From IMG/VR virus record IMGVR_UViG_2563366969_000002: a DNA stretch of 42,012 nt; one strand, written 5' to 3'. Under the pieces are notes generated by a model. The model saw nothing but the letters and a program-made list of their open reading frames with translations. It did not search any database and was not told where the DNA came from. This document shows, piece by piece, positions 1 through 42,012 of the stretch. How positions within the stretch are numbered: the stretch's first letter is position 1; the number at the start of each line of letters is the position of its first letter. Both the position numbers and the translations under genes were made by a program. The DNA comes from a virus (lineage: Duplodnaviria > Heunggongvirae > Uroviricota > Caudoviricetes).

Positions 1-1074
1 TCATTTGTCGATTTCAATTTTGTCCCATTCCCGTCCACGGCTGTCCCTATACCGCGCCGCCATTGAATATGATTTATGCCCGAGAAGACGTTGAGCAAAC
101 TTATCGCCAATCTGGTTCCGGTATAGCCTCGCTGACAGGCTACGCAGTTCATGGAATGTTGGCGGGTCTCCATCAAATGAGAGTCCAGATGCATTTCTCG
201 CCTTTGTAAAATACTTCGATACTGTTTTAGGGGAAAGCGGATCGTGATGCTTTGATGCGATTATAGTTTCACTGCCGCTGGCCTCCCTGCATTTCTGTAG
301 TGTATCAGCCAATGAGATATTGAGCGCGTCAATCGTTAGCGTTAGCGGAATGGCGAGCTTAGCCCCTGTTTTACTCTGTTCAATGTGAAGATGGTTGTCG
401 TTTATGTCTGACCATTTCATTCTGCACAAATCGCCCACTCTCTGCCCTGTAACGACCGCCAAATCCATTGCCAGCCTCAGCCAGATTGGGAGAGGTTCGG
501 CTGCATGGTAAATCGCGACATACTCATTAGCTGTCAGCCTTGAGCGCCTTACTTCTGACTTTGCTGTACGGGTTGCTGTTACCGGATTCGTTGCCACATG
601 CCCCTCGGCTATTGCTTCACGAAAAACGTCAACAAGGGTTGACCTGATTAATTTTGCGGAAGCTGCTTTACCTTCTGCTACGTAGGTGTTTAGCATTGCT
701 GCCACTTCTTTCGTTGATATGTCAGTGAGCGGTTTGTCCGGCAATTTTCTTCGGATTGCCCTGATTTTGCTGGCGTAGTCGAGTAGAGTTTTCGGCCTGA
801 TCCCCCTTTCGGTGAGGATTCTTTCATATCGGTCAAGCCACACATGAAGAGTGATTGCGTCACCGCCTTTAATTCTGTCTATCAGTGATTTGCGTCCGCT
901 GTCTGAGAGTAACTCAATATTGGCCTGTATTGCTTCAGTAATTGCTATCCTCCTGTCTCTGCCTAATCCGAACTCTTTACCCGTCCTTGGGTCCCTGTAG
1001 CAGTAATATCCATTGTTTCTTATATAAAGATTAGGGGGTAAATCCCGGCGCTCATGACTTCGCCTTCTTCCCAT
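1..1074 (-). CDS. int: Tyrosine integrase, lambda Int family
   Basis: 357-aa ORF; N-terminal arm-binding region MGRRRSHERRDLPPNLYIRNNGYYCYRDPRTGKEFGLGRDRRIAITEAIQANIEL and C-terminal catalytic region (HELRSLSARLY...LLGHKS...) match recalled lambda Int; central part diverged. Stop codon is at pos 1-3, so the gene is complete and the att site is outside the window. Confidence 0.95.
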   Translation of the reverse strand: MGRRRSHERRDLPPNLYIRNNGYYCYRDPRTGKEFGLGRDRRIAITEAIQANIELLSDSGRKSLIDRIKGGDAITLHVWLDRYERILTERGIRPKTLLDYASKIRAIRRKLPDKPLTDISTKEVAAMLNTYVAEGKAASAKLIRSTLVDVFREAIAEGHVATNPVTATRTAKSEVRRSRLTANEYVAIYHAAEPLPIWLRLAMDLAVVTGQRVGDLCRMKWSDINDNHLHIEQSKTGAKLAIPLTLTIDALNISLADTLQKCREASGSETIIASKHHDPLSPKTVSKYFTKARNASGLSFDGDPPTFHELRSLSARLYRNQIGDKFAQRLLGHKSYSMAARYRDSRGREWDKIEIDK

Positions 1075-1270
1075 TTTTGATCCTCTTCAAAAGGCTACCT
1101 GTTACTGGTCGATTTAAGTCAACCTTTACCGCTGATTCGTGGAACAGATACTCTCTTCCATCCTTAACCGGAGGAGGGAATATCCTGCACTCGCGTACCC
1201 ATCGACGAACTGTTTCAAGGCTTCTTGGGCGTCGCTGGCGTGCGTTCCACTCCTGAAGTGTCAAGTACAT
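1052..1270 (-). CDS. xis: Excisionase
   Basis: 72-aa ORF MYLTLQEWNARQRRPRSLETVRRWVRECRIFPPP... matches recalled lambda Xis; overlaps int start as in lambda. Confidence 0.9.
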   Translation of the reverse strand: MYLTLQEWNARQRRPRSLETVRRWVRECRIFPPPVKDGREYLFHESAVKVDLNRPVTGSLLKRIKNGKKAKS

Positions 1271-1383
1271 CGCAAAGTCTCCGCAATTACACGCAAGAAA
1301 AAACCGCCATCAGGCGGCTTGGTGTTCTTTCAGTTCTTCAATTCGAATATTGGTTACATTGTTTTCATATATGAATAAATAAA

Positions 1384-1563
1384 TTAGCTTTTTTCGTTGC
1401 CTTCGCGTTCTTTATTAATTTTGACAAACTTGTTTTTACCACGCTCTCCAAATGCGTCTTTAGAGTCGTTGTATCCGCAATCGCAGCACACATAATCACC
1501 AGACCATCCACGCATTGTTTTTTCTTTTGCAATATTTCCAGAACCGCATTTTGGACAAGACAT
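1384..1563 (-). CDS. Small zinc-ribbon protein (ea8.5 position)
   Basis: 59-aa ORF from ATG with GGAGG 7 nt upstream; CPKCG...(x)...CCDCG four-cysteine motif; AT-rich. Function unknown. Confidence 0.5.
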   Translation of the reverse strand: MSCPKCGSGNIAKEKTMRGWSGDYVCCDCGYNDSKDAFGERGKNKFVKINKEREGNEKS

Positions 1564-1659
1564 ATCACTACCTCCAAAGCATGAGTGAGATGACAACGTA
1601 ACATTGATTGGAGATTAACAATAGATTGCTGATGTAAAAGATATGTATAAGCTTCGCTT

Positions 1660-2313
1660 TCAAAGTGGAGGCTCTGGTAGCGGCATCCAGTGAGTTACGT
1701 CATCCAAGATATTTCCTGATAAATACGTGAAAGCTCTATATTTTTTGTAATCAATTGGATTTACAACCCAGTTCCAATATGCGGCCACGATTTCACCTTG
1801 ACTAAATGCCAGTAACATTTTGGTGTCTTCCGGCATTCGATCACTACAGCTTATCCAACCACCCGGAGTTACCGGAGAGTTGCCGCGTTCTTTAATGTGC
1901 AAGCGAGGCTCACCATCTTTTGGTTCAGGCCACTGGCGTTCCATGTTGATCTTCAATTTATTTTCCATAGCAGCGGTAATTTCAGCATCACTGATACCAG
2001 CACGGCGCTGTGCATCCCACAACAGAAACTGCATATCAGCCCACTCGCTAAGATCGTCTGGTTCGGCTGCGGCTTCCAGTGCCTCTTTTGAGAGATGTTT
2101 CAGCGGACCAATGGGGCCAACGCAGCCAAATGTGGAGTCAGACCATTTGGCATGCTCGTGGCGAATCTGTTCGCGTTCCAGTGAGGCGAGAGCGATTTTA
2201 AATGCTGTAAGCATGTGTGCTTGATCGTTGTCGAGTCCGAATGGCATTTCATCTCGTGCTGACTCAATACTGGTAATCGTATTTTGTAGCCATTCTTTGG
2301 TAAAAGTGCTCAT
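1660..2313 (-). CDS. Hypothetical protein, DUF550/DUF551-like (ea22 region)
   Basis: 217-aa ORF; C-terminal ...YLSGNILDDVTHWMPLPEPP resembles recalled DUF551 phage proteins. Family assignment from memory only. Confidence 0.55.
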   Translation of the reverse strand: MSTFTKEWLQNTITSIESARDEMPFGLDNDQAHMLTAFKIALASLEREQIRHEHAKWSDSTFGCVGPIGPLKHLSKEALEAAAEPDDLSEWADMQFLLWDAQRRAGISDAEITAAMENKLKINMERQWPEPKDGEPRLHIKERGNSPVTPGGWISCSDRMPEDTKMLLAFSQGEIVAAYWNWVVNPIDYKKYRAFTYLSGNILDDVTHWMPLPEPPL

Positions 2314-2681
2314 CGTAAAATATCCTCTATACTGGTAAGTCCTTCATTATTTAGCCAGATCATGGCGTCATCCGGCAACTTGCTGTCTGGTTTGGCGTTT
2401 TTGAGAGAGGAACTCAGTCGCTTAATCCACATTGTCACCTCAGTAATGCGCCTGTCTTTGCCTTCCAGCTCAACACGCAGCTTCCCTACCGTTAGCGCAA
2501 TATCCTCGTTCTCCTGGTCGCGGCGTTTGATGTATTGCTGGTTTCTTTCCCGTTCATCCAGCAGTTCCAGCACAATCGATGGTGTTACCAATTCATGGAA
2601 AAGGTCTGCGTCAAATCCCCAGTCGTCATGCATTGCCTGCTCTGCCGCTTCACGCAGTGCCTGAGAGTTAATTTCGCTCAC
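2310..2681 (-). CDS. Ead/Ea22-like protein
   Basis: 123-aa ORF starting MSEINSQALREAAEQAMHDDWGFDADLFHELVTPSIV..., typical N-terminus of Ea22-like proteins of E. coli lambdoid prophages (recalled). Confidence 0.6.
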   Translation of the reverse strand: MSEINSQALREAAEQAMHDDWGFDADLFHELVTPSIVLELLDERERNQQYIKRRDQENEDIALTVGKLRVELEGKDRRITEVTMWIKRLSSSLKNAKPDSKLPDDAMIWLNNEGLTSIEDILR

Positions 2682-2899
2682 TTCGAACCTCTCTGTTTAC
2701 TGATAAGCTCCAGATCTTCCTGGCAACTTGCACAAGTCCGACAACCCTGAACGGCCAAGCGTCTTCGTTCATCTATCGGATCGCCACACTCACAACAATG
2801 AGTGGCAGATATAGCCTGGTGGTTCAGGCGGCACATTTTTATTGCTGTGTTGCGCTGTAATTCTTCAATTTCTGATGCTGAATCAATGATGTCTGCCAT
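2678..2899 (-). CDS. TraR/DksA-type C4 zinc-finger protein
   Basis: 73-aa ORF with CxxC-x17-CxxC (CCECGDPIDERRRLAVQGCRTCASC). Confidence 0.7.
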   Translation of the reverse strand: MADIIDSASEIEELQRNTAIKMCRLNHQAISATHCCECGDPIDERRRLAVQGCRTCASCQEDLELISKQRGSK

Positions 2900-2997
2900 C
2901 TTTCATTAATCCCTGAATTGTTGGTTAATACGCTTGAGGGTGAATGCGAATAATAAAAAAGGAGCCTGTAGCTCCATGATGATTTTGTTTTTCATGC

Positions 2998-3279
2998 TCA
3001 CCGTTCCTTAAAGACGCCGTTTAACATGCCGATCGCCAGGCTTAAATGAGTCGGTGTGAATCCCATCAGCGTTACCGTTTCGCGGTGCTTCTTCAGTACG
3101 CTACGGCAAATGTCATCGACGTTTTTATCCGGAAACTGCTGTCTGGCTTTTTTGATTTCAGAATTAGCCTGACGGGCAATGCTGCGAAGGGCGTTTTCCT
3201 GCTGAGGTGTCACTGAACAAGCCCCATGTCGGCAAGCATAAGCACACAGAATATGAAGCCCGCAGCCAGAAAAATGCAT
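2998..3279 (-). CDS. Hypothetical protein (orf60a position)
   Basis: 93-aa ORF in early-left operon; no recognised family; start uncertain. Confidence 0.35.
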   Translation of the reverse strand: MHFSGCGLHILCAYACRHGACSVTPQQENALRSIARQANSEIKKARQQFPDKNVDDICRSVLKKHRETVTLMGFTPTHLSLAIGMLNGVFKER

Positions 3280-3289
3280 TCAGTGGTTG

Positions 3290-3481
3290 TCATACCTGGT
3301 CTCTCTCATCTGCTTCTGCTTTCGCCACCATCATTTCCAGTTTTTGTGAAAGGGATGTGGCTAACGTATGAAATTCTTTGTCTGTTTCTACTGGTATTGG
3401 CACAAACCTGATTCCAATTTGAGCGAGGCTATGTGCCATCTCGATACTCGTTCTTAACTCAACGGGAGATGCTTTGTGCAT
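3290..3481 (-). CDS. Lambda orf63-like protein
   Basis: 63-aa [37 protein letters not shown]... matches recalled lambda orf63. Confidence 0.6.
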   Translation of the reverse strand: MHKASPVELRTSIEMAHSLAQIGIRFVPIPVETDKEFHTLATSLSQKLEMMVAKAEADERDQV

Positions 3482-3642
3482 ACCGCCTCCCGTTTATTAT
3501 TTATCTTCTCAGCCAGCCGCTGTGCTTTCAGTGGATTTCTGATAACAGAAAGGCCGGGAAATACCCAGCCTCGCTTTGTAACGGAGTAGACGAAAGTGAT
3601 CGCACCTACCCGGATATTATCGTGAGGATGCTTCATCGCCAT
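3454..3642 (-). CDS. Lambda orf61-like protein
   Basis: 62-aa [48 protein letters not shown]... matches recalled lambda orf61. Confidence 0.6.
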
Positions 3643-4313
3643 TGCTCCCCAAATACAAAACCAATTTCAGCCAGTGCCTCGTCCATTTTTTCGATGAACT
3701 CCGGCACCATCTCGTCAAAACTCGCCATGTAATTTTCATCCCGCTCAACCACGACATAATGCAGGCCTTCACGCTTCATCCGCGGGTCATAGTTGGCAAA
3801 GTACCAGGCATCTTTTCGCGTCACCCACATGCTGTACTGCACCTGGGCCATGTAAGCCGACTTTATGGCCTCGAAACCACCGAGCCGGAATTTCATGAAA
3901 TCCCGGGAGGTAAACGGGCATTTCAGTTCAAGGCCGTTGCCGTCACTGCATAAACCATCGGGAGAGCAGGCGGTGCGCATACTTTCGTCGCGATAGATGA
4001 TCGGGGATTCAGTAACATTCACGCCGGAAGTGAATTCAAACAGAGTTCTGGCGTCGTTCTCGTACTGTTTTCCCCAGGCCAGTGCTTTAGCGTTAACTTC
4101 CGGAGCCACACCGGTGCAAACCTCGGCAAGCAGGGTGTGGAAGTAGGACATTTTCATGTCAGGCCACTTTTTTCCGGAGCGGGGTTTTGCTATCACATTG
4201 TGAACTTCTGAAGCGGTGATGACGCCGAGCCGTAATTTGTGCCACGCATCATCTCCCTGCTCGATAGCTCTCACGTCGATCCCGGTACGCTGCAGGATAA
4301 TGTCCGGTGTCAT
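3633..4313 (-). CDS. exo: Lambda exonuclease (Red alpha)
   Basis: 226-aa [65 protein letters not shown]... matches recalled lambda Exo. Confidence 0.95.
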
Positions 4314-5095
4314 GCTGCCACCTTCTGTTCAGTGGCTTTTTGTTTCAGGAATCCAAGAGCTTTCACTGCTTCGTCCTGTGTCAGTTCTGACGATGAACGA
4401 ATGTCGCGGCGAAATATCTGGGAACAGAGCGGCAATAAGTCGTCATCCCATGTTTTATCCAGGGCGATCAGCAGAGTGTTAATCTCCTGCATGGTTTCAT
4501 CGTTAACCGGAGTGATGTCGCGTTCCGGCTGACGTTCTGCAGTGTATGCGGTATTTTCGACAATGCGCTCGGCTTCATCCTTGTCATAGATACCAGTAAA
4601 TCCGAAGGACAGACGGGCACACTGAATCATGGCTTTATGCCGTAACATCCGTTTGGGATGCGACTGCCACGGTCCGGTGATTTCTCTGCCTTCGCGGGTT
4701 TTGAATGGTTCGCGGCGGCATTCATCCATCCACTCGGTAACGCAGATCGGATGATTGCGGTCTTTGCGGTAAATCCGGCATGTGCAGGATTCGTTGTCCT
4801 GTTCAAAGTCCATGCCATCAAACTGCTGGTTTTCGTTGATGATGCGGGACCAGCCATCAACGCCCACCACCGGAACGATGCCGTTCTGCTTATCAGGGAA
4901 GGCGTAAATTTCTTTCGTCCACGGATTAAGGCCGTATTGGTTGGCGACGATCAGCAATGCGATGAACTGCGCATCGCTGGCATCGCCTTTAAATGCTGTC
5001 TGGCGAAGAGTGGTGATCAGTTCCTGTGGGTCGACAGAATCCATGCCGACACGTTCAGCCAGCTTCCCAGCCAGCGTTGCGAGTGCTGTACTCAT
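4310..5095 (-). CDS. bet: Recombinase Beta (Red beta)
   Basis: 261-aa [62 protein letters not shown]... matches recalled lambda Bet; overlaps exo start. Confidence 0.95.
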
Positions 5096-5100
5096 CCGTT

Positions 5101-5397
5101 TTATACCTCTGAATCAATATCAACCTGGTGGTGAGCAATGGTTTCAACCATGTACCGGATGTGTTCTGCCATGCGCTCCTGAAACTCAACATCGTCATCA
5201 AACGCACGGGTAATGGCTTTTTTGCTGGCCCCGTGACGTTGCAAATGATCGATGCAGAGCGATTCAAACAAATGCTGGGGCAGACCCTTTTCCAGGTCGT
5301 CTGCCAGTTCTGCCTCTTTCTCTTCACGGGCGATCTGCTGGTAGTGACGCGCCCAGCTCTGAGCCTCAAGACGATCCTGAATGTAATAAGCGTTCAT
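5101..5397 (-). CDS. gam: Gam (RecBCD inhibitor), 98-aa form
   Basis: [60 protein letters not shown]... matches recalled lambda GamS. Confidence 0.9.
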
Positions 5398-5472
5398 GGC
5401 TGAACTCCTGAAAATGGCTGTGAAAATAGCGCCCGCGAAATGCCAGGCTGATTAGGAAAACAGGAAAGGGGG

Positions 5473-5616
5473 TTAGTGAATGCTTTTGCTTGATCTCAGT
5501 TTCAGTATTAATATCCATTTTTTATAAGCGTCGACGGCCTCACGAAACATCTTTTCATCGCCAATAAAAGTGGCGATAGTGAATTTAGTCTGGATAGCCA
5601 TAAGTGTTTGATCCAT
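5473..5616 (-). CDS. kil: Kil (host-killing, FtsZ inhibitor)
   Basis: 47-aa reading frame [47 protein letters not shown] matches recalled lambda Kil; internal start within a longer listed ORF. Confidence 0.75.
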
Positions 5617-5749
5617 TTTTTGGGACTCCTGGCTGATTAAGTATGTCGATAAGGCGTTTCCATCCGTCACGTAATTTACGGGTGATTCGTTCAAGTAAAG
5701 ATTCGGAAGGGCAGCCAGCAACAGGCCACCCTGCAATGGCATATTGCAT
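5585..5749 (-). CDS. cIII: cIII (protects cII from FtsH)
   Basis: Hand translation gives [54 protein letters not shown], matching recalled lambda cIII (54 aa); below the ORF-track size cutoff. Confidence 0.75.
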   Translation of the reverse strand: MQYAIAGWPVAGCPSESLLERITRKLRDGWKRLIDILNQPGVPKNGSNTYGYPD

Positions 5750-5821
5750 GGTGTGCTCCTTATTTATACATAACGAAAAACGCCTCGAGTGAAGCGTTAT
5801 TGGTATGCGGTAACGCCGCGC

Positions 5822-6190
5822 TCAGGCGGCTTTGATAGTCATATCATCTGAATCAAATATTCCTGATGTATCGATATCGGTAATTCTTATTCCTTCGCTA
5901 CCATCCATTGGAGGCCATCCTTCCTGACCATTTCCATCATTCCAGTCGAACTCACACACAACACCATATGCATTTAAGTCGCTTGAAATTGCTATAAGCA
6001 GAGCATGTTGCGCCAGCATGATTAATACAGCATTTAATACAGAGCCGTGTTTATTGAGTCGGTATTCAGAGTCTGACCAGAAATTATTAATCTGGTGAAG
6101 TTTTTCCTCTGTCATTACGTCATGGTCGATTTCAATTTCTATTGATGCTTTCCAGTCGTAATCAATGATGTATTTTTTGATGTTTGACAT
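5822..6190 (-). CDS. ea10: Ea10 protein
   Basis: 122-aa ORF MSNIKKYIIDYDWKASIEIEIDHDVMTEEKLHQINNFWSDSEYRL... at the lambda ea10 position and length. Confidence 0.8.
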   Translation of the reverse strand: MSNIKKYIIDYDWKASIEIEIDHDVMTEEKLHQINNFWSDSEYRLNKHGSVLNAVLIMLAQHALLIAISSDLNAYGVVCEFDWNDGNGQEGWPPMDGSEGIRITDIDTSGIFDSDDMTIKAA

Positions 6191-6210
6191 CTGTTCATAT
6201 CCTCATAGAT

Positions 6211-6236
6211 AAAAAATCGCCCTCACACTGGAGGGC
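6211..6236 (-). terminator. Intrinsic terminator-like hairpin in leftward operon
   Basis: GCCCTC-loop-GAGGGC stem, followed by a T-run when read on the minus strand (A-run 6211-6216 on plus). Confidence 0.45.
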
Positions 6237-6393
6237 AAAGAAGATTTCCAATAATCAGAACAAGTCGGCTCCTGTTTAGTTACGAGCGACATTGCTCCGT
6301 GTATTCACTCGTTGGAATGAATACACAGTGCAGTGTTTATTCTGTTATTTATGCCAAAAATAAAGGCCACTATCAGGCAGCTTTGTTGTTCTG

Positions 6394-6573
6394 TTAACCA
6401 AGTTCTCTGGCAATCATTGCCGTCGTTCGTATTGCCCATTTATCGACATATTTCCCATCTTCCATTACAGGAAACATTTCTTCAGGCTTAACCATGCATT
6501 CCGATTGCAGCTTGCATCCATTGCATCGCTTGAATTGTCCACACCATTGATTCTTATCAATAGTCGTAGTCAT
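6394..6573 (-). CDS. ral: Ral (restriction alleviation), 59-aa variant
   Basis: Hand translation MTTTIDKNQWCGQFKRCNGCKLQSECMVKPEEMFPVMEDGKYVDKWAIRTTAMIARELG* matches recalled lambda Ral but ends about 7 residues early. Confidence 0.7.
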   Translation of the reverse strand: MTTTIDKNQWCGQFKRCNGCKLQSECMVKPEEMFPVMEDGKYVDKWAIRTTAMIARELG

Positions 6574-6767
6574 ACGGATAGTCCTGGTACTGTTCCATTA
6601 CATCCTGCGGATGCTCTTCGAACTCTTCAAATTCTTCTTCCATATATCACCTTAAATAGTGGATTGCGGTAGTAAAGATTGTGCCTGTCTTTTAACCACA
6701 TCAGGCTCGGTGGTTCTCGTGTACCCCTACAGCGAGAAATCGGATAAACTATTACAACCCCTACAGT

Positions 6768-7322
6768 TTGATGAGTATAGAAATGGATCCACTCGTTATT
6801 CTCGGACGAGTGTTCAGTAATGAACCTCTGGAGAGAACCATGTATATGATCGTTATCTGGGTTGGACTTCTGCTTTTAAGCCCAGATAACTGGCCTGAAT
6901 ATGTTAATGAGAGAATCGGTATTCCTCATGTGTGGCATGTTTTCGTCTTTGCTCTTGCATTTTCGCTAGCAATTAATGTGCATCGATTATCAGCTATTGC
7001 CAGCGCCAGATATAAGCGATTTAAGCTAAGAAAACGCATTAAGATGCAAAACGATAAAGTGCGATCGGTAATTCAAAACCTTACAGAAGAGCAATCTATG
7101 GTTTTGTGCGCAGCCCTTAATGAAGGCAGGAAGTATGTGGTTACATCAAAACAATTCCCATACATTAGTGAGTTGATTGAGCTTGGTGTGTTGAACAAAA
7201 CTTTTTCCCGATGGAACGGGAAGCATATATTATTCCCTATTGAGGATATTTACTGGACTGAATTAGTTGCCAGCTATGATCCATATAATATTGAGATAAA
7301 GCCAAGGCCAATATCTAAGTAA
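6768..7322 (+). CDS. sieB: Superinfection exclusion protein B-like membrane protein
   Basis: 184-aa ORF with two hydrophobic segments (MYMIVIWVGLLLLSP, VWHVFVFALAFSLAINV), between ral and N, convergent with N as recalled for lambda sieB. Confidence 0.65.
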   Translation: MMSIEMDPLVILGRVFSNEPLERTMYMIVIWVGLLLLSPDNWPEYVNERIGIPHVWHVFVFALAFSLAINVHRLSAIASARYKRFKLRKRIKMQNDKVRSVIQNLTEEQSMVLCAALNEGRKYVVTSKQFPYISELIELGVLNKTFSRWNGKHILFPIEDIYWTELVASYDPYNIEIKPRPISK

Positions 7323-7646
7323 CTAGGTAAGAGGAATCGATTTTCCCTTAATTTTCTGGCGTCCACTGCATGTTATGCCGCGTTCGCCAGGCTTGCTGTA
7401 CCATGTGCGCTGATTCTTGCGCTCAATACGTTGCAGGTTGCTTTCAATCTGTTCGTGGTATTCAGCCAGCACTGTAAGGTCTATCGGATTCAGTGCGCTT
7501 TCTACTCGTGATTTCGGTTTGCGATTCAGCGAGAGAATAGGGCGGTTAACTGGTTTTGCGCTTACCCCAACCAACAGGGGATTTGCTGCTTTCCATTGAG
7601 CCTGTTTCTCTGCGCGACGTTCGCGGCGGCGTGTTTGTGCATCCAT
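7323..7646 (-). CDS. N: Antiterminator N
   Basis: MDAQTRRRERRAEKQAQWKAANPLLVGVSAKPVNRPILSLNRKPKSRVESALNPIDLTVLAEYH... matches recalled lambda N; AGGAGA RBS upstream of the internal ATG at 7646. Confidence 0.9.
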   Translation of the reverse strand: MDAQTRRRERRAEKQAQWKAANPLLVGVSAKPVNRPILSLNRKPKSRVESALNPIDLTVLAEYHEQIESNLQRIERKNQRTWYSKPGERGITCSGRQKIKGKSIPLT

Positions 7647-7756
7647 CTGGATTCTCCTGTCAGTTAGCTTTGAGTAACGCGCCGTGATGCTTATCCCCAC
7701 GGTTGCTGTCTTGCAGCTGCATTTCGCGCTACTCAAAGCTTTCTGCTTTGAATGCT

Positions 7757-7771
7757 GCCCTTCTTCAGGGC
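7757..7771 (-). promoter_or_regulatory. nutL boxB hairpin
   Basis: Minus-strand GCCCTGAAGAAGGGC, identical to recalled lambda boxB, between pL and N. Confidence 0.8.
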
Positions 7772-7829
7772 TAAATTTTTAAGAGCCTCACCTTCAATGG
7801 TGGTTAGTGCGTCCTGCTGACGAGCTAAG

Positions 7830-7890
7830 TATCACCGCTAGTGGTATTTGTGTCAACACCGCTAGAGATATTTTATCACCGCAAATGGTT
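7830..7890. promoter_or_regulatory. oL operators / pL promoter
   Basis: Three 17-bp sites TATCACCGCTAGTGGTA, CAACACCGCTAGAGATA, TATCACCGCAAATGGTT, near-identical to recalled lambda OL1-OL3. Confidence 0.85.
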
Positions 7891-8050
7891 ATCTGTATGT
7901 TTTTTATATGGATTTATTTTTTCGAGTGAGTGTATTGCCTCGGCGATGTAAGGAGAGATCAGAATTGCGTTGTTTAGTGAGTTGTATCTATTTATTTTCC
8001 AATAAATACAATTGGTTATGTGTTTTTAGGTGGGGCGATCGTGAGGCAAA

Positions 8051-8078
8051 GAAAACCCGGCGCTGAGGCCGGGCTTTT
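8051..8078 (-). terminator. Intrinsic terminator after the cI-downstream gene
   Basis: CCCGGCGCTGAGGCCGGG stem flanked by A-run (8051-8055) and T-run (8074-8078); terminates leftward transcripts from pRM. Confidence 0.55.
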
Positions 8079-8095
8079 AGGGCGGGTTGATGCTC

Positions 8096-9133
8096 TTAAC
8101 ACCCTTTAATGGGAGTTGAGATACGAGATATCATTGCTGATTCAATTATCCCACTTCTGACTTTATAGTCACCAAAAAGAGAAATTGAATCAGAAAGTTT
8201 CATGCTTTCATAAAGAAGGTCTGTTTCGTCTTTATCTATAAAATCAGTAACAACATAAGCAGGGAAGGTATAATCAGTGCCAACCTTTTTGCAAGTTACT
8301 GTCAGCTTTCCATCTGATTTTTTAATGCCTTCAATTTCAACTTCTTCTGTAAGTTCTTTGTTGGAAAGTTTCTCACGTGGGTTTCTTATCATTTCGGCAA
8401 TATCACGCTTATCTAATTCGATCTTTGCCATACCATTAAACTCTACTCTGTCAGCATCTGAGACGCCTTTCAACACCCCAACCACAGCATTTGAAGTATG
8501 GGATTGAATTCCCTCTGAAATCTCCCTCGCAGCTGCTGTGGCAGTATGAGCAGAAAGAACTTCAACCATGCCATCTTTAAGCAGTCTCATTTGCTCAGTT
8601 TGGCTGTTGGTGTCGTTGAGGCCTTCATCAATCTCAAGTTGCTTCATTTTTTCTATATGGCGATCTTTTTGTCTCGACTTTATCAGCCAAGCCCCAGTAA
8701 GGATCAGCGATATGAGAACGAGACATATAGCTTTCTCTGTTCCAGTCATACCTTGTGTTGACCTCTCAAATGCAACACCAAATGAATCAATTACATCCTT
8801 TATAGCAACAAGTAGGTCAGTACAGCCAGGCTCAACTTTAAAAATTATCTCAAGCTCTTTTCTATCACTGTCTTTCAAATGCTTGAGATTATCCGTTCCT
8901 CGCCTTACAAGCATAAACGCTTTATAAAGTTCGGTCTGAAACTCGCACATACCTTGAGCTAAAGAGGACGGTATCGTCCCATTATACCGGTCTGGATCAC
9001 CATAAATCTTGAAACTTACGTGGTTAACAAAATCAATTTTAATGTCATTGATAGATATTTGCTGACCTTTCTGAACTCTTTCTAAAAACTCTGAAACGTC
9101 GCTTAATGATGAGATATCAATTTGATTGTCCAT
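8096..9133 (-). CDS. Unknown membrane-anchored protein in the rexAB slot
   Basis: 345-aa frame from ATG at 9133 (MDNQIDISSLSD...), 23 nt downstream of cI stop, same strand; one central hydrophobic helix (AICLVLISLILTGAWLI); charged coiled-coil-like C-terminal half; AT-rich by eye; no family recognised. Confidence 0.7.
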   Translation of the reverse strand: MDNQIDISSLSDVSEFLERVQKGQQISINDIKIDFVNHVSFKIYGDPDRYNGTIPSSLAQGMCEFQTELYKAFMLVRRGTDNLKHLKDSDRKELEIIFKVEPGCTDLLVAIKDVIDSFGVAFERSTQGMTGTEKAICLVLISLILTGAWLIKSRQKDRHIEKMKQLEIDEGLNDTNSQTEQMRLLKDGMVEVLSAHTATAAAREISEGIQSHTSNAVVGVLKGVSDADRVEFNGMAKIELDKRDIAEMIRNPREKLSNKELTEEVEIEGIKKSDGKLTVTCKKVGTDYTFPAYVVTDFIDKDETDLLYESMKLSDSISLFGDYKVRSGIIESAMISRISTPIKGC

Positions 9134-9155
9134 ATCTTTTCTCAATGTTATTGTG

Positions 9156-9872
<717 letters not shown>

Positions 9873-9879
9873 TTAAATC

Positions 9880-9943
9880 TATCACCGCAAGGGATAAATA
9901 TCTAACACCGTGCGTGTTGACTGTTTTACCTCTAGCGGTGATA
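9880..9943. promoter_or_regulatory. oR operators / pRM-pR
   Basis: TATCACCGCAAGGGATA, TAACACCGTGCGTGTTG, TACCTCTAGCGGTGATA match recalled lambda OR3, OR2, OR1 (OR1 one mismatch). Confidence 0.85.
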
Positions 9944-9960
9944 ATAATTGCATGTACTAA

Positions 9961-10170
<210 letters not shown>

Positions 10171-10288
10171 ATAACACCGCTCTTACACATCACAGCCCTG
10201 AAAAAGGGCATCCAATTAAACCACACCTATGGTGTATGCATTTATTTGCATACATTCAATCAATTGTTATCTAAGGAAATACTTACAT

Positions 10289-10582
10289 ATGGTTCGTGCA
10301 AACAAACGCAACGAGGCACTACGAATCGAGAGTGCGTTGCTTAACAAAATCGCAATGCTTGGAACTGAGAAGACAGCGGAAGCTGTGGGAGTTGATAAGT
10401 CGCAGATCAGCAGGTGGAAGAGAGACTGGATTCCCAAGTTCTCAATGCTGCTTGCTGTTCTTGAATGGGGGGTCGTTGACGACGACATGGCTCGATTGGC
10501 GCGACAAGTTGCTGCGATTCTCACCAATAAAAAACGCCCGGCGGCAACCGAGCGTTCTGAACAAATCCAGATGGAGTTCTGA
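10289..10582 (+). CDS. cII: cII transcriptional activator
   Basis: ATG at 10289 gives MVRANKRNEALRIESALLNKIAMLGTEKTAEAVGVDKSQISRWKRDWIPKF..., matching recalled lambda cII; the longer listed ORF starts upstream. Confidence 0.93.
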   Translation: MVRANKRNEALRIESALLNKIAMLGTEKTAEAVGVDKSQISRWKRDWIPKFSMLLAVLEWGVVDDDMARLARQVAAILTNKKRPAATERSEQIQMEF

Positions 10583-10614
10583 GGTCATTACTGGATCTAT
10601 CAACAGGAGTCATT

Positions 10615-11514
10615 ATGACAAATACAGCAAAAATACTCAACTTCGGCAGAGGTAACTTTGCCGGACAGGAGCGTAATGTGGCAGATCTCGATGATGGTTA
10701 CGCCAGACTATCAAATATGCTGCTTGAGGCTTATTCGGGCGCAGATCTGACCAAGCGACAGTTTAAAGTGCTGCTTGCCATTCTGCGTAAAACCTATGGG
10801 TGGAATAAACCAATGGACAGAATCACCGATTCTCAACTTAGCGAGATTACAAAGTTACCTGTCAAACGGTGCAATGAAGCCAAGTTAGAACTCGTCAGAA
10901 TGAATATTATCAAGCAGCAAGGCGGCATGTTTGGACCAAATAAAAACATCTCAGAATGGTGTATCCCTCAAAACGAGGGACAATCCCCTAAAACGAGGGA
11001 TAAAACATCCCTCAAATTGGGGGATTGCTATCCCTCAAAACAGGGGGACACAAAAGACACTATTACAAAAGAAAAAAGAAAAGATTATTCGTCAGAGAAT
11101 TCTGGCGAATCCTCTGACCAGCCAGAAAACGATCTTTCTGTGGTTAAACCGGATGCTGCAATTCAGAGCGGCAGCAGGTGGGGGACAGCAGAAGACCTGA
11201 CCGCCGCAGAGTGGATGTTTGACATGGTGAAGACCATCGCGCCATCAGCCAGAAAACCGAATTTTGCAGGGTGGGCTAACGATATCCGCCTGATGCGTGA
11301 ACGTGACGGACATAACCACCGCGACATGTGCGTGCTGTTCCGCTGGGCATGCCAGGACAACTTCTGGTCCGGTAACGTGCTGAGTCCGGCCAAACTCCGC
11401 GACAAGTGGACCCAGCTCGAAATCAACCGTAACAAGCAACAGGCAGGCGTGACAGCTAGCAAACCAAAACTCGACCTGACAAACACAGACTGGATTTACG
11501 GGGTGGATCTATGA
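10615..11514 (+). CDS. O: Replication initiator O
   Basis: 299-aa ORF MTNTAKILNFGRGNFAGQERNVADLDDGYARLSNMLLEAY... matches recalled lambda O; contains ori iterons. Confidence 0.95.
   Translation: MTNTAKILNFGRGNFAGQERNVADLDDGYARLSNMLLEAYSGADLTKRQFKVLLAILRKTYGWNKPMDRITDSQLSEITKLPVKRCNEAKLELVRMNIIKQQGGMFGPNKNISEWCIPQNEGQSPKTRDKTSLKLGDCYPSKQGDTKDTITKEKRKDYSSENSGESSDQPENDLSVVKPDAAIQSGSRWGTAEDLTAAEWMFDMVKTIAPSARKPNFAGWANDIRLMRERDGHNHRDMCVLFRWACQDNFWSGNVLSPAKLRDKWTQLEINRNKQQAGVTASKPKLDLTNTDWIYGVDL
10963..11090 (+). repeat. ori-lambda: four ~18-bp iterons plus AT-rich tract
   Basis: ATCCCTCAAAACGAGGGA / ATCCCCTAAAACGAGGGA / ATCCCTCAAATTGGGGGA / ATCCCTCAAAACAGGGGGA followed by A-rich stretch, inside O. 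Confidence 0.85.
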
Positions 11515-12212
11515 AAAACATCGCCGCACAGATGATTAACTTTGACCGTGAGCAGATGCGTCGGATCGCCAACAACATGCCGGAACAGTACGACGAAAAG
11601 CCGCAGGTACGGCAGGTAGCGCAGATCATCAATGGTGTGTTCAGCCAGTTACTGGCAACTTTCCCGGCGAGCCTGGCTAACCGGGACCAGAACGAACTGA
11701 ACGAAATCCGCCGCCAGTGGGTTCTGGCTTTCCGGGAAAACGGGATCACCACAATGGAACAGGTTAACGCAGGAATGCGCGTAGCCCGTCGGCAGAATCG
11801 ACCATTCCTGCCATCACCCGGGCAGTTTGTTGCATGGTGCCGTGAAGAAGCATCCGTTATTGCCGGACTGCCAAACGCCAGCGAGCTGGTTGATATGGTT
11901 TACGAGTATTGCCGGAAGCGTGGCCTGTATCCGGATGCAGAGTCTTATCCGTGGAAATCAAACGCGCACTACTGGCTGGTTACTAGCCTGTACCAGAATA
12001 TGCGGGCCAATGCGCTTACTGATACGGAATTACGGCGCAAGGCTGCCGATGAACTGACTTGTATCACCGCGCGAATTAACCGTGGTGAGGCGATACCTGA
12101 ACCAGTAAAACAACTTCCTGTCATGGGCGGTAGACCTCTAAATCGTGCACAGGCTCTGGCGAAGATCGCAGAAATCAAAGCTAAGTTTGGGCTGAAAGGA
12201 GCAAGTGTATGA
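11511..12212 (+). CDS. P: Replication protein P (DnaB loader)
   Basis: 233-aa ORF MKNIAAQMINFDREQMRRIANNMPEQYDEKPQVRQVAQIINGVFSQLLATFPASLANRDQ... matches recalled lambda P. Confidence 0.95.
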   Translation: MKNIAAQMINFDREQMRRIANNMPEQYDEKPQVRQVAQIINGVFSQLLATFPASLANRDQNELNEIRRQWVLAFRENGITTMEQVNAGMRVARRQNRPFLPSPGQFVAWCREEASVIAGLPNASELVDMVYEYCRKRGLYPDAESYPWKSNAHYWLVTSLYQNMRANALTDTELRRKAADELTCITARINRGEAIPEPVKQLPVMGGRPLNRAQALAKIAEIKAKFGLKGASV

Positions 12213-12271
12213 CGGGCAAAGAGGCAAGTATTCATTATGAGAAACTTTCTAAATTTTTTGAGCCAGATTAG
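12209..12271 (+). pseudogene. ren: Truncated ren (first ~20 codons only)
   Basis: ATGA overlap with P stop; MTGKEASIHYEKLSKFFEPD* — first residues match recalled lambda Ren (MTGKEAIIHY...), then diverges and stops. Confidence 0.5.
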
Positions 12272-12415
12272 TGGTCTTGGATTCAGTTTACGTCTCAGAT
12301 ACTGAGAAAAATAACAATTTGTGATACATGTTAACATTATGACTTTTCAGGCTTTCACCAAATTTTTTTAAGAGTATTCTGACCCTTTCGTATCAATGCA
12401 TGAACAGGAATCTAT

Positions 12416-13435
12416 ATGTGTTATAGCAATGTTACAGATCGTGATCTTATGGGGCAAATTGCTACTAAATTAAATGACTATCGAAACCCTCCTCAAGGTG
12501 GCATGAGCATTGATCATGTTAATCGATGGATTAATCAATTTGAGTTAACCGATAGGCGATTTGTCTTAGAGGAAACGGACCGATTAATGGGGATTGGATA
12601 CTTCTCTGAGAGCGACTATCGCAGAGTTATTAGTAGTATCGCCAATGATGAGCAAAATGAAAGGTTCTTTCAAACCGCAGCGTTTCTCGATATCCAGAAC
12701 CAAGGCACCAGTCAATCTGAGTTTTTGGATTTGCTTCGAGAAGATTGTGTAGAAGAATTCAACGTTGTGACCAGACTGTCACAACGTCAAAGAGTTAGTT
12801 CATTCCGTGAATTTATTTACCTTGACGATGTTTCATTCTCAGGAGCTAAGGCAATCAATGATTTAACTTGGTTTATTGAGCACTTTGAACTCCAAAATAT
12901 TACAATATTGGTGTACTTTTTAGGCGGGCACACGTATTCAGCATGGAAGATAAAAAACCAACTTGAACGAAAATTTGCTGATAGGAATATTTCAGTTTGC
13001 GTTGGTGGTGGTGAGTTTGCAGTTGTTGAAAATCAACGCCGAAACAGTTCGAGTTCTGAGGTTTTTTGGCCAAAAGCGCAAAGTGTATCAATACCTGAAT
13101 GGGCTGACGGTCAAGTACATTATTTAGGAACATATCGTGACGGTTACGTCGCGAATAATTTTTTCCCTAATGAGCAGAGACGAGATCGTTTTGAAGCAAT
13201 TATGACAAAAGTTGGGTTTGATATCCTTGGTCAGAGTCAAAATCCTTCTGATGTTATAAAGCCTTTAGGCTTTTCAACTTTCAATGGTGTTGGGTTTGGT
13301 GGAACTATCTTTACTTTCAGAAACTGCCCCAATAATACCCCTCTAGCGTACTGGTGGGGAACTTATCTTCGAACGGGAAATAGAGCTCTGGATTGTTGGT
13401 ATCCACTTATGAAGCGTAATGTGTATAATCGGTGA
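12416..13435 (+). CDS. Unknown 339-aa protein, gene A of inserted two-gene module
   Basis: ATG at 12416 with AGGAA 6 nt upstream; AT-rich by eye; no confident family. Weak resemblance of FIYLDDVSFSGAKAI to the PRPP-binding loop of phosphoribosyltransferases (low confidence). Confidence 0.75.
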   Translation: MCYSNVTDRDLMGQIATKLNDYRNPPQGGMSIDHVNRWINQFELTDRRFVLEETDRLMGIGYFSESDYRRVISSIANDEQNERFFQTAAFLDIQNQGTSQSEFLDLLREDCVEEFNVVTRLSQRQRVSSFREFIYLDDVSFSGAKAINDLTWFIEHFELQNITILVYFLGGHTYSAWKIKNQLERKFADRNISVCVGGGEFAVVENQRRNSSSSEVFWPKAQSVSIPEWADGQVHYLGTYRDGYVANNFFPNEQRRDRFEAIMTKVGFDILGQSQNPSDVIKPLGFSTFNGVGFGGTIFTFRNCPNNTPLAYWWGTYLRTGNRALDCWYPLMKRNVYNR

Positions 13436-14049
13436 TCATGAGCTATAGACTATACCTGTTTCACAACACAGTTTCTTTCAGGAAAACCACCGAGAAATGG
13501 GGTGGTCTTTCCAACATGGCCAAAGGATATCCGCTCTTAGTTAATGGTATACCCATTCAATCGAGTGAAATTCTTTACCAAGCATGCCGATATCCAGACT
13601 ATCCAGATATCCAAAAGGCTATTATTACCCAAGGCAACCCTTATGAAGCTAAACAAACCGCCAGATCTTTCGAAGCCAAAACCCGTGCAGGTTGGGAAAA
13701 AAATCGAGTTTCGGTAATGAAATGGTGTGTCTGCGTTAAGCTTTGCCAGAACTGGGAATCGTTTTTCGCGCTCCTGGATAGCACAGGAGAGCATGACATT
13801 GTTGAGCACTCAGAGAAGGACCAATTTTGGGGGGCTAGTAAAGACTCCGAAGGTAACTTTTATGGTATGAACGTGTTAGGTCGTATCCTTATGGATGCGA
13901 GAGATGTTGCAAGAAAGAAGGGGCTTTCAGGGTTTGCTACGATACCGCCGCTACCCTTGGATAGGTTTCTTCTGCTCGGGGAGCAAATACGTGATGTTAC
14001 TTTCTCTCCACTACCGATGAATTCGGGGCAAAGCTTATCGCTTTTTTAA
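13432..14049 (+). CDS. NADAR / YbiA-like (DUF1768) protein, gene B of inserted module
   Basis: 205-aa ORF; start overlaps gene A stop (GTG 13432 in GTGA, or ATG 13438). Matches the recalled YbiA/NADAR pattern: SNM..(Y)..SSE.LYQA.....WE..RV.VM......K..QN.....LL.STG...IVEH...D.FWG......GN.LG.ILM..R. Confidence 0.7.
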   Translation: MIMSYRLYLFHNTVSFRKTTEKWGGLSNMAKGYPLLVNGIPIQSSEILYQACRYPDYPDIQKAIITQGNPYEAKQTARSFEAKTRAGWEKNRVSVMKWCVCVKLCQNWESFFALLDSTGEHDIVEHSEKDQFWGASKDSEGNFYGMNVLGRILMDARDVARKKGLSGFATIPPLPLDRFLLLGEQIRDVTFSPLPMNSGQSLSLF

Positions 14050-14086
14050 TGTGGCGTTGTTCCTTTCACTGTCGTGACAGATCTGC

Positions 14087-14110
14087 AAACCCGCTTTGGC
14101 GGGTTTTTTA
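14087..14110 (+). terminator. Rho-independent terminator after the two-gene module
   Basis: AAACCCGC-TTTG-GCGGGTTT stem-loop followed by TTTTTT, 38 nt after gene B stop. Confidence 0.8.
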
Positions 14111-14323
14111 TAAATTATGCAACTTATTGACTTGCTACCGATATGTCAGACTTTAACATAGCAGCTAAAATCTAGTACGAAGCCGACAAGGTAAACATTG
14201 ACTTGGTGGCATCTAGTAAAGCGTACAATGAGTGCCTGAAGTTTTATTCCGAGAAGTCGATAACTTTACCTAAAGGTAGCGATCGGTAGCGATCCGGTTT
14301 ATCTGAAAACAGGAGGGTTGAAA

Positions 14324-14527
14324 GTGACGATAGAATTTGAATCTACCCCAGAAGGGGCAAGGCAGGGAATGACACATCATCAGCGAAAAATTAGAGAACT
14401 TTTGGAAGAAGAAACTGCTATATGCGAGGACGCTCTTGAAGGTGAATACAATCAAGGTCGTCTGGATGAAATACATAAAGAGATAGCCTATCGAGAAAGC
14501 CAAATCGAAAAATTGAAGGTTATTTGA
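14324..14527 (+). CDS. Small charged protein, unknown function
   Basis: GTG at 14324 preceded by AGGAGG (14311-14316); ~67 aa, highly charged, helical/coiled-coil-like (…ELLEEETAICEDALEGEYNQGRLDEIHKEIAYRESQIEKLKVI). Confidence 0.35.
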   Translation: MTIEFESTPEGARQGMTHHQRKIRELLEEETAICEDALEGEYNQGRLDEIHKEIAYRESQIEKLKVI

Positions 14528-14724
14528 AGACATGAAAGCAATTTGATTTCCAGCTATCAACCCGCCATAATCATGTCATCGGAGCCTGAACAACTCCGGT
14601 GACTTCTGCGCTAAACGGGGACGTTTATGCGCACATACAATCCAAACTCTCTTCTCCCTTCACAGATGCAGAAATGCACCTGCGATGTCTTGCATCCAGC
14701 GTTTGATCTCTGCGGAGGTGAAGC

Positions 14725-15180
14725 GTGAACCTCCCACAAGATGGCATCAAATTACATCGCGGTAACTTCACCGCTGTCGGTCAGCAGATCCAGACTTATC
14801 TGGAAGACGGCAAATGCTTTCGCATGGTGCTTAAACCGTGGCGCGAGAGACGCAGTCTTTCCCAGAATGCACTCAGCCACATGTGGTACAGCGAAATCAG
14901 TGAATACCTCATCAGCAGGGGTAAAACGTTCGCCACTCCAGATTGGGTAAAAGATGCTCTCAAACACACTTATCTCGGTTATGAAACCAAAGAACTGGTT
15001 GATGTCGTAACCGGTGAAATCACCACCATTCAGTCATTACGTCATACCTCCGATCTCGATACCGGAGAGATGTATGTCTTCCTGTGTAAGGTTGAAGCCT
15101 GGGCGATGAATATTGGCTGCCACCTGACTATTCCGCAGAGCTGCGAGTTCCAGCTGCTGCGCGACAAGCAGGAGGCGTAA
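14725..15180 (+). CDS. NinB/YbcN-like protein
   Basis: 151-aa [65 protein letters not shown]... matches recalled DLP12 YbcN, at the ninB position. Confidence 0.75.
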
Positions 15181-15350
15181 TGGCTACACCGCTTATTCGT
15201 GTCATGAACGGACACATCTACAAAGTACCAAATCGTCGTAAGCGTAAACCTGAGCTGAAGCCATCCGAAATACCAACTCTGCTCGGATATACCGCCAGCC
15301 TGGTTGATAAAAAATGGTTGCGACTGGCAGCAAGGAGGAATCATGGCTGA
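15180..15350 (+). CDS. ninE: NinE-like protein
   Basis: 56-aa frame [56 protein letters not shown]; TAATG overlap with preceding gene. Confidence 0.65.
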   Translation: MATPLIRVMNGHIYKVPNRRKRKPELKPSEIPTLLGYTASLVDKKWLRLAARRNHG

Positions 15351-15633
15351 TTTGAGAAAAGCAGCGCGTGGTCGGGAATGCCAGGTAAGAATCCCTGGCG
15401 TATGTAATGGCAATTCTGAAACGTCTGTACTGGCACATATCCGGCTGGCTGGATTGTGTGGCACCGGTACCAAACCGCCAGACCTGATTGCCACCATTGC
15501 ATGTTCTGCCTGTCACGATGAGATCGACCGTCGCACGCATTTTGTTGACGCTGGATATGCAAAAGAATGCGCGCTGGAAGGTATGGCGAGAACACAGGTT
15601 ATCTGGCTGAAAGAGGGGGTTATTAAGGCGTGA
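15343..15633 (+). CDS. YbcO-like (DUF1364) protein
   Basis: ATG at 15343 preceded by AAGGAGG; [42 protein letters not shown]...[11 protein letters not shown]... matches recalled DLP12 YbcO. Confidence 0.7.
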
Positions 15634-15992
15634 ATACCTACAGCATCACATTACCCTGGCCTCCGAGCAATAATCGCTATTACCGCCATAATCGCGGGCG
15701 CACGCACATCAGCGCAGAGGGGCAGGCATACCGCGATAACGTCGCCCGAATCATTAAAAACGCAATGCTGGATATCGGCCTGGCTATGCCTGTGAAAATC
15801 CGCATTGAGTGCCACATGCCGGATCGCCGTCGCCGTGACCTGGATAATCTGCAAAAAGCCGCTTTTGACGCACTCACTAAAGCAGGTTTCTGGCTGGATG
15901 ATGCTCAGGTCGTTGATTACCGCGTTGTGAAGATGCCTGTTACCAAAGGTGGGAGGCTGGAACTGACCATCACCGAAATGGGGAATGAATGA
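15630..15992 (+). CDS. rusA: Holliday junction resolvase RusA
   Basis: 120-aa [80 protein letters not shown]... matches recalled RusA. Confidence 0.9.
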
Positions 15993-16125
15993 TGTTTGAG
16001 TTTAATATGGCAGAACTTCTTCGCCACCGCTGGGGGCGTCTGCGCTTATATCGTTTCCCCGGTTCTGTTTTGACCGATTACCGAATACTGAAGAATTACG
16101 CCAAAACACTGAAAGGAGCTGCCGC

Positions 16126-16815
16126 ATGAATACCCAATATTTACAGTATGTCCGCGAGCAACTCATTGTGGCTACCGCTGATTTGAGCGGAGCAACGAAA
16201 GGCCAGCTTGAAGCCTGTCTGGAGCATGCACAATTTGATACTGGTACATACAAACGAAAGAAGCCGCGCATTCTGGATGAGGTAACTGGCAGGATGATTA
16301 CGCTGGATAATCCGCCGATTTCCGGTAAGCAGTCGTACGCAAAAGGTTCATCCATTGCACTGGTCAGCCAGGTTGAGTTCTCAACCTCGTCATGGCGCCG
16401 CGCGGTTCTGTCTCTCGATGAACATCAGAAAGCGTGGTTGCTGTGGAGTTACAGCGAAAGTGTTCGCTGGGAGCATCAGGTTGCCATAACGCAGTGGGCA
16501 TGGAACGAGTTTAAGGCTCTGTTAGGTACAAGAAAAATTGCCAGTAAGACACTGGAACGCTTAAAGAAGTTGATCTGGCTGGCAGCACAGGATGTGAAGA
16601 GCGAGCTGGCTGGGCGTGAGACTTATGAATACCGGGAACTGGCATCACTGGTGGGAGTGACATCAAAAAACTGGTCTGAGACATTCACTGAACGCTGGGT
16701 TGCAATGAAGCACATTTTTCTACAGCTTGATAGCGAAGCTTTATTGCTTGTAACGAGAACACGTTCAAAACAAAAGACCACATTTTCACAGCAAAGTATT
16801 GCAAAACTGGATTAA
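16126..16815 (+). CDS. Putative late antiterminator Q (position-based)
   Basis: 229-aa ORF immediately upstream of a pR'-like promoter and the conserved late leader; not lambda Q by sequence, assignment rests on synteny. Confidence 0.45.
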   Translation: MNTQYLQYVREQLIVATADLSGATKGQLEACLEHAQFDTGTYKRKKPRILDEVTGRMITLDNPPISGKQSYAKGSSIALVSQVEFSTSSWRRAVLSLDEHQKAWLLWSYSESVRWEHQVAITQWAWNEFKALLGTRKIASKTLERLKKLIWLAAQDVKSELAGRETYEYRELASLVGVTSKNWSETFTERWVAMKHIFLQLDSEALLLVTRTRSKQKTTFSQQSIAKLD

Positions 16816-16889
16816 AAAGCATATATTTTATGTAAATCTGATATTCTGCCAATGTTGTATGTGCAACTGTTCGTAGATGTAGTAAGGGT

Positions 16890-16918
16890 TGACTATCCAA
16901 TTTCTAGGATATAGATTT
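16890..16918 (+). promoter_or_regulatory. pR'-like late promoter
   Basis: TTGACT - 17 nt - TAGATT; downstream leader (…GGCGGCTCCCAAAAGATAACCGCCAAGTTGGTAACTTCGAC…GGACTCCAACC…GAGAGGTCGAC) resembles recalled lambda late leader / 6S region. Confidence 0.45.
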
Positions 16919-17036
16919 TTCTGCAATAAAGGTTTTGGGAATGAAGGGGCGGCTCCCAAAAGATAACCGCCAAGTTGGTAACTTCGACTCGATAATTGGT
17001 CTGGGACTCCAACCGTGTCGGCTGAGAGGTCGACGT

Positions 17037-17840
17037 CTATTTCTTTTTGGGAAGTGGATACTTTAAGCTAACATTTTGAGTTTCTATATCTCGTGGCCCT
17101 CGAGTTTTATCATAAAAATACCAGATATTAAATTTTCTCTCAGTGTGCCATGTATCATATTGCAAGTGATCCCAGCCTAAATATGAAGCAACATAGTTTG
17201 ATACTCTTATTTTGGCTTCAGATGAAGCTTTTCCTTGATATGCGCACATAACCGCACCTAAGAAAAAATCGGCTAGCTGAATGTTTTCAGATGCTTTAGA
17301 GTCTTTTGTCACTACACTGCTGATTATCCCTTTACGACCAAATTTTCTATTCAATATGTTATTGGCAATAACATTTAGTTCTTCATCAGCCTTTTTATAA
17401 CGAGATGCGATAGGATCAACTTCAATCCTGAAGTAACTGTCTCTTTCAGGGTGTGCAGAAATTACAGAGCTAATTTTTGTGGTAATGAGATTTGTGAAGT
17501 GCTTTCTCCTTGCCAGGTCATAATCTCCATTATGAAATGCCTTATTTACTATTGATTTTTCAACCACGATACAATGAAAAGCTAGCCAAGGAACTCTAAA
17601 GAATAAGTCGATCAGCTCAAGATAAAATTCAGAGTATCTTTTTGAATGGGCTTTTTGCCATTTTATTTCTTCAAAAAAACCATGTTTTCTGCGTAGTTCT
17701 CTGATTAGTTGACAGAAATCCCCACGGCGTTGGTACTTCATCCACAGACTGCCAAAGCCGTAGAAACGTTGTCCATCAATGCCAGATTCATCGCAAGCAA
17801 TATGCCAAATTAACTTACCAATGTTATCTTTTTCTGTCAT
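17037..17840 (-). CDS. Unknown protein, possible DUF3800-like; antisense moron between late leader and lysis genes
   Basis: 267-aa ORF, AT-rich by eye, opposite to late transcription; N-terminal IWHIACDESGIDGQ resembles the DESG motif I recall for DUF3800 proteins (low confidence). Confidence 0.65.
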   Translation of the reverse strand: MTEKDNIGKLIWHIACDESGIDGQRFYGFGSLWMKYQRRGDFCQLIRELRRKHGFFEEIKWQKAHSKRYSEFYLELIDLFFRVPWLAFHCIVVEKSIVNKAFHNGDYDLARRKHFTNLITTKISSVISAHPERDSYFRIEVDPIASRYKKADEELNVIANNILNRKFGRKGIISSVVTKDSKASENIQLADFFLGAVMCAYQGKASSEAKIRVSNYVASYLGWDHLQYDTWHTERKFNIWYFYDKTRGPRDIETQNVSLKYPLPKKK

Positions 17841-18068
17841 CTGCTGGTAATACTCTTAGTCCTTAAAGCATAGTATTTAACCATACATGTAACTCATTGA
17901 TAAAGATCGTTTTATGCAAGTTGCATATATTGGTTTTTGAAGGCCATTCGCTTGGTTATAAGATTTTTTAGTTATTTTGAATTGACTGTTTATAACAATA
18001 TTTCCCATGTAAGTTTTTAATCATTAGCGTCCCGGCCTTTCGTCGGCGGCGAAACATTGGCTATTCAT

Positions 18069-18374
18069 ATGCACGAAAAAGAGAGCCTTGCCGGAGCATT
18101 CTGGCTCGTTTTGCTGATCATCGCAGGTTGGGGCGGTCTGGTCCGCTACCTGATAGATGTGAAGCAGAGTAAAGCAACGTGGAGTTGGATAAATGCTCTG
18201 GCTCAGATAGTGGTATCGGGATTCACCGGTGTTATTGGTGGCCTGATCAGTATCGAAAGTGGATTCAGTATTTACATGATTCTCGCGACAGCGGGGATTA
18301 GTGGTGCGATGGGTTCGGTTGCACTGACGTACTTCTGGGAACGACTGACAGGGGTGAAAAATGCAAAATCTTAA
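18069..18374 (+). CDS. Putative holin
   Basis: ~101-aa protein from ATG 18069 (listed ORF starts at TTG 18057); three hydrophobic segments; directly upstream of and overlapping endolysin R. Confidence 0.6.
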   Translation: MHEKESLAGAFWLVLLIIAGWGGLVRYLIDVKQSKATWSWINALAQIVVSGFTGVIGGLISIESGFSIYMILATAGISGAMGSVALTYFWERLTGVKNAKS

Positions 18375-18837
18375 TCCTCAGCGTAAAGCTTTCCTCGATA
18401 TGTTGGCGTGGTCAGAGGGAACGGATAACGGGCGACAACCGACACGTAACCACGGTTATGATGTTATTGTTGGTGGTGAACTGTTTACTGATTACTCCGA
18501 TCATCCTCGCAAACTTGTCACGCTAAACCCGAAACTTAAATCAACAGCCGCCGGACGTTATCAGCTTCTTTCACGCTGGTGGGATGCTTACCGTAAGCAG
18601 CTTGCTCTGAAAGACTTCTCTCCGAAAAGCCAGGACGCTGTGGCATTGCAGCAGATTAAGGAGCGTGGCGCTTTACCGATGATTGATCGCGGTGATATTC
18701 GTCAGGCAATTGACCGTTGCAGCAATATCTGGGCTTCACTGCCGGGTGCTGGTTATGGTCAGTTCGAGCATAAGGCTGACAGCCTGATTGCAAAATTCAA
18801 AGAAGCAGGCGGAACGGTCAGAGAGATTGAGGTATGA
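18361..18837 (+). CDS. R: Endolysin R (lytic transglycosylase)
   Basis: 158-aa ORF ...[75 protein letters not shown]... matches recalled lambda R. Confidence 0.95.
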
Positions 18838-19295
18838 GCAGAGTAACCGCGATTATCTCCGCTCTGGTTATCTGCATCATCGTCTGCCTGTCATGGGCTG
18901 TTAATCATTACCGCGATAACGCCATTACCTACAAAGCCCAGCGCGACAAAAATGCCAGAGAACTGAAGCTGGCGAACTCGACAATTACTGACATGCAGGT
19001 GCGCCAGCGTGATGTTGCTGCGCTCGATGCAAAATACACGAAGGAGTTAGCTGATGCGAAAGCTGAAAATGATGCTCTGCGTGATGATGTTGCCGCTGGT
19101 CGTCGTCGGTTGCACATCAAAGCAGTCTGTCAGTCAGTGCGTGAAGCCACCACCGCCTCCGGCGTGGATAATGCAGCCTCCCCCCGACTGGCAGACACCG
19201 CTGAACGGGATTATTTCACCCTCAGAGAGAGGCTGATCACTATGCAAAAACAACTGGAAGGAACCCAGAAGTATATTAATGAGCAGTGCAGATAG
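18834..19295 (+). CDS. Rz: Spanin inner-membrane subunit Rz
   Basis: 153-aa [83 protein letters not shown]... matches recalled lambda Rz. Confidence 0.9.
19054..19236 (+). CDS. Rz1: Spanin outer-membrane lipoprotein Rz1 (embedded in Rz, +1 frame)
   Basis: 60-aa [55 protein letters not shown]...; lipobox LVVVGC and Pro-rich body. Confidence 0.8.
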
Positions 19296-19326
19296 AGCTG
19301 CCCATATCGATGGGCAACTCATGCAA

Positions 19327-19620
19327 TTATTGTGAGCAATACACACGCGCTTCCAGCGGAGTATAAATGCCTAAAGTAATAAAACCGAGCAATCCATTTA
19401 CGAATGTTTGCTGGGTTTCTGTTTTAACAACATTTTCTGCGCCGCCACAAATTTTGGCTGCATCAACAGTTTTCTCCTGTCCAATTCCCGAAACGAAGAA
19501 ATGATGGGTGATGGTTTCCTTTGGTGTTACTGCTGTCGGTTTGTTTCCAACAGTAAACGTCTGTTGAGCACATCCTGTAATAAGCATTGCCAGAGCGGCA
19601 GAAAACAACATTTTTTTCAT
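19327..19620 (-). CDS. bor: Bor lipoprotein (serum-resistance moron)
   Basis: From internal ATG: MKKMLFSAALAMLITGCAQQTFTVGNKPTAVTPKETITHHFFVSGIGQEKTVDAAKICGGAENVVKTETQQTFVNGLLGFITLGIYTPLEARVYCSQ, matches recalled lambda Bor. Confidence 0.9.
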   Translation of the reverse strand: MKKMLFSAALAMLITGCAQQTFTVGNKPTAVTPKETITHHFFVSGIGQEKTVDAAKICGGAENVVKTETQQTFVNGLLGFITLGIYTPLEARVYCSQ

Positions 19621-20145
19621 CTTATTATCCTGCATTGTTAAAAACGGCAGAATCCTATGTGACAACAATTAAACGATAGTTAAATGGATTGATGAAATTT
19701 AAAACTATATAGGTGTACGGTCAGACTATTGGAGGTAGTCAGGATTTGAATGTCAGTCTGTTGTCGGCATTCTGGCAATGCAATTTGGATAAAGCGGGGA
19801 TTAAAAAGATAGAGGCGAGCCGGTCAGGTAGAAATGAATCAGGCTCAAAGTGAAGCGGAAAAGGTCTGTGGCACAAACTGATACAGCCATAATTACAGCC
19901 TGATGATTTGTGGAATGAAACATGTTGAACCTCCTTAATTAATGTTATTCGAGTGAGGAAGGCATTCTGTCCTTCTATAGTGTCCAGTAAATCAAACAGG
20001 AAACTTGTCCAACGTGTTGGACAAGCCTCTCCATTAGTGAGTTGTATTGATCACAACTCTACAAAGAATTCATGACTGCGTAGATGAAAATAGTTTCACG
20101 ATGAATGGAGGAGGCTATGTCGGTGGCTTCTTCATTGGAGTACAT

Positions 20146-20496
20146 ATGCCATCACGAATCCCAAAAGCCTGCCGTGTTCGCGGCTGCCGTAATACCACTA
20201 CAGACCCGTCAGGCTACTGCGAAAGCCACAAAAACGAAGGCTGGAAACAATACAAGCCGGGGCAATCCCGTCATCAGCGCGGCTACGGTTCGAAGTGGGA
20301 CAGTATCCGCGCGCGCATATTGAAGCGTGACAAAGGCCTGTGTCAGTTATGTCTGCGTGCTGGTGTGGTGCGTGAGGCGAAAACCGTTGACCACATCATC
20401 CCTAAAGCGCATGGCGGCACCGATGCAGACAGTAATCTGCAGAGCCTGTGCTGGCCGTGCCATAAGGCGAAGACGGCCCGTGAACGGCTAAAGTGA
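20146..20496 (+). CDS. HNH endonuclease (terminase-associated)
   Basis: ATG 20146 with GGAG upstream; Cys/His-rich HNH motifs (…TVDHIIPKAHGGTDADSNLQSLCWPCHKAKT…); directly upstream of terminase genes as in HK97-type cos phages. Confidence 0.8.
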   Translation: MPSRIPKACRVRGCRNTTTDPSGYCESHKNEGWKQYKPGQSRHQRGYGSKWDSIRARILKRDKGLCQLCLRAGVVREAKTVDHIIPKAHGGTDADSNLQSLCWPCHKAKTARERLK

Positions 20497-20621
20497 TAAT
20501 AATTCTCAACTGTCTGAGGGGAGGGGCGGGTCAAATCTCTGTGACCTGACGTCTTCCGGACTGCCCGCCCCATCGTTTTTTTATACCCGCGAAAAATGAA
20601 ATTTAACCAGGAGTGCCGCAT

Positions 20622-21116
20622 ATGGCTGGAACGGCGGGGCGTTCCGGGCGTCGCCCCAAGCCAACGGCGCGCAAGGCGCTGGCCGGAAACCCCGGCAAGC
20701 GAGCCCTGAATAAAGATGAACCTGTTTTTACGCCCATCAAAGGTGTTGAGCCACCGGAGTGGTTCGCTGAAGAAGATCTCCCTCTCGCCACGACCATGTG
20801 GCAACTGACAACCAAAGAACTCTGCGGTCAGGGCCTGCTGTGCGTGACTGACCTTGCGGTGCTTGAGCGGTGGTGTGTGGCCTATGAGTTCTGGCGGCGT
20901 GCCGTGAAAAATATTGCCAGACAGGGCAACACCATCACCGGTGCAATGGGCGGTATGGTCAAAAATCCGGAGCTGACCGCCAAAAAAGAACAGGAGTCCG
21001 AGATGAGCAGCACGGGGGCAATGCTCGGACTCGACCCCAGCAGCCGCCAGCGTCTGATTGGCCTGGCGGGGCAGAAGAAAGCCACTAACCCGTTTCTGAA
21101 AATTATCGAATCATGA
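20622..21116 (+). CDS. Terminase small subunit
   Basis: [34 protein letters not shown]... typical terS N-terminus; ATG at 20622 with AGGAG 8 nt upstream (listed ORF starts at GTG 20613). Confidence 0.8.
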
Positions 21117-22846
21117 GCCGGAAATCTTACCCCAACGTAAATGCTGCCAATCAGTATGCCCGGGATGTCGTTCGCGGAAAGATTGTGGCCTGCCAGTTTG
21201 TGATTCAGGCCTGCCAGCGCCATCTTGATGACCTGATGGCGGAAAAAAGTAAGTCGTTTCGTTACCGCTTCGACAAGGACCTGGCTGAACGGGCCGCCAA
21301 ATTTATTCAGCTGTTGCCGCATACCAAGGGTGAGTGGGCATTCAAACGGATGCTCATCACGCTGGAGCCGTGGCAGCTCTTTGTGATCTGCTGTGCGTTT
21401 GGCTGGGTCAATAAAGGTACCCGGCTGCGCCGCTTCCGGGAGGTGTATACCGAAATCCCCCGTAAGAACGGCAAATCGGCAATCTCTGCCGGTGTTGCCC
21501 TGTATTGTTTTGCCTGTGATAACGAGTTTGGCGCGGAAGTGTATTCCGGTGCCACGACAGAGAAACAGGCGTGGGAAGTCTTTCGCCCGGCGCGACTGAT
21601 GTGTAAACGCACACCCATGCTGACGGAAGCGTTCGGGATTGAGGTTAACGCCTCAAACATGAACCGTCCGGAGGATGGCGCGCGGTTTGAACCGCTGATC
21701 GGTAACCCCGGTGATGGTTCATCACCCCACTGTGCTGTGGTGGATGAATATCACGAGCATGCCACAGATGCACTTTACACCACGATGCTTACCGGGATGG
21801 GCGCGCGACGTCAGCCACTGATGTGGGCCATCACCACCGCCGGGTACAACATTGAGGGGCCGTGCTACGACAAGCGGCGGGAAGTCATCGAGATGCTCAA
21901 CGGCTCGGTGCCTAACGATGAACTGTTCGGGATCATCTATACCGTTGATGAAGGTGACGACTGGACCGACCCGCAGGTGCTGGAAAAAGCCAATCCAAAT
22001 ATTGGCGTGTCGGTTTATCGCGAATTTTTGTTAAGTCAGCAGCAGCGTGCGAAAAATAACGCCCGTCTGGCAAACGTCTTTAAAACAAAACACCTCAATA
22101 TCTGGGTGTCGGCACGTTCGGCGTATTTCAACCTGGTGAGCTGGCAGAGCTGCGAGGATAAATCACTGACCCTTGAGCAGTTCGAGGGGCAGCCGTGCAT
22201 TCTGGCCTTTGACCTGGCGCGTAAGCTGGATATGAACAGCATGGCGCGACTTTATACCCGCGAGATTGACGGTAAAACGCATTACTACAGTGTAGCCCCG
22301 CGTTTCTGGGTACCGTATGACACGGTGTACAGCGTCGAGAAAAATGAAGATCGCCGGACAGCCGAACGCTTTCAGAAATGGGTGGAAATGGGCGTTCTGA
22401 CTGTTACCGCTGGTGCGGAGGTGGATTATCGCTACATCCTCGAGGAGGCCAAAGCGGCGAACAAAATCAGCCCGGTCAGTGAGTCACCCATCGACCCCTT
22501 CGGGGCGACCGGGCTGTCGCATGACCTTGCTGATGAAGACCTGAACCCCATCACCATCATTCAGAATTACACCAACATGTCCGATCCGATGAAAGAGCTG
22601 GAAGCGGCGATTGAATCGGGGCGCTTTCATCATGACGGCAATCCCATCATGACCTGGTGTATCGGCAACGTGGTCGGCAAAACCATTCCGGGTAACGATG
22701 ATGTGGTGAAGCCTGTCAAGGAGCAGGCGGAAAACAAAATTGACGGTGCAGTTGCGCTGATTATGGCGGTTGGCAGAGCCATGCTGTACGAGAAAGAAGA
22801 CACGCTGTCTGATCACATTGAGTCCTACGGGATCCGCTCGCTTTAA
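21113..22846 (+). CDS. Terminase large subunit
   Basis: 577-aa ORF overlapping terS stop; ATPase and nuclease regions of HK97-type large terminase. Confidence 0.88.
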
Positions 22847-22857
22847 CTGAGGTAATT

Positions 22858-23040
22858 ATGATCATGCTGATTTTCGCGCCTCTGGTGGGCGTGCTGGGTG
22901 CGCTTTTGCTGGCGTATGGTGCCTGGCTGATTTATCCCCCGGCGGGTTTTGTTGTTGCCGGGGCGCTGTGCCTGTTCTGGTCGTGGCTGGTGGCGCGATA
23001 TCTCGACCGTACACAGCCGTCTTTCGGCGGAGGTAAATAG
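22858..23040 (+). CDS. Small membrane protein
   Basis: 60-aa ORF, two hydrophobic segments, GAGG RBS; between terL and portal. Confidence 0.4.
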
Positions 23041-24281
23041 TGTTCTTTTCGGGATTATTTCAACGAAAAAGTGACGCACCGGTGACCACGCCAGCAGAGC
23101 TGGCGGAGGCTATCGGGCTATCATATGACACCTATACCGGAAAGCAGATCAGCAGCCAGCGGGCCATGCGACTGACGGCGGTTTTTTCCTGCGTCAGGGT
23201 GCTGGCAGAGTCGGTCGGGATGTTGCCCTGCAATCTGTATCACCTGAACGGCAGCCTGAAACAGAGAGCCACCGGCGAACGTCTGCATAAGCTGATCTCC
23301 ACGCATCCCAATGGCTATATGACGCCGCAGGAGTTCTGGGAGCTGGTGGTCACCTGTCTGTGCCTGAGGGGAAACTTTTACGCCTACAAAGTGAAAGCAT
23401 TTGGCGAAGTGGCTGAACTGCTGCCCGTCGATCCCGGTTGTGTGGTACCGAAGCTTAACAGTAGCTGGGAGCCGGTCTATCAGGTCACATTCCCGGACGG
23501 CTCCACGGATGTGCTGAGCCAGGAGGATATCTGGCATGTGCGCACGCTGACGCTGGACGGACTGGTGGGGCTGAATCCCGTCGCCTATGCCCGCGAGGCA
23601 ATATCGCTGGCGGCAGCGACTGAAGAGCACGGGGCCAGACTGTTCAGCAATGGTGCGGTGACGTCGGGTGTGTTGCGTACAGAGCAGACGCTGTCAGATC
23701 AGGCTTATGAGCGCCTGAAGAAAGATTTTGAGGAGCGTCACACCGGGCTTGGCAATGCTCACCGCCCGATGATCCTTGAGATGGGGCTGGACTGGAAGTC
23801 GATGGCGCTGAACGCCGAGGACAGCCAGTTCCTGGAAACCCGCAAGTTTCAGCTTGAAGAAATCTGTCGTCTGTTCCGGGTACCGTTGCACATGGTGCAG
23901 AACACCGATCGCGCCACCTTCAACAATATCGAAGAACTGGGGCTCGGATTTATCAACTATTCACTGGTGCCGTATCTGACCCGCATCGAACAGCGGATCA
24001 ACACCGGACTGGTACGAAAAAGTAAGCAGGGCGTTTATTACGCCAAATTTAACGCCGGGGCGTTACTGCGCGGGGATATGAAGTCCCGTTTTGAAGCCTA
24101 CGCCACCGGGATTAACTGGGGAATTTACTCTCCCAATGACTGCCGCGACCTGGAAGATATGAATCCGCGTCCCGGTGGGGATGTCTATCTCACACCGATG
24201 AACATGACCACGAAACCCTCCGATGGCAGTAAAGCCGGTAAGCAGAAGGATAACGCCAATGCAGACGAAACAACGTCTTGA
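23040..24281 (+). CDS. Portal protein (HK97 family)
   Basis: 413-aa ORF (GTG start) after terminase; size and position fit HK97-type portal. Confidence 0.85.
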   Translation: MFFSGLFQRKSDAPVTTPAELAEAIGLSYDTYTGKQISSQRAMRLTAVFSCVRVLAESVGMLPCNLYHLNGSLKQRATGERLHKLISTHPNGYMTPQEFWELVVTCLCLRGNFYAYKVKAFGEVAELLPVDPGCVVPKLNSSWEPVYQVTFPDGSTDVLSQEDIWHVRTLTLDGLVGLNPVAYAREAISLAAATEEHGARLFSNGAVTSGVLRTEQTLSDQAYERLKKDFEERHTGLGNAHRPMILEMGLDWKSMALNAEDSQFLETRKFQLEEICRLFRVPLHMVQNTDRATFNNIEELGLGFINYSLVPYLTRIEQRINTGLVRKSKQGVYYAKFNAGALLRGDMKSRFEAYATGINWGIYSPNDCRDLEDMNPRPGGDVYLTPMNMTTKPSDGSKAGKQKDNANADETTS

Positions 24282-24909
24282 TGTACCGCTGAGTCTGAAA
24301 TCTGTCAGTGACTCCGGTGAGTTTGAAGGGTATGGCTCCGTCTTTGGTGTAAAGGACAGCCACGATGATGTGGTGATGTCTGGGGCATTTGCTGCTTCCC
24401 TGCGGGCGTGGAGTGACAGAAAAGCGTTACCTGCGCTGCTCTGGCAGCACCGCATGGATGAGCCCATCGGTGTTTACACCGAAATGAAGGAAGACGATGT
24501 CGGGCTTTACGTCAGGGGGCGGTTGCTCATTGATGATGATCCCCTGGCAAAACGCGCACATGCACACATGAAGGCCGGTTCGTTAACCGGCCTTTCTATT
24601 GGGTACGTCCTGAAGGACTGGGAATACGACCGGACGAAAGAAGCCTTTCTGCTGAAAGAAATCGACCTCTGGGAAGTCAGTCTGGTGACGTTCCCGTCTA
24701 ACGACGAGGCACGGATCAGCGACGTCAAGAACGCGCTGGCCCGCGGGGAAATCCCCGAACAGAAAAAAATCGAAAGAGTCCTGCGTGATGTCGGACTCTC
24801 CCGTACCCAGGCCAAAGCATTCATGGCCGGGGGCTATAGCGCACTGTCCCTGCGCGACGCTGAGGATGTGAGCTCTGCACTGAATGCACTGAAAAATCTG
24901 AACTTCTAA
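24259..24909 (+). CDS. Prohead protease (HK97 gp4 family)
   Basis: ATG 24259 with AAGGA upstream; MQTKQRLDVPLSLKSVSDSGEFEGYGSVFGVKDSHDDVVMSGAF... typical prohead protease start; between portal and capsid. Confidence 0.8.
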   Translation: MQTKQRLDVPLSLKSVSDSGEFEGYGSVFGVKDSHDDVVMSGAFAASLRAWSDRKALPALLWQHRMDEPIGVYTEMKEDDVGLYVRGRLLIDDDPLAKRAHAHMKAGSLTGLSIGYVLKDWEYDRTKEAFLLKEIDLWEVSLVTFPSNDEARISDVKNALARGEIPEQKKIERVLRDVGLSRTQAKAFMAGGYSALSLRDAEDVSSALNALKNLNF

Positions 24910-24923
24910 TCAGGAGAAATACG

Positions 24924-26129
24924 ATGGCGGTAGATATTAAAGATGTCGAACAGGTCGCGCAGGAGCTGCAGCAGAAGTTTGACGACTTCAAAGCAAAGAA
25001 CGACAAGCGCGTGGATGCGATTGAGCAGGAAAAAGGCAAACTTGTCGGGCAGGTGGAAACCCTGAACGGGAAACTCAGCGAGCTGGAAAATCTCAAAAGC
25101 GACCTTGAAAAAGAGCTGCTTGAGCTGAAACGTCCGGCAGGTGGAGCGCAAAATAAACTGGCCACCGAGCATAAAGAGGCGTTTGTGGGCTTCCTGCGTA
25201 AAGGCCGTGAAGACGGTCTGCGCGATCTGGAGCGTAAGGCATTGCAGGTGGGTACCGATGAAGACGGTGGCTACGCCGTGCCGGAAGAACTGGATCGCAA
25301 CATTCTTAACCTGCTGAAAGATGAAGTGGTGATGCGTCAGGAAGCCACGGTGATCACCGTTGGCGGTTCCGACTACAAAAAACTGGTGAATCTGGGCGGT
25401 ACGGCTTCCGGATGGGTGGGGGAAACGGATACGCGATCCCAGACTGCCACCTCCAGACTGGAGCTGATTGAACCTCTCATGGGGGAAATCTACGGCAACC
25501 CGCAGGCTACCCAGAAAATGCTGGACGATGCCTTCTTCAACGTGGAGGCCTGGATCAACAGCGAGCTGGCAACCGAATTTGCCGAACAGGAAGAAATTGC
25601 CTTTACCTCAGGCGATGGCACCAAGAAGCCGAAAGGGTTCCTGGCGTATGAATCCACTGATGAAACCGACAAGGTCCGGGCGTTCGGCAAACTTCAGCAT
25701 ATTGTATCCGGCGAAGCGACCGCGGTGACCGCAGACGCCATTATCAAACTGATTTACACGCTGCGTAAGGCACACCGCACTGGCGCGAAGTTCATGATGA
25801 ACAACAACAGCCTGTTTGCCATCCGTCTGCTGAAAGACACCGAGGGTAACTATCTGTGGCGTCCGGGGCTGGAACTGGGGCAGCCGTCCTCTCTGGCGGG
25901 TTACGGTATCGCTGAAAACGAACAGATGCCGGATATCGCCGCTGATGCGAAAGCCATTGCATTTGGTAACTTCAAACGGGGTTACACCATCGTTGACCGT
26001 ATCGGCACCCGCATTCTGCGTGACCCGTACACCAATAAACCGTTTGTCGGTTTTTATACCACCAAGCGCACCGGCGGGATGCTGGTCGATTCGCAGGCCA
26101 TCAAACTGCTGAAGATTGCAGCGGCGTAA
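24924..26129 (+). CDS. Major capsid protein (HK97 fold) with N-terminal delta domain
   Basis: 401-aa ORF; coiled-coil-like N-terminal ~100 aa; C-terminal …GNFKRGYTIVDRIGTRILRDPYTNKPFVGFYTTKRTGGMLVDSQAIKLLKIAAA typical of HK97-type MCP. Confidence 0.88.
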   Translation: MAVDIKDVEQVAQELQQKFDDFKAKNDKRVDAIEQEKGKLVGQVETLNGKLSELENLKSDLEKELLELKRPAGGAQNKLATEHKEAFVGFLRKGREDGLRDLERKALQVGTDEDGGYAVPEELDRNILNLLKDEVVMRQEATVITVGGSDYKKLVNLGGTASGWVGETDTRSQTATSRLELIEPLMGEIYGNPQATQKMLDDAFFNVEAWINSELATEFAEQEEIAFTSGDGTKKPKGFLAYESTDETDKVRAFGKLQHIVSGEATAVTADAIIKLIYTLRKAHRTGAKFMMNNNSLFAIRLLKDTEGNYLWRPGLELGQPSSLAGYGIAENEQMPDIAADAKAIAFGNFKRGYTIVDRIGTRILRDPYTNKPFVGFYTTKRTGGMLVDSQAIKLLKIAAA

Positions 26130-26178
26130 TCACTCAGGGGCGCGGAACCGCGCCCCCTGTTCTGACGGGTGAAGAATC

Positions 26179-26379
26179 ATGATCCTGAAACAAGATCTGA
26201 AATGGTCACCGGACGGTATGCGTGTTGAGGTCATTCGGGCCGGTGAGTATGACGACGGGGCGCTTCCTGCCCGGGTGCAGGAGATTGCACTTCAGGCCGG
26301 GTTAGCAGAGCGCGGAACCAGTGCAAAAAGCAGTAAAGCGGCAAAAGAGAAAAAAGCCACGACCAGTAAAGAGGGCTGA
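26179..26379 (+). CDS. Small hypothetical head-module protein
   Basis: 66-aa ORF with Lys/Ala/Ser-rich tail; position only. Confidence 0.35.
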   Translation: MILKQDLKWSPDGMRVEVIRAGEYDDGALPARVQEIALQAGLAERGTSAKSSKAAKEKKATTSKEG

Positions 26380-26381
26380 GT

Positions 26382-26705
26382 ATGCTTCTGACAATGGAAG
26401 AGATTAAAGCCCAACTCCGGCTGGATGAGGATTTCGATGCTGATGACCGCCATCTGCAACTGCTGGCCTGTGCGGCGCAAAAGCGGACGGAAACGTATCT
26501 GAACCGGAAGCTCTATGCACCGGATGAAACCATTCCGGACAGCGATCCGGACGGGCTGCACCTGCCGGATGATATTCGTCTGGGGATGCTGATGCTTATC
26601 AGCCATTTTTACGAAAACCGCTCGTCGGTTACGGAAGTGGAGAAACTCGACATGCCGCAGAGTTTTGGCTGGCTTGTTGGCCCGTACAGGTACTTTCCGC
26701 AATGA
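26382..26705 (+). CDS. Head-tail connector protein (gp6-like)
   Basis: 107-aa ORF MLLTMEEIKAQLRLDEDFDADDRHLQLLACAAQKRTETYL... typical of gp6-like connectors. Confidence 0.7.
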   Translation: MLLTMEEIKAQLRLDEDFDADDRHLQLLACAAQKRTETYLNRKLYAPDETIPDSDPDGLHLPDDIRLGMLMLISHFYENRSSVTEVEKLDMPQSFGWLVGPYRYFPQ

Positions 26706-27112
26706 AAATTCGTCAGGCGCAGACCAGCGCAACCTACATTCTGCCGGACCCCGGTGAACTGAATAAACGCGTCCTGATCCGCCTGCGGGTGGATATGCCC
26801 GCGGATAACTTTGGCGTGGAGCCTCAATACCCGGTTACGTTCCGGACATGGGCGAAGGTTATCCAGACCAGTGCCACCACCTGGCAGGAAACCGCGCAGA
26901 CCGGGGACGCCATCACCCATTACATCACCATTCGTTACCGCCGGGGGATCACCGCTGATTATGAGGTGGTCTGCGGTGACAGTGTGTACCGGGTGAAACG
27001 TCAGCGCGATCTGAACGGGGCGCGGCGCTTTCTGCTGCTGGAGTGTACGGAGCTGGGTGAATGTAGGCAGAGTCACGGAGGCAACAATGACGACTTCCTT
27101 TTTGCACGTTGA
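26702..27112 (+). CDS. Head closure / head-tail adaptor protein
   Basis: 136-aa ORF with overlapping start; position and size. Confidence 0.6.
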   Translation: MKIRQAQTSATYILPDPGELNKRVLIRLRVDMPADNFGVEPQYPVTFRTWAKVIQTSATTWQETAQTGDAITHYITIRYRRGITADYEVVCGDSVYRVKRQRDLNGARRFLLLECTELGECRQSHGGNNDDFLFAR

Positions 27113-27593
27113 TTTTCAGCAGCCCGCGGAGATGCGCTTTAACCGCGCCCGTGTCCGGCGGGCGTTTATCACGATTGGGCAGCGTCATATGCGTGATGCC
27201 CGTCGGCTGGTGATACGCCGTGCGCGGTCGGCACCGGGTGAAAACCCCGGTTATCAGACCGGACGCCTGGCTCGTTCGATTGGTTACATGGTACCCAGAG
27301 CCAGTAAACATCGCCCTGGTTTTATGGCACGTATAGCCCCTAACCAGCGTAATGGAGAGGGAAACCGACGTATCACCGGTGATTTTTATCCGGCTTTTTT
27401 GTTCTATGGCGTGAGGCGAGGGGCAAAGCGTCGTCGCAGCCATCATCGTGGTGCATCCGGTGGCAGCGGCTGGCGACTGGCTCCACGTAATAACTTTATG
27501 GTGGAAACGCTTGAAAAGAACCGCAGCTGGACACGCTATTTTCTGGCGCGGGAATTACGTAAATCACTGAAGCCGGAGCGACGACGCAGATGA
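27087..27593 (+). CDS. HK97 gp10-like tail/neck component
   Basis: ATG 27087 with GGAGG upstream (listed ORF starts at GTG 27057); basic protein, synteny. Confidence 0.55.
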   Translation: MTTSFLHVDFQQPAEMRFNRARVRRAFITIGQRHMRDARRLVIRRARSAPGENPGYQTGRLARSIGYMVPRASKHRPGFMARIAPNQRNGEGNRRITGDFYPAFLFYGVRRGAKRRRSHHRGASGGSGWRLAPRNNFMVETLEKNRSWTRYFLARELRKSLKPERRRR

Positions 27594-28150
27594 AACTGAC
27601 GCCTGTTATTGCTGCGCTGCGTGCCCGCTGCCCGTATTTTGAAAACCGGGTGGCAGGCGCGGCACAGTTCAAAAATCTGCCGGAGGTCGGAAAGCTGAGA
27701 CTCCCGGCGGCGTATGTGGTACCGGGTGATGACTCTCCGGGAGAAAACAAAAGCCAGACCGACTACTAGCAGGAGCTGAAAGAGGGTTTCTCCGTGGTTG
27801 TCATACTGAGTAACGGGCGTGATGAGCGCGGTCAGTTTGCCTCGTATGATGTGGTGGACGATGTCCGGCAGATGCTCTTTAAGGCCCTGCTGGGCTGGAA
27901 CCCGGAAGCGTGCGGTAACCCGATTACCTATGACGGCGGCACGCTGCTGGATCTGAATCGTCATGAGCTGATTTATCAGTTCGATTTTTCGGTCATCAGC
28001 GAGCTGACCGAAGACGATACCCGCCAGCAGGATGATCTGAACAGTCTGGATGAACTGCAAACGCTGGCGATTGATGTTGATTATCTCGAGCCCGGTAACG
28101 GGCCTGACGGCGATATCGAACATCACACCGAAATAACCCTTCCTTCCTGA
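27590..28150 (+). pseudogene. Neck/tail-completion gene interrupted by in-frame TAG
   Basis: ATG 27590 (ATGA overlap with upstream gene) reads 59 codons to TAG at 27767-27769; same frame continues 27770-28150 (listed ORF from GTG 27794). Confidence 0.5.
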
Positions 28151-28158
28151 GGATCCTC

Positions 28159-28329
28159 ATGTTTGTCAAACCTGTTAAAGGGCGGTCAGTGCCTGACCCT
28201 GCCCGCGGCGACCTTTTGCCCGCCGAAGGGCGAAATGTTGACGAGAACAACTACTGGCTGCGCCGTGAAGCAGCGGGTGATATCCGGCGCGTGAATAAAA
28301 AGGTGAACACCGATGACGATAAGCTTTAA
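28159..28329 (+). CDS. Small protein preceding tail sheath
   Basis: 56-aa ORF MFVKPVKGRSVPDPARGDLLPAEGRNVDENNYWLRREAAGDIRRVNKKVNTDDDKL*, GAGGA upstream; overlaps sheath start. Confidence 0.4.
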   Translation: MFVKPVKGRSVPDPARGDLLPAEGRNVDENNYWLRREAAGDIRRVNKKVNTDDDKL

Positions 28330-29809
28330 CACCATTCCGTCGAATACGCTGGTTCCGTTGTTTTATGCGGAAATGGATAACCAGGCGGCGAATACTGCAC
28401 AGGACAGCGGAGCATCGCTGCTGATTGGTCATGCCAATAACGGTGCAGAGATTGTTGCCAACAGTCTGGTACTGATGTCGTCGGCAGACTATGCACGCCA
28501 GATTTGTGGTGCGGGAAGTCAGCTGGCGCGTATGGTCGAGGCTTATCGCCAGACTGACCCGTTTGGCGAGCTGTATGTGATTGCCGTTCCTGAATCCACA
28601 GGTGCGGCGGCAACAGTTACGCTGACGGTGACCGGGGCGGCAACCGAAACCGGCACGGTGAATGTGTATGTAGGACGTACCCGCGTGCAGGCACCGGTGA
28701 CTAACGGCGATAACGTCACGATGATTGCCAGCAGTATCCAGGATGCCATCAATGCCGTTCCGACCCTGCCGTTTACGGCTTCATCTTCGGCAGGCGTGGT
28801 CACACTGACCGCGCGTCATAAGGGGCTTTGTGGGAATGAAATTCCTGTCAGCCTCAATTACTACGGCTTTGGTGGGGGCGAAGTGCTGCCAGCGGGCGTA
28901 CAGATTGCCGTGGCGACGGGTACCGCCGGAACGGGCGCTCCGGTTCTCACCGGCGCGGTGGCTGCAATGGCGGATGAGCCGTTTGATTATATCGGTCTGC
29001 CGTTCAACGACACGGCCTCTGTTAACACGCTGGTGACCGAGATGAACGATACCAGCGGTCGCTGGAGCTATGCGCGTCAGCTGTATGGTCATGTGTATAC
29101 GGCAAAGGCCGGCACACTGTCAGAACTGGTGACCGCAGGTGACCAGTTTAACCAGCAGCACATTACCCTGGCGGGGTACGAAAAAGAGACCCAGACGCCT
29201 GCCGACGAGCTGGCGGCAAGCCGTACCGCCCGCGCAGCGGTGTTTATCCGCAACGATCCGGCACGTCCCACGCAGACCGGTGAGCTGGTGGGTATGCTGC
29301 CTGCGCCGAAGGGGAAACGGTTCACGATGACCGAACAACAGACCCTGCTGTCTCATGGCGTGGCAACGGCGTATGTCGAAAGCGGGGTACTGCGCATTCA
29401 GCGTGATGTCACCACGTACAGGAAAAACGCTTACGGGGTTGCGGATAACAGTTACCTCGACAGTGAGACGCTGCATACCAGCGCGTATGTACTGCGCAAA
29501 CTGAAATCCGTCATTACCAGTAAGTACGGGCGTCACAAGCTTGCCAGTGACGGTACCCGCTTTGGTCCCGGTCAGGCGATTGTCACCCCGGCGGTGATCA
29601 AAGGGGAACTGCTGGCAACCTACCGTCAGCTTGAGCGTGCGGGGATCGTGGAAAACTACGAACTGTTTAAGCAGTACCTGGTTGTGGAGCGTGATGCCAG
29701 CGATCCGAACCGCCTGAACACGCTGTTCCCGCCTGACTATGTTAACCAGCTGCGTATCTTTGCCGTGGTTAATCAGTTCCGTCTTCAGTATTCAGAGGAG
29801 TCTGCATAA
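28313..29809 (+). CDS. Tail sheath protein (Mu gpL-like)
   Basis: 498-aa ORF, size and position before tube/chaperone/tape measure; contractile-tail signature. Confidence 0.85.
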   Translation: MTISFNTIPSNTLVPLFYAEMDNQAANTAQDSGASLLIGHANNGAEIVANSLVLMSSADYARQICGAGSQLARMVEAYRQTDPFGELYVIAVPESTGAAATVTLTVTGAATETGTVNVYVGRTRVQAPVTNGDNVTMIASSIQDAINAVPTLPFTASSSAGVVTLTARHKGLCGNEIPVSLNYYGFGGGEVLPAGVQIAVATGTAGTGAPVLTGAVAAMADEPFDYIGLPFNDTASVNTLVTEMNDTSGRWSYARQLYGHVYTAKAGTLSELVTAGDQFNQQHITLAGYEKETQTPADELAASRTARAAVFIRNDPARPTQTGELVGMLPAPKGKRFTMTEQQTLLSHGVATAYVESGVLRIQRDVTTYRKNAYGVADNSYLDSETLHTSAYVLRKLKSVITSKYGRHKLASDGTRFGPGQAIVTPAVIKGELLATYRQLERAGIVENYELFKQYLVVERDASDPNRLNTLFPPDYVNQLRIFAVVNQFRLQYSEESA

Positions 29810-30165
29810 TGGCCCGTATCGGGGGAACCTGTTATTTCAAAATTGACGGTCAGCAGCTATCGCTGACCGGCGGCATTGAGGTGCCCATGAACAAAACGGT
29901 TAACGATGACATCATCGGCCTGGACGGTTCAGTGGACCGCAAGGAAACTCACCGTGCGCCTTATGTCAAAGGGACCTTCAAGGTGCCGAAGAATTTTCCG
30001 GTAAGCAAAATCACCTCGTCTGATGAGATGACCATCACTGCCGAGCTGGCGAACGGTCAGGTCTATGTACTGTCGTCTGCCTGGCTGCACGGCGAAGCGA
30101 ACCATAATGCCGAAGAAGGCACGGTTGATCTTGAGTTCCACGGTGAAGAAGGGGATTACCAGTAA
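29809..30165 (+). CDS. Tail tube protein (Mu gpM-like)
   Basis: 118-aa ORF directly after sheath. Confidence 0.8.
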   Translation: MARIGGTCYFKIDGQQLSLTGGIEVPMNKTVNDDIIGLDGSVDRKETHRAPYVKGTFKVPKNFPVSKITSSDEMTITAELANGQVYVLSSAWLHGEANHNAEEGTVDLEFHGEEGDYQ

Positions 30166-30434
30166 TGAAAGAGCTTGAGTTAAAGAAACCGATTACTGCT
30201 CATGGCGAGACACTCTCCGTACTGGAGTTTGATGAACCCACCGGGAAGGATGTCCGCGAGCTGGGGTATCCCTACCAGATGAATCAGGATGAGTCAGTCA
30301 GACTTCTGGCGCATGTGGTGTCGAAATACATTGTGCGGCTGGCGAAAGTGCCGCAAAGCTCTGTCGACCAGATGTCTCCGGCAGACCTGAATGCAGCGGC
30401 GTGGCTTGTGGCTGGTTTTTTCCTCCAGGCCTGA
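30165..30434 (+). CDS. Tail assembly chaperone (short product)
   Basis: 89-aa ORF between tube and tape measure; contains slippery T-TTT-TTC near its 3' end. Confidence 0.7.
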   Translation: MKELELKKPITAHGETLSVLEFDEPTGKDVRELGYPYQMNQDESVRLLAHVVSKYIVRLAKVPQSSVDQMSPADLNAAAWLVAGFFLQA

Positions 30435-30589
30435 CGGCTGAATACCTCACTGATCGCTTCTTTGACTGCGCCAGCTACTGGCGCATTAATCCTTTCGAAT
30501 TGCTGAATATGCCGATCAGTGAAATTCCCTTGCTGGTCAGTCAGGCAAACAGGATAGAGCAGGAGAAACGCACACATGGCGGAATTTGA
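30165..30589 (+). CDS. Tail assembly chaperone, predicted -1 frameshift fusion product
   Basis: Slippery heptamer T TTT TTC at ~30416-30422; -1 frame continues FFPPGLTAEYLTDRFFDCASYW... to 30589, overlapping tape-measure start. Confidence 0.55.
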
Positions 30590-32411
30590 GCTTAAGGCGT
30601 TGATCACCGGTGTCGACAGGCTTTCTCCCGCGCTGTCGAAAATGCAAAAGAAAATCCGGGGATTTAAACGCCAGGCGGAAGAAGCGTCACAGGGTGGGCT
30701 GGCGCTTGGTGGCGGACTGGCAGCGGGTCTGACGCTTTCCCTGAAATCTTATGCCGATCAGGAAAACGCCGCCACCGGGCTGAAAGTCGCCATGATGGAT
30801 GCGAACGGCGAGGTTGGAAAGAGCTTTCAGGACATCAATAAACTGGCTATTGGCCTGGGTAACCAGCTACCCGGTACAACGGCTGATTTCCAGAACATGA
30901 TGCAGATGCTGGTGCGTCAGGGGATCCCGGCAGAAAACATTCTTGGCGGTGTGGGTAAAGCGACAGCTTATCTTGCGGTACAACTGAAAAAAACACCGGA
31001 AGCGGCTGCCGAGTTTGCTGCAAAGATGCAGGATGCTACCGGAACGGTGTCAGAAGACATGATGGGGCTGTTCGACACTATCCAGAAGGCGTTTTATCTG
31101 GGTGTTGACGATACCAACATGTTGTCCTTCTTCACTAAAACCAGCTCTGTTCTGAAGATGGTGAACAAGGACGGTCTTCAGGCTGCACAGAGCCTTGCCC
31201 CCATCAGCGTCATGATGGATCAGATGGGGATGAACGGGGAGTCGGCAGGTAACGCCCTGCGAAAAGTTATCCAGTCCGGATTAAGCGTTAAGAAAATCAG
31301 GGACGTCAATAAAATCATGGCCCGCCAGAAACTCGGGGTACAGCTCGATTTTACTGACGGCAAAGGAAGTTTTGGCGGTCTTGATAACATGTTCAGGCAA
31401 CTGGCAAAGCTGCGAAAACTGACCGACGTTAAGCGAACAGGTGTACTTAAGGCAATATTTGGTGATGATGCCGAAACCCTTCAGGTGGTCAATGCACTAA
31501 TCGATAAAGGAAAGGATGGCTACGATCAGATCCAGCAAAAGATGAATAAACAGGCCAGCCTGAATAAACGTGTTCAGGCCCAGCTTGGTACGCTGTCCAA
31601 CCTGTGGGAGGCAATGACGGGGACCGCAACTAACGGCCTTGCGGCTATTGGCGGCGCATTTTCTGGTGACGCCAAAAATATCACGCAATGGCTGGGGGAG
31701 TTAGGGGAAAAATTCACGAAGTTTGCGGATGAAAATCCCCGGGTTATTCGCGGCGTCGTCGGGCTTGCTGCCGGTCTTGCGATTCTGAAACTGGGATTGA
31801 TGGGCGTTGGCGGTGCCATCAGTATTGTCAGCAGGATCATGTCGATGACGCCGATTGGAATGATTGCGACGGCGATAGCCCTGGCTGCGGGATTAATTAT
31901 CACTAACTGGGATGTTGTCGGACCTTATTTCAAGAAGCTCTGGGAAACCATTGGTCCTTATTTTGAGGCTGGCTGGGAACTTCTGAAGAAGGTTTTTGCC
32001 TGGTCGCCGCTGGGGATGGTAATCAATAACTGGGGACCGGTTGTTAAGTGGTTTCAGGATATGTGGGACAAACTGAAGCCAATTATTGAGTGGTTTACCG
32101 ACAGTTCCGGTGACACGGTCGATGCCATTAACTCTGCGCAGTGGGGCGCGGGTGCTTATGATGCTTATGGGACGGGAATACCGGCACGGGGATACACACC
32201 TTATCAGGCGGTAGATCCGGCTCAGTCAAACAACGCCTCCGGTGCCACAGGCCCGAATCCCTTCATGATTAACAAAGCTTCTGCGCCAAAAGTTGATGGT
32301 GAGATCAAGGTCTCTTTTGTGAATTCGCCTCCGGGTATGCGGGTTATGGAAACGCGATCCAGCGGTTTTGATGTCAGCCATGATGTTGGCTATACGCGCT
32401 TTGGCAGGTAA
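30576..32411 (+). CDS. Tail tape measure protein
   Basis: 611-aa ORF, Ala/Gly-rich helical repeats and hydrophobic segment; position after frameshifted chaperone. Confidence 0.88.
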   Translation: MAEFELKALITGVDRLSPALSKMQKKIRGFKRQAEEASQGGLALGGGLAAGLTLSLKSYADQENAATGLKVAMMDANGEVGKSFQDINKLAIGLGNQLPGTTADFQNMMQMLVRQGIPAENILGGVGKATAYLAVQLKKTPEAAAEFAAKMQDATGTVSEDMMGLFDTIQKAFYLGVDDTNMLSFFTKTSSVLKMVNKDGLQAAQSLAPISVMMDQMGMNGESAGNALRKVIQSGLSVKKIRDVNKIMARQKLGVQLDFTDGKGSFGGLDNMFRQLAKLRKLTDVKRTGVLKAIFGDDAETLQVVNALIDKGKDGYDQIQQKMNKQASLNKRVQAQLGTLSNLWEAMTGTATNGLAAIGGAFSGDAKNITQWLGELGEKFTKFADENPRVIRGVVGLAAGLAILKLGLMGVGGAISIVSRIMSMTPIGMIATAIALAAGLIITNWDVVGPYFKKLWETIGPYFEAGWELLKKVFAWSPLGMVINNWGPVVKWFQDMWDKLKPIIEWFTDSSGDTVDAINSAQWGAGAYDAYGTGIPARGYTPYQAVDPAQSNNASGATGPNPFMINKASAPKVDGEIKVSFVNSPPGMRVMETRSSGFDVSHDVGYTRFGR

Positions 32412-32471
32412 TGAAAAATTAATCTGTTAATGAGTCCCACTCCGGTGGGATTTTTTATGTACGGAGTTTAT

Positions 32472-33800
32472 ATGACGTGGAAAGACAGACTTCAGGACGC
32501 GTCATTTCGCGGTGTGCCGTTTAAGGTTGAAGAAGAAAGTGCGGGAACCGGTCGTCGTGTGGAAACGCACGAATACCCGAACCGCGACAAGCCCTATACT
32601 GAAGATCTGGGAAAAGTCACTTTCCGCCCGTCCATCACGGCTTATGTGGTGGGAGATGACTGCTTTGACCAGCGCGATCGCCTGATTGACGCGCTGAATA
32701 AACCCGGTCCCGGCACGCTTGTCCATCCGACATACGGTGAGCTGAAAGTCTGTGTTGACGGGGAGGTTCGGGTCAGCACATCGAAGAGTGAAGGGCGTAT
32801 TGTCCGCTTTGACCTGAAGTTTGTCGAAGCGGGAGAACTCTCTTACCCCACATCAGGTGCGGCGACGGCGCAGACGCTGATGTCATCCTGTTCTGCACTG
32901 GATGACTGCATCAGTGACAGCTTCAGCGGTTTCAGTATCGATGGCGTAGCGGATTTTGTGCAGAACGACGTCGTTGGTAATGTCAGCACAATGCTTGGGT
33001 ATGTTTCTGATGCGATGAAAGTGGTGGATTCTGCCGTATCGGATGCGGCCAGGCTGTTGCAGGGGGATATCTCGGTACTTCTGCCGCCACCATCGTCAGG
33101 CAAAAATTTCGTTGAGCAGGTGCAGAAAATGTGGCGTACCGGGAAACGCCTTTATGGTAACGCCAGCGACCTGGTCACCATGATCAAAACGCTTTCCGGT
33201 GTCAGCCTCGGCAGCGATCTGCAACCGCGCGGCGTCTGGAAAACGGACAGTAAAACCACCGCCACGGCTACGCAGCAGCGTAACGTGGTTGCCAGCACCC
33301 TTCGTACGACCGCAATCAGCGAAGCGGCGTATGCCGTCACCCGATTGCCTGCGCCAACAACTTCCGCGGTGATGCAGAATGCCGCAGTGGGGCAGGCAAC
33401 AACACCCGCGCAGAGCACTGGCTGGCCTTCCGTCACGCATCCGGCACTGAACAATGCACCGGCGGTGAAAAGCACGGTTGACCTGCCGACGTGGGAAGAA
33501 CTGACTGACATTCGCTACACACTGAATACGGCAATTGATAAGGAGTTGTCCCGTACAACCAGTGATGCGCTGTTTCTGGCGCTGCGCCGGGTGAAAGCAG
33601 ATCTGAATGCGGATATCAACACGCGCCTTGAACAGTCTGCACGGATCATTCAGCGCACGCCGGATGAGGTTTTACCCGCGCTGGTGCTGGCGGCGACCTG
33701 GTTTGATAACGCGGCGCGTGACGCGGACATTATCCGGCGTAATGCCATTACGCATCCCGGCTTTGTGCCGGTGATCCCTCTGAAGGTGCCAGTGCAATGA
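32472..33800 (+). CDS. DNA circulation protein-like (Mu gpN-like)
   Basis: ATG 32472 (MTWKDRLQDASFRGVPFKVEEESAGTGRRVETHEYPNRDKPYTEDLG...) typical N-terminus of Mu N family; listed ORF start at 32430 lies inside an upstream hairpin. Confidence 0.75.
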   Translation: MTWKDRLQDASFRGVPFKVEEESAGTGRRVETHEYPNRDKPYTEDLGKVTFRPSITAYVVGDDCFDQRDRLIDALNKPGPGTLVHPTYGELKVCVDGEVRVSTSKSEGRIVRFDLKFVEAGELSYPTSGAATAQTLMSSCSALDDCISDSFSGFSIDGVADFVQNDVVGNVSTMLGYVSDAMKVVDSAVSDAARLLQGDISVLLPPPSSGKNFVEQVQKMWRTGKRLYGNASDLVTMIKTLSGVSLGSDLQPRGVWKTDSKTTATATQQRNVVASTLRTTAISEAAYAVTRLPAPTTSAVMQNAAVGQATTPAQSTGWPSVTHPALNNAPAVKSTVDLPTWEELTDIRYTLNTAIDKELSRTTSDALFLALRRVKADLNADINTRLEQSARIIQRTPDEVLPALVLAATWFDNAARDADIIRRNAITHPGFVPVIPLKVPVQ

Positions 33801-34876
33801 ACGACAATGTCACGCTACGGGTAAATGGCCGGGAGTGGAATGGCTGGACATCGGTGCGCATCGGTGCCGGTATTGAACGGCTGGCGCGGGATTTCAGTGT
33901 GGAGATCACCCGCCAGTGGCCGGGAGATGAGGGTATCACCACGCTTCAGCCGCGCATTAAAAACGGTTCAAAAGTGGAAGTGCTGATTGGTGATGAGCTG
34001 GTGATCACCGGCTGGGTGGAGGCGACGCCCGTTCGTTACGATGCCCGTTCGGTCAGCACCGGTATTGCCGGACGTAGTCTGACGGCTGACCTGATTGACT
34101 GTGCAGCCGAACCGACACAGTTTAACGGACGCTCGCTGGTGCAGATTGCGCAGGCGCTTGCTGCGCCTTTCGGCATTGAGGTGGTGAACAGCGGTGCGCC
34201 GTCGGGTGTTATTCCTGACGTCCAGCCTGATCACGGTGAAACGGTGATTGAGGTAATCAACAAAATACTCGGTCAGCAGCAGGCACTGGCTTACGACGAC
34301 CCGTACGGCAGGCTGGTGATTGGCGGTATTGGCTCAACGCGGGCACATACCGCGCTGGTACTCGGGGAAAACATCCTTTCCTGTGATACGGAGAAGAGTA
34401 TCCGGGAGCGGTTTTCAGTTTACCAGGTGGCGGGGCAGCGTGCCGGAAACGACGATGATTTCGGTGAGGCCACCACCACCGCGCTGCGGGCCCGCACAGA
34501 GGACGCATTTATTGCCCGTTACCGTCCGATGTATATCAGGCAGACAGGGCAGGCCACGGGGGCAGGCTGTATTGCGCGTGCTGACTTTGAAGCCCGACAA
34601 CGGGCGGCGCGGACGGATGAAACCACCTATGTGGTGCAGGGCTGGCGACAGGGTAACGGTACGCTGTGGCAGCCCAACCAGCGGGTGATTGTCTTTGATC
34701 CGGTCTGTGGTTTTGACAATACCGAACTGCTTGTTTCGGAAGTCACGTTTACTCAGGACCAGAACGGCACCCTGACGGAAATCCGTGTCGGCCCACCTGA
34801 TGCTTATCTGCCTGAACCCGAAGCCCCCGGCGCGCGGAAAAAGAAAAAAGCCAGAGTACAGGAGGACCCGTTCTGA
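33797..34876 (+). CDS. Baseplate hub protein (Mu gpP-like)
   Basis: 359-aa ORF, synteny within Mu-type tail cluster. Confidence 0.75.
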   Translation: MNDNVTLRVNGREWNGWTSVRIGAGIERLARDFSVEITRQWPGDEGITTLQPRIKNGSKVEVLIGDELVITGWVEATPVRYDARSVSTGIAGRSLTADLIDCAAEPTQFNGRSLVQIAQALAAPFGIEVVNSGAPSGVIPDVQPDHGETVIEVINKILGQQQALAYDDPYGRLVIGGIGSTRAHTALVLGENILSCDTEKSIRERFSVYQVAGQRAGNDDDFGEATTTALRARTEDAFIARYRPMYIRQTGQATGAGCIARADFEARQRAARTDETTYVVQGWRQGNGTLWQPNQRVIVFDPVCGFDNTELLVSEVTFTQDQNGTLTEIRVGPPDAYLPEPEAPGARKKKKARVQEDPF

Positions 34877-35424
34877 TGAGGACGATTGAAGCCATGCAGC
34901 GACAACTCCTCGGCCTGATTGGGCGGGCCGTGGTGAAAAGCATCAGTGCCGCCACGAAATGTCAGACCGTGGATGTGTCCCTGATTGCCGGTGAACCCAA
35001 AGCCGGGGTTGAACATCTTGAACCCTACGGTTTTACCGCAAGGGCAAACAGCGGTGCGGAAGCGGTGGTGTTGTTTCCGGATGGCGACCGTTCTCATGCG
35101 GTGGTTGTTACGGTGTCGGACCGGCGCTACCGCCTGAAAGGGCTGCAGACGGGTGAGGTGGCTGTCTATGACGATCAGGGGCAGTCTGTGACGCTGACCC
35201 GGGAGGGGATCGTGGTGGACGGTGCAGGGAAAACGATCACGTTTCGCAATGCACCTGAAGCACGTTTTGAAATGGATCTGGAAGTGACCGGACAGGTGAA
35301 AGACCTGTGCGACTCCGGCGGCACCACCATGTCAGCGATGCGGCTTGCCTATAACGGGCATCGTCACAGAGAGAACGGTCAGGGCAGTAACACCGACAAA
35401 CCTGATAAAGCGATGGAGGCATGA
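34876..35424 (+). CDS. Baseplate spike/assembly protein V-like (Mu gp45-like)
   Basis: 182-aa ORF, synteny. Confidence 0.65.
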   Translation: MRTIEAMQRQLLGLIGRAVVKSISAATKCQTVDVSLIAGEPKAGVEHLEPYGFTARANSGAEAVVLFPDGDRSHAVVVTVSDRRYRLKGLQTGEVAVYDDQGQSVTLTREGIVVDGAGKTITFRNAPEARFEMDLEVTGQVKDLCDSGGTTMSAMRLAYNGHRHRENGQGSNTDKPDKAMEA

Positions 35425-35849
35425 TGGAACTGTGGCTGACGGTGAACGGTAAACGCACCTGCGCCAGCGCACCGCTGGATCCGCTGACCCGCGCCGTGGT
35501 GATTTCCCTGTTCACCTGGCGGCGGGCGGAGCCTGATGACAATGCCGACGTCCCGATGGGATGGTGGGGGGATACCTGGCCTGCGGTACAGAATGACCGT
35601 TACGGCTCCCGACTGTGGCTGCTTCAGCGCAGCAAACTGACCAATCAGCTGGTGCAGACGGTAAGGGGATATATCCGCGAATGCCTGCAATGGATGATTG
35701 ATGACGGCGTGGTGTCCCGTATTGATCTGGATATCCGCCGCACCGGGATTAATGAGCTGGGTAACAGTATCACCCTCTGGCGTCGTGATGGACCAGTAGT
35801 GATTTCTTTTGATGATCTGTGGAGTGCGATAACGCATGGCGGACAGTGA
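35421..35849 (+). CDS. Baseplate protein (Mu gp46 / gpW-like)
   Basis: 142-aa ORF, synteny. Confidence 0.65.
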   Translation: MMELWLTVNGKRTCASAPLDPLTRAVVISLFTWRRAEPDDNADVPMGWWGDTWPAVQNDRYGSRLWLLQRSKLTNQLVQTVRGYIRECLQWMIDDGVVSRIDLDIRRTGINELGNSITLWRRDGPVVISFDDLWSAITHGGQ

Positions 35850-36894
35850 ATTTCAGCGCCCGACGCTGGCAGAAAATATCAGTATGCTCCGTAACGATTT
35901 ATTCGCCAGGCTGGACGTCAGCGACACGCTCCGGCGCATGGATGAAGACGTGCGGGCAAAGGTGTATGCGGCGGCGCTGCATACGGTCTACGGTTACATC
36001 GATTATCTGGCAATGAATATGCTGCCTGACCTGTGCGATGAGTCCTGGCTGGCGCGACATGCTGCGATGAAACGGTGTCCGCGCAAGGGAGCCACGGTTG
36101 CCAGCGGGTATATGCGCTGGGAAGGTGTCAGCGATGGCCTGAAGGTGACTGCCGGGAGTGTTATTCAGCGCGATGACCTGGTGCAGTACACGACAACTGA
36201 CGATGCAATCAGCTCCGGTGGTGTCCTGCGCGTGCCGATCGCCTGCTCAAGTGCAGGTGCGGTCGGTAACGCTGACGACGGTACGGCATTAATCCTGGTC
36301 ACGCCGGTGAATGGTCTGCCGTCTTCCGGTGTGGCTGACACCCTGACAGGCGGATTTGATACTGAAGAGCTGGAAACGTGGCGCGCCCGCGTCATTGAGC
36401 GGTATTACTGGACGCCGCAGGGCGGGGCTGACGGGGACTATGTCGTCTGGGCTAAAGAAGTGCCCGGCATTACCCGCGCATGGACATACCGTCACTGGAT
36501 GGGAACGGGAACTGTCGGTGTGATGATTGCCAGCAGTGACCTGATTAATCCCATTCCGGAAGAATCAACGGAAACGGCGGCAAGACAACATATCGGGCCA
36601 CTGGCCCCGGTGGCAGGCTCTGATTTGTATGTGTTCAGGCCGGTGGCACATACGGTGGATTTTCATATCCGCGTGACGCCGGACACACCGGAAATACGGG
36701 CTGCCATCACCGCCGAGTTGCGTTCGTTCCTGCTGCGTGATGGTTATCCGCAGGGAGAACTGAAGGTGTCGCGTATCAGTGAGGCGATTTCCGGTGCGAA
36801 CGGGGAATACAGCCATCAGTTGCTTGCACCGGCGGACAATATCTCCATTGCAAAAAATGAACTGGCGGTACTGGGGACGATTTCATGGACGTGA
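35836..36894 (+). CDS. Baseplate J-like protein (Mu gp47-like)
   Basis: 352-aa ORF, synteny and size. Confidence 0.8.
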
Positions 36895-37469
36895 CAAACG
36901 ATGATTACATCCATCTGTTGTCGGCACTGTTGCCCCCCGGTCCGGCATGGTCAGCCAGCGATCCGGCGATTGCCGGTGCGGCACCGTCATTAACCCGCGT
37001 TCATCAGCGTGCGGATGCCCTGATGCGGGAGCTGGATCCGCGCACCACCACTGAACTGATAAACCGCTGGGAGCGTCTGTGCGGCCTGCCGGATGAATGT
37101 ATTCCTGCGGGAACGCAGACCCTTCGCCAGCGTCAGCAACGGCTGGATGCGAAGGTTAATCTGGCGGGCGGCATCAATGAGGATTTTTACCTTGCACAGC
37201 TTGCTGCCCTGGGCAGACCAGACGCCACCATCACGCGATACGATAAAAGCACTTTCACCTGCTCATCTGCCTGTACTGACGCGGTGAATGCGCCGGAATG
37301 GCGGTATTACTGGCAGGTCAACATGCCAGCCGCCACCAACACCACCTGGATGACATGTGGCGATCCCTGTGATTCCGCACTGCGTATCTGGGGCGACACC
37401 GTTGTCGAGTGTGTGCTTAACAAACTCTGCCCTTCGCATACCTACGTAATTTTTAAATATCCGGAGTAA
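36885..37469 (+). CDS. Tail protein (Mu gp48-like)
   Basis: 194-aa ORF between baseplate J and tail fibre. Confidence 0.65.
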
Positions 37470-37472
37470 TCC

Positions 37473-38117
37473 ATGCATCGTATAGACACGAAAACCGCGC
37501 AGAAGGATAAGTTCGGCGCGGGTAAGAACGGTTTTACCCGTGGTAACCCCCAGACCGGCACGCCTGCCACCGATCTGGATGATGACTACTTTGACATGTT
37601 GCAGGAAGAACTCTGCAGCGTGGTGGAGGCATCCGGTGCCAGCCTGGAGAAGGGGCGGCATGACCAGCTGCTTACCGCACTTCGCGCGCTGCTGTTAAGC
37701 CGCAAAAATCCGTTTGGCGATATCAAAGCGGATGGCACGGTGAAAACGGCTCTCGAAAACCTTGGTTTGGGAGAAGCGGCAAAACGGAATGTGGGAACAG
37801 GTTCAGGTCAGATACCGGATATGAGTAGCTTTGCATCAGCACTCTCTTCGAGTGGCTACCAGAAATTACCTTCTGGACTAATTATTCAGTGGGGGGCGGC
37901 TGTTGCTGGAATTGGCAGCACTGGGGGTACAGGAAATGTAGTCTCATTCCCTGTTGCATTCCCCAGATATTGCGCCCAAATAATTACATCTTACGATAAT
38001 GGAAGCTCGTCAATCATTGCTGGTGCAGCAGGAAACCAAACTACCACTCAATTTCTTTTACGTTGTGGTGCAACCGGTGGTAGTTATAACTTCCGCTGGT
38101 TAGCCGTGGGGTATTAA
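37473..38117 (+). CDS. Tail fibre protein
   Basis: 214-aa ORF; Gly/Ser/Thr-rich C-terminal half; followed by tail fibre assembly gene. Confidence 0.75.
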
Positions 38118-38119
38118 TT

Positions 38120-38563
38120 ATGGATAACTACTATTTTTCACCTTCGACTTTGGCATTTTATCCTGAAGATCTCATGTTGTTATATGAAGCAGCAGGAACT
38201 TTACCTGATGATATTATTTCTGTGCCACATGAAATATTTGCTACTTATTCAGGAGAGCCACCACGAGGAAAAAAGCGAGGTACTACAGAAGATGGGCTGC
38301 CCACCTGGAGTAATCTGCCGCCTTTAAGTCATGAGGAAGAAGTTGAGGTTGCGGACGCCCAAAGACAGTTTCGTATTGATGAGGCGAACGACTACATGAA
38401 TAGTAAGCAATGGCCAGGTAAAGCCGCTATTGGTCGTCTGAAAGGCGAGGAACTGGCGCAATATAATTCGTGGCTGGATTATCTGGACGCACTGGAGCTG
38501 GTCGATACTTCCGGTGCGCCAGATATTGAATGGCCTACGCCTCCGGCAGTTCAGGCCAGATGA
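38120..38563 (+). CDS. tfa: Tail fibre assembly protein
   Basis: 147-aa ORF; C-terminal ...WLDYLDALELVDTSGAPDIEWPTPP matches the conserved Tfa C-terminal motif (VDTSxAPDIEWP). Confidence 0.8.
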   Translation: MDNYYFSPSTLAFYPEDLMLLYEAAGTLPDDIISVPHEIFATYSGEPPRGKKRGTTEDGLPTWSNLPPLSHEEEVEVADAQRQFRIDEANDYMNSKQWPGKAAIGRLKGEELAQYNSWLDYLDALELVDTSGAPDIEWPTPPAVQAR

Positions 38564-38864
38564 CATCCGGCGCGATGCTTGTATCTATTGCCGCCACCGC
38601 ATCAATGTAATCAAGCACAGCGTTAAGCCGAGCGGTTTCTGCCTGCGTCAATTTACGTCCGGCCTGTAATTTCAGTTGAATCAGACTGATGGAAGCCATA
38701 GCAGCATCAATCAGCGACTGGCGTGGTGACGAGAACAGTTGCATCTTACAACCGTATTTTTCTGGACAACTGTAGGATATACGGACCGGGATTTGGAAGT
38801 AGCGGCGGTAAACGAACAGGGATTTTCGATTTTTCATCATGTGTGTTCGGGTGGTTATCAGCAA
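38535..38864 (-). pseudogene. Inverted tail-fibre-assembly gene remnant (tfa')
   Basis: Minus-strand ORF whose last ~50 aa (…KLTQAETARLNAVLDYIDAVAAIDTSIAPDVIWPELPEA) carry the Tfa C-terminal motif; N-terminal part unrelated; 3' end overlaps tfa convergently. Confidence 0.45.
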
Positions 38865-39084
38865 TAACCGGCGTCGATGAAACTACAAACACTAGTATCG
38901 GTTCGCTGTTTGGTTCGGCGGAAAATAATAACACTGCTACAGGGAAGATGTCGGGATGTGCCATTCTGGTTCCATCTAACTCTTTCCAGCAGGTTGATGC
39001 AACCTTCAAAACAAGAGTGACATCAGGTTACACGAACCCTGGCGTGTATCAGTAAAAATGGGTGGGAATTACCCACCCTTACCA

Positions 39085-40734
39085 CTAGTTTACAGGGATG
39101 TTAATTATCTGAAGAGTTCCAGAAAGATCGTAAGTTCCCACCTCAATGTTTATAATATCGCCTTTGTTGATTGACTTCGCGGTCCAACTATAATCTGTTA
39201 GCTTTGTTGATTTGGGCCAGAAGTCAGTATAAACAGGTCGTTTTTCGCCTTTATAAGTAATTCTGAGATAAACTTTAGGACCCTGCTTGAAGTTATCGGA
39301 TGAAAGGTCATTATTCGTTTTAAGCACAATAAGGTCATTGCTTTTAGCAATATATATGCTTTCCAGAATAGTTTCCTTAGCTGGAATCATTGTCTTGCCA
39401 ACCTTGATTTCATTGGATTCGGGAAGCATGGAATAATCAAAAGTTGAGTTAGACTTTCTGATCCGCGAAACGCCGAAGTATTCACCATACGTATTCACCG
39501 AGTGGTACATATCAAACTTATCACCCTTCGACAGAAGTTTTGGGAAGTAAAAATCAGGGATCATGAAATCTTTTTTCCCCTGACGCTTCATTTCTGCAAT
39601 AACGCTCATGCGCACATCATTTTGCATGAATGCTGACTTATATGATTTGTACATGAAGTAATAGGACGGCGCGAAGTATGCTAACAGTATTGCAGCAAGG
39701 CCAGCAAAAAATAGCTTAATAGAAGTTCCGTGATAAGCCTGATTTAACGCAAAAGACATAGAGACAAGCATCAAAACCAGGGTTCCGTTGCCTGAGCGAG
39801 GCGGATACCCCGGAGCTGCAGCCATCATTGCTACAGAGAGAAGAGAGGCAGACAGGAACGCCGCTGAGCAAATGACCCTAGATTTCAACGTATCTTTCTC
39901 TACTGCATTCAAGCAACCCGCAAGCAGTGACACACCAATTATCAGCAGTGGTATCCATAGCATACCCATCATTTCTGGTGCGCGGCTATAAAAGTGCTCA
40001 TCAAGCCTGTCCACCATGGGTTTGTCATACCAATATGTAAAATACTTAGCTCGAGCAGCGTTCCCAGGAGATAGCACCAATATCGCATAACCAATGATGG
40101 CGCTGAATGAGTAGAAAGCAAATGAGTAGTTACGCTCTTTTTTAAGGAAATATCCAACAGCAAAGAAAATCGCTGGAGCTGCGACGGCAATAAAACCTGT
40201 ATTTTCATTTGAACATCCAGCAGCTAAGGCAAGGAGCAATGAAACAATAGACAAACTATACTTTTTATTAAAGTAATCTTTAAATATTGAAAGCAAGAAT
40301 AGGCATAGTATAACGTTGGTCCATAAGTAGTTCGCAGACCCAACCAACCAGAAGGTAGTTTGTCCTATGTTGGTATTTGATATCCAATATGTAAGGAAAA
40401 TAATTATGGATACAACAATGAACCCAGAACTCGACTGTTTATTTGTTGTGGTGTAACCGATTTTTGTTAAGCAAAATGTTAATAAAACTGGAGCCAGTGA
40501 ATTTATCGCCGCTCTGATGTAATGATTATCAATGAACAGTATAAATCCACTGATATAGTCAGCTATTACGCGCCCACTCCACGTAAAGTAGTGATTAATA
40601 TGGGATTCTAAACTTATTCCCTTCAATGCATATGCATAATCATCTGAATGCATTGGTGTATGCAATGCAATTCCAAGTGTTAATACATACATTAGAAGAT
40701 ATACAAGAGATATTTTTATCTTATCGACGTTCAT
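39085..40734 (-). CDS. Type-specific O-antigen glucosyltransferase (GtrC-like), polytopic membrane protein
   Basis: 549-aa highly hydrophobic ORF, AT-rich, directly downstream of gtrB; third gene of gtr cassette by synteny. Confidence 0.75.
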
Positions 40735-41650
40735 TTTTTATTCCTTTAATTATGTAACGTGGTCTTGATTTTACTTCGACATATATCCTGCCAATGTATT
40801 CACCAAGTACGCCAATACCTATCAACTGAATGCCACCAAGGAACAGAATAGACACAAGTAGTGATGGATAACCACGTACTGCATTACCGAATACCAGGGT
40901 GTCGAAAATCATCCAAGCTCCGTACAGAAACGATAATACAGCAACAATTAGGCCGATATAGGTCCACATGCGTAAAGGGACGGTAGAAAAGCTAGTGATA
41001 CCTTCAAGGGCAAGATTCCATAGTTTCCATCCATTGAATTTTGAATCGCCAGCAACACGCTCAGCGCGTGCATATTCCACTACATCGGTACGCCCGCCAA
41101 CCCAACTTAAAACCCCTTTCATGAAGAGATTTCTCTCAGGCATGAGCTTGATGTTCTCGACTACATCACGAGACATTAATCGAAAATCACCGACATTCTC
41201 TTCAATTTTTGGGTTGCTGATTTTGTTATGCAGTTTATAAAACCATTCGGCAGATTTTCGCTTCAAAGCGCTATCAGTTGAGCGGTCAGATCGCTTAGCC
41301 AGGACCATATCTGCTCCGCCCTGCCATTTCTCAATCAGATGAGGAATGACTTCAATCGGATCCTGAAGGTCAACATCAATTGGAATCACGGCATCGCCAG
41401 TTGCATGGTCTAACCCTGCAAACAATGCTGGTTCTTTACCAAAGTTGCGTGTAAATGACAGCGGAAAAACTAGCGGATCAGAAACAGCCAGAGCGTTAAT
41501 GATTGACTCCGTAGCGTCTTTGCTGCCGTCATTTATGAAAACAATTTCCACTTCATATGGCTTCAACTCTTCGAATTCACGTACCGTTTTATAGAAAATT
41601 GGTATCGCTTCTTCTTCATTGAAGACAGGAACGACCAGAGATATCTTCAT
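40721..41650 (-). CDS. gtrB: Bactoprenol glucosyltransferase GtrB
   Basis: 309-aa [51 protein letters not shown]... GT2-family; matches recalled GtrB. Confidence 0.92.
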
Positions 41651-42012
41651 TATTTCGCATCCCTAAAGACAATGAACTTTGAATAGACGAAACCGCACAC
41701 CAGGCTGATGGCGGAGAAGGTGACAAGAGTGACAATTGGAGGAAGTGAACATCTATCAGCAACCCACCCGACGACAACACTCAAGGTTCCCATGAATCCC
41801 ACATATAACAAGTAACGCATCGTTGTAGTCGATGCTTTGAATGTGAATTTTGCATTCGCGAAGAAGCTAAAGCTCACAGCTACTATGAAACCTGCGAAGT
41901 TTGCCAGAGCCTGATTGGTATGCGCGGCATAGATACATACACCAAAAACCACCCAGTGTATAAGTGTGTTCAGCACACCAATCGAGGTGTACTTTGCAAA
42001 TAGCTTTAACAT
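41650..42012 (-). CDS. gtrA: Flippase GtrA
   Basis: 120-aa [70 protein letters not shown]... near-identical to recalled GtrA; ATG at the last 3 nt of the window. Confidence 0.92.

Follow-up and report, generated by a model that had tools for sequence, protein, structure and literature searches.

Shigella phage SfI has been described as a mosaic that joins an SfV/e14 structural half to a lambda cI-rexAB-cro-cII-O-P region (PMC3636060), and the DNA examined here, a stretch of 42,012 nucleotides that we call the window, is of this already known kind, that of the published Shigella SfI/SfV serotype-converting phages. By sequence comparison, the window corresponds to KB733365.1 of GCA_000352165.1 (0 mismatches over 21.5 kb); the host is an E. 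coli clone, with the prophage lodged at the attachment site of phage HK022 between torS and torT. We consider it highly probable that the window is the gene-bearing body of one mosaic lambdoid prophage at this site, with an immunity region swapped in situ and a tail that is probably defective.

Likeness to SfI (NC_027339) covers the structural half from cos to baseplate, where positions 20573-37894 are 97.4% identical over 17.3 kb (blastn) and the proteins 93-100%, bearing out the resemblance to SfV-type serotype-converting phages proposed in a first-pass annotation of this sequence. The two also share the same 10-nt cos, the same lambdoid gene order, lambda-type exo-bet-gam and cI-cro-cII-O-P (97.0% nucleotide identity over 9160-12237) and a gtrA-gtrB-gtrC cassette between the tail-fibre genes and attP. 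That annotation took lambda immunity for a departure from the SfV type, a view that falls away with SfI, which already combines both (PMC3636060). SfI differs in having a P22/SfV-type Int and the tRNA-thrW site, whereas the window has HK022-type Int/Xis and torS-torT; SfI retains rexAB, whereas the window has an orphan 345-aa gene instead; the nin-Q-holin region of the window resembles that of phage 82, carries PRTase-CE/NADAR and DUF3800 genes and lacks tRNAs; the tail-fibre tip and tfa are unlike; GtrC in the window is of the DUF6056 type, unrelated to GtrI; and the tail terminator of the window is broken by an amber codon.

Phage mEp332 (PV340541) is 98.6% identical over 2666-12237, including the 345-aa gene by cI and the operator variants, and lambda is 97-98% identical over exo-bet-gam-kil-cIII-N and cI-cro-cII-O-P, with nut sites and iterons exact and with R, Rz and bor of lambda type in the window. 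Unlike lambda and mEp332, the window is devoid of lambda head/tail genes, lambda int specificity, rexAB, ren and the lambda nin region, its Q is of the 82 type and its virion module encodes a contractile-tailed myovirus. HK022 has Int, Xis and att arms of the same type and the same torS-torT chromosomal site but differs in all else, being a siphovirus with a Nun exclusion protein and its own immunity. The e14-like prophages (e.g. vB_EcoM-689R6, ON470584) share the structural module (97.7% nucleotide identity over 16.8 kb) and ymfR/ymfQ-type genes, but these elements lie at icd, have an immunity region of their own as well as an invertible fibre segment and its Pin-type invertase, and carry no gtr operon. 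Gene order and Pfam families are shared with HK97 (HNH-cos-terS-terL-portal-protease-MCP-connector) and with Mu (gp38-sheath-tube-chaperone-tape measure-N-P-45-46-47-48), whereas Mu transposition genes and the HK97 siphovirus tail are absent; judged by sequence, this resemblance is one of family and architecture, not of near kinship (26-36% identity to HK97, 26-42% to Mu).

Matches of the listed genes to these relatives are far above chance (E = 0). The genome is built from exchangeable modules, comprising HK022-type Int/Xis, a lambda/mEp332-type block of recombination, N, immunity and O-P, phage-82-type nin and Q, a lysis cassette in which R, Rz and bor are of lambda type, a virion module (cos, HNH and terminase, a head of HK97 type and a contractile tail of Mu type) common to SfI, SfII, SfIV, SfV and e14-like prophages, and a gtrABC operon adjoining attP. 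We infer the function of every module from established knowledge of the named families.

Attachment site and unity of the element

1-1074, minus strand: integrase, HK022-type (Pfam Arm-DNA-bind_1 and Phage_integrase)
1052-1270, minus strand: excisionase (Pfam Exc)

Between torS and torT is the HK022 attB, which is occupied by a prophage in about 5% of E. coli genomes (PMC6814406). With its ends at the stop codon of int and the start codon of gtrA, the window leaves the att sites just outside. A search of the flanks, as the first-pass annotation had suggested, located HK022 attL at torS in the source genome and attR at torT in relatives. In the source genome torS begins 139 bp past int, and the attL joining the two reads GGTGCACTTAAGGTGAA followed by TAAGTTGTATATTT, with the core AGGTGAA 74-80 bp ahead of window position 1. 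In relatives an HK022-type attR core lies 350-356 bp past the window end; the HK022 P arm and attR core adjoin torT in SCU-485 and two other contigs that are 100% identical to the right arm of the window, and this right junction (attR, torT) is known from such relatives, not from the source record. Around the core, attL and attR are 90-97% identical in their arms to attP of HK022, and about 125-155 bp upstream of gtrA the P arm is fused to a gtr promoter region of SfI-like sequence.

The integrase had been called lambda-type, which is right for the family and wrong for the specificity: at the sequence level, Int is a lambda Int family member, HK022-type in specificity. Were this instead an SfV-type phage with lambda's own integrase, hence integrated at the lambda attB between gal and bio, one could point to the lambda arm-binding domain and lambda family architecture of Int, and to an Xis 97.2% identical to that of lambda (98.6% to HK022). 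We hold this to be extremely improbable, given that Int is 75.4% identical to lambda vs. 96.1% to HK022, that torS adjoins int in the source genome, which contradicts gal-bio integration, and that torS neighbors this exact Int in 10/10 genomic contexts among those listed. The int/xis DNA (1-1357) is 76.6% identical to lambda (blastn) and 95.6% to HK022, torT adjoins gtrA in all 24 of 24 contigs read with this exact GtrC, and the prophage is located at neither gal-bio nor tRNA-thrW.

The prophage is a single element of about 42.4 kb. A GC step from 40-52% in the left part to 53-59% in the structural half (GC profile), and halves that match different reference phages, could be taken to mean that the window holds two adjacent prophages or remnants, one lambda-like and one SfV-like, or an assembly chimera, but to this we assign almost no chance. 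Integrase, cos, lysis cassette and head/tail gene set each occur once, with lambda structural genes absent; the gene order is that of SfI, a single-genome phage; SCU-485, a genome finished independently, reproduces the bor-HNH-cos and P-PRTase junctions at 99.7-100% identity; and attL and attR of one HK022-type site enclose the whole element. The single gene sets, the SCU-485 junctions and the one att pair already contradict such a reading.

Virion module and the amber codon in the tail terminator

20146-20496, plus strand: HNH endonuclease (Pfam HNH)
20562-20571, plus strand: cos, 10 nt, TGCCCGCCCC, identical to the experimentally mapped SfI cos
20622-21116, plus strand: small terminase, P27-family (Pfam Terminase_4)
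21113-22846, plus strand: large terminase (Pfam TerL)
within 22858-27593, plus strand: YmfR, orf66, gp6-like connector, head closure and Neck1/tail completion (Pfam Phage_connect_1 and Phage_HCP; phrog_879)
23040-24281, plus strand: portal (Pfam Phage_portal)
24223-24909, plus strand: S78 prohead protease (Pfam Peptidase_S78)
24924-26129, plus strand: major capsid protein (Pfam Phage_capsid)
27590-28150, plus strand: tail terminator gene, with TAG at 27767-27769 (codon 60 of 186)
within 28159-32411, plus strand: DUF2635, Mu gp38-like (42% aa identity to Mu gp38)
28313-29809, plus strand: sheath (Pfam; 36% aa identity to Mu L)
29809-30165, plus strand: tube (Pfam)
30165-30434, plus strand: tail assembly chaperone (Pfam)
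30576-32411, plus strand: tape measure (Pfam)
32430-37469, plus strand: baseplate, with N-like DNA circulation protein, P-like hub and gp45-gp48 homologues

Proteins of the packaging module are 93-98% identical to those of SfI and head/neck proteins 93-100%, with TerL, portal, protease and major capsid protein 26-36% identical to HK97; HNH and terminase would cut at cos. The contractile-tail proteins (28159-32411) are 99-100% identical to SfI, and those of the baseplate 98-100%; the latter match DNA_circ_N (Mu N), GpP-like, Phage_Mu_Gp45, GP46, Baseplate_J and Phage_Mu_Gp48 in Pfam and are 26-41% identical to Mu gp43-48 in the same gene order, tail and baseplate together being collinear with Mu gp38-gp48 at 26-42%. 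The first-pass description of an HK97-like head, based on HK97-type families, and of a Mu-like tail with sheath, tube and N/P/45-48-like proteins therefore holds, with a tail of myovirus type and head genes of the HK97 family.

That description recognized a prophage, correctly, but overlooked the amber codon in the tail-terminator gene and with it the probable defect. W60*, a TGG to TAG change, is the sole difference between the translated tail terminator and SfI gp11; the intact SfI protein matches Pfam Phage_tail_terminator over residues 3-135, placing the stop inside the domain, and the SCU-485 annotation lists the gene as a pseudogene with an internal stop. This amber codon would block tail completion, and the prophage therefore probably yields no infectious particles. 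Of the 1056 complete E. coli genomes that have this segment, just 6 carry the amber allele, and these are the 6 that hold the identical gtr cassette.

The remaining structural, lysis and regulatory genes are all intact and the cos site matches exactly, so the element could still be inducible and rescued, for which suppression, recombination or complementation from common SfV/e14-like prophages could provide routes. A stronger reading is that of a fully functional, inducible temperate myovirus in which the amber would be tolerated, or else overcome by readthrough, by suppression or by a restart at the in-frame GTG at 27794. The remaining genes are full length vs. SfI and lambda, cos is exact, of the eleven lambda regulatory sites checked five are off by no more than one base and the others exact, and the immunity region matches that of an isolated phage, mEp332, at 98.6%, all of which agree with it. 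Nevertheless, we regard full function as unlikely: the stop lies inside the domain, a restart product would be short of about 40% of the tail terminator, amber suppressors are generally rare in natural E. coli, and the amber allele is confined to a single clone whose strains have identical chromosomal flanks, a distribution that suggests vertical inheritance, not infectious spread. As a probably defective prophage, the element would persist, vertically inherited, as a carrier of gtr and several defense-type genes.

Lambda-like block and a probable immunity swap

1384-3642, minus strand: delayed-early accessory genes (Pfam, gene calls, tblastn vs. lambda and mEp332), as follows
1384-1563, minus strand: Eag/Lar-like ORF
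1660-2313, minus strand: dATP/dGTP pyrophosphohydrolase-DUF551
2310-2681, minus strand: Ea22-like
2678-2899, minus strand: TraR/DksA zinc finger
within 1384-3642, minus strand: orf93 and lambda orf63/orf60a homologues
3633-5397, minus strand: exo, bet and gam, Red recombination (Pfam YqaJ, RecT, Gam)
5473-7736, mixed strands: kil, cIII, ea10, ral, sieB (plus strand) and N (99-100% aa identity to lambda, gene calls)
5704-5762, minus strand: cIII thermoregulator RNA (Rfam Lambda_thermo, 88.5 bits)
7323-7646, minus strand: N (99-100% aa identity to lambda, tblastn)
7756-7772, minus strand: nutL, exact lambda match
7830-7890, minus strand: OL1-OL3, one base each off lambda
9156-9869, minus strand: cI, lambda-type repressor
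9880-9943: OR3-OR1, with OR3 and OR2 exact and OR1 one mismatch vs. lambda
9970-10170, plus strand: cro (100% aa identity to lambda)
10194-10210: nutR, exact lambda match
10289-10582, plus strand: cII (100% aa identity to lambda)
10615-12212, plus strand: O and P (99% and 96% aa identity to lambda, tblastn)
10963-11047, within O: four ori iterons, all exact vs. lambda

By blastn, the window is 97.9% identical to lambda over 2463-7672 (part of ea22 to exo, bet, gam, kil, cIII, ea10, ral, sieB and N) and 96.9% over 9160-12237 (cI, cro, cII, O and P), these lambda-like stretches within 2463-12237 being broken by the gene at 8096-9133, which is not of lambda origin, and by a PL/OL part that diverges more. 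The cI, cro, cII, N, O, P, exo, bet, gam, R, Rz and bor genes had been called near-lambda, in agreement with 93-98% nucleotide identity and with proteins 95-100% identical (tblastn), Bor excepted (87%). The exo, bet and gam products are 97-99% identical to those of lambda, SfI and mEp332 (tblastn), the OL1, OL2 and OL3 variants are those of mEp332, and cI differs from lambda by 7 substitutions that leave the recognition helix untouched. Lysogeny and lambda-type immunity would depend on CI, Cro and the operators, early and late transcription on antitermination by N and a Q of the 82 type, and genome replication on O, P and the iterons.

A 10-kb chromosomal flank is shared by nine other assemblies at 10000/10000 identity, and in all 7 of those in which the locus extends that far a YdaS/YdaT-HipA_2-DUF3037 immunity region occupies the same place. 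Since relatives of the same clone have a different immunity region, the lambda/mEp332 cassette at 5479-11048 looks like a recent in situ swap, its direction being read from the majority state among the sampled assemblies (the 24 blocks whose contigs were longest) and not from a phylogeny. Near-identity to sister prophages of the same clone stops at the left joint, around 5479, and the match to the sister prophage in SCU-485 starts again at 11048, directly after iteron 4 (blastn). We postulate that the block would have entered an already resident prophage through homologous recombination.

Accessory and lysis genes

8096-9133 (ORF extends to 9220), minus strand: orf345, 345-aa orphan membrane protein, just downstream of cI
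12416-13435, plus strand: PRTase-CE (Pfam E=3e-39)
13438-14049, plus strand: NADAR (Pfam E=6e-23)
within 14556-16815, plus strand: nin region, with ybcN, ninE, ybcO, rusA and ylcG (gene calls)
16126-16815, plus strand: Q, late antiterminator (Pfam Phage_antiter_Q E=1e-94)
17037-17840, minus strand: DUF3800 gene, between Q and the lysis genes (Pfam DUF3800; 36% GC)
18069-18374: holin, LydA-type (Pfam Phage_holin_3_3)
18361-18837: R endolysin, lambda-type (95% aa identity to lambda)
18834-19295: Rz/Rz1 (Rz 98% aa identity to lambda)
19327-19620, minus strand: bor/iss lipoprotein (Bor 87% aa identity to lambda, 97% to mEp332)

We surmise that orf345, PRTase-CE with NADAR, DUF3800, sieB and bor/iss are defense-type genes. 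The first of these occupies the place of rexAB, which were not found and to which it is unrelated. Its product, 100% identical to that of the mEp332 gene adjoining cI, has no Pfam, PADLOC or PDB sequence match but does match phrog_6191 (function unknown); it has one hydrophobic helix and a C-terminal domain with a weak, OB-fold-like resemblance, and its relatives form only 11 clusters among 5.8 billion proteins.

The nin-Q-holin block (12238-18365) is non-lambda. At its left, the PRTase-CE/NADAR pair gives weak PADLOC matches (PRTase_III-A and PDC-M42C) and agrees in layout and span with the validated defense system DS-32; the insert was not found in lambda, SfI or mEp332 (tblastn) or in sequenced phages at megablast level. 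The nin-Q segment (14556-16815) is 96.2% identical to phage 82 (X92588), and the DUF3800 gene matches the PADLOC candidate PDC-M04A (E=6.5e-35). R, Rz and bor (18366-19674) are 92.8% identical to lambda (blastn), and the lysis cassette is also annotated in SCU-485.

Tail fiber and gtr operon

37473-38117: tail fiber (Pfam Gp53-like_C)
38120-38563: fiber assembly protein, tfa (Pfam Caudo_TAP)
38535-38864, minus strand: second tfa, inverted remnant (36% identity to the tfa C-terminus)
39085-40734, minus strand: gtrC, DUF6056-type (Pfam DUF6056)
40721-41650, minus strand: gtrB (Pfam Glycos_transf_2; 91% aa identity to SfI)
41650-42012, minus strand: gtrA (Pfam GtrA_DPMS_TM; 90% aa identity to SfI)

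SfI DNA homology stops at 37894, and the fiber is only 66% identical in amino acids to that of SfI. No invertase or gix-like site was found at the tail-fiber region with its inverted tfa remnant. The gtr cassette of the first-pass annotation is confirmed by the three Pfam matches. Acting from the prophage, GtrA, GtrB and GtrC would attach a sugar to the O-antigen of the host, and this change would alter the serotype and block receptor use; O-antigen modification, or serotype conversion, by gtrABC is a predicted phenotype. GtrC had no match in SfI (tblastn), and its type was not found above 35% identity in any sequenced phage. Its best phage match is a hypothetical protein in a Salmonella Infantis record (35% identity), and the best match in a named phage is GtrC of epsilon34 (31%).

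Modular organization and kinship with SfI

The window runs from the stop codon of int to the start codon of gtrA, both on the minus strand, and holds about 65 genes in the classic lambdoid order, with no tRNA genes found in it; between the two att cores, the prophage spans about 42.4 kb. GC content shifts with region: the left arm has 40-52%, the structural genes 53-59% and the gtr genes 37-44%. Judged by its sequence, the element is a further, modular and ordinary member of the SfI/SfV-like lambdoid serotype-converting myophages. What sets it apart is the combination of an HK022-type integration module at torS-torT, a late regulator of the phage 82 type, a GtrC of an unstudied type, an orphan gene in place of rexAB, an apparently recent swap of the immunity cassette and a probable inactivating amber codon. 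Origins as a tandem prophage or as a chimera were considered and dropped, and the current understanding of lambdoid mosaicism is left unchallenged by this prophage.

The first-pass annotation had described the element as a mosaic, likened to the SfV type but with lambda immunity. The mosaic framing is the correct setting for the accessory loci of the window and the likeness in architecture stands, but the implied departure from type does not, because SfI, a serotype-converting phage of Shigella flexneri (NC_027339), already has this make-up. SfI was published as a mosaic with a left half like SfV/e14 and a right half like lambda that takes in the modules for immunity, regulation and replication (PMC3636060); its gene content comprises lambda-type exo-bet-gam, N, rexAB, cI, cro, cII, O, P and ren, and it is 97.0% identical to the window in nucleotides over 9160-12237.

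In a megablast search of 50,697 phage records with the left half of the window, lambda and its relatives aligned to 54-59% of the query with 94-96% identity. Local blastn resolved the following blocks of identity to lambda, bearing out the lambda-like early and immunity genes read from the sequence at first pass:

2463-7672, exo, bet, gam, kil, cIII, ea10, ral, sieB and N, 97.9%
7734-8073, PL/OL region, 88%
9160-12237, cI, cro, cII, O and P, 96.9%
18366-19674, R, Rz and bor, 92.8%

The proteins of these blocks are 95-100% identical to those of lambda, with the exception of Bor (87%). Exact lambda sites were found for nutL, nutR, OR3, OR2 and all four ori iterons, whereas OR1, OL1, OL2 and OL3 each differ from lambda by a single base, with an identical C>T change at operator position 10 in OL1, OL2 and OR1 (7830-7890; 9927-9943) and a G>A change in OL3. 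While Cro is 100% identical to that of lambda, cI carries 7 substitutions (T3A, K71N, G125S, R129K, D139G, S157Y, A174T), none of which falls in the recognition helix. The same cI and operator variants occur in the lambda relative mEp332 (PV340541), and we therefore read the immunity region as a natural variant of lambda immunity, with predicted lambda specificity; the cI/cro specificity and the tripartite OL and OR that mark the lambda immunity group are, by sequence, all present. Window 2666-12237 matches mEp332, an isolated phage, at 98.6% in a single block that takes in the operator variants together with the gene replacing rexAB. The lambda cIII thermoregulator lies at 5704-5762 and was the only hit in Rfam scans of the window at gathering and E-value thresholds, which returned no DUF3800-associated RNA motif.

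Between the early genes and the structural genes, the nin-Q block (14556-16815) shares 96% identity with phage 82, making Q of the 82 type, and the holin is LydA-type, unlike lambda S. The right half matched SfI/SfII at 96.7% over 86% of the query in the search of phage records, with 20573-37894 aligning to SfI as one 17,355-bp block (97.4% in nucleotides; proteins 93-100%). An exact copy of the 10-nt cos end, TGCCCGCCCC, is present at 20562-20571, upstream of terS, with flanks that align to the SfI ends. Pfam matches to HNH, Terminase_4, TerL, Phage_portal, Peptidase_S78, Phage_capsid, a gp6-like connector and a head completion protein far exceed the gathering cut-offs; the HNH gene adjoins cos and is followed by terS, terL, portal, S78 protease and HK97-fold capsid protein, in that order. 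Together with the 26-36% identity of TerL, portal, protease and major capsid protein to HK97, these matches uphold the HK97-type packaging and head genes proposed at first reading, with the BLASTP alignment to HK97 gp5 covering HK97 residues 191-339 only and thus leaving the cross-link residues K169, N356 and E363 outside.

For the tail, the Pfam families were DUF2635, sheath, tube, tail chaperone, tape measure, DNA_circ_N, GpP, Mu Gp45, GP46, Baseplate_J and Mu Gp48. By tblastn, eight tail genes stand in Mu order and share 26-42% identity with Mu gp38, L, N, P and gp45-48; tube, chaperone and tape measure are Mu-type by Pfam only. A siphovirus tail was considered and rejected, and protein searches gave neither a tail of that type nor head genes unlike those of HK97, so that the contractile Mu-like tail of the initial reading was likewise recovered. 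No transposase (Mu A/B) was found in the window: replication is by lambda O, P and the iterons, and integration is site-specific.

Integration between torS and torT

A part of the first reading that had to be corrected is the integrase, which had been called lambda-type. Int is 96.1% identical to HK022 Int vs. 75.4% to lambda Int, and torS adjoins int in the source scaffold; the integrase is HK022-type. At the nucleotide level, the int-xis segment (1-1357) is 76.6% identical to lambda, 95.6% to HK022 and 98% to H19J and some Stx1a phages, with Xis (98.6% to HK022) being near-identical to its HK022 and lambda counterparts alike. Int had no match in SfI by tblastn, and the P22/SfV-type integrase with its 46-bp tRNA-thrW att core is absent.

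Scaffold KB733365.1 of GCA_000352165.1, from which the window derives, shows 0 mismatches to it over 21.5 kb. On this scaffold torS begins 139 bp past int, and the int-torS interval is an HK022 attL, reading GGTGCACTTAAGGTGAA and then TAAGTTGTATATTT, with a P' arm 96.7% identical to that of HK022 attP. The right junction was read in three relatives identical to the right arm of the window, namely two contigs and SCU-485, a finished genome with 100% identity over 16000-42012. In these, the region upstream of gtrA is SfI-like for ~125-155 bp and then passes into an HK022/lambda-type attP P arm; the attR core, TCATCCTTTAGGTGAA followed by AAAGGTTGAGTCGC, lies 350-356 bp beyond the window end and is succeeded by torT. 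Of the att sites sought in the flanks, attL was thus located in the source scaffold and attR in these relatives, and their arms bracket the AGGTGAA overlap at torS-torT, as in an HK022-type integration module. The intervals concerned are:

L003 26014-26431 and L018 11075-11213 (retrieved comparison loci), outside the window, gtrA-upstream/P-arm fusion and attL intervals

The placement recurs: gtrA adjoins torT in all 24 of the 24 contigs read with exact GtrC, and torS adjoins exact Int in 10 of 10 contexts among the matches listed. Two other locations were weighed. The lambda attB was rejected, as was tRNA-thrW, the integration site of SfI (PMC3636060), the int-side junction being torS. The HK022 attB lies between torS and torT and is occupied in ~5% of E. 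coli genomes; prophages there alter torCAD regulation, and in HK022 lysogens the prophage DNA upstream of torS supplies a phage promoter for torS (PMC6814406). The attL found here likewise puts prophage DNA directly upstream of torS. Prophages of the e14 type, located at icd, share the structural module, which is now seen with three different integration modules. About one in five complete E. coli genomes (1056 of 5426) has the SfV/e14 structural cassette, and its pairing with this third integration module places a serotype-converting gtr operon at a new site in the chromosome.

Accessory and gtr genes

Four loci lie in slots where accessory genes usually sit:

8096-9133 (ORF to 9220), minus strand, orf345, an orphan membrane protein gene in the rexAB slot, directly downstream of cI
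12416-14049, plus strand, PRTase-CE and NADAR gene pair, between P and the nin genes (ren/ninA slot)
17037-17840, minus strand, DUF3800 gene of 36% GC, between Q and holin and on the opposite strand
39085-40734, minus strand, gtrC, serotype-specific, with DUF6056 (GT_STM0557_N)

Both rexA and rexB are absent, and the interval 8073-9160, which lacks a lambda match, codes for an unrelated protein of 345 aa with a single hydrophobic helix. This protein gave no match in Pfam, in PADLOC or by sequence in the PDB; it is 100% identical in mEp332 and belongs to a tiny enterobacterial family, for which a search of 5.8 billion proteins gave only 11 clusters (from E. coli, Yersinia and Morganella). An exact 40-mer scan for orf345 across GTDB species-representative genomes found nothing, and the 374-aa form turned up on contigs of 2 kb or less only. 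Since its AlphaFold model is modest (pLDDT 65) and the Foldseek matches in the PDB are weak (OB-fold at the C-terminus, E about 4e-3), no function was assigned, and we regard orf345 as a candidate exclusion or abortive-infection gene.

The PRTase-CE/NADAR pair shares its two-gene layout and span with DS-32, an experimentally validated E. coli defence system (1634 vs. 1633 bp), a likeness that is architectural only, because the accessions of the pair in SCU-485 differ from the ones that the DefensePredictor supplement gives for DS-32 (WP_000097610.1, WP_032260665.1). At megablast level, the pair had no match in a sequenced phage. The DUF3800 gene matches the PADLOC candidate PDC-M04A (E 6.5e-35) and occupies the Q-to-lysis slot, which is the place of the toxin genes in Stx phages.

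The gtr cassette noticed at first pass is complete in the order gtrA-gtrB-gtrC, consisting of GtrA, a GT2-family GtrB and the DUF6056 protein. GtrA and GtrB, assigned by the Pfam families GtrA and GT2, are 90-91% identical to those of SfI in amino acids. Among sequenced phages, GtrC lacks a close relative: its best phage match, at 35%, is to a hypothetical protein from a Salmonella Infantis record, and among named matches epsilon34 GtrC comes first at 31%. The exact protein occurs on ~414 E. coli contigs. This type of GtrC is unstudied so far, and its operon sits beside attP, with the tail genes on its other side.

An amber codon in the tail terminator gene

The gene at 27590-28150 (plus strand) is the homologue of SfI gp11, the intact protein of which matches Pfam Phage_tail_terminator. 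At 27767-27769 the window has TAG vs. TGG in SfI, which stops the reading frame at codon 60 of 186 (W60*) and is the sole amino-acid difference from SfI gp11. In SCU-485, the same gene is annotated as a pseudogene with an internal stop. By a 61-base probe centred on the codon, 1056 of the 5426 complete E. coli genomes proved to carry this segment; only 6 of the 1056 carry the exact amber allele, and the identical gtr cassette is present in those same six. The other structural, lysis and regulatory genes are full length and the SfI cos is intact. Because the stop falls inside the conserved domain, we infer that tail completion would fail, and infectious particles be absent, in a non-suppressor host; the amber codon thus argues against particle production, and the prophage is probably defective.

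Taking each step from the named families, the prophage most likely works as follows. CI bound to OL and OR would hold lysogeny, with orf345 presumably on the cI transcript, like rexAB of lambda. RecA-stimulated cleavage of CI would start early transcription dependent on N, recombination by Red and replication by O/P at the iterons, followed by activation of the late operon by the 82-type Q. HNH protein and terminase would then cut cos and fill the HK97-type head; the contractile tail, of the Mu type, would assemble, but without its terminator. Int and Xis would act on the HK022-type att sites. The prophage-borne GtrA, GtrB and GtrC would glycosylate the O-antigen, with SieB, Bor/Iss and the candidate defence genes putatively serving the host.

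Probable exchange of the immunity cassette within one host clone

Nine other assemblies with exact Int, identical to the source over the 10 kb of chromosome left of int (10000 of 10000 positions), carry sister prophages with 99.6-100% identity to the window between int and ~5479; in SCU-485 the match resumes at 11048 and continues through the right end. In the part between, all seven sister loci reaching 5479-11048 (as far as fetched) have YdaS/YdaT, an S24 repressor, a HipA_2 kinase and a DUF3037 region, and the lambda/mEp332 region is found, among those compared, only in the source of the window. The combination seen in the window is absent from complete RefSeq E. coli genomes. Its O protein, which spans the recombination joint, was returned by exact-protein look-up from a single contig, KB733365.1. 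The right joint at 11048 is placed immediately past ori iteron 4, inside gene O; the two halves of O, origin-specific and P-interacting, classically divide at this point.

The simplest reading is that the kil-to-ori cassette was replaced in situ via homologous recombination with a lambda/mEp332-like phage, and the comparison with the sister prophages implies a recent swap inside one clone. Both forms share the amber allele, so the swap probably came after the amber mutation, in an already tail-defective prophage, with the polarity taken from the majority state only.

These data lead us to a broader speculation, offered tentatively and with more doubt than confidence, that the prophage has been domesticated. 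One E. coli clone would retain at torS-torT an SfI-like, tail-dead prophage for the sake of its DUF6056 GtrC, its defence-type genes (orf345, the DS-32-like PRTase-CE/NADAR pair, DUF3800 and SieB), serum resistance from Bor/Iss and an HK022-style rewiring of torS, and this defective prophage would still have swapped its immunity-origin cassette with a passing lambda/mEp332-like phage. If true, dead prophages stay active partners in modular phage evolution.

Divergence of the tail-fibre end

Homology to SfI ends at 37894, within the tail-fibre gene, such that the fibre tip and tfa differ from SfI, as does the following remnant:

38535-38864, minus strand, inverted C-terminal remnant of a second tfa, ~70 aa, 36% identical

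No invertase is present, nor was a gix/pix-like site found near the remnant at 6 or fewer mismatches. The remnant appears to be left over from an invertible host-range segment of the e14/Mu type.

Follow-up and report, generated by a model that had tools for sequence, protein, structure and literature searches.

An extra T in the kil-gam spacer of a lambdoid phage removes the long Gam reading frame and is a common natural allele

The gam locus of the lambdoid phage genome analyzed here (the window, the whole stretch of 42,012 nucleotides) differs from that of phage lambda by one additional T between kil and gam. The extra base shifts an ATG inside kil out of the gam frame, so that the 138-aa GamL form annotated in lambda cannot be made, and leaves the 98-aa GamS form intact. 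This +1T allele is the commoner natural allele and no peculiarity of the window phage; it is an ordinary variant that is already known and annotated. We consider it very probable that the insertion is a neutral, widespread polymorphism of the spacer, that GamS is made and GamL is not, and that the long open reading frame (ORF) of lambda is dispensable.

Results

The window (positions 1-42012) is a mosaic lambdoid genome. From the int end, ~1-19.7 kb form an early region that is lambda/mEp332-like at 94-96% identity, and the part from ~20.5 kb to the window end is SfII/SfI/SfV-like (~96-97% identity), with terminase, sheathed tail and gtr serotype-conversion genes. The genes follow the order cIII-kil-gam-bet of the lambda Red/pL operon type, all on the minus strand (Table 1), and because bet adjoins gam we assign the locus to the lambda Red operon. 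The interval of interest, 5398-5518, consists of the 3' end of kil and a 75-nt kil-gam spacer that includes the gam ribosome-binding site. Within it, the 3'-terminal 46 nt of kil overlap the beginning of the would-be GamL ORF in a different frame.

Table 1. Features of the kil-gam region and its neighbors in the window.
Feature	Coordinates	Strand	Basis or remark
cIII	5585-5749	-	ORF list
kil, 47-aa form	5473..5616	-	Start at 5616 with Shine-Dalgarno; 144 nt, equal to the lambda kil annotation
Upstream ATG, counterpart of the lambda GamL start	5516..5518	-	Within the kil 3' end; without Shine-Dalgarno
50-codon ORF from the upstream ATG	5366..5518	-	ORF list and translation; probably not a gene
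Terminator-like hairpin, GCCTG..CGGGC with 8-nt loop, then GCTATTTTCA	5421..5448	-	kil-gam spacer; consensus scan
T4 run with one extra T (T3 in lambda), frameshifting indel	5411..5414	-	Pairwise alignment with lambda
GamS Shine-Dalgarno, AGGAG	5405..5409	-	7 nt before the ATG; duplex energy -6.9 kcal/mol, same in lambda
gam, GamS form, 98 aa, intact	5101..5397	-	ATG 5397-5395; host-nuclease (RecBCD) inhibitor family
bet	4310..5095	-	Directly downstream of gam

As a comparator we used positions 32000-34500 of lambda NC_001416, where gam occupies the same kil-gam-bet position and is annotated as the 138-aa form (32816..33232), GamS being its residues 41-138. The Shine-Dalgarno sequence and its spacing to the GamS ATG are identical in the two phages, and the upstream interval has 97% column identity. 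The distance between the two ATGs, however, is 121 nt in the window (5518-5397; 121 mod 3 = 1) and 120 nt in lambda. With the 121-nt spacing the upstream ATG falls in frame +1 with respect to gamS, and thus outside the gam frame, and opens a 50-codon ORF instead of the 138-aa GamL, and no in-frame ATG lies 40 codons upstream of the GamS Met in the window. A sequence-only reading of this DNA had put the upstream ATG at 5516-5518, 121 nt from the GamS ATG and out of frame, while suspecting that its manual count might be wrong. The ORF list, the alignment and the arithmetic all bear out the count, which contains no error, and the alignment with the lambda gam 5' region that it proposed returned 121 against 120 nt rather than identical spacing.

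Pairwise alignment with NC_001416 contains a single indel across the interval. At this site lambda reads AGCTA-TTTCAGGAG and the window AGCCATTTTCAGGAG; in wider context, lambda has ...CACAGCTA-TTTCAGGAGTTCAGCCATG where the window has ...CACAGCCATTTTCAGGAGTTCAGCCATG. A T3 run in lambda is thus a T4 run in the window, and the extra T lies directly 5' of the GamS Shine-Dalgarno sequence. Three substitutions (lambda vs window) accompany the indel, at positions 5416 (T>C), 5429 (A>C) and 5445 (C>T). The sequence-only reading had recognized that a T was added relative to lambda but located it near 5425-5430, and only the first part of that claim stands, since the true site is ~12 nt downstream. The T-run at 5423-5426 is of equal length in both phages, and within 5425-5430 they differ only by the substitution at 5429. 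The suspected run belongs to the terminator-like hairpin element of the spacer (Table 1).

The 50-codon ORF follows the lambda GamL frame for 35 codons, then diverges and stops 30 nt inside gamS. Its product has no Pfam match, and the ORF is not annotated by PGAP in genomes that carry the same allele. Standard translation that begins at 5518 does not lead into the Gam domain, and the GamS ORF is intact, in support of the earlier suggestion that the 98-aa Gam is the only form made.

The window Gam matches Pfam family PF06064 at 216.5 bits (cut-off 25), with residues 1-98 on positions 1-98 of the 98-position model, and aligns over its full length with PDB entries 5MBV_A and 2UUZ_A (E about 6e-61). 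Membership in PF06064 by a full-length match, a relationship to the GamS structures and a position between kil and bet with a ribosome-binding site of its own were all found. Between the window protein and lambda GamS, 3 of 98 residues differ. Lambda GamS, the form present in the cryo-EM complex, inhibits RecBCD alone, as a dimer that imitates DNA and blocks the enzyme's DNA-binding channel (PMC5218532). On the basis of its ~97% identity to lambda GamS, the window protein is predicted to inhibit RecBCD as well.

The initiation signals of the two candidate starts differ sharply. Calculated Shine-Dalgarno energies (kcal/mol) are -6.9 for GamS, -7.1 for bet, -8.5 for cIII and -6.9 for kil, compared with an anti-Shine-Dalgarno duplex energy of +0.4 kcal/mol over the 20 nt before the upstream ATG, the same value in the window and in lambda. 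No Shine-Dalgarno-like pairing was found at the upstream ATG of either phage. Because the extra T lies upstream of the GamS Shine-Dalgarno sequence, and leaves both this sequence and its spacing to the ATG untouched, GamS expression is expected to be unaffected.

We then asked how common the insertion is. IMG/VR was scanned with a gapped pattern anchored on both start regions, which returned at least 120 loci; together with lambda and the window these make 122 sequences. Among the matches listed, 75 of the 122 have the in-frame, lambda-like spacing of 120 nt, 38 have 121 nt and 9 have 119 nt. All 38 sequences with 121-nt spacing share the same CCATTTTCAGG haplotype, and the 119-nt spacing reflects a C5 run shortened to C4 just past the kil stop (the -1C allele). 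For complete genomes we used allele-specific 32-mers, in which each 28-nt megablast seed spans the diagnostic site. Of the 5426 complete E. coli genomes, 2234 carry the identical 32-mer of the +1T allele, with its linked T>C at 5416, at a total of 2531 places. The lambda-type allele was counted at 821 places (782 genomes) and the -1C allele at 32 (24 genomes). All of these counts are inflated by clonal sampling, for instance of O157 and other STEC prophages, so that the frequencies do not represent independent events. Deposited phage genomes comprise 89 records with the +1T allele and 86 with the lambda type.

Several known phages and prophages resemble the window at this locus. BP-4795 (AJ556162), AU5Stx1 and a prophage of E. 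coli SK1144 (WP_000995439) all have the extra T, the 121-nt spacing and a 98-aa Gam. Stx-converting and other lambdoid relatives differ from the window by point changes only, as at 5429, where the window has C and most relatives have A. RefSeq/PGAP gives Gam as 297 nt (98 aa) in genomes of either allele, and the authors of the BP-4795 sequence likewise annotate a 98-aa Gam.

The state of the long form was also assessed in a protein-anchored sample of 80 IMG/VR loci, chosen by similarity to the 98-aa protein only and blind to the upstream sequence. An in-frame ATG at least 40 codons upstream was present at 35 of these loci. The other 45 comprise 11 with +1T, one with -1C, one with both indels, 29 in which kil is replaced and three with unrelated upstream DNA. 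Most natural gam loci lack the in-frame GamL ORF of lambda. Apart from +1T, at least three other routes have abolished the long form in nature, namely the -1 C-run allele, the double indel and kil replacement. At the 29 replaced loci another gene stands instead of kil and lambda homology resumes at the kil stop codon, and so the ATG that begins MDINTE... does not exist there. The double-indel (+1T/-1C) locus has a spacing of 120 nt, yet a stop 18 codons before GamS interrupts its frame, as expected from neutral homopolymer drift. We considered whether a compensating second indel restores GamL and rejected the idea: a pattern scan of IMG/VR for one -1C/+1T haplotype returned none, and the sole double-indel haplotype, which is on another background, is the one closed by the stop.

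More distant homologues lack the extension altogether. Five divergent Gam proteins from Citrobacter, Pseudescherichia, Escherichia sp. and unclassified Enterobacteriaceae (L146-L150; 68-74% identity) start at the GamS Met, behind an A/T-rich stretch and an AGGAG/AGGA-type Shine-Dalgarno sequence. Upstream of these five genes we found in-frame stops or no ATG, and no traces of the MDINTE... extension. The Citrobacter, Pseudescherichia and Enterobacteriaceae prophage proteins are 98 aa long and share the start Met of the window Gam, although the genes upstream of them are unrelated to those in the window. The 98 positions of PF06064 cover only residues 41-138 of lambda Gam and not the N-terminal extension, and the solved structures 5MBV and 2UUZ contain 98 and 99 residues. 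A scan of genome contigs yielded mostly lambda contamination of unrelated assemblies, and just seven loci were informative.

Coding constraint on the extension was evaluated with the in-frame haplotypes, outside the kil overlap. Six of 14 distinct mutations are synonymous, compared with an expected fraction of 0.30 (P=0.22; a comparison of low power), and an off frame likewise gives six of 14. The gamS coding sequence, used as a control, gives a significant result in frame 0 alone, with 29 synonymous mutations of 58 (P=0.0004). An early hint of constraint, with five of nine changes synonymous, fell to six of 14 as haplotypes were added, and we rejected it. An open 40-codon frame arises by chance in 13% of shuffles and in 48% when the kil part is held fixed; the long ORF of lambda therefore needs no special explanation. 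Overall, the long Gam form looks dispensable. As the 138-aa ORF of lambda is both in the minority and not conserved, these results favor regarding the 98-aa GamS as the form that matters biologically.

Discussion

We propose that growth of the homopolymer at 5411-5414 from T3 to T4, just before the ribosome-binding site of gam, would have moved the ATG within kil (at 5518) away from the gam frame and so removed the 138-aa GamL, and that initiation at AGGAG-N7-ATG (5409-5395) would give the 98-aa GamS. The indel itself would be a selectively neutral, widespread natural polymorphism of a non-coding spacer. It would not count as a defect if, as we think, the extension that makes the lambda ORF long is dispensable and confined to one lineage.

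The persistence of the in-frame state, at 35 of the 80 protein-anchored loci and in 782 E. coli genomes, speaks for an opposing reading, in which GamL is a functional isoform and +1T a loss-of-function frameshift that is mildly deleterious or conditionally neutral. GamL and GamS have been treated as existing isoforms (PMC5218532; PMC11610958), and GamL expressed from a plasmid is active and was reported to outperform GamS slightly in some Klebsiella clinical isolates (PMC5218532), so that the extension is not demonstrably inert. The early third-position bias pointed the same way until it became indistinguishable from an off frame. Against such a loss, the upstream ATG lacks a Shine-Dalgarno sequence, the extension is missing from all divergent homologues and from the Pfam model, and it has disappeared by several independent routes, including a double indel of the kind typical of neutral homopolymer drift. 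In addition, the out-of-frame allele is ~3x more frequent in E. coli genomes. We regard the loss of a functional isoform as improbable. It is very improbable that the T3/T4 difference switches a second Gam isoform with properties of its own on and off in nature, or that the 50-aa peptide is functional. If either were true, lambdoid phages would form two functional classes, which might differ, for example, in potency or host range against RecBCD, SbcCD or Gam-sensing defence systems.

Two further alternatives were weighed. A homopolymer run is a classic site of sequencing or assembly error, and the sequence-only reading doubted its own count; on this view the true sequence would be lambda-like and in frame. 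This is extremely improbable, and we excluded it: the allele travels with the T>C substitution at 5416, the exact 32-mer recurs thousands of times in complete genomes from many laboratories and platforms, and the deposited phage genomes that carry it include the Sanger-era BP-4795. Lastly, a programmed +1 frameshift in translation, or slippage during transcription at the T-run, could restore the frame, and T-runs can in principle support slippage. Alternatively, the 50-aa peptide could be functional in its own right; its ORF is annotated in one deposited phage, by annotation transfer only. For slippage in transcription to be efficient, however, a run of four T is generally too short. Read directly, the zero frame at the site, CAC AGC CAT TTT CAG GAG TTC, contains no known +1 shift motif with a stimulator, and no in-frame stop, rare hungry codon or stimulatory upstream Shine-Dalgarno sequence at the T-run. 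Few ribosomes would reach the run in any case, because the upstream ATG has no Shine-Dalgarno sequence. The 50-aa peptide lacks a Pfam match, and its C-terminal 15 residues are unique to the +1T allele. To this set of possibilities we assign next to no probability.

The biological weight of the extra T is small, given an intact and normal gam and a long form that is missing in most relatives. Its practical value lies in annotation and concerns users of Gam in recombineering, cell-free expression and antibiotic potentiation. Annotation transfer from lambda can yield spurious "host-nuclease inhibitor" fragments. In OP797663 (phage 06-3462; L003 783-935), the out-of-frame 50-aa ORF is named 'host-nuclease inhibitor protein', a similarity-based transfer, and this CDS is likely spurious.

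Additional observations

The leftward operon contains terminator-like hairpins with T tracts at 5431-5448, 5779-5798 and 6217-6238 on the minus strand, three along the operon where 1.4 are expected from shuffles. The lambda record J02459 lists no terminator features, and a literature search on tL2 returned nothing relevant. The three hairpins are probably the counterpart of the lambda tL2 terminator cluster, located between bet and ral, and the one in the kil-gam spacer is presumably its tL2c member.

Two variations concern kil. In some IMG/VR relatives the kil stop is changed from TAA to TAC (CACTACCCCCC haplotypes; equivalent to 5473 in the window), which would lengthen Kil by ~7 residues into the kil-gam spacer. 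The gene that replaces kil at other loci is annotated by PGAP as 'phage encoded cell division inhibitor protein' (WP_000233577 in E. coli SK1144; L124 349-555). The junction is sharp and mosaic, with lambda homology beginning exactly at the kil stop (CACTAA).

E. coli ECMA0423 and Shigella flexneri SFBU1023 (L142 and L143; ~1498-1788) carry an 84%-identical gam homologue whose N-terminus reads QSAYPIF..., with no ATG at the GamS position. Either the copy is degraded or its start has diverged, in which case an in-frame GTG further upstream may serve.

Assemblies of unrelated bacteria contain lambda-identical gam regions, on contigs that are either ~48.4-48.5 kb long or very small and of low coverage (L130, L132-L138 and others). 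Shewanella canadensis, Pseudomonas spp., Neobacillus, Oceanobacillus, Kitasatospora, Leeuwenhoekiella and Chromatium are among these bacteria. These sequences are most likely lambda DNA contamination.

Finally, codon 35 of gam (5293-5295) encodes Leu35 in the window (ADDLEKG), and Met35 (ADDMEKG) is found in the common close relatives that were sampled. At this position the five divergent homologues have Leu in three cases and Ile in two.

What the first reader, a model, noticed from the sequence alone, without database searches (positions are those of the whole stretch)
8096..9133. Unknown membrane-anchored protein in the rexAB slot, co-transcribed with cI
Seen in sequence: a single 345-aa ORF starts 23 nt after the cI stop on the same strand and ends just before a hairpin terminator (8051-8078) and oL/pL. 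It has one central hydrophobic helix and a highly charged, helical C-terminal half, and is AT-rich compared with cI. Established knowledge: in lambda this slot holds rexA-rexB, an abortive-infection/exclusion system expressed from pRM in lysogens. Inference: a lysogen-expressed single-gene exclusion or abortive-infection determinant with no recognisable family.
Basis: partly seen in the sequence, partly recalled or inferred. Interest (0 to 1): 0.7.

Follow-up and report, generated by a model that had tools for sequence, protein, structure and literature searches.

The report
Uncharacterised repressor-operon protein replacing RexAB
In this lambda-like prophage the classic RexAB phage-exclusion genes are cleanly replaced by one gene for an unstudied protein with a hydrophobic helix and an OB-fold, and its family sits just behind the repressor gene in many different prophages, which makes it a good but untested candidate for a new phage-defence protein.

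Summary
A 345-aa ORF (8096-9133, minus strand) starts 22 nt after the cI stop and ends before the tImm hairpin and oL/pL. It is AT-rich (38.5% GC; cI 45%) and has one hydrophobic helix (aa 135-152). One correction: the last 120 residues are a beta-rich OB-fold, not helical.

Alignment with lambda shows that window 8074-9159 replaces exactly rexB, rexA and the cI-rexA spacer.

Pfam, NCBIfam and PADLOC give no match; the only hit is PHROG 6191 (unknown function). A profile search nevertheless finds 810 clusters of ~330-aa relatives.

In 12 of 15 genomic contexts examined, the relative lies downstream of an HTH/S24 repressor on the same strand. These include lambdoid and P2-like prophages.

A deep-alignment AlphaFold model (pLDDT 90, pTM 0.85) shows a conserved N-terminal alpha/beta domain, the hydrophobic helix, a variable charged stalk and a C-terminal OB-fold. 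No solved structure matches the whole protein.

Other occupants of this slot are defence or candidate defence genes (RexAB, PDC-M66, PDC-S43).

Best reading: a lysogen-expressed, membrane-associated, single-protein exclusion or abortive-infection determinant, resembling AbiP/PdpSau in architecture. Function, membrane topology and expression are all untested. The 2025 "T2SS GspM" label is unsupported.

The parts
8096..9133 (-). 345-aa ORF (= mEp33204 of phage mEp332, PHROG 6191), the cassette gene
   Evidence: 100% identical to EF120456/PV340541; exact protein seen on 620 contigs, always named 'hypothetical'
8744..9133 (-). N-terminal alpha/beta domain (aa 1-130). This is the most conserved part of the family; G45, L86, G103 and M129 are about 98% conserved.
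8678..8731 (-). Single hydrophobic helix (aa 135-152, AICLVLISLILTGAWLIK), flanked by conserved K134 and containing conserved G147
   Evidence: KD 2.09. Top-scoring segment at the same place in 62 of 63 relatives and a close second in P0023. Aligned essentially without gaps, always hydrophobic but variable in identity.
8465..8677 (-). Charged helical stalk (aa 153-223). Residues 153-172 are the most variable stretch, differ in length among relatives and have low pLDDT.
8114..8365 (-). C-terminal OB-fold (aa 257-340: three strands, a helix, two strands), with a conserved K324-x-R326-x-G328-x-I330-E331 motif among closer relatives
9134..9155 (-). 22-nt cI-ORF spacer with a weak GAG Shine-Dalgarno and no terminator
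   Evidence: read directly from the sequence
9156..9869 (-). cI repressor, lambda immunity type (96% nucleotide identity to lambda over cI-cro)
9876..9904 (-). pRM, overlapping oR3/oR2. Coordinates transferred from the EF120456 annotation.
   Evidence: mapping is window = 10590 - L002 coordinate
8047..8078 (-). tImm-like intrinsic terminator hairpin plus U-run
7828..7890 (-). oL1-oL3 and pL
8074..9159 (.). Cassette (1086 bp) that replaces lambda 35825-37230, i.e. rexB, rexA and the cI-rexA spacer
   Evidence: blastn against J02459: flanks match at 96% and 89%, interior has no similarity

Best explanation
The gene is a moron carried in the repressor operon. It is expressed in the lysogen from pRM, read through from cI and stopped at tImm. 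It most likely encodes a single-protein determinant that protects the lysogen from other phages, taking the place RexAB holds in lambda.

The protein has four parts: a conserved N-terminal alpha/beta domain, one hydrophobic helix, a variable charged stalk, and a C-terminal OB-fold.

Proposed mechanism (inferred, not shown):
1. The protein sits at the inner membrane through its hydrophobic helix.
2. The OB-fold recognises a product of the infecting phage, either nucleic acid or a protein.
3. The conserved N-terminal domain and the helix then act at the membrane, either depolarising it to abort the infection or blocking an early membrane-linked step.

This parallels the architecture reported for AbiP (Lactococcus) and PdpSau (S. 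aureus prophages), which combine a transmembrane helix with an OB-fold.

Shown by computation: the gene, the exact slot, the conserved position behind repressors, the family size and the domain architecture. Inferred: expression, membrane insertion, ligand and phenotype.
For: Slot:
- Clean replacement of rexB and rexA between the cI stop and tImm, with a 22-nt spacer and a terminator after the ORF.
- Low GC relative to its neighbours, as expected for an acquired cassette.

Family:
- 810 clusters at 50% identity with E <= 1e-3 and 340 with E <= 1e-10, nearly all about 320-350 aa matched over their full length.

Conserved position behind a repressor, same strand, in 12 of 15 contexts:
- Lambdoid phages with different immunities: PhiR12_2; phi458 Orf11, 25 nt after CI and confirmed as a member by hhalign at probability 99.9.
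- Morganella, Pantoea and further Logan/NCBI prophages.
- P2-like prophages of Halomonas and gammaproteobacterial MAGs.

What else occupies the slot:
- rexAB in 99 E. coli genomes.
- A HipA-family kinase plus DUF3037, matching PADLOC PDC-M66A/B, in a prophage 99.9% identical to the window outside the immunity module.
- DUF3024, matching PDC-S43, between cI and the Morganella family member.
- The literature already calls the cI-N region a mosaic hotspot that holds RexAB and BstA (PMC8585504).

Architecture:
- AF2 model with pLDDT 90.3 and pTM 0.85.
- C-terminal OB-fold.
- A hydrophobic helix at the same place across the 63 relatives, variable in identity as lipid-facing helices usually are.
- A conserved N-terminal domain with a more variable stalk and C-terminal part, a pattern compatible with a fixed effector and an evolving sensor.
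- Published single-gene abortive-infection proteins with a TM helix plus OB-fold: AbiP and PdpSau (PMC10127798, PMC13064643).
Against: - No experiment or expression data exist for this gene or any relative. All source names are 'hypothetical' and no held paper treats it.
- None of 5027 PADLOC models gives a meaningful match. The window protein has no hit, and across 63 members only six scattered single-member hits appear, best E = 5e-4.
- Membrane topology is unresolved. Flank charges across the family show no clear positive-inside bias.
- pTM 0.85 implies that the N- and C-terminal domains pack together. That is hard to reconcile with a helix that simply separates two compartments (inference).
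- OB-folds are generic and occur in periplasmic as well as cytoplasmic proteins.
- Gene position is suggestive only. RexAB itself also affects the lysogeny-to-lysis transition (Thomason 2021, as cited in PMC12315714).
- In P2-like prophages the gene follows two conserved small ORFs, so 'single-gene' may not hold throughout the family.
Confidence: 0.5

Rival explanations
1. Superinfection exclusion at DNA entry. The protein is bitopic, with the N-terminus in the cytoplasm and the C-terminus outside. Its periplasmic stalk and OB-fold bind the tape-measure or ejection proteins, or an inner-membrane entry factor, and block genome injection without killing the cell. HK97 gp15, P22 SieA and Ltp work in this general way.
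For: - The family-wide net charge is slightly more positive on the N-terminal flank of the helix (+0.37 against -0.75), and K134 just before the helix is conserved.
- A flexible stalk of variable length follows the helix.
- The neighbouring gene sieB shows that this region collects exclusion functions.
Against: - In the window protein itself the C-terminal flank is the more positive one, 5 K/R against 2.
- A well conserved 130-aa cytoplasmic domain is not needed for a simple injection block.
- pTM 0.85 suggests the N- and C-terminal domains touch.
- Known injection blockers are much smaller (own knowledge).
Confidence: 0.18
2. An accessory of the lysogeny switch rather than a defence protein. 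It would modulate prophage induction or the stability of the repressed state, as reported for RexA/RexB, perhaps by coupling envelope or nucleic-acid signals to the switch.
For: - The gene is tightly and widely linked to repressor genes across unrelated phage types.
- RexAB, which it replaces, has such a second role (Thomason 2021, cited in PMC12315714).
Against: - The slot is hypervariable among prophages with the same lambda-type cI. rexAB occurs in 99 of 618 genomes that carry a full-length lambda-type cI and this gene in 18 genomes (17 of the 18 not examined for their cI type). Others carry small hypothetical genes or a Clp-fold protease. A core switch component would not be this dispensable.
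- There is no DNA-binding HTH or other regulator signature.
Confidence: 0.1
3. A lysogenic-conversion envelope factor that benefits the host in ways unrelated to phages, such as stress tolerance, serum resistance or colonisation. Bor/Iss and Lom are examples.
For: - It is a membrane-associated protein presumably expressed from a prophage in the lysogen.
- Low GC marks it as a moron.
- The same prophage carries an Iss/Bor-type lipoprotein gene.
Against: - Relatives occur in prophages of very different habitats (E. coli, Morganella, Pasteurella, Halomonas and environmental metagenomes). That argues against a niche-specific host factor.
- There is no signal peptide or lipobox.
- The slot is otherwise filled by defence-type genes.
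Confidence: 0.12
4. A GspM-like component of a type II secretion system, as in the 2025 GenBank annotation 'T2SS GspM containing protein'.
For: The annotation in PV340541 and the PhiR12 records. GspM is also a single-pass inner-membrane protein (own knowledge).
Against: - No Pfam hit at all at E <= 10 for this protein, and no GspM hit among 63 relatives.
- None of the contexts examined contains gsp genes.
Confidence: 0.02

Closest known systems
Lambda RexA/RexB (abortive infection/exclusion, cI operon)
   Same: The genomic position is identical: between the cI stop and tImm, presumably on the pRM transcript. Both are lysogen-expressed morons with a membrane-associated component.
   Different: - No sequence relationship: hhalign probability 1% to RexA and 0.2% to RexB, and the PADLOC RexA model hits lambda RexA but not this protein.
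- One gene instead of two.
- One hydrophobic helix instead of the four in RexB.
- An OB-fold instead of the RexA/RdgC-like fold.
AbiP (Lactococcus) and PdpSau (S. aureus prophage): single-protein abortive-infection determinants with a TM helix and a nucleic-acid-binding OB-fold
   Same: Single gene. Hydrophobic anchor helix plus OB-fold. PdpSau is also prophage-encoded and acts after DNA entry (PMC10127798; PMC13064643).
   Different: - Their TM helix is N-terminal. Here it is central and preceded by a conserved 130-aa domain with no counterpart.
- The protein is larger (345 aa), from Gram-negative hosts, and sits in a different locus. pdpSau lies near the lysis genes.
- Sequence or structural homology could not be tested because those sequences are not held.
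BstA (Salmonella phage BTP1 and relatives)
   Same: A single defence gene that lies downstream of the prophage repressor and probably shares its promoter, conserved in that position across diverse Gram-negative prophages (PMC8585504).
   Different: BstA is reported to localise to sites of phage DNA replication and is not described there as a membrane protein (PMC8585504). No Pfam domain of any kind is detected in the present protein.
PHROG 6191
   Same: Full-length match, E = 6e-116.
   Different: The PHROG has no assigned function, so membership says nothing about mechanism.

Membership tests
Lambda RexAB system | Sequence homology to RexA or RexB | tested here: not met
   hhalign of the 63-sequence profile against RexA (prob 1.0%) and RexB (prob 0.2%). 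No PADLOC RexA hit, while lambda RexA scores 9e-110 as a positive control.
Lambda RexAB system | Two-component organisation: cytoplasmic sensor plus a four-TM membrane protein | tested here: not met
   One ORF fills the slot, and it has one hydrophobic segment only.
Lambda RexAB system | Location between cI and tImm on the pRM transcript | tested here: met
   Cassette boundaries lie at the cI stop and the rexB stop, with a 22-nt spacer and a terminator hairpin. Transcription itself was not tested.
Lambda RexAB system | Exclusion of T4 rII mutants, with membrane depolarisation on infection | not testable with these tools
   Needs phage challenge and membrane-potential assays.
AbiP/PdpSau-type TM + OB-fold abortive-infection proteins | Hydrophobic membrane-anchor helix | tested here: inconclusive
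   A strong hydrophobic helix is found at the same place across the 63 relatives. It is central rather than N-terminal, and whether it inserts into the membrane, and in which orientation, is unresolved.
AbiP/PdpSau-type TM + OB-fold abortive-infection proteins | OB-fold domain | tested here: met
AbiP/PdpSau-type TM + OB-fold abortive-infection proteins | Sequence or structural homology to AbiP (A2RIX6) or PdpSau | not tested
No significant Abi-family match in Pfam or PADLOC.
AbiP/PdpSau-type TM + OB-fold abortive-infection proteins | Nucleic-acid binding and an abortive-infection phenotype | not testable with these tools
   Needs EMSA with the purified domain and infection assays.
T2SS GspM (PF04612), per the 2025 GenBank label | Match to the GspM profile or fold | tested here: not met
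   Zero Pfam hits at E <= 10. None among 63 relatives. No GspM-like chain among the top PDB fold matches.
T2SS GspM (PF04612), per the 2025 GenBank label | Encoded within a gsp/T2SS operon | tested here: not met
   All 15 contexts examined are prophage or phage regions without gsp genes.
PHROG 6191 | Full-length profile match | tested here: met
   E = 6.3e-116, residues 1-344 on profile positions 4-337 of 338.
Known or candidate defence systems in PADLOC-DB 2.0 | Significant match to any of 5027 models | tested here: not met
   No hit for the protein. Among 63 relatives there are only six scattered single-member hits, with E between 5e-4 and 1e-2.
BstA | Position downstream of the prophage repressor | tested here: met
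   and 12 of 15 family contexts
BstA | BstA domain content | tested here: not met
   No Pfam domain is detected in this protein. The BstA sequence itself was not compared.

The most novel reading that the evidence does not exclude
This gene would be the founding, experimentally tractable member of a large and unrecognised family of temperate-phage defence proteins (at least 810 clusters at 50% identity). The family rides in the repressor operon of lambdoid, P2-like and other prophages across Proteobacteria.

It would be a self-contained sensor-effector with an architecture no solved structure matches as a whole: a conserved N-terminal domain, a hydrophobic helix and an OB-fold sensor. If the compact AlphaFold model is right, the hydrophobic helix may be a latent or monotopic membrane element deployed on infection, rather than a static bitopic anchor.
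Probability: 0.35. Interest if true: 0.72.

Novelty: new variant of a known kind. Interest (0 to 1): 0.6.

Why it matters
The cI-to-N interval of lambdoid phages is a classic place where prophages keep genes that protect the lysogen. RexAB has been studied there for more than 60 years and its mechanism is still unsettled.

- **A new family.** This cassette is a natural, one-gene replacement for RexAB in phages with lambda immunity, including mEp332, which has been propagated on E. coli K-12 MG1655. If it excludes phages, it adds a new protein family to the defence catalogue, one with hundreds of diverse relatives and no current annotation.
- **A simple test system.** It offers a single-gene system, in the best-known phage genetic background, for asking how a membrane-associated protein senses infection.
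- **A search rule.** It supports looking immediately downstream of, and co-oriented with, a prophage repressor as a way to find new defence genes.
- **An annotation fix.** The analysis corrects a misleading 2025 database label (T2SS GspM).

Tried and rejected
- **Window identity.** I first took the window to be phage mEp332 itself. This was rejected. Only 2666-12237 matches mEp332, at 98.6%. The rest is 99.9% identical to a prophage in E. coli FDAARGOS_1372 that carries a different immunity module.
- **Locus search.** The search for related loci failed with the broad alignments A2 and A3 because no stretch was conserved enough. With A1 it returned a single Pantoea locus.
- **Word-indexed homologue search.** It finds only 11 to 23 clusters and badly understates the family. 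The exhaustive profile search finds 810.
- **First AlphaFold run.** With 11 sequences the model was poor (pLDDT 59), so its fold search was repeated on the deep-alignment model.
- **Literature.** Searches for mEp332, PhiR12, PV340541, phi458 Orf11 and lambdoid hotspot papers found no functional study. Degnan et al. 2007, which first sequenced this immunity region, is not held.
- **Minor hits discarded.** The NCBI name 'DUF5339' on one relative (P0162) is not supported (E = 0.12). Its weak DUF7947 hit (E = 0.0036) is below threshold and unique to that protein.
- **Topology from charge.** Flank-charge analysis was inconclusive.
- **Internal promoter.** A pLit-like promoter inside the ORF was considered. 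The scan found no more promoter-like sites than in shuffled sequence.
Full report
**1. What is in the sequence**

On the minus strand, cI occupies 9156-9869. A 345-codon ORF runs from the ATG at 9133 to the stop at 8096. The spacer between the two genes is 22 nt. It contains only a weak GAG Shine-Dalgarno and no hairpin.

Homologues from other genera start at the same methionine. The 9133 start is therefore preferred over a longer 374-aa reading that would overlap cI.

Downstream of the stop lies a G+C-rich hairpin with a U-run at about 8052-8077. It is annotated as Timm in GenBank EF120456. oL3-oL1 and pL follow, with the pL hexamers at 7856-7828.

The ORF is 38.5% GC, against 45.2% for cI and 49.4% for the window. 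It has one strongly hydrophobic segment, aa 135-152, with a Kyte-Doolittle mean of 2.09.

**2. It is exactly the rexAB slot**

- blastn against lambda (J02459) aligns window 9160-10029 with lambda 37231-38100 at 96%. This covers the end of cI through cro.
- Window 7734-8073 aligns with lambda 35496-35824 at 89%. This covers pL/oL/tImm up to the base after the rexB stop.
- The interior has no similarity to lambda.

Window 8074-9159 (1086 bp) therefore replaces lambda 35825-37230, which holds rexB, rexA and the cI-rexA spacer. The breakpoints are at the ends of the flanking functional units.

**3. Identity of the gene and of the window**

The ORF is 100% identical to mEp33204 of phage mEp332. 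It was annotated 'conserved hypothetical protein' in 2007 and 'T2SS GspM containing protein' in 2025.

The window itself is not mEp332. Only 2666-12237 matches it, at 98.6%. Window 1-5479 and 11048-25000 are 99.9% identical to a prophage in E. coli FDAARGOS_1372, which carries a different immunity module in place of window 5480-11047.

The exact protein occurs on 620 contigs and is always named 'hypothetical'. The gene is present at 99.7% identity or more in 18 of 5426 complete E. coli genomes.

**4. Family**

Pfam, NCBIfam and PADLOC give no hit, even at E <= 10. The only match is PHROG 6191, of unknown function (E = 6e-116).

The word-indexed search found only 11 clusters. An exhaustive hmmsearch with their alignment found far more:

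- 810 representative clusters (50% identity) at E <= 1e-3.
- 340 clusters at E <= 1e-10.
- Nearly all are 320-350 aa and match over their full length.

Scanning 63 diverse members individually against Pfam and PADLOC gave only scattered single-member hits, with best E-values of 2e-4 (Pfam) and 5e-4 (PADLOC).

A single hydrophobic segment at the same relative position is the top-scoring 19-residue window in 62 of the 63. In P0023 it ranks a close second, 1.17 against 1.21. The segment aligns essentially without gaps and is variable in residue identity. The exceptions are K134 (68%) just before it and G147 (86%) within it.

The N-terminal domain (aa 45-134) is the most conserved part; G45, L86, G103 and M129 are about 98% conserved. 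Residues 153-172 are the most variable and differ in length among relatives.

**5. Structure**

With the 63-sequence alignment, AlphaFold2 gives a confident model: pLDDT 90.3 and pTM 0.85. The shallow 11-sequence alignment had given pLDDT 59. The model has these elements:

| Residues | Element |
|---|---|
| 1-125 | alpha/beta domain |
| 131-148 | hydrophobic helix |
| 150-165, 170-194, 200-223 | helices; pLDDT about 60 for residues 150-170 |
| 229-250 | small beta-hairpin and helix |
| 257-339 | classic OB-fold (three strands, a helix, two strands) |

No GspM-like structure appears among the top matches. Together with the empty Pfam result and the absence of gsp genes nearby, this leaves the 2025 GenBank label unsupported.

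**6. Genomic context of relatives**

Fifteen distinct contexts were examined. In 12, the family member lies downstream of an HTH_3 and/or Peptidase_S24 repressor gene on the same strand:

- The window itself.
- PhiR12_2, which has a different cI.
- phi458 Orf11, 25 nt after CI. hhalign probability 99.9 confirms it as a full-length member at 18% identity.
- Morganella lambdoid prophages, with a DUF3024 gene in between.
- Another lambdoid prophage, ordered cI, the family member, then N.
- A Pantoea prophage.
- Two further prophages.
- A prophage ordered repressor, a 214-aa ORF, the family member, a 162-aa ORF, then integrase.
- Three P2-like prophages from Halomonas and gammaproteobacterial metagenomes. 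There it follows two conserved ORFs of about 116-133 aa and about 109 aa.

The three exceptions are:

- Pasteurella phage Pmp14, where it follows a 'transcriptional regulator' and a 'polymerase'.
- A phage contig where it lies between structural genes and an Arc/KilA-N region.
- A contig end next to a gene with a weak Abi_2 hit.

This conserved position holds across unrelated phage types and down to about 20% identity. It is the strongest evidence that the protein works in the lysogenic state.

**7. What else sits in this slot**

A full-length lambda-type cI is present in 618 of 5426 E. coli genomes. rexAB is present in only 99 and this gene in 18.

Other lambda-cI prophages carry different genes after cI:

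- A 127-aa hypothetical gene (O157:H7).
- Two hypothetical genes (E2348/69).
- An SDH-family Clp-fold serine protease.

In the sibling prophage of FDAARGOS_1372, the genes behind the repressor are a HipA-family kinase and a DUF3037 protein. These match the PADLOC candidate system PDC-M66A/B (E = 6e-15 and 4e-16). The DUF3024 gene between cI and the Morganella family member matches PDC-S43 (E = 1e-30). Lambda RexA, used as a positive control, hits the RexA model at 9e-110.

Owen et al. describe the same architecture for BstA and call the cI-N interval a mosaic hotspot (PMC8585504).

**8. Mechanism**

Shown by computation: the gene, the slot, the family, the conserved position behind repressors, the domain architecture and the absence of any enzymatic signature.

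Inferred from the lambda paradigm: pRM transcripts read from cI through the ORF to tImm, so the protein is made in lysogens.

Inferred from architecture and analogy: the protein is membrane-associated and uses its OB-fold to recognise a phage-derived ligand. The conserved N-terminal domain and the helix would carry out the response at the membrane.

Published single-gene abortive-infection proteins share the theme of a TM helix plus an OB-fold:

- AbiP binds nucleic acids and needs its TM segment.
- PdpSau is prophage-encoded and acts after DNA entry (PMC13064643, PMC10127798).

The main uncertainty is membrane topology:

- Flank charges show no clear positive-inside bias across the family, although the window protein itself is more positive on the C-terminal side.
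- pTM 0.85 implies that the N- and C-terminal domains are packed against each other. This argues against a simple bitopic arrangement.
- The pattern of uniform hydrophobicity with low positional conservation favours a lipid-facing helix.

I put the general reading, a lysogen-expressed phage-exclusion or abortive-infection determinant, at about 0.5. The specific OB-sensor and membrane-effector mechanism is at about 0.25.

**9. Rivals**

- An injection-blocking exclusion protein with a periplasmic OB-fold: 0.18.
- A Rex-like accessory of the lysogeny switch: 0.10. The dispensability and hypervariability of the slot weaken this reading.
- A non-phage lysogenic-conversion envelope factor: 0.12. 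The spread across very different hosts weakens this reading.
- A GspM-like secretion component: 0.02. There is no sequence, fold or context support.

**10. Novelty and verdict**

The ORF has been in GenBank since 2007 and belongs to a PHROG, so its existence is not new. From memory, Degnan et al. 2007 sequenced this immunity region; the paper is not held.

Three things appear to be new. No paper in the held library addresses them:

- The size of the family.
- Its conserved placement behind repressors across lambdoid and P2-like prophages.
- The confident model of an architecture that combines an N-terminal domain, a hydrophobic helix and an OB-fold, with no solved counterpart.

In kind it is a further occupant of a known hotspot. 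In protein family it is unrelated to any characterised defence system. I therefore rate it a new variant of a known kind, with interest 0.6. It is a strong, cheap-to-test candidate in the best-understood phage background, but every functional claim remains inference.

Noticed in passing
window 5480-11047, compared with L028 5481-10067: The whole immunity module (kil side through ral, sieB, N, pL, the ORF, cI, cro, cII and the start of O) is swapped relative to a prophage in E. coli FDAARGOS_1372 that is 99.9% identical on both sides. In that prophage the genes behind its S24 repressor are a HipA-family kinase and a DUF3037 protein, matching the PADLOC candidate system PDC-M66A/B. The two prophages are a natural near-isogenic pair that differ in immunity and in the moron behind the repressor.
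   Followed up: partly
window 6768-7322 (+): sieB (superinfection exclusion B, 184 aa) lies next to N, about 770 bp from the ORF. The prophage therefore carries a second exclusion-type gene in the same region.
   Followed up: no
window 12416-13435 (+) and 13432-14049 (+): A gene for a phosphoribosyltransferase-like protein is followed by a NADAR-family gene, both inserted after replication gene P. Names come from the RefSeq annotation of the 99.9% identical prophage. This may be a defence or counter-defence pair.
   Followed up: no
window 17037-17840 (-), 19327-19668 (-) and 1660-2313 (-): Three further morons on the same prophage: a DUF3800 protein between Q and the holin gene, an Iss/Bor-type serum-survival lipoprotein after the lysis genes, and a protein with a dATP/dGTP pyrophosphohydrolase domain near int/xis.
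   Followed up: no
L011 5252-5985; L013 5255-5985; L016 3335-4209: In P2-like prophages the family member is always preceded by two small ORFs of about 116-133 aa and about 109 aa, which have no significant Pfam match. These are possible partner genes, and they are absent from the lambdoid contexts.
   Followed up: partly
L007 5566-5907: In Morganella prophages a DUF3024 gene sits between cI and the family member. It matches the PADLOC candidate PDC-S43 at E = 1e-30.
   Followed up: partly
protein P0010 (E. coli, 245 aa, 53 contigs): A shorter relative keeps about the first 70 residues and the C-terminal half. It lacks most of the N-terminal domain and the hydrophobic helix, as if by an internal in-frame deletion, yet it is widespread.
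   Followed up: no
L025 3842-4225; L026 3722-4517; L027 3830-4831: Other prophages with lambda-type cI carry different uncharacterised cassettes in the same slot. These are a 127-aa protein (O157:H7), a 145-aa plus 123-aa pair (E2348/69), and an SDH-family Clp-fold serine protease (CUVET19-970). None matches PADLOC. rexAB accounts for only 99 of the 618 genomes with a full-length lambda-type cI.
   Followed up: partly
L014 4618-5361 (-): In the one context that does not look like a prophage, the divergently oriented neighbour has a sub-threshold Abi_2 hit (E = 0.004). The contig ends right after the family member.
   Followed up: no
L006 5259-5906 and window 9156-9200: The Pantoea repressor has a different N-terminal DNA-binding part but ends with the same C-terminal sequence as lambda cI (...QWPEETFG). 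The family member follows directly. The conserved end of cI may serve as a recombination joint for cassette exchange.
   Followed up: no

What the first reader, a model, noticed from the sequence alone, without database searches (positions are those of the whole stretch)
12209..14110. AT-rich two-gene insert replacing ren: unknown 339-aa protein tightly coupled to a NADAR/YbiA-like protein
Seen in sequence: O and P are lambda-like and intact, but ren stops after 20 codons (12209-12271). It is followed by a visibly AT-rich segment carrying two same-strand genes whose stop and start overlap (gene A TGA at 13433-13435; gene B GTG 13432 or ATG 13438), closed by a clean intrinsic terminator (14087-14110). 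The backbone resumes with ninB/ybcN-like. Gene B fits the NADAR (YbiA/DUF1768) pattern. Gene A matches no family I can recall; FIYLDDVSFSGAKA is only weakly reminiscent of a phosphoribosyltransferase PRPP loop. Established knowledge: NADAR proteins are ADP-ribose/NAD-linked hydrolases, and in DarT1-NADAR pairs NADAR reverses guanine ADP-ribosylation of DNA. Inference: a toxin/effector (gene A) paired with a NADAR antidote, or alternatively a phage counter-defence module. The position and the translational coupling are classic for prophage-borne defence or toxin-antitoxin cargo.
Basis: partly seen in the sequence, partly recalled or inferred. Interest (0 to 1): 0.85.

Follow-up and report, generated by a model that had tools for sequence, protein, structure and literature searches.

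The report
Known DS-32 anti-phage gene pair
The two-gene insert is a prophage-carried copy of DS-32, a recently published and experimentally validated anti-phage system made of a phosphoribosyltransferase-like protein and a NADAR glycohydrolase, so the find is real but already known, although how the system works is still unsolved.

Summary

The pair is not unknown. Gene A scores above the curated cut-off of NCBIfam DS32_1 (Pfam PRTase-CE). Gene B scores above that of DS32_2 (Pfam NADAR). DS-32 was validated in E. coli by DeWeirdt et al. (Science 2026). The window's proteins are 52% (A) and 85% (B) identical to the tested pair. Both alleles sit at the same lambdoid site, between P and ybcN.

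I add four results:
- Structure models confirm a type I PRTase core in A and a YbiA-type NADAR in B.
- The PRPP loop and the NADAR catalytic residues are invariant across about 80 species.
- A NADAR gene lies directly downstream in 118 of 118 evaluable loci.
- In many phyla the NADAR is fused to HsdS, a DNA methyltransferase or an HhH domain, which points to DNA.

Most likely mechanism (inferred, about 45%): A is a PRPP-dependent toxic effector and B hydrolyses its N-glycosidic product.

Verdict: already known; low to moderate interest.

The parts
12209..12271 (+). Remnant of ren: 20 codons then TAG. Only the first ~29 nt are lambda-like.
   Evidence: Sequence. Megablast homology to lambda, 434, 21 and HK140 ends at window 12237.
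12238..14536 (.). Non-lambda, AT-rich insert (moron) between P and the ybcN/ninB region.
   Evidence: Homology breakpoints. GC 0.35-0.47. 12238-14320 is >=99% identical in 41 complete E. coli genomes, always chromosomal and in a prophage. No flanking repeats.
12272..12415 (+). Upstream non-coding leader of gene A. Blocks TTGTGAT and AAGTATTCT and the GGAAT Shine-Dalgarno-like element are conserved with the otherwise diverged DS-32-type allele. Candidate promoter/operator, unproven.
   Evidence: Alignment of three alleles. The consensus promoter scan found nothing here.
12416..13435 (+). Gene A = DS-32A homologue, a PRTase-CE phosphoribosyltransferase-like protein of 339 aa.
12812..12853 (+). 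PRPP-binding loop FIYLDDVSFSGAKA (residues 133-146).
   Evidence: Y135, D137 and G143 are 81/81 and D138 is 80/81 in PRTases from ~80 species. The equivalent motif is essential in Retron-Eco11 (PMC12746101) and in ShosT (PMC11961720).
13319..13342 (+). RNCPNNTP motif (residues 302-309), the signature of retron-type/PRTase-CE proteins.
   Evidence: Invariant in alignment A1. The PNNxP motif is described for retron PRTases (PMC12746101). Its invariance is circular, because it was the scan pattern.
13438..14049 (+). Gene B = DS-32B homologue, a YbiA-type NADAR N-glycohydrolase of 203 aa (alternative GTG start at 13432).
   Evidence: NCBIfam NF053876 259.8 bits (cut-off 240). Pfam NADAR 5.6e-23. 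85% identical to validated WP_032260665.1. AF2 pLDDT 93. Foldseek hits only 2b3w and 8bau. E44, R51, K72, W86, E123 and W131 are invariant in 77 homologues.
14087..14110 (+). Intrinsic terminator closing the A-B operon.
   Evidence: RNA fold: 8-bp stem AAACCCGC/GCGGGUUU followed by a U-run.
14318..14527 (+). 69-aa ORF of unknown function inside the same insert. It is not a conserved partner of A-B.
   Evidence: phrog_19187 2e-50. Annotated as hypothetical in SCU-485. Absent from the DS-32-type and A35 loci.

Best explanation
The locus is a prophage-borne allele of the DS-32 anti-phage system: a PRTase-CE phosphoribosyltransferase-like protein (A) and a YbiA-type NADAR glycohydrolase (B). They are transcribed as one coupled operon, inserted where ren normally lies. 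I put this identity at about 0.95.

Most likely mechanism (inferred, about 0.45): a toxin-antitoxin-like, abortive-infection pair that works by writing and erasing.
1. A is the effector. It uses PRPP to attach 5-phosphoribose to a nitrogen of a nucleobase. The base may be free or, as the DNA-tethered partners suggest, in DNA. This drains PRPP and damages nucleotide or DNA metabolism.
2. B hydrolyses that N-glycosidic bond. This is the chemistry NADARs perform on phosphoribosylamino-pyrimidines and on ADP-ribosyl-guanine. It keeps A harmless in uninfected lysogens.
3. Infection tips the balance towards A and blocks replication of the superinfecting phage.

Shown here: family membership, folds, intact active sites, obligate pairing, and defence by a homologue. 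Inferred: A's toxicity, its acceptor substrate, B's antidote role, and the trigger.
For: Identity:
- Both proteins exceed the NCBIfam equivalog cut-offs for DS32_1 and DS32_2.
- They are 52% and 85% identical to the cloned, replicated DS-32 pair. That pair lowered plating of Bas26 by 10^3.7 and of RB69 by 10^1.6.
- RefSeq already names near-identical (99.7%) copies of this allele as anti-phage proteins.
- Both alleles occupy the same site between P and ybcN.

A as an active PRPP enzyme and effector:
- It has a PRTase fold and an invariant PRPP loop.
- It belongs to the same family as the retron III-A effector, whose activation depletes PRPP.
- Relatives are fused to LRR, Sel1, HRDC or BRCT modules, as effector domains typically are.
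- ShosT, a PRTase toxin, needs its PRPP site for toxicity.

B as an active eraser:
- It has the NADAR fold, and its catalytic residues are invariant in 77 PRTase-linked homologues.
- NADARs act as antitoxins to DarT1 and YarT, and YbiA cleaves phosphoribosylamino N-glycosides (PMC11543638, PMC11125620).

Pairing:
- A NADAR lies directly downstream on the same strand in 79 of 79 evaluable genome loci and 39 of 39 viral contigs.

Link to DNA:
- There are 27 NADAR::HsdS fusions inside hsdM-PRTase-NADAR::hsdS-hsdR operons, 3 NADAR::DUF1156-methyltransferase fusions, and NADAR::HhH_3 fusions.

Decay pattern:
- IS5 interrupts A while B stays intact in two genomes. No case of intact A with B lost was seen.

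Divergence:
- B is always much more conserved than A. This fits an enzymatic, non-binding antidote.
Against: - No toxicity or single-gene data exist for any DS-32 allele in the papers read.
- The tested allele shares only 52% identity in A, and this allele is untested.
- Protection by DS-32 in the screen was strong for only one phage.
- No acceptor substrate is known for any defence PRTase. ShosT bound PRPP but none of the purines tested.
- PRPP fell by only about 50% with Retron-Eco11.
- Invariant active sites in both proteins fit a cooperative two-enzyme effector equally well.
- HsdS fusion could reflect guarding of the restriction complex rather than DNA as the substrate.
- No sigma-70-like promoter was detected upstream of A.
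Confidence: 0.55

Rival explanations
1. Cooperative PRPP-burning cycle. A and B are both effectors. A couples PRPP to a scarce acceptor base. B hydrolyses the product and regenerates the acceptor. The net reaction is PRPP + H2O -> ribose-5-phosphate + PPi, which starves the phage of nucleotides and NAD. Neither protein is an antitoxin.
For: Both active sites are invariant across phyla. Pairing is obligate. PRPP depletion is the only metabolic change seen on Retron-Eco11 PRTase activation. ShosT couples a second hydrolase (a PPase) to drive its PRTase.
Against: It does not explain why NADAR is fused to HsdS, a DNA methyltransferase or HhH. It leaves unexplained how the host avoids constitutive PRPP loss. 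NADARs act as antidotes in DarT1-NADAR and YarT-YbiA. Orphan B-like NADARs on mobile elements look like anti-defence genes.
Confidence: 0.2
2. Guard or adaptor model. B is mainly a regulatory or sensing partner. In many lineages it is physically part of a type I restriction complex. It holds A inactive, and attack on the guarded complex releases or activates A. This is analogous to PrrC embedded in EcoprrI (own knowledge). The short E. coli form would then guard something else.
For: A and NADAR::HsdS sit between hsdM and hsdR with overlapping junctions, and the fusion is the only S subunit in the locus. PRTase-CE relatives carry sensor-type repeats.
Against: NADAR catalytic residues are strictly invariant, which argues for enzymatic rather than purely structural use. 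About half of the loci, including this one, have a free-standing NADAR with no restriction genes nearby. Between alleles B changes little while A diverges strongly, which is unlike interacting partners.
Confidence: 0.1
3. Not a defence system in this context. It would instead be a phage counter-defence or metabolic moron. NADAR would remove host-inflicted ADP-ribosylation (DarT1-type) from phage DNA, or detoxify riboflavin intermediates. The PRTase would salvage nucleotides for the phage.
For: Phages carry orphan NADARs that neutralise DarTG1 (PMC11825919). TIGR02464 riboflavin N-glycosidase is a sub-threshold hit for B (71 against 73.7 bits).
Against: The cloned homologous pair protects phage-free E. 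coli MG1655. The pair is common in non-phage chromosomal and defence-island contexts next to GmrSD, HNH, RES and type I restriction genes. A lacks similarity to any salvage PRTase beyond the core fold.
Confidence: 0.05

Closest known systems
DS-32 (DefensePredictor; DeWeirdt et al., bioRxiv 2025 / Science 2026, PMC13092281)
   Same: A two-gene operon with the PRTase-like gene followed by a NADAR gene. Both NCBIfam equivalog models are passed. It sits at the same lambdoid prophage site (P | A-B | ybcN). The gene lengths are the same (339-343 aa and 203 aa).
   Different: Gene A is only 52% identical to the tested protein, with divergence concentrated in its first ~250 residues. Gene B is 85% identical. 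This allele has not itself been tested. The tested allele is preceded by an MT-A70 methyltransferase pseudogene and lacks the 69-aa ORF.
DarT1-NADAR (DarTG1) and YarT-YbiA toxin-antitoxin pairs
   Same: A transferase gene that modifies nucleobases is followed by a NADAR gene. There the NADAR hydrolyses the ribosyl-N bond and acts as the antitoxin. DarTG1 defends against phage.
   Different: The upstream partner here has a PRTase fold and should use PRPP, not NAD+. It has no ART fold or sequence similarity. The NADAR here is YbiA-type (Glu123 in the last strand), not the BC4488/DarG1 type (Asp).
Retron type III-A effector (e.g. Retron-Eco11)
   Same: The same PRTase-CE family, with the PRPP loop and the PNNxP motif. 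It is a defence effector, and its activation lowers PRPP.
   Different: Here there is no reverse transcriptase, no ncRNA/msDNA, and no C-terminal winged-helix domain. The partner is a NADAR.
ShosTA and PsyrTA (PRTase toxins with DNA-associated antitoxins)
   Same: A PRTase-domain toxin needs PRPP binding. The antidote does not bind the toxin and acts at the DNA level.
   Different: ShosT has an N-terminal pyrophosphatase domain and belongs to a different PRTase subfamily. Its antitoxins are DprA-like or RecQ-like, not glycohydrolases.
E. coli YbiA (COG3236 N-glycosidase)
   Same: The closest solved structure to B (2b3w, 27% identity, TM 0.76), with the same catalytic Glu, Asp and Trp set. It cleaves N-(5-phosphoribosyl)amino bonds.
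   Different: B carries an ordered, family-specific C-terminal extension (about residues 157-190). It is always linked to a PRTase-CE gene. YbiA is a housekeeping, LexA-operon gene.
PrrC/EcoprrI-type effectors embedded in type I restriction loci (own knowledge)
   Same: This comparison applies to the distant fused relatives only. The effector gene is inserted between hsdM and hsdR.
   Different: The E. coli allele has no restriction genes. The effector is a PRTase, not an anticodon nuclease. The coupling is through a NADAR::HsdS fusion.

Membership tests
DS-32 anti-phage system | First protein matches the NF053875 (DS32_1) equivalog model above its curated cut-off | tested here: met
   310.3 bits against a cut-off of 250, covering 12-334 of 339.
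DS-32 anti-phage system | Second protein matches the NF053876 (DS32_2) equivalog model above its curated cut-off | tested here: met
   259.8 bits against a cut-off of 240. 85% identity to validated DS-32B.
DS-32 anti-phage system | The two genes are adjacent on the same strand as one transcription unit | tested here: met
   2-nt gap or 4-nt overlap, with a single terminator after B. The same arrangement is found in 118 of 118 loci.
DS-32 anti-phage system | Protects bacteria against phage when expressed | not testable with these tools
   Shown only for the 52%/85% homologue.
Type I phosphoribosyltransferase / Pfam PRTase-CE | PRTase core fold and PRPP-binding loop (hydrophobic x4, DD, xxxSG) | tested here: met
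Type I phosphoribosyltransferase / Pfam PRTase-CE | Binds PRPP and transfers phosphoribose to an acceptor | not testable with these tools
   Needs biochemistry. The acceptor is unknown for all defence PRTases.
NADAR superfamily, YbiA subfamily | NADAR fold | tested here: met
   PF08719 at 82.4 bits (cut-off 35.1). The model matches only 2b3w and 8bau.
NADAR superfamily, YbiA subfamily | Catalytic and ligand-binding residues (E43, K50, K75, R79, W89, R93, E125, D130, W133 of P. nicotianae NADAR), with Glu rather than Asp or His in the last strand | tested here: met
   B has E44, R51, K72, R76, W86, R90, E123, D128 and W131. Residue roles are from PMC11543638.
DarTG1 (DarT1-NADAR) | Upstream partner is an ADP-ribosyltransferase (DarT fold) | tested here: not met
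DarTG1 (DarT1-NADAR) | NADAR of the BC4488 type (Asp in the last strand, N-terminal DNA-binding extension) | tested here: not met
   Glu123 is present in 77 of 77. The extension is C-terminal.
Retron type III-A | Reverse transcriptase and ncRNA next to the PRTase; C-terminal winged-helix domain on the effector | tested here: not met
   The neighbours are P and ybcN. No Rfam family is found in the locus. The protein ends 5 residues after the PRTase-CE domain.
Toxin-antitoxin system (type IV-like) | A is toxic alone and is neutralised by B | not testable with these tools
   Only indirect evidence: IS5-disrupted A with intact B, and never the reverse.

The most novel reading that the evidence does not exclude
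PRTase-CE proteins may be PRPP-dependent nucleic-acid modifiers. They would attach 5-phosphoribose to DNA bases, and the linked NADAR would erase the mark. DS-32 would then be the first immunity system based on reversible DNA phosphoribosylation. In many phyla this writer/eraser pair is wired into type I restriction enzymes through NADAR::HsdS fusions. The same reading would also explain the DNA-damage phenotypes of ShosT and why no free-base acceptor has been found.
Probability: 0.2. Interest if true: 0.8.

Novelty: already known. Interest (0 to 1): 0.3.

Why it matters
As a sequence feature this needs no new name. It is DS-32, published in 2025/2026 and already built into NCBI annotation.

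Its remaining value lies in the mechanism, which is unsolved. Three results here narrow the hypotheses to a PRPP-dependent write/erase chemistry acting at or near DNA:
- The PRTase-NADAR pairing is obligate.
- Both active sites are invariant.
- The NADAR is repeatedly fused to DNA-targeting modules (HsdS, a DNA methyltransferase, HhH).

If that is right, it links DS-32, retron III-A, ShosTA and type I restriction under one theme.

The locus also illustrates the ren/nin region of lambdoid prophages as an exchange site for defence cargo.

Tried and rejected
- Nucleotide search of 50,697 phage records found only the flanks, not the insert.
- A sequence search of PDB with gene A gave nothing, even at E <= 10. 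The fold had to be obtained by modelling.
- The literature search for 'PRTase-CE' returned no paper. No paper listed by the two searches that combined NADAR with HsdS/restriction terms linked NADAR to type I restriction subunits.
- The consensus promoter scan found no promoter upstream of A, and the terminator scan missed the real hairpin.
- Rfam found no RNA family in the locus, and no retron ncRNA.
- The repeat search found no flanking direct or inverted repeats that would indicate transposition.
- The DarTG1 reading was rejected: A has no ART fold and the NADAR has Glu rather than Asp.
- The retron reading was rejected: there is no RT, msr/msd or wHTH.
- HincII-like (0.11) and RT_VI (0.009) hits for A were dismissed as chance.
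- My first ORF-based census listed 4 loci without a NADAR. tblastn showed that three do have one, running off contig ends, and that the fourth contig ends 81 nt after A.
Full report
**Observation**

The window is a lambdoid prophage with lambda-type cI, cro, cII, O and P. P ends at 12212. The ren ATG at 12209 opens a frame that stops after 20 codons, at TAG 12269-12271.

Megablast against phage genomes shows that identity to lambda, 434, 21 and HK140 stops at window 12237. It resumes only at about 14537. The DNA in between has GC of 0.35-0.47, against 0.52-0.57 in O and P.

This stretch carries:
- gene A (12416-13435, 339 aa);
- gene B (ATG 13438, 203 aa; an in-frame GTG at 13432 overlaps the TGA of A);
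- an 8-bp G+C-rich hairpin with a U-run at 14087-14110;
- a 69-aa ORF (14318-14527).

The only refinement is that the foreign DNA extends about 430 nt beyond the terminator.

**What it is**

Gene A matches Pfam PRTase-CE (PF24390, 3e-39) over residues 35-334. It also matches the PADLOC model of retron type III-A PRTase effectors (1e-9). It matches the NCBIfam equivalog NF053875, 'DS32_1 phosphoribosyltransferase-like anti-phage protein', at 310 bits against a cut-off of 250.

Gene B matches Pfam NADAR (5.6e-23). It also matches NF053876, 'DS32_2 NADAR family anti-phage protein', at 259.8 bits against a cut-off of 240.

DS-32 is one of the systems found and validated with DefensePredictor (bioRxiv 10.1101/2025.01.08.631726; Science 2026, PMC13092281). 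The authors describe it as a PRTase plus a NADAR protein. They propose that it works differently from DarTG and may reflect toxin-antitoxin partner swapping.

Their supplement gives the cloned sequences, WP_000097610.1 and WP_032260665.1. The window's proteins are 52% and 85% identical to them over the full length. In the primary screen the system (code NADR) reduced plating of Bas26 by 10^3.7 and of RB69 by 10^1.6. It had small effects on SECphi18 and T5. It is listed as replicated.

**Distribution in E. coli**

The insert occurs in 63 of 5,426 complete genomes. It is always chromosomal, and 41 copies are >=99% identical. Recent RefSeq annotations of 99.7%-identical copies already read 'phosphoribosyltransferase-like anti-phage protein | NADAR family anti-phage protein'.

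In strain SCU-485 the 100% identical insert lies in a prophage with a different immunity region but at the same place: P | A | B | small ORF | ybcN. The validated DS-32A allele (WP_000097610.1) sits at that same place in other prophages, preceded by an MT-A70 methyltransferase pseudogene. A third allele, 94% identical, is in strain A35.

The P-to-ybcN interval is therefore an exchange site for alleles of this module. No flanking repeats mark the junctions.

**Folds and active sites**

The PRPP loop FIYLDDVSFSG (133-143) is canonical. Across 81 homologues from about 80 species, Y135, D137 and G143 are invariant and D138 is present in 80 of 81.

The RNCPNNTP motif corresponds to the PNNxP signature reported for retron PRTases. 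Its invariance in my sample is circular, because it was the scan pattern.

The model of B (pLDDT 93) matches only E. coli YbiA (2b3w) and Phytophthora NADAR bound to ADP-ribose (8bau). The residues that bind ADP-ribose and catalyse hydrolysis in 8bau (PMC11543638) are all present in B: E44, R51, K72, R76, W86, R90, E123, D128 and W131. E44, R51, K72, W86, E123 and W131 are invariant in 77 PRTase-linked NADARs. Glu123 places B in the YbiA subfamily, not the DarT1-associated BC4488 subfamily.

**Co-occurrence**

A scan of one genome per species found 167 relatives of A, and the best 80 were fetched. In 76 of them a strong NADAR homologue (E <= 1e-43) starts within about 100 nt downstream on the same strand. 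Three of the other four also have one, cut by contig ends. The fourth contig ends 81 nt after A.

All 39 viral-contig relatives have the NADAR as well. That makes 118 of 118 evaluable loci.

In the reverse direction, two of three B-like NADARs that I looked up are preceded by PRTase-CE. The third is an orphan in a ThiF/E2/JAB mobile element.

At every divergence tier B is more conserved than A. The A/B identities are 92/94, 67/88, 52/85, 48/70, 37/56 and 30/46 percent.

**A clue from distant relatives**

In 27 of the 76 genome loci the NADAR is the N-terminal domain of a full type I specificity subunit (HsdS). The operon reads hsdM - PRTase-CE - NADAR::hsdS - hsdR, with overlapping junctions.

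In three loci the NADAR is fused to a DUF1156 N6-adenine DNA methyltransferase. In at least two it is fused to a ComEA-type HhH_3 DNA-binding domain.

PRTase-CE proteins elsewhere carry several kinds of added module:
- LRR or Sel1 repeats at the N-terminus;
- HRDC at the C-terminus;
- BRCT at the N-terminus;
- a winged helix in retrons.

No paper listed by the two searches that combined NADAR with restriction-subunit terms described these fusions. That is a limited search and not proof of novelty.

**Mechanism**

Established facts from the literature:
- PRTases make N-glycosidic bonds from PRPP.
- ShosT needs its PRPP site for toxicity, binds none of the purines tested, and causes DNA lesions that a DNA-binding antitoxin counteracts.
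- NADARs hydrolyse ribosyl-N bonds on guanine or cytosine in DNA and RNA, and on phosphoribosylamino-pyrimidines.
- NADARs serve as antitoxins to DarT1 and YarT.

Combined with the results above, the most economical model is a write/erase toxin-antidote pair. A phosphoribosylates a base, plausibly in DNA, and consumes PRPP. B removes the adduct. Infection shifts the balance.

Indirect support comes from three points:
- IS5 disrupts A while B stays intact in two genomes, and the reverse is never seen.
- Orphan B-like NADARs occur on mobile elements.
- The asymmetric divergence of A and B is what a non-binding enzymatic antidote would allow.

I give this model about 45%.

The alternatives, with rough weights, are:
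- a cooperative PRPP-burning cycle, about 20%;
- a guard or adaptor role for B, about 10%;
- a counter-defence or metabolic role, about 5%. This one is contradicted by protection in phage-free MG1655.

None of these can be decided without experiments.

**Comparison and verdict**

The locus is a member of DS-32 by every sequence criterion I could test. It works like, but is not a member of, DarTG1, because A has no ART fold and the NADAR is the Glu type. It is not a retron III-A system either, because it has no RT, ncRNA or wHTH.

The system type, its domain composition and its defence function are published and encoded in NCBI's naming models. The finding is therefore already known. This allele is an untested, fairly divergent variant in gene A.

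Interest is low to moderate. It rests on the unsolved mechanism and on the DNA-tethering clue.

Noticed in passing
L007:4149-12071 (also L032, L034, L042, L057, L078 and about 20 more): In distant bacteria the PRTase-CE gene sits inside a type I restriction operon: hsdM - PRTase-CE - NADAR::hsdS - hsdR. The NADAR is fused to the only specificity subunit. In L015, L051 and L079 it is fused to a DUF1156 DNA methyltransferase, and in L055 and L056 to an HhH_3 domain.
   Followed up: partly
window 8096-9220 (-): An AT-rich ORF of up to 374 aa lies between cI and N, where lambda carries rexAB. It has no Pfam or PADLOC match. It is an orphan moron and could be another defence gene.
   Followed up: partly
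window 17037-17840 (-): A DUF3800 protein matches PADLOC candidate PDC-M04A (6.5e-35). It is on the opposite strand, just downstream of the Q antiterminator gene. The same gene is at this site in SCU-485 and A35.
   Followed up: partly
window 39085-42012 (-): An AT-rich three-gene block at the prophage end: a 549-aa DUF6056 membrane protein, a 309-aa family-2 glycosyltransferase and a 120-aa ORF. It looks like a gtrABC-type O-antigen modification (serotype-conversion) cassette.
   Followed up: partly
window 14318-14527 (+): A 69-aa ORF (phrog_19187, unknown function) travels with this allele of the insert. It is absent from the DS-32-type allele. In strain A35 it is replaced by a holE-like (Pol III theta) fragment.
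   Followed up: partly
window 12272-12415; L082:6022-6232: The leaders upstream of gene A in two otherwise diverged alleles share short blocks (ATTGTGAT, AAGTATTCT, GTGAA-AGGAAT). The window also has a perfect inverted repeat TCTCAG-ATA-CTGAGA at 12294-12308. These are possible regulatory sites.
   Followed up: no
NZ_CP122823.1 and NZ_CP122801.1 (hits H34, H35): In two ETEC genomes an IS5-family element (ISKpn26) splits gene A while gene B stays intact. In NZ_OW968011.1 only the first 636 nt of the insert remain.
   Followed up: no
L091-L093:5001-5597: A NADAR 48% identical to gene B lies without any PRTase in a mobile-element cluster with ThiF, E2 and JAB genes and DUF2958. It may be an orphan 'antidote' used as anti-defence.
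   Followed up: no
P0216, P0246, P0224, P0050: PRTase-CE domains are fused to LRR repeats, Sel1 repeats, an HRDC domain or a BRCT domain. This suggests the domain is a portable effector joined to varied sensor or nucleic-acid-binding modules.
   Followed up: partly
L082 and L083:5437-6021: The validated DS-32 allele is preceded by an MT-A70 family DNA methyltransferase pseudogene (internal stop), directly after P.
   Followed up: no
window 1660-2313 (-): A dATP/dGTP pyrophosphohydrolase domain fused to DUF551 lies in the early-left region. It is another nucleotide-pool enzyme carried by the same prophage.
   Followed up: no

Follow-up and report, generated by a model that had tools for sequence, protein, structure and literature searches.

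A mobile phage cassette pairs a DUF3800 gene with a pseudoknotted small RNA related to lambda 6S RNA

We find that positions 16861–18027 of the window, by which we mean the whole 42,012-nt stretch of Caudoviricetes DNA from an E. coli prophage analysed here, are a mobile two-gene accessory cassette lying right behind a phage-82-type Q-loading site. On comparative evidence its plus-strand element is an independently promoted, five-helix pseudoknotted small RNA gene of ~120 nt that faces a minus-strand DUF3800 gene. Patterns of conservation show both parts, protein gene and small RNA, to be under purifying selection, and the distribution of their homologues shows that the two are co-inherited across lambdoid and P2-like prophages. 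A match to a PADLOC candidate system and a homologue in a P2 defence hotspot make a defence role for DUF3800 plausible.

The cassette lies between the antiterminator gene Q, to which phage 82 Q is 93% identical in nucleotide sequence, and the lysis genes, and the locus is organised as follows.

16126–16815, plus strand: phage-82-type antiterminator Q (Pfam PF06323, 316 bits), context outside the cassette
16799–16860, plus strand: probable late promoter pR' of the 82 type and Q-loading region, from a promoter scan and 82 pR' features (PMC5001585)
16861–18027, no strand assigned: AT-rich accessory cassette, 1167 bp, from alignment with PhiR47_2 (PV340567)
16889–16917, plus strand: small-RNA promoter TTGACT-17-TAGATT, from a promoter scan, with a predicted start near 16924
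16926–17043, plus strand: pseudoknotted domain of the ~120-nt small RNA, from covariance model R1 (105.6 bits)
17016–17048, plus strand: P5 hairpin and T-run, from a terminator scan; putative small-RNA terminator, also the first one after pR' (surrogate tR')
17037–17840, minus strand: DUF3800 gene, 267 aa, ATG start, from Pfam PF12686, homologues and predicted fold
17876–17909, minus strand: DUF3800 promoter, from cross-genus conservation, with −35 TTATCA at 17904–17899, TG at 17884–17883 and −10 TTAAAT at 17881–17876
17906–17909: Dam site GATC at the DUF3800 promoter
17910–18027, no strand assigned: AT-rich, E. coli lineage-specific spacer, conserved only among near-identical E. coli prophages
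18069–18374, plus strand: LydA-type holin (Pfam PF16083), first gene of the lysis cassette, RefSeq start ATG, context

The initial annotation had proposed AT-rich moron cargo between Q and the holin, and comparison across this interval bears the proposal out: PhiR47_2 (PV340567) has the same Q and holin, with 231 bp and two terminators where the window has 1167 bp, the cassette is also missing from the relative 434, and GC content is 0.34–0.40 over 16650–18150 compared with 0.48–0.54 in the flanks. No ORF besides DUF3800 is found in the Q–holin interval, no conserved feature in the spacer at 17910–18027, and no tandem, flanking direct or inverted repeat hinting at a ToxI-like RNA or at transposition within 16700–18200. 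A megablast nucleotide search of INPHARED with the cassette returns no match, and protein-level matches there are limited to phage Chuche and Mannheimia P2-like phages.

The 267-aa minus-strand ORF, which starts with ATG, had been called correctly, and its tentative likeness to DUF3800 is borne out by Pfam PF12686, which matches residues 16–197 over profile positions 4–146 of 149 with 42.9 bits (cut-off 21; E = 1e-10). We consider the ORF not to be a chance occurrence because a search at E ≤ 1e-3 gives 501 homologues and its codon positions 1 and 2 are 70–96% identical, whereas the third is near saturation at 41–49%; since synonymous sites are saturated, these per-position codon identities are used in place of a dN/dS ratio. 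D17, E18, D142, Q188 and D191 are invariant among 73 homologues and contain both motifs described for DUF3800 (PMC7736814), the N-terminal DE motif (D17-E18) and the C-terminal QxxD motif (Q188-x-x-D191). Structure prediction, proposed in the initial annotation, gives a confident AlphaFold model (pLDDT 91.8, pTM 0.91) with an RNase H-like fold, whose best structural match is type 2 RNase H (RNase HII/H2A) at 10–14% identity; as modelled, the protein has a type-2-RNase-H-like fold with an intact D-E-D-D acidic set and is a putative nuclease. Searches against PDB sequences, NCBIfam and Pfam RNase HII yield no match.

The protein also matches phrog_3732 and the PADLOC candidate PDC-M04A (PDLC04353; 118.6 bits, E = 6.5e-35), the latter being matched by the P2-type homologue as well. 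Clustering of all ORFs from 31 genomic loci reveals no conserved partner ORF for PDC-M04/DUF3800; a neighbouring gene in Alteromonas, considered as a partner, is a split DitA-like gene with no relation to the cassette. Our literature searches found PDC-M04 to be a candidate system only, with no mention or experimental report, and found no functional study of PDC-M04, PF12686 or DUF3800; the main text of Rousset 2022 does not mention the DUF3800 gene.

Independent expression of this cargo, anticipated in the initial annotation, gains support from an extended −10 promoter of its own (TTATCA-17-TGgTTAAAT, 17904–17876) that is conserved across genera. The ~45-nt promoter block upstream of DUF3800 is kept in E. 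coli, Pantoea, Ewingella, Citrobacter, Salmonella and P2-type loci, and the sequence surrounding it is unrelated between loci. A generic promoter scan overlooks this promoter.

Covariance model R1 finds a single copy of the small RNA within the window. All five of its helices are called from covariation, and P2–P5 are recovered independently by RNAalifold.

16933–16940 with 16954–16961, plus strand: pseudoknot
16948–16952 with 16967–16971, plus strand: P2
16974–16978 with 17009–17013, plus strand: P3
16986–16989 with 16998–17001, plus strand: P4
17016–17023 with 17028–17035, plus strand: P5, with a GAGA loop

Across the alignment, 91.5% of cells are paired compared with 78.4% in shuffles (0 of 500 shuffles reach 91.5%), two-sided changes occupy 149 cells against 51 in shuffles, and covariation is seen at 18 of 32 pairs, among them 8 of the 10 that form the pseudoknot, giving a covariation score of 0.367 where slid controls do not exceed 0.104. 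Covariation persists at 16 of 32 pairs when the DUF3800-linked copies are taken alone. A single-sequence minimum-free-energy fold shows no gain in stability over shuffles (z 0.16). What supports the structure is covariation, which we regard as strong for the five helices and their pseudoknot. The strand is called from 140 G-U cells, long single-stranded stretches are invariant, and the RNA is 76–95% identical where third codon positions of DUF3800 are 41–49% identical. Each of 28 distinct copies of the subtype has a sigma-70-like promoter (7–10 of 12 matches) that ends 10–24 nt ahead of the first pseudoknot arm, despite differing surroundings. Rfam 15 contains no family that matches the small RNA in 16880–17070 or 16700–18200 at E ≤ 10, or the lambda, P2, Pantoea and Pasteurellaceae copies at the gathering score. 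A small protein (a 43-aa ORF here; orf-64 in lambda, overlapping the RNA region) was considered and rejected: coding is ruled out because element lengths vary across copies (96, 97, 98, 99 and 102 nt) by amounts not divisible by 3, and because the substitutions are compensatory.

The linkage of the two genes is tight for this RNA subtype, 44 of 47 copies being directly 3' of, and facing, a DUF3800 gene. Spacing and orientation are constant across two phage types that are unrelated and across two orders of bacteria. These DUF3800-linked copies come from Enterobacterales and Pasteurellaceae, where they occupy lambdoid Q-S sites and the P2 tin/old defence hotspot, and the arrangement recurs in at least ten genera. 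A 64%-identical DUF3800 homologue is located in the P2 gpA-gpQ defence hotspot, the isolated P2-like phage Chuche carries a homologue, and in P2-like elements the cassette adjoins the plasmid-stability genes ParM/StbB. IS1-truncated copies occur in decayed prophages, and DUF3800 homologues are also found in non-phage islands. Homologues in Vibrio, Alteromonas, Kangiella, Rheinheimera and Colwellia are 61–68% identical, closer than those of Pasteurellaceae, and no such RNA is found within 5 kb of them even with filters off; hence the DUF3800 protein does not have this RNA as an obligate cofactor. The same RNA fold occurs without DUF3800 in 98 of the 146 copies found, in lambda-type and other late leaders, and in two P2-like hotspots (L049 and L106).

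Sister subtypes of the cassette RNA form the core of lambda 6S RNA, the short pR'-tR' transcript, and of other late leaders. Window positions 16967–17031 are 77% identical to lambda 44650–44710, which lie inside the lambda late leader, and a single covariance model recognises both, with 105.6 bits in the window and 103.6 bits in lambda. The two RNAs share the five-helix fold, with compensatory changes in the pseudoknot (GGUAGUGAG with CUUACUACC in lambda), P4 and P5, as well as the direction of transcription and a constitutive promoter upstream; the shared domain spans positions about +26 to +131 of the lambda pR' transcript. The cassette RNA is likewise located, as a short lysogenic transcript would be, between an 82-type pR' (start 16834) and the first downstream terminator-like site, but here it has an extra promoter of its own. 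In lambda the domain lies 143 nt after Q, with ~25 nt of Q-loading sequence ahead of it and a separate tR' behind it; none of the 77 lambda-type copies is accompanied by DUF3800. A 6S-like domain follows Q in phages of at least two unrelated Q families (Pfam PF03589 and PF06530/DUF1133). To our knowledge, lambda 6S RNA, sequenced in 1971, has been assigned no function yet. Comparative analysis shows its core to be a conserved, covarying pseudoknotted domain, and argues that the RNA is more than a by-product of antitermination.

The initial annotation had taken TTGACT-17-TAGATT for pR' and the sequence behind it for a lambda-like late leader. The promoter-like site is indeed present and the likeness to lambda holds, but its assignment as pR' does not, and the 'leader' is a separate small-RNA gene: both are cargo, found alongside DUF3800 even in P2-like prophages without a Q gene. 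The true late promoter is probably the phage-82-type pR' at 16799–16827, with its start at 16834 and pause at 16858, as 16799–16860 carries the features published for 82 pR' (PMC5001585), namely a pause element resembling an extended −10, the GCC at +15 to +17 and a U where polymerase pauses at +25.

16799–16804, plus strand: pR' −35 element TTGCAA, from the promoter scan
16822–16827, plus strand: pR' −10 element TATATT, from the promoter scan
16834, plus strand: pR' +1 (A), from the promoter scan
16839–16840 and 16842–16847, plus strand: TG and TATTCT of the extended −10-like pause element, matching 82 pR'
16848–16850, plus strand: GCC at +15 to +17, matching 82 pR'
16858, plus strand: pause T at +25, matching 82 pR'

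This segment is kept in DUF3800-less phages, up to 16860 in PhiR47_2 and up to 16844 in 434, and homology with such phages stops at +27 of pR'. A lesson for annotation is that the promoter-like site closest to a Q gene is not necessarily pR'. At the other end of the RNA, the overlap of the DUF3800 stop with a hairpin and T-run, noted at the outset, is evident: the hairpin and T-run (17015–17046) cover the stop codon (17037–17039) and KKK codons. The T-run behind P5 is found in most DUF3800-linked copies and is absent from some. In this phage the tR' terminator would come from the accessory cassette.

Our leading interpretation, on which we are evenly divided, is that the cassette is an RNA-regulated nuclease for phage exclusion, with its terminator serving as tR' and late transcription running antisense over the gene. 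Both cassette promoters would fire in the lysogen, and the small RNA would control the nuclease or work with it, by binding DUF3800 as a cognate ligand or antitoxin-like inhibitor or, alternatively, by pairing with the complementary 3' end of DUF3800 mRNA; the nuclease would exclude competing phages by acting on RNA or RNA-DNA hybrids. The small RNA's terminator would be the tR' of the carrier phage, and upon induction Q-modified polymerase from pR' (16834) would pass it and run antisense through the DUF3800 gene, silencing it during the carrier's own lytic growth. A more far-reaching proposal, which we consider improbable, is that lambda 6S RNA and its late-leader relatives constitute one pseudoknotted RNA family recognised by DUF3800 nucleases, with immunity keyed to a viral fold. 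The cassette's own RNA copy would then be the cognate ligand for self-immunity, a decoy or an activator, and DUF3800 would detect or cleave the corresponding 5' leader on late transcripts of invading lambdoid phages. DUF3800 is a candidate protein partner for lambda 6S RNA, and this proposal, if true, would give the 6S fold both a function and that partner.

The RNA-like element might instead be a terminator-block insulator that stops read-through from pR' and elsewhere and ends the DUF3800 mRNA, with no role in trans or linked to the protein, which would be the sole cargo. P5 and its T-run do form the first terminator after pR', overlapping the DUF3800 stop codon, the equivalent place in PhiR47_2 holds two plain terminators, and non-phage DUF3800 homologues manage without the RNA. 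We nonetheless judge this unlikely, since one hairpin is enough for a terminator and here five helices including a pseudoknot covary, alongside invariant long single-stranded stretches; moreover, every copy has a promoter aimed at the element, which insulation does not need, lambda has a separate tR' behind the domain, and some DUF3800-linked copies have no T-run. Alternatively, the RNA may be primary, a 6S-like prophage small RNA that acts on host or phage transcripts as StxS does, with DUF3800 a frequent neighbour or an enzyme of RNA processing or turnover. Consistent with this, the fold is far commoner without DUF3800 (98/146 copies), the RNA stands alone in hotspots L049 and L106, and lambda 6S RNA is abundant in lysogens, and pR' leader RNAs are able to act in trans (PMC7547250). 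The near-exclusive association of one subtype with DUF3800 (44/47), with spacing and orientation kept across both unrelated phage types and both bacterial orders, points the other way, as does an independent report that association of DUF3800 with structured RNA is a general pattern (PMC5737381), and we give this account only a small chance.

A prophage-stabilising addiction module akin to toxin-antitoxin pairs, rather than an anti-phage system, with a nuclease toxin and an RNA antitoxin acting by 3'-end antisense or protein binding, would be in keeping with the convergent genes, the complementarity between the RNA and DUF3800 at its 3' end and 3' UTR, the nuclease fold, and the ParM/StbB genes that adjoin the cassette in P2-like elements. 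We find it quite unlikely given that ToxI-like repeats are lacking, the DUF3800 protein is not a small membrane toxin, RNA-less homologues are evidently tolerated and IS1-truncated copies occur in decayed prophages. Toxin-antitoxin and abortive-infection roles are not mutually exclusive. Very unlikely, in our view, is that DUF3800 serves the carrier's own life cycle, in R-loop or primer removal or late-leader processing, rather than acting against competitors: the type-2-RNase-H-like fold and the adjoining late leader would suit such a role, but the gene is AT-rich and antisense to late transcription, is missing from the viable close relatives PhiR47_2 and 434, and in P2-like phages sits in accessory hotspots, with homologues in non-phage islands too.

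DUF3800 genes neighbour retrons, Cas12 and Cas13 systems and eleven unrelated structured RNAs, and this link to RNA has been unexplained since 2017. The cassette is a minimal one-protein/one-RNA pair, and its presence in ordinary E. coli prophages and an isolated P2-like phage makes standard lambda and P2 genetics usable.

Among known systems, DUF3800 relatives occur as partners of type VII retrons, as Csx32 in Cas13 CASK loci and as TPR-DUF3800 in Cas12a2/Cas12a3 loci. These resemble the cassette protein in their HMM match, DE and QxxD motifs, RNase H2-like fold and location on mobile elements or near defence genes; in contrast, the cassette DUF3800 is stand-alone, with a small RNA gene in place of a reverse transcriptase, Cas, TPR or kinase partner. 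The adjacent reverse transcriptase and msr/msd RNA that define type VII retrons are not found, the neighbours being Q and the holin. Type 2 RNase H shares the adjacent D-E at the first strand and two later aspartates, but only the fold is held in common, and DUF3800 has an extra conserved C-terminal region (residues ~200–267).

As insertion sites for accessory cargo, lambdoid Q-S moron loci (933W stx, tRNAs) and the P2 tin/old hotspot are the same sites that the cassette uses. However, 933W stx is sense and Q-dependent, whereas the cassette DUF3800 is antisense, has its own promoter and brings a terminator that would replace tR'. StxS of Stx phages is likewise a short lysogen RNA running from the late promoter to the first terminator and offers a precedent for a function of its own, but it is an Hfq-dependent base-pairing RNA not homologous to the cassette RNA; homology was considered and rejected, as the covariance model gives no hit between pR' and stx in 933W. 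RNA-antitoxin systems, such as type III ToxIN and type I pairs with convergent 3' overlap, encode a small RNA in cis on a mobile element. The cassette similarly joins a nuclease-fold protein to a small RNA, with 3' ends that converge and overlap; unlike in ToxIN, the RNA has no repeats and lies 3' of the gene on the other strand, in reversed orientation, and unlike type I toxins the DUF3800 protein is not a small membrane peptide.

Similar in arrangement are the DUF3800-I to DUF3800-XI motifs of Weinberg et al. 2017 (PMC5737381), structured non-coding RNAs found beside DUF3800 genes on either strand. A 3' terminator frequently accompanies them, and they are more elaborate than a simple regulatory hairpin would be. 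The cassette RNA, too, is a structured RNA adjoining a DUF3800 gene; it differs in matching no Rfam 15 family even at E ≤ 10, DUF3800-I and DUF3800-IX included, while some of the other nine motifs may be missing from Rfam, and in having homologues in phage late leaders.

We find that the "lambda-like leader" reported for the Q-to-holin interval is a small-RNA gene in its own right, one that moves together with DUF3800. The window, a lambdoid E. coli prophage, is 99.86% identical across 13 kb to one in strain SCU-485, and every sequence feature listed in the initial annotation is found there, AT-richness included:

16126-16815: Q gene (Pfam PF06323, 316 bits)
16889-16917: promoter-like site, TTGACT-17-TAGATT
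16967-17031: lambda-like stretch of 66 nt, 77% identical to lambda 44650-44710, within the lambda late leader
17015-17046: hairpin and T-run
17037-17840, minus strand: DUF3800 ORF, 267 aa
from 18069: LydA-type holin

The ORF stop codon lies inside the terminator-like site, immediately past the hairpin stem, and GC content in the AT-rich region is 0.34-0.40 versus 0.48-0.54 in the flanks. Phage PhiR47_2 (PV340567) shares Q (93% identity) and the holin (98%) with the window, and its Q-to-holin interval spans only 231 bp, which contain two plain terminators. Since its homology to the window ends at 16860/16861 and returns at 18028, the variable cassette is 16861-18027.

The conserved segment left of the 16860/16861 break fits the published phage 82 late promoter, which combines a pause-inducing element of extended -10-like type with GCC as discriminator (+15 to +17) and a pause on U at +25 (PMC5001585):

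16799-16827: late promoter, TTGCAA-17-TATATT, setting +1 at A16834
16839-16840: TG
16842-16847: TATTCT
16848-16850: GCC, exactly +15 to +17
16858: T, at +25

These features place the cassette start at +28, straight after the Q-loading site. TTGACT-17-TAGATT, previously read as a pR'-like promoter, is not pR'; it is a distinct promoter 90 bp downstream of the phage-82-type pR' and belongs to the cargo. Similarity of the adjoining stretch to the lambda late leader stands, and its role changes to that of a cargo small-RNA gene beside DUF3800. A sigma-70-like promoter, which in the window is TTGACT-17-TAGATT, is present in 28/28 distinct and otherwise dissimilar upstream regions and stops 10-24 nt short of the first pseudoknot arm.

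A five-helix RNA structure, one helix being a pseudoknot, was tested on 37 distinct aligned sequences (A2). Paired cells reach 91.5% versus 78.4% in shuffles and cells changed on both sides number 149 versus 51 (0/500 shuffles reach the observed value in each case), while the covariation score is 0.367 versus 0.138 in shuffles and at most 0.104 with slid partners. Covariation counts, which are inflated by relatedness of the sequences, include double changes in 18/32 pairs (8/10 in the pseudoknot), and 16/32 pairs covary within the 21 DUF3800-linked sequences alone. Pairing between the 5' arm and the GGCGG/CCGCC hairpin loop takes at least seven compensating forms: UUUGGGA with UCCCAAA, UUUGGGG with CCCCxAAA, GGUAGUGAG with CUUACUACC (lambda), GUGGUGAG with CUCACCAU, GGUAACAAG with CUUGUUAUC, GGUGAUUCAGG with CCUGAGUCAUC, and, in Pasteurellaceae, CACAAAG with CUUUGUG or CACGAAG with CUUCGUG. 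An artefact is disfavored because of the slid-partner control and these many independent pseudoknot versions. RNAalifold recovers the four nested helices unaided, the single-sequence fold is no more stable than shuffles, and two rows (L073 and L131), whose 5' arm is shifted by one alignment column, are counted against the structure.

Judged from the alignment, the RNA strand is the plus strand; pairing is 91.5% there versus 80.9% on the minus strand, and the plus strand has 140 G-U cells, including two invariant positions in helix P5. Lambda transcribes the element in this same direction. Element lengths range over 96-102 nt with differences that are not multiples of three, which rules out a coding sequence; identity is 76-95% in the element versus 41-49% at third codon positions of the adjoining gene. 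Our covariance model detects a single copy in the window (16926-17043, 105.6 bits), and no Rfam 15 family matches the RNA there or in homologous copies, even at E≤10.

Immediately 3' of the DUF3800 stop codon, a homologue of window 16929-17040 (~110 nt) occurs in E. coli, unclassified Enterobacteriaceae, Pantoea, Ewingella, Citrobacter, Silvania, Huaxiibacter, Enterobacter and Salmonella, as well as in Rodentibacter and Muribacter (both Pasteurellaceae). A late leader is impossible at some of these loci, namely the P2-like gpA-gpQ prophage hotspot (L036, L048), the isolated P2-like phage Chuche, and a 186/P2-like Salmonella prophage, beside its integrase. We sorted at least 146 copies by pseudoknot version, giving subtype frequencies that are not population estimates because the IMG/VR loci (at least 120 further ones) come from an exact-pattern scan derived from enteric copies. 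A facing DUF3800 gene, its stop 66-88 nt past the CCGCC anchor, accompanies 44 of at least 47 UUUGGGR copies, the three exceptions among the copies listed being two P2-like hotspots without the gene and one contig end. No such gene faces any of at least 77 lambda-type copies, nearly all 143 nt past a lambda-type Q and upstream of S, or any of at least 22 copies of other versions, several upstream of holins. The two P2-like prophage hotspots among the exceptions (L049 3006-3122, where the RNA adjoins a hypothetical gene and an Ogr/Delta-like zinc-finger gene, and L106) carry the DUF3800-type RNA and promoter with no DUF3800 gene, either as a remnant after cargo replacement or as a sign that the RNA can function alone.

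The RNA domain follows Q genes of at least two unrelated families, PF03589 (lambda type) and PF06530/DUF1133, and in the window a PF06323 (Q82) promoter precedes it; in each of ~15 lambdoid contexts the RNA runs along late transcription and DUF3800 against it. It was not found by covariance model in PhiR47_2, phage 434 or the 933W pR'-stx region, so StxS, the pR' leader small RNA of Stx phages, is an analogue, not a homologue. Nor was it found at non-phage DUF3800 loci of Vibrio, Salinivibrio, Alteromonas, Kangiella, Rheinheimera, Arsukibacterium, Colwellia and myxobacteria (a subset searched with filters off); the RNA therefore goes with the phage-borne protein branch and is not an obligate cofactor.

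Several neighboring features were also recorded. At L124 and L144, an ORF that stops 120 nt short of the RNA anchor encodes a 375-aa protein whose N-terminus is of HNH_3/AP2 DNA-binding type and whose C-terminus is Q-like (PF06530/DUF1133), an unusual late-antiterminator architecture directly upstream of a 6S-like leader. A 2.1-kb IMG/VR contig (L073) holds the same RNA subtype twice, at 417-436 and 1988-2007, 1.57 kb apart, probably because the assembly wrapped around a small circular or repeated element. Rfam C4 antisense RNA, isrK and c4-a1b1 matches near the early region of cassette-bearing P2-like elements (L003 9267-9506, L036 11977-12174) are the usual P1/P7-type immunity RNAs. The window itself carries a second antisense moron, a bor/iss (increased serum survival) lipoprotein gene (19327-19668, minus strand) directly past Rz, the classic bor site. 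Between replication gene P and the nin region (12416-14049, plus strand), a "phosphoribosyltransferase-like protein" gene and then a "NADAR family protein" gene, as annotated by RefSeq in the 99.86%-identical prophage, look like a further accessory (defence or counter-defence) pair at a different moron site. Across the window, Lambda_thermo, the cIII thermoregulator (5704-5762, minus strand, 88.5 bits), is the sole Rfam family to reach gathering score.

The DUF3800 resemblance suggested in the initial annotation is borne out by Pfam (PF12686, 42.9 bits, cut-off 21) and by the RefSeq name, "DUF3800 domain-containing protein". At E≤1e-3 there are 501 homologues, mostly ~265 aa and all with PF12686, chiefly in Gammaproteobacteria with a few in myxobacteria and other lineages. 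PADLOC returns candidate defence component PDC-M04A (118.6 bits) and PHROGs the function-unknown family phrog_3732; NCBIfam and PDB sequence searches gave no match. Residues D17, E18, D142, Q188 and D191 are invariant among 73 aligned sequences, D17/E18 and Q188/D191 corresponding to the DE and QxxD motifs known from DUF3800 proteins. The protein is a true DUF3800 member; as a PADLOC candidate it is unvalidated. Against homologues at 64-87% protein identity, codon positions 1/2/3 are 70-88/82-96/41-49% identical, and by such comparison the gene is under purifying selection with synonymous sites saturated. The locus occurs in 67/5,426 complete E. coli genomes, 44 of them full-length at ≥95% identity. 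In E. coli SC516 (L172, NZ_CP025048 4694496-4699683), within a decayed Rac-like prophage adjoining trkG, IS1 cuts the gene with loss of its C-terminus and the RNA and leaves the holin side intact; at least some partial copies among the 67 look to be of this kind. An Alteromonas non-phage homologue (L011 5804-7334) precedes a split or frameshifted gene, its two ORFs jointly matching the DitA model of PADLOC, and, further on, mercury-resistance genes and a transposase, a defence/resistance island setting with no RNA partner.

A ~45-nt block upstream of the DUF3800 gene is conserved across genera, its surroundings not; it contains the predicted promoter:

17904-17899, minus strand: TTATCA, followed by a 17-nt spacer
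17884-17876, minus strand: TG-n-TTAAAT

A GATC Dam site (17906-17909) just upstream of the -35, kept in most enteric copies, hints at methylation- or replication-linked control. The AT-rich remainder (17910-18027) is confined to the E. coli lineage.

At the level of sequence comparison, these data establish a compact cassette of two facing genes, each with its own conserved promoter and both under purifying selection, co-inherited across P2-like and lambdoid prophages. In a lysogen, both would be expressed, and the RNA may regulate or partner the putative nuclease by binding the protein or by pairing with the complementary mRNA 3' end. The putative nuclease is most likely a phage-exclusion effector, given its location in the P2 tin/old hotspot and at the Q-S moron site, its match to a PADLOC candidate, and the known links of DUF3800 to retrons and CRISPR systems. 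P5 and the T-run would have to act as tR' for the window phage because they form the first terminator past pR'. Without Q, two RNAs containing the domain would arise, ~213 nt long from pR' and ~120 nt long from the internal promoter; with Q, polymerase would read through and transcribe the DUF3800 gene antisense. Such read-through could plausibly switch the effector off in the carrier's own lytic growth, and BstA-type prophage defences provide a precedent for the need of such self-immunity.

The DUF3800 protein has only its fold in common with RNase HII. Judged against motifs in Rfam 15, the cassette RNA appears undescribed, which, like an interaction between RNA and protein, needs outside confirmation. 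DUF3800 genes are associated with eleven structured RNA motifs of unknown role (PMC5737381); compared via Rfam, the cassette RNA matches none of those included there, and its homology to the lambda 6S RNA core has no reported counterpart among them.

Follow-up and report, generated by a model that had tools for sequence, protein, structure and literature searches.

The SfV-family serotype-converting myophages, among them the Shigella flexneri phage SfI, are inducible and plaque-forming (PMC3636060). SfV-type phages combine an HK97-type head with a neck of adaptor, head closure and Neck1 proteins, whereas Mu has the adaptor only (PMC11915804). In Mu, cryo-EM has placed a hexamer of gp37, the product of gene K, at the end of the tail, where it caps the tube and sheath and docks the adaptor (PMC11915804). 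In Pseudomonas phage JBD30, gp42 is a hexamer, and its ring lies below the adaptor, next to the first disc of the tail tube (PMC11445458). Mutants null for the terminator make polytails in lambda, and longer tails in the case of Mu K and SPO1 gene 8 (PMC11784142).

The DNA analysed here is a stretch of 42,012 nt (the window) that carries a prophage of the SfV/SfI/SfII type, in which an HK97-type head and a contractile tail of the Mu type go with lambdoid early genes; its earlier description as a Mu-tailed lambdoid phage was right. Its tail terminator gene is truncated by an amber codon, a difference from Mu gp37, lambda gpU, T5 p142, T4 gp15 and the R-pyocin collar. Early-stage defective prophages are comparable, and lambda Uam and Mu Kam mutants likewise carry a single nonsense codon in the terminator gene with the other genes intact, but these mutants are laboratory isolates on a suppressor host, whereas the window amber is natural and fixed in a wild clone. 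The classical terminator ambers yield heads and aberrant long tails, a phenotype that would be expected for the window prophage too (PMC11784142).

The interrupted gene and its neighbours

Coordinates and reading frame were recomputed from the window sequence and bore out the in-frame amber that an earlier note had placed in a gene starting at an ATGA overlap. The ATG at 27590 shares these four bases with the TGA of the upstream ORF (27057-27593). The 59 codons up to the TAG are open, the TAG is the sole interruption of the frame, and the frame then stays open to a TGA at 28148-28150 (Table 1). The base directly 3′ of the TAG is C. The first in-frame start past the stop is a GTG located 24 nt beyond it. 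The AAGAGGG that the note had seen upstream of this GTG is present, at a spacing of 7 nt and not 6, a trivial correction. The flanking structural genes (Neck1, DUF2635 and sheath) are all intact by profile matches and annotation, as they had appeared to be in the note.

Table 1. Coordinates of the interrupted gene, its parts and its neighbours in the window.
Feature	Coordinates	Strand	Remarks
Tail completion/Neck1 (SfV orf8 homologue), intact	27087-27593	+	phrog_879 at 5e-93; annotation
Tail terminator pseudogene (SfV orf9 homologue)	27590-28150	+	186 codons, one in-frame amber
59-aa truncated product	27590-27769	+	helix 4-13, short strand 21-23 and first long strand 40-53 only
Amber TAG, codon 60	27767-27769	+	derived base A at 27768; ancestral TGG (Trp)
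Possible reinitiation site AAGAGGG + GTG	27780-27796	+	AAGAGGG 27780-27786; GTG 27794-27796
118-aa ORF, residues 69-186	27794-28150	+	starts mid-strand 61-74
DUF2635 gene, Mu gp38-like, intact	28159-28329	+	Pfam PF10948 at 1e-16; annotation
Tail sheath gene, intact	28313-29809	+	annotation

Identity of the interrupted gene

The protein with W60 restored (the repaired protein) matched Pfam PF23840 (Phage_tail_terminator) over residues 3-135 with 93.1 bits (E 2e-26), the gathering cutoff of this family being 27 bits. An AF2 model of the repaired protein had a pLDDT of 89 and a pTM of 0.76. With this model, the top Foldseek match was the Mu terminator (9khy; E 2.8e-8, TM 0.61/0.65), followed by A-1(L) gp7, 7-7-1, Milano, the R2 pyocin collar, T5 p142, lambda gpU and T4 gp15 (probability ~1.0). 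Model and matches have the terminator fold, a beta-sheet flanked by two helices with the C-terminal hairpin of myophages. The gene order is adaptor, head closure, Neck1, terminator, DUF2635 (Mu gp38-like), sheath and tube, which places the neck genes on one side and the sheath and tube genes on the other, as is the case for terminators. From the PF23840 match, the AF2 and Foldseek results and its position, the amber-split gene is identified as encoding a tail terminator. The earlier name, a neck/tail-completion gene, needs a minor correction, as the tail-completion gene is the upstream neighbour.

The window protein shares with Mu gp37 the fold, the location of the gene directly 5′ of the gp38-like DUF2635, sheath and tube genes, and the expected hexamer role, although sequence identity between the two is only ~15%. 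By homology to Mu gp37, the window terminator would be a hexamer that caps the tube and sheath and to which the head docks. In the PDB, a profile built from 75 homologues picked out JBD30 gp42 (8rk9) with an E value of 2.7e-10, the only solved structure found by sequence profile. This protein occupies the same position in the particle; it is, however, a siphophage protein without a sheath-binding role, which its depositors named stopper, and the alignment spans residues 6-117 only. The single-sequence PDB search with the repaired protein gave nothing meaningful, and no NCBIfam model matched it.

In PHROGs, half-gene families exist for the terminator, phrog_10113 (residues 1-77) and phrog_5122 (residues 79-185); a split near residue 78 was found in none of the 32 phage records. 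The full-length family, phrog_209, is labelled 'portal protein', a label that deletion fusions may explain; one example is P0065, with the N-terminus of a portal and the C-terminus of a terminator. In homologues from a few assemblies (P0001, P0003, P0004 and P0008), a small indel at the stop codon joins the terminator in frame with the DUF2635 protein (Mu gp38-like) encoded downstream, giving proteins of 246-247 aa, and in P0012 and P0014 the terminator is joined to unrelated sequence after deletions. These fusions are separate lesions that arose independently of the amber, in further prophage copies of this gene.

Origin and distribution of the amber codon

DNA alignment with SfV, E. coli S88 and strain 4 revealed a single G-to-A transition that converts TGG (Trp) into TAG. 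Codon 60 is TGG in each of these intact homologues. SfV orf9 is one continuous ORF of 186 codons, the S88 and strain 4 copies are continuous too, and so is the ORF in all 32 of 32 phage records. Thus the alignment of homologues, proposed in the earlier note as a check, gave one continuous ORF and not two genes; intact homologues are single ORFs of ~186 aa. The homologues of SfV (orf9), SfI, SfII and SfIV are 97-100% identical to the window's protein and lie in the same gene order; their codon 60 is TGG, in contrast to the TAG of the window. The SfI protein is 100% identical to the repaired window protein, W60 being the only change from the window's own; therefore, the window allele is one base from a working gene. 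It also differs by one base from a widespread, otherwise identical intact allele. Inspection by eye placed the mutated minus-strand C in CCAGT and not in the Dcm sequence CCWGG, so the site is not a canonical hotspot.

The frequency of the two alleles was determined in 5,426 complete E. coli genomes with 45-mer probes, the 28-nt exact word of megablast being forced to span the variant base. TAG was present in 6 of the 5,426 genomes and TGG in 1,054. The TAG genomes (SCU-485, FDAARGOS_1372, FDAARGOS_1253, FDAARGOS_1254, 20Y000092 and MS 57-2) are independent, come from the USA and the UK and include FDA-ARGOS references. In all six, NCBI PGAP marks the CDS interrupted at codon 60 as a pseudogene with an 'internal stop'; the product is named 'phage tail terminator protein' in five and hypothetical in one. 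Among public assemblies, the exact 59-aa product was found on 597 contigs and the exact 118-aa product on 614, while the repaired 186-aa protein was found on at least 1,000. The ~600 contigs with the fragments come from NCBI, ENA, JGI and Logan, and in all contexts read the 118-aa fragment belonged to the same prophage. Since both fragments occur on ~600 public contigs, the TAG allele is not a read error, and the sense codon that the note had envisaged on resequencing did not appear: the independent assemblies, six genomes and ~600 contigs, read TAG.

The prophage and its clone

The 951-nt stretch around the amber gene is 97-98.7% identical to the Shigella flexneri serotype-converting phages and also matches ~1,080 E. 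coli records. With the SfV-family phages the window prophage has in common the gtr serotype-conversion cassette at the prophage end; it differs from them in its torS-torT site and its lambda-type immunity module. In each of the six TAG genomes the prophage occupies the torS-torT site and the remaining late genes are intact, with identical protein accessions. Base-by-base comparison of five of them gave 0-3 SNPs over a 40-kb stretch, 5.7 kb of which is chromosomal flank. Among complete genomes, the late region with TGG that comes closest is only 98.8% identical over 8 kb. The late region is present once in each TAG genome, and therefore no close second copy is available for complementation. The prophage variant with TAG was seen at no other site or background among the complete E. 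coli genomes; this single-site distribution is as expected for a prophage that is no longer spreading. Taken together, the sequences indicate that the TAG allele is genuine and derived, and that it has been passed on within a single recent clone.

The window itself had no full-length match among the 5,426 complete E. coli genomes. Its segment 11152-42012 (30.9 kb) does not differ by a single base from four of the six TAG genomes, and all 16 shared differences from the TAG genomes fall in 11060-11151, a mosaic junction. On the other side of this junction, window 5473-11150 is a lambda-type early/immunity module with kil, DUF2528, sieB, N, an S24 repressor, cII and O, as well as a 374-aa ORF without a Pfam match; its junctions lie near 5472 and at 11060-11151. 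An ordinary lambda-like prophage of strain CUPS03, located at gal-bio attB, matches this module with 100% identity. Where the window has this module, the six TAG genomes carry a HipA-kinase/DUF3037/S24 module. The amber late region thus occurs in at least two mosaic backgrounds, which by sequence comparison implies that the window prophage is a recent recombinant with an exchanged early region.

The cargo is intact, namely the gtr cluster at 39085-42012 (gtrA/gtrB/gtr-type O-antigen glucosylation) and iss/bor at 19327-19620. The int, xis, exo, bet and gam ORFs of the window are full length (exo 226 aa, bet 261 aa, gam 98 aa). In SCU-485 (3416-6381, corresponding to window 2300-5400), frameshifts are annotated in the TraR/DksA, zapA-like, DUF1382, exo, bet, gam and torS genes. 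The alignment of the two has 11 gap openings in 5.5 kb, and the SCU-485 frameshifts are most likely indel errors of that assembly. Phosphoribosyltransferase-like and NADAR-family genes lie 3′ of the replication gene P (window 12416-14049, + strand) and a DUF3800 gene lies on the opposite strand between Q and the holin gene (17037-17840, − strand); going by names taken only from RefSeq annotation, these may be accessory or defence cargo. The intact tail fibre and assembly genes are followed immediately by a partial tail fibre assembly gene on the opposite strand (38535-38723, − strand), the N-terminus of which is annotated as missing in all six TAG genomes. It resembles a vestige of a fibre cassette that was alternative or invertible.

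Predicted consequence of the stop

In the AF2 model, the stop falls on the last residue of the loop that makes the hairpin turn between strands 40-53 and 61-74. The 59-aa product has one helix and one core strand, with two thirds of the fold lost. Residues 60-68, including half of a core strand, are absent from both fragments, and the 118-aa product therefore lacks Q61 and F67, which are conserved in 71 and 66, respectively, of the 75 homologues. Position 60 itself is variable in the family (R in 26, W in 15, Q in 7, Y in 6, and also I, T, L and S), and thus the product of readthrough at W60 would probably be functional. AAGAGGG and GTG are the ordinary codons K64-E65-G66 ... V69 and occur in the TGG alleles as well; in this region the TGG and TAG alleles differ only by a synonymous GGC/GGT at 27787. 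Since the same bases are found in intact alleles, the Shine-Dalgarno sequence and the GTG are not an adaptation to the split.

The following course of events is proposed. A G-to-A transition in a single recent clone of E. coli changed Trp60 (TGG) of the terminator gene into amber (TAG). Translation would halt at residue 59, within the turn that links the first two long beta-strands, and most of the fold would be gone. At the GTG some reinitiation may occur, which would yield an incomplete fragment. The truncated 59-aa product is predicted to have lost its function, as judged from the extent of the truncation and from the null phenotypes of other phages. The hexameric ring that would normally stop tube and sheath polymerisation and give the tail its surface for the DNA-filled head would then be missing. 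After induction, excision, replication, lysis and head production would still go on, but the tails, lacking a cap or being too long, could not be joined to heads, and few or no infectious particles would be made. The prophage would then pass on vertically, keeping the host-useful gtrA/gtrB/gtr-type and iss/bor genes. A scarcity or absence of infectious virions would fit the purely clonal distribution of the TAG prophage. The rest of the late region is intact, presumably because the mutation is very young. Since a virion needs only six copies of the terminator, the block may be leaky rather than absolute.

Discussion

Of the three readings offered in the earlier note, these results favour a nonsense mutation that makes the prophage tail-defective: the homologues have TGG and the stop is found in one clone. 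We are highly confident that the terminator lesion is a recent, clonally inherited nonsense mutation of this kind and a plain loss of function.

In another reading, the amber is leaky or suppressor-dependent, and low readthrough by a near-cognate tRNA or a host suppressor keeps the prophage viable at reduced titre. Position 60 accepts Q, Y, L and S, the amino acids to be expected there from amber suppression or near-cognate decoding. The base after the TAG is C, and in E. coli termination at UAG is comparatively weak when C follows. Few copies of the terminator per particle suffice, as it is a hexamer (PMC11915804). However, the 42,012-nt window contains no tRNA gene, and hence no suppressor tRNA gene. 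In FDAARGOS_1372 both tRNA-Gln(CUG) genes have the CUG anticodon; the anticodons of the glnX-glnV operon are wild-type, with no supE in this TAG genome. The supF probe was absent from all six TAG genomes and matched one laboratory strain only, which suggests that the probe was correct without proving it. The supE probe was validated by matches in C600, DH5alpha and DH1, and among the 60 listed of its 158 matches all were K-12 laboratory lines. The search covered supE in one TAG genome and supF in all six, two of the amber suppressors, a group to which serU, leuX and trpT also belong. The stop, moreover, is not conserved among homologues, as it would be in programmed readthrough: it is confined to one clone, and the codon is a sense codon in 1,054 genomes and 32 phage records. 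The TAG variant of the prophage is found at one site in one clone, unlike an actively spreading phage. We therefore consider dependence of the prophage on readthrough or suppression improbable, and the suggestion of the earlier note to this effect found no support.

A related proposal is that the amber acts as a throttle. Low readthrough of UAG would then give few infectious particles and an attenuated but transmissible serotype-converting phage, which we regard as quite unlikely. As a whole, this reading would have the allele kept in a successful clone (~600 assemblies) by a lower cost of induction, an idea to which we attach equally little credence. That the ~600 TAG assemblies represent a successful clone is likely, and selection for the TAG allele itself is a less likely reason for their number.

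A functional gene in two pieces, with the 59-aa N-terminal fragment and a reinitiated 118-aa C-terminal fragment assembling in trans, was the remaining reading in the note, there described as a deliberate split. A plausible Shine-Dalgarno sequence does lie 7 nt 5′ of the GTG at 27794, 24 nt past the stop, both ORFs are predicted by gene callers, and PHROGs holds half-gene families for the terminator. But no homologue is split at the 59/69 boundaries and the PHROG halves break near residue 78; the Shine-Dalgarno sequence and GTG are unchanged ancestral coding sequence; the near-invariant Q61 and F67 are missing from both pieces; and the TAG allele is limited to one young clone. A naturally split gene was also rejected on the single ORFs of the intact homologues (SfV, S88, strain 4, the TGG genomes and the 32 phage records). 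Such a functional split is very improbable.

A sequencing or assembly artefact with a true codon of TGG can be dismissed almost with certainty: although the SCU-485 assembly contains errors, with many frameshifted genes nearby and none in the window, the change is a substitution and not a homopolymer indel, and the same base is read in six independent complete genomes and in the fragments on ~600 contigs.

The nonsense mutation is a textbook natural amber mutation, and the lesion is already known, being recorded as a pseudogene in RefSeq. Its importance beyond bookkeeping is slight. The amber marks an SfV/SfI-like prophage as probably without infectious particles while its other late genes look intact, which is a caution for predictors of prophage 'intactness', as an intact-looking prophage can be defective. 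The value of the finding lies in the snapshot that it would give of the first lesion in prophage decay, a clean and datable step with a single lesion, an otherwise unchanged 31 kb and the cargo kept.

Follow-up and report, generated by a model that had tools for sequence, protein, structure and literature searches.

A probable truncated tail-fibre inversion switch beside the gtr cassette of an SfV-like Escherichia coli prophage

A prophage end with two stray reading frames

Between the tail fibre assembly gene tfa and the O-antigen glucosylation (gtr) genes of the prophage analysed here lie two small open reading frames (ORFs), one of 109 aa on the minus strand, ending like a tail fibre assembly protein, and one of 110 aa on the plus strand, rich in Gly, Ser, Thr and Asn. 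The locus therefore raises the question of whether both frames are leftovers of a single invertible host-range segment, as the initial annotation proposed, whether they are small functional genes, or whether they are the trace of a recombination event that joined unrelated DNA. The window, that is the whole 42,012-nt stretch of DNA analysed, is a complete prophage with an integrase gene at one end (1-1074, minus strand) and gtrA at the other (41650-42012), and in E. coli SCU-485 and six further complete genomes the prophage site is the torS/torT interval. The prophage combines lambdoid early genes with an HK97-type head and a contractile, Mu-like tail and baseplate, an architecture that recurs in the Shigella serotype-converting phages SfV, SfI, SfII and SfIV, to which its DNA is 94-95% identical as far as the middle of the fibre gene. 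The tail terminator gene (27590-28150, plus strand) is interrupted in frame by a stop at codon 60 (of 186 codons), likewise flagged by PGAP as 'internal stop' in SCU-485, so that the prophage is probably defective and, barring read-through of this stop, probably cannot assemble tails.

Some features of the early and accessory regions differ between records. The exo (3633-4313) and bet (4310-5095) ORFs are intact in the window, whereas exo, bet, gam and several neighbours are annotated as frameshifted in the SCU-485 record, and the position-by-position comparison of the two breaks down over the first ~11 kb owing to early-region indels, for which the explanation would be either indel errors in the SCU-485 assembly or the derivation of the window from a different one of the seven strains. 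By the SCU-485 annotation, accessory genes occupy window positions 12416-14049 (plus strand), 17037-17840 (minus strand) and ~19330-19620 (minus strand), and comprise a phosphoribosyltransferase-like protein with a NADAR protein, a DUF3800 protein and the serum-survival lipoprotein gene iss; a HipA-family kinase and DUF3037 pair lies near the SCU-485 repressor. These accessory genes are possible defence or virulence cargo.

Fibre gene, lone crossover site and inverted chaperone stub

The left part of the locus comprises the following features:

37473-38117, plus strand: tail fibre gene, 214 aa, with a Gp53-like_C domain in the variable C-terminal tip (Pfam PF21882, E 1.1e-16)
37750-37775, minus strand: 26-bp Din-family invertase crossover site, TTCTCCCAAACC AA GGTTTTCGAGAG, identical at 26 of 26 positions to pixL of e14
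38120-38563, plus strand: tfa, the intact 147-aa tail fibre assembly chaperone of the expressed tip (Pfam Caudo_TAP, PF02413, E 1.4e-26, profile positions 4-130 of 131)
38535-38723, minus strand: tfa' stub, 189 nt, the last 62-63 codons and stop of an inverted second chaperone gene, a pseudogene (tblastn, Pfam, PGAP)
38724-38864, minus strand: spurious N-terminal 46-47 codons of the 109-aa ORF, antisense read-through across the tailspike stub and not part of a gene

The fibre gene is intact and frozen in one orientation. Its N-terminal part, to about 37800, is common to SfV, SfI, SfII, SfIV, Escherichia phage SKA5 and K-12 yfdL; DNA identity to SfV, SfI and SfII ends near 37826 and divergence from SKA5 begins near 37801, so that the relatives start to diverge 25-50 nt downstream of the crossover site. 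The site itself, located by alignment to SKA5 followed by a pattern search, lies within the fibre reading frame at the boundary of the constant and variable parts, where it codes for ..LENLGLGE.., and it matches the Din-family consensus. It is the sole pixL-identical match in the 42 kb, none being expected by chance according to shuffles, it holds the only perfect copy of the AAACCNNGGTTT core in the 42 kb, and it equals the left site of SKA5 at all 26 positions. The pixL sequence of the e14 Pin system is tabulated in PMC3241671 (Table 3).

A complete switch is found in SKA5, which shares the baseplate and fibre module with the window and whose locus (L006) contains:

4074-4721, plus strand: fibre gene
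4724-5164, plus strand: tfa
5136-5729, minus strand: tfa'
5729-6190, minus strand: alternative fibre tip (S'v), with a Collar domain
6267-6830, plus strand: serine invertase, with Resolvase and HTH_7 domains and a match to the Gin structure 3uj3 at E 1e-56

The inverted repeat of SKA5 spans 4358-4377 and 6181-6200, giving two sites in inverted orientation, and in silico inversion between their central dinucleotides fuses ..ALENLGLGE in frame to the alternative tip to yield a 251-aa fibre. Din invertases require two inverted sites on one supercoiled domain together with a Fis-bound enhancer, which in the known systems lies at the 5' end of the invertase gene. Among the loci compared, those with an invertase (SKA5, 606R2) have two inverted sites, whereas those lacking one (the window, SfIV, SfV and K-12 CPS-53) have a single site. 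No second 26-bp crossover site occurs in the 42-kb window, and a general repeat search over 36800-39300 gave no convincing inverted-repeat pair. The absence of an invertase, remarked upon in the initial annotation, was confirmed by tblastn with the SKA5 invertase (best E in the window 1.9) and by the annotation of the whole SCU-485 prophage, in which neither an invertase nor a resolvase is listed; tblastn with the SKA5 S'v likewise revealed no alternative tip in the window (best E 2.1, outside 38720-39055). Of the two convergent pairs of tip and tfa that make up a switch, the window keeps one pair intact (Sv and tfa), lacks S'v and retains only the last 62 codons of tfa'.

The locus resembles the e14 P segment with its invertase Pin (of the Din family, which includes Gin of Mu, Cin of P1, Hin of Salmonella and Min of p15B) in its pixL-identical site at the constant/variable boundary and in its convergent tfa and tfa' with their 29-nt overlap; the complete system, with a Gin-like invertase, is present in the close relative SKA5. 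Unlike the Din systems, it has one site and no alternative tip, invertase or enhancer, so that the window's switch would be unable to invert. The initial annotation had held that absence of any inverted-repeat pair would speak against an invertible segment; one site and no pair were found, yet this standard was too strict, since a single site is what is expected of a truncated switch. Its reading of a decayed host-range segment stands for the fibre, tfa and tfa', on the strength of the pixL-identical site and the intact switch of SKA5.

The description of the minus-strand ORF in that annotation, as a frame with a Tfa-like C-terminus and an unrelated N-terminus that meets tfa tail to tail, also proved accurate. 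tfa matches Caudo_TAP over its full length and the inverted copy does not: within the 109-aa ORF (38535-38864) the domain covers residues 47-108 only, corresponding to profile positions 71-131 of 131, and residues 1-46 have no Pfam match. When the 197-aa SKA5 tfa' was compared with the window by tblastn, only residues 136-197 aligned (92% identity, E 1.7e-32, at 38723-38538). The N-terminus of the ORF is considered unrelated because homology to Caudo_TAP and to SKA5 tfa' is limited to the C-terminal part; the same DNA, 38724-38864, is tailspike-homologous on the plus strand, and DNA alignments to SKA5 and to K-12 tfaS lose identity to the right of 38723. The tail-to-tail overlap of tfa and tfa' measures 29 nt (38535-38563) and is identical in SKA5, SfIV, 606R2 and K-12 CPS-53, and in the identical locus of SCU-485 PGAP records the stub as a pseudogene 'missing N-terminus'.

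The stretch that encodes the C-termini of tfa and tfa' (window 38400-38723) is a conserved island with ~90% DNA identity across SfV-like, P2-like, e14-like and Klebsiella phages. It is present in 724 of 5426 E. coli genomes, with differing sequences on either side, and because of this breadth of conservation it is an obvious candidate for an anchor and probably serves homologous recombination in fibre-tip swapping. The two C-termini were also considered as a long functional DNA inverted repeat and rejected, as only 16 nt at 75% were found.

Tailspike stub, terminator and gtr cassette

To the right of the tfa' stub the window contains:

38720-38723, no strand: deletion/replacement junction, GGCG
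38720-39055, plus strand: 3'-terminal stub of a P22-like tailspike, ~110 codons and a TAA at 39053-39055 (protein and DNA homology, synteny)
39060-39078, minus strand: intrinsic terminator hairpin, GGGTGGG-TAATT-CCCACCC then ATTTTT (terminator scan)
39085-42012, minus strand: gtr O-antigen glucosylation cassette (Pfam, PGAP)
39085-40734, minus strand: serotype-specific transferase gene gtrC, DUF6056/GT_STM0557_N (Pfam PF19528, E 2e-62)
40721-41650, minus strand: gtrB (PF00535 on the same-length gene of contig L010)
41650-42012, minus strand: gtrA (PF04138 on the same-length gene of contig L010)

The plus-strand ORF aligns without gaps to residues 699-807 of the 807-aa tailspike of a prophage in E. 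coli NCTC11121 (75 of 109 positions, 69% aa identity, E 2e-50) and shares its stop. By tblastn the match extends left to 38720, only residues 697-807 of the tailspike having a counterpart in the window, and in E. coli genomes a sensitive DNA search paired 38766-39018 with genes that carry the annotation 'phage head-binding domain-containing protein'. The NCTC11121 tailspike carries a Head_binding domain (E 2.8e-66), whereas the stub lacks both the N-terminal head-binding domain (PF09008) and the central beta-helix. The fibre-tip-like fragment that the initial annotation placed at 38865-39055 thus exists, and it forms the C-terminal end of a receptor-binding protein, but that protein is a P22-like tailspike and not a fibre, and the homology begins at 38720-38726 and not at 38865.

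The surroundings of the full-length relatives agree with this assignment. The P22-like prophage of NCTC11121 has arc/mnt/ant-type genes upstream of its tailspike and, ~30 nt past it, a convergent gtrC-gtrB-gtrA cassette followed by intS and tRNA-Arg. Two viral contigs (L014, L016) hold full-length ORFs of 807 and 822 aa whose C-terminal ends are 70-73% identical to the stub, and in both a convergent three-gene gtr cassette lies ~30 nt from the tailspike end; in two further loci (L005, L015) another convergent gene takes this place, annotated as an acyltransferase in L005 and equal in size, as a 195-aa ORF, in L015. C-terminal homology, a shared stop and convergent synteny with an O-antigen modification gene are therefore combined in NCTC11121, L014 and L016. 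The window resembles the right end of such P22-like prophages (tailspike convergent with gtrC-gtrB-gtrA, then attP and int) in gene order, orientation, the ~30-nt gap with its hairpin and the tailspike C-terminus, and differs in that its tailspike is reduced to the final 14% and is joined directly to the tail-fibre region of a myovirus.

Of 5426 complete E. coli genomes, seven have the tailspike stub, and these are exactly the seven that have the gtrC gene. Tailspike homology, synteny and this shared distribution together argue that 38720-39055 is the 3' end of a podovirus tailspike travelling with the gtr genes. The podoviral origin of the tailspike-gtr block is suggested by family-level homology and synteny, because the closest full-length tailspikes are only 69-73% identical. 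A tblastn search with the 110-aa fragment against 50,697 phage records gave no match even at E 1, a scan of a species-representative genome collection returned no relative and hence no donor, and a protein word-index search of a 5.8-billion-protein collection returned only two short products on short contigs, one an identical copy of the locus (L010) and the other a 988-nt contig without useful context (L011). As far as our searches show, a tailspike stub joined to a gtr cassette within a myovirus has no existing annotation. L010 (ENA metagenome contig ERZ1755391 NODE_4026) is identical to the window from 38853 on, including the aligned stretch from tailspike to terminator, and its positions 1-45 are an untrimmed Nextera transposase adapter (..AGATGTGTATAAGAGACAG) in a public assembly, which produces the false start of a 72-aa protein.

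The hairpin stands between the tailspike stop and the convergent stop of the gtr-specific gene, where it is the predicted end of the gtr operon, and NCTC11121 has an analogous hairpin in the same place. A GtrA flippase-like protein, a GtrB bactoprenol glucosyltransferase and a serotype-specific transferase are encoded in one operon at the prophage end, PGAP naming genes in the cassette yfdH and yfdG. The gtr genes are likely the only active genes at this end of the prophage.

The two homologies meet within four bases: by tblastn that to tfa' reaches 38723 and that to the tailspike starts at 38720, and a three-way DNA alignment places the junction at the same position. The GGCG common to both ends was read from relatives in place of the actual parents, and an agreement over 4 nt may be fortuitous. 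G+C content is 57-59% in the constant part of the fibre gene, 39-47% over the variable tip and the tfa N-terminus and ~53-55% at the conserved tfa/tfa' ends, from where it steps downward across the scar to 46% in the tailspike stub and 35-40% in gtrC.

Origin of the scar and its relatives

According to the above comparisons, the locus very probably represents the left half of a tail-fibre inversion switch of the Pin/Gin type, served by a Din-family serine invertase and truncated by one illegitimate recombination. The ancestral layout would have been that of SKA5, in which the constant part of the fibre is followed by one site, by Sv and tfa, by the convergent tfa' and S'v, by the second site and by the invertase. 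Of this layout, the left site would have survived with Sv, tfa and the final 62-63 codons of tfa', and all that lay further right (the remainder of tfa', S'v, the second site, and the invertase together with the enhancer inside it) would have been replaced by a block from a P22-like podovirus, consisting of the last ~110 tailspike codons, the convergent-gene terminator and the gtrA-gtrB-gtrC(DUF6056) cassette. A single illegitimate join at 38720-38723, with GGCG as microhomology, could account for this arrangement. Because its right part (S'v, site and invertase) would have been replaced, the switch could no longer invert in the cell, and the fibre would be fixed with the Gp53-like tip and the tfa that matches it; the stubs of tfa' and of the tailspike would be non-functional leftovers, and the 109-aa minus-strand and 110-aa plus-strand ORFs chance frames across the scar. 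The truncation may have taken place in an ancestor or in a different phage, from which it was then inherited by recombination.

The alternatives differ mainly in what they make of the two frames. That both leftovers belong to one decayed invertible segment, with the Gly/Ser/Thr/Asn-rich fragment as the alternative tip S'v, is suggested by the position of 38720-39055, a receptor-binding protein C-terminus just beyond tfa', where S'v lies in SKA5. However, the fragment is on the plus strand, and S'v must share the strand of tfa'; it matches the final 109 residues and stop of 807-822-aa P22-like tailspikes bearing a head-binding domain, has no similarity to the SKA5 S'v and strictly co-occurs with the gtrC gene. 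The initial claim that this third fragment was part of the switch falls with these observations, since it is a tailspike 3' end on the wrong strand that arrived with the gtr cassette, and the S'v reading, extremely improbable, is effectively refuted. It is also very improbable that the 109-aa ORF is a functional chimeric chaperone or the 110-aa ORF a functional small protein, even though both frames are open, three of the seven identical records have a 'hypothetical protein' entry over the matched stretch, and in K-12 an annotated small toxic protein, yodE, occupies the space separating gtrC from tfaS. The minus-strand ORF would start at TTG, lacks the N-terminal two thirds of Tfa and is a pseudogene for PGAP, and the plus-strand ORF lacks 86% of the tailspike, head-binding and catalytic parts included; the 5.8-billion-protein collection offers only the two short products mentioned above, one of them from the identical copy, and YodE has no similarity to the stub stretch.

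Two further possibilities concern the switch itself. A lone site that is a perfect pixL might recombine with the pix sites of another prophage through that prophage's Pin-type invertase, and the second place in SCU-485 that matches the tfa' query means that another tfa/tfa' locus may exist in the host; such use in trans is nevertheless hardly credible, as the local arrangement is the same in all seven genomes and Din invertases generally need two sites in the same domain. Between sites hundreds of kilobases apart Din recombination has a very low efficiency, and its products would be inversions of large chromosome segments. An unlikely reading that nonetheless carries some weight is that this lineage never had a working switch, and that the tip, tfa and an already truncated tfa' were imported together from another prophage by homologous recombination. 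Exchange would then have taken place in the constant part of the fibre and at the tfa/tfa' C-termini, both of them conserved, the latter being shared so widely among phage groups and E. coli genomes, and the fall in G+C over the variable tip and tfa N-terminus is consistent with such an import. Importation, however, alters where the truncation happened and not what the structure is, and the tfa'/tailspike junction was found only alongside this gtr cassette, which argues for truncation and gtr arrival as one event. A wider conjecture, that the lone pixL is still cut by another prophage's Pin-type invertase and that the tailspike 3' end, terminator and gtr genes form a recurrent cassette moving between podoviruses and myoviruses, is a long shot; if cutting in trans did occur, it would allow occasional exchange of fibre tips between prophages or the inversion of large chromosome segments.

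Truncation of an inversion switch, the preferred reading, places the window in a graded series of decay:

SKA5: switch intact
SfIV: full tfa', then an insertion sequence
K-12 CPS-53: tfaS stub of 303 nt
This window: tfa' stub of 189 nt
SfV: tfa' absent

K-12 CPS-53 (KplE1), with the order yfdL, yfdK, tfaS (pseudogene), yodE and yfdI/yfdH/yfdG, has in common with the window the tail module family, a lone pixL-identical site, tfa, an inverted truncated tfa' adjoining a gtr cassette and the lack of an invertase, but differs in the length of its stub, in its junction and filler DNA, in having yodE in place of the tailspike stub, in its gtrC type and in its attachment site, argW. The yodE gene (4498-4644 in the CPS-53 locus, L012), annotated as encoding a small toxic protein, sits between the gtr-specific gene and the tfaS stub; YodE was considered as a related tailspike stub and dropped, with no DNA similarity to the window and no match in phage records. 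The tfa'-type relic is therefore of an already known kind, annotated as tfaS in K-12, and no new mechanism is involved. In SfV, SfI, SfII and SfIV the Mu-like module of baseplate and fibre recurs with 94-95% identity as far as the crossover site, and there too a gtr cassette follows immediately at the end of the prophage; unlike the window, none has the tailspike stub. In the SfIV genome paper ORF-22 is described as a 'unique additional tail fibre assembly protein', possibly affecting host range, and no link to an inversion switch is made (PMC3851460). By comparison of the SfIV locus (L001 4120-5798, gp22-gp24) with the switch of SKA5, ORF-22 is a full-length inverted tfa' that an insertion sequence separates from its tip and invertase, a relic of the kind seen here but less far decayed, and the 'extra tail fibre assembly protein' of SfIV can be reinterpreted accordingly.

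Decayed and shuffled fibre inversion regions are common, as work on Mu, P1, p15B and e14 illustrates. The present locus is an ordinary evolutionary scar of this sort, whose two stray ORFs can be explained as scar tissue, of use for annotation and for the reading of phage mosaicism. The lone crossover site has been kept unchanged in the invertase-less relatives SfV, SfIV and K-12 CPS-53. As a small addition to what is known of module exchange among serotype-converting phages, the locus would provide a base-level junction for a gtr serotype-conversion cassette that appears to have moved, with a piece of tailspike attached, from a P22-like podovirus background into an SfV-like myovirus.
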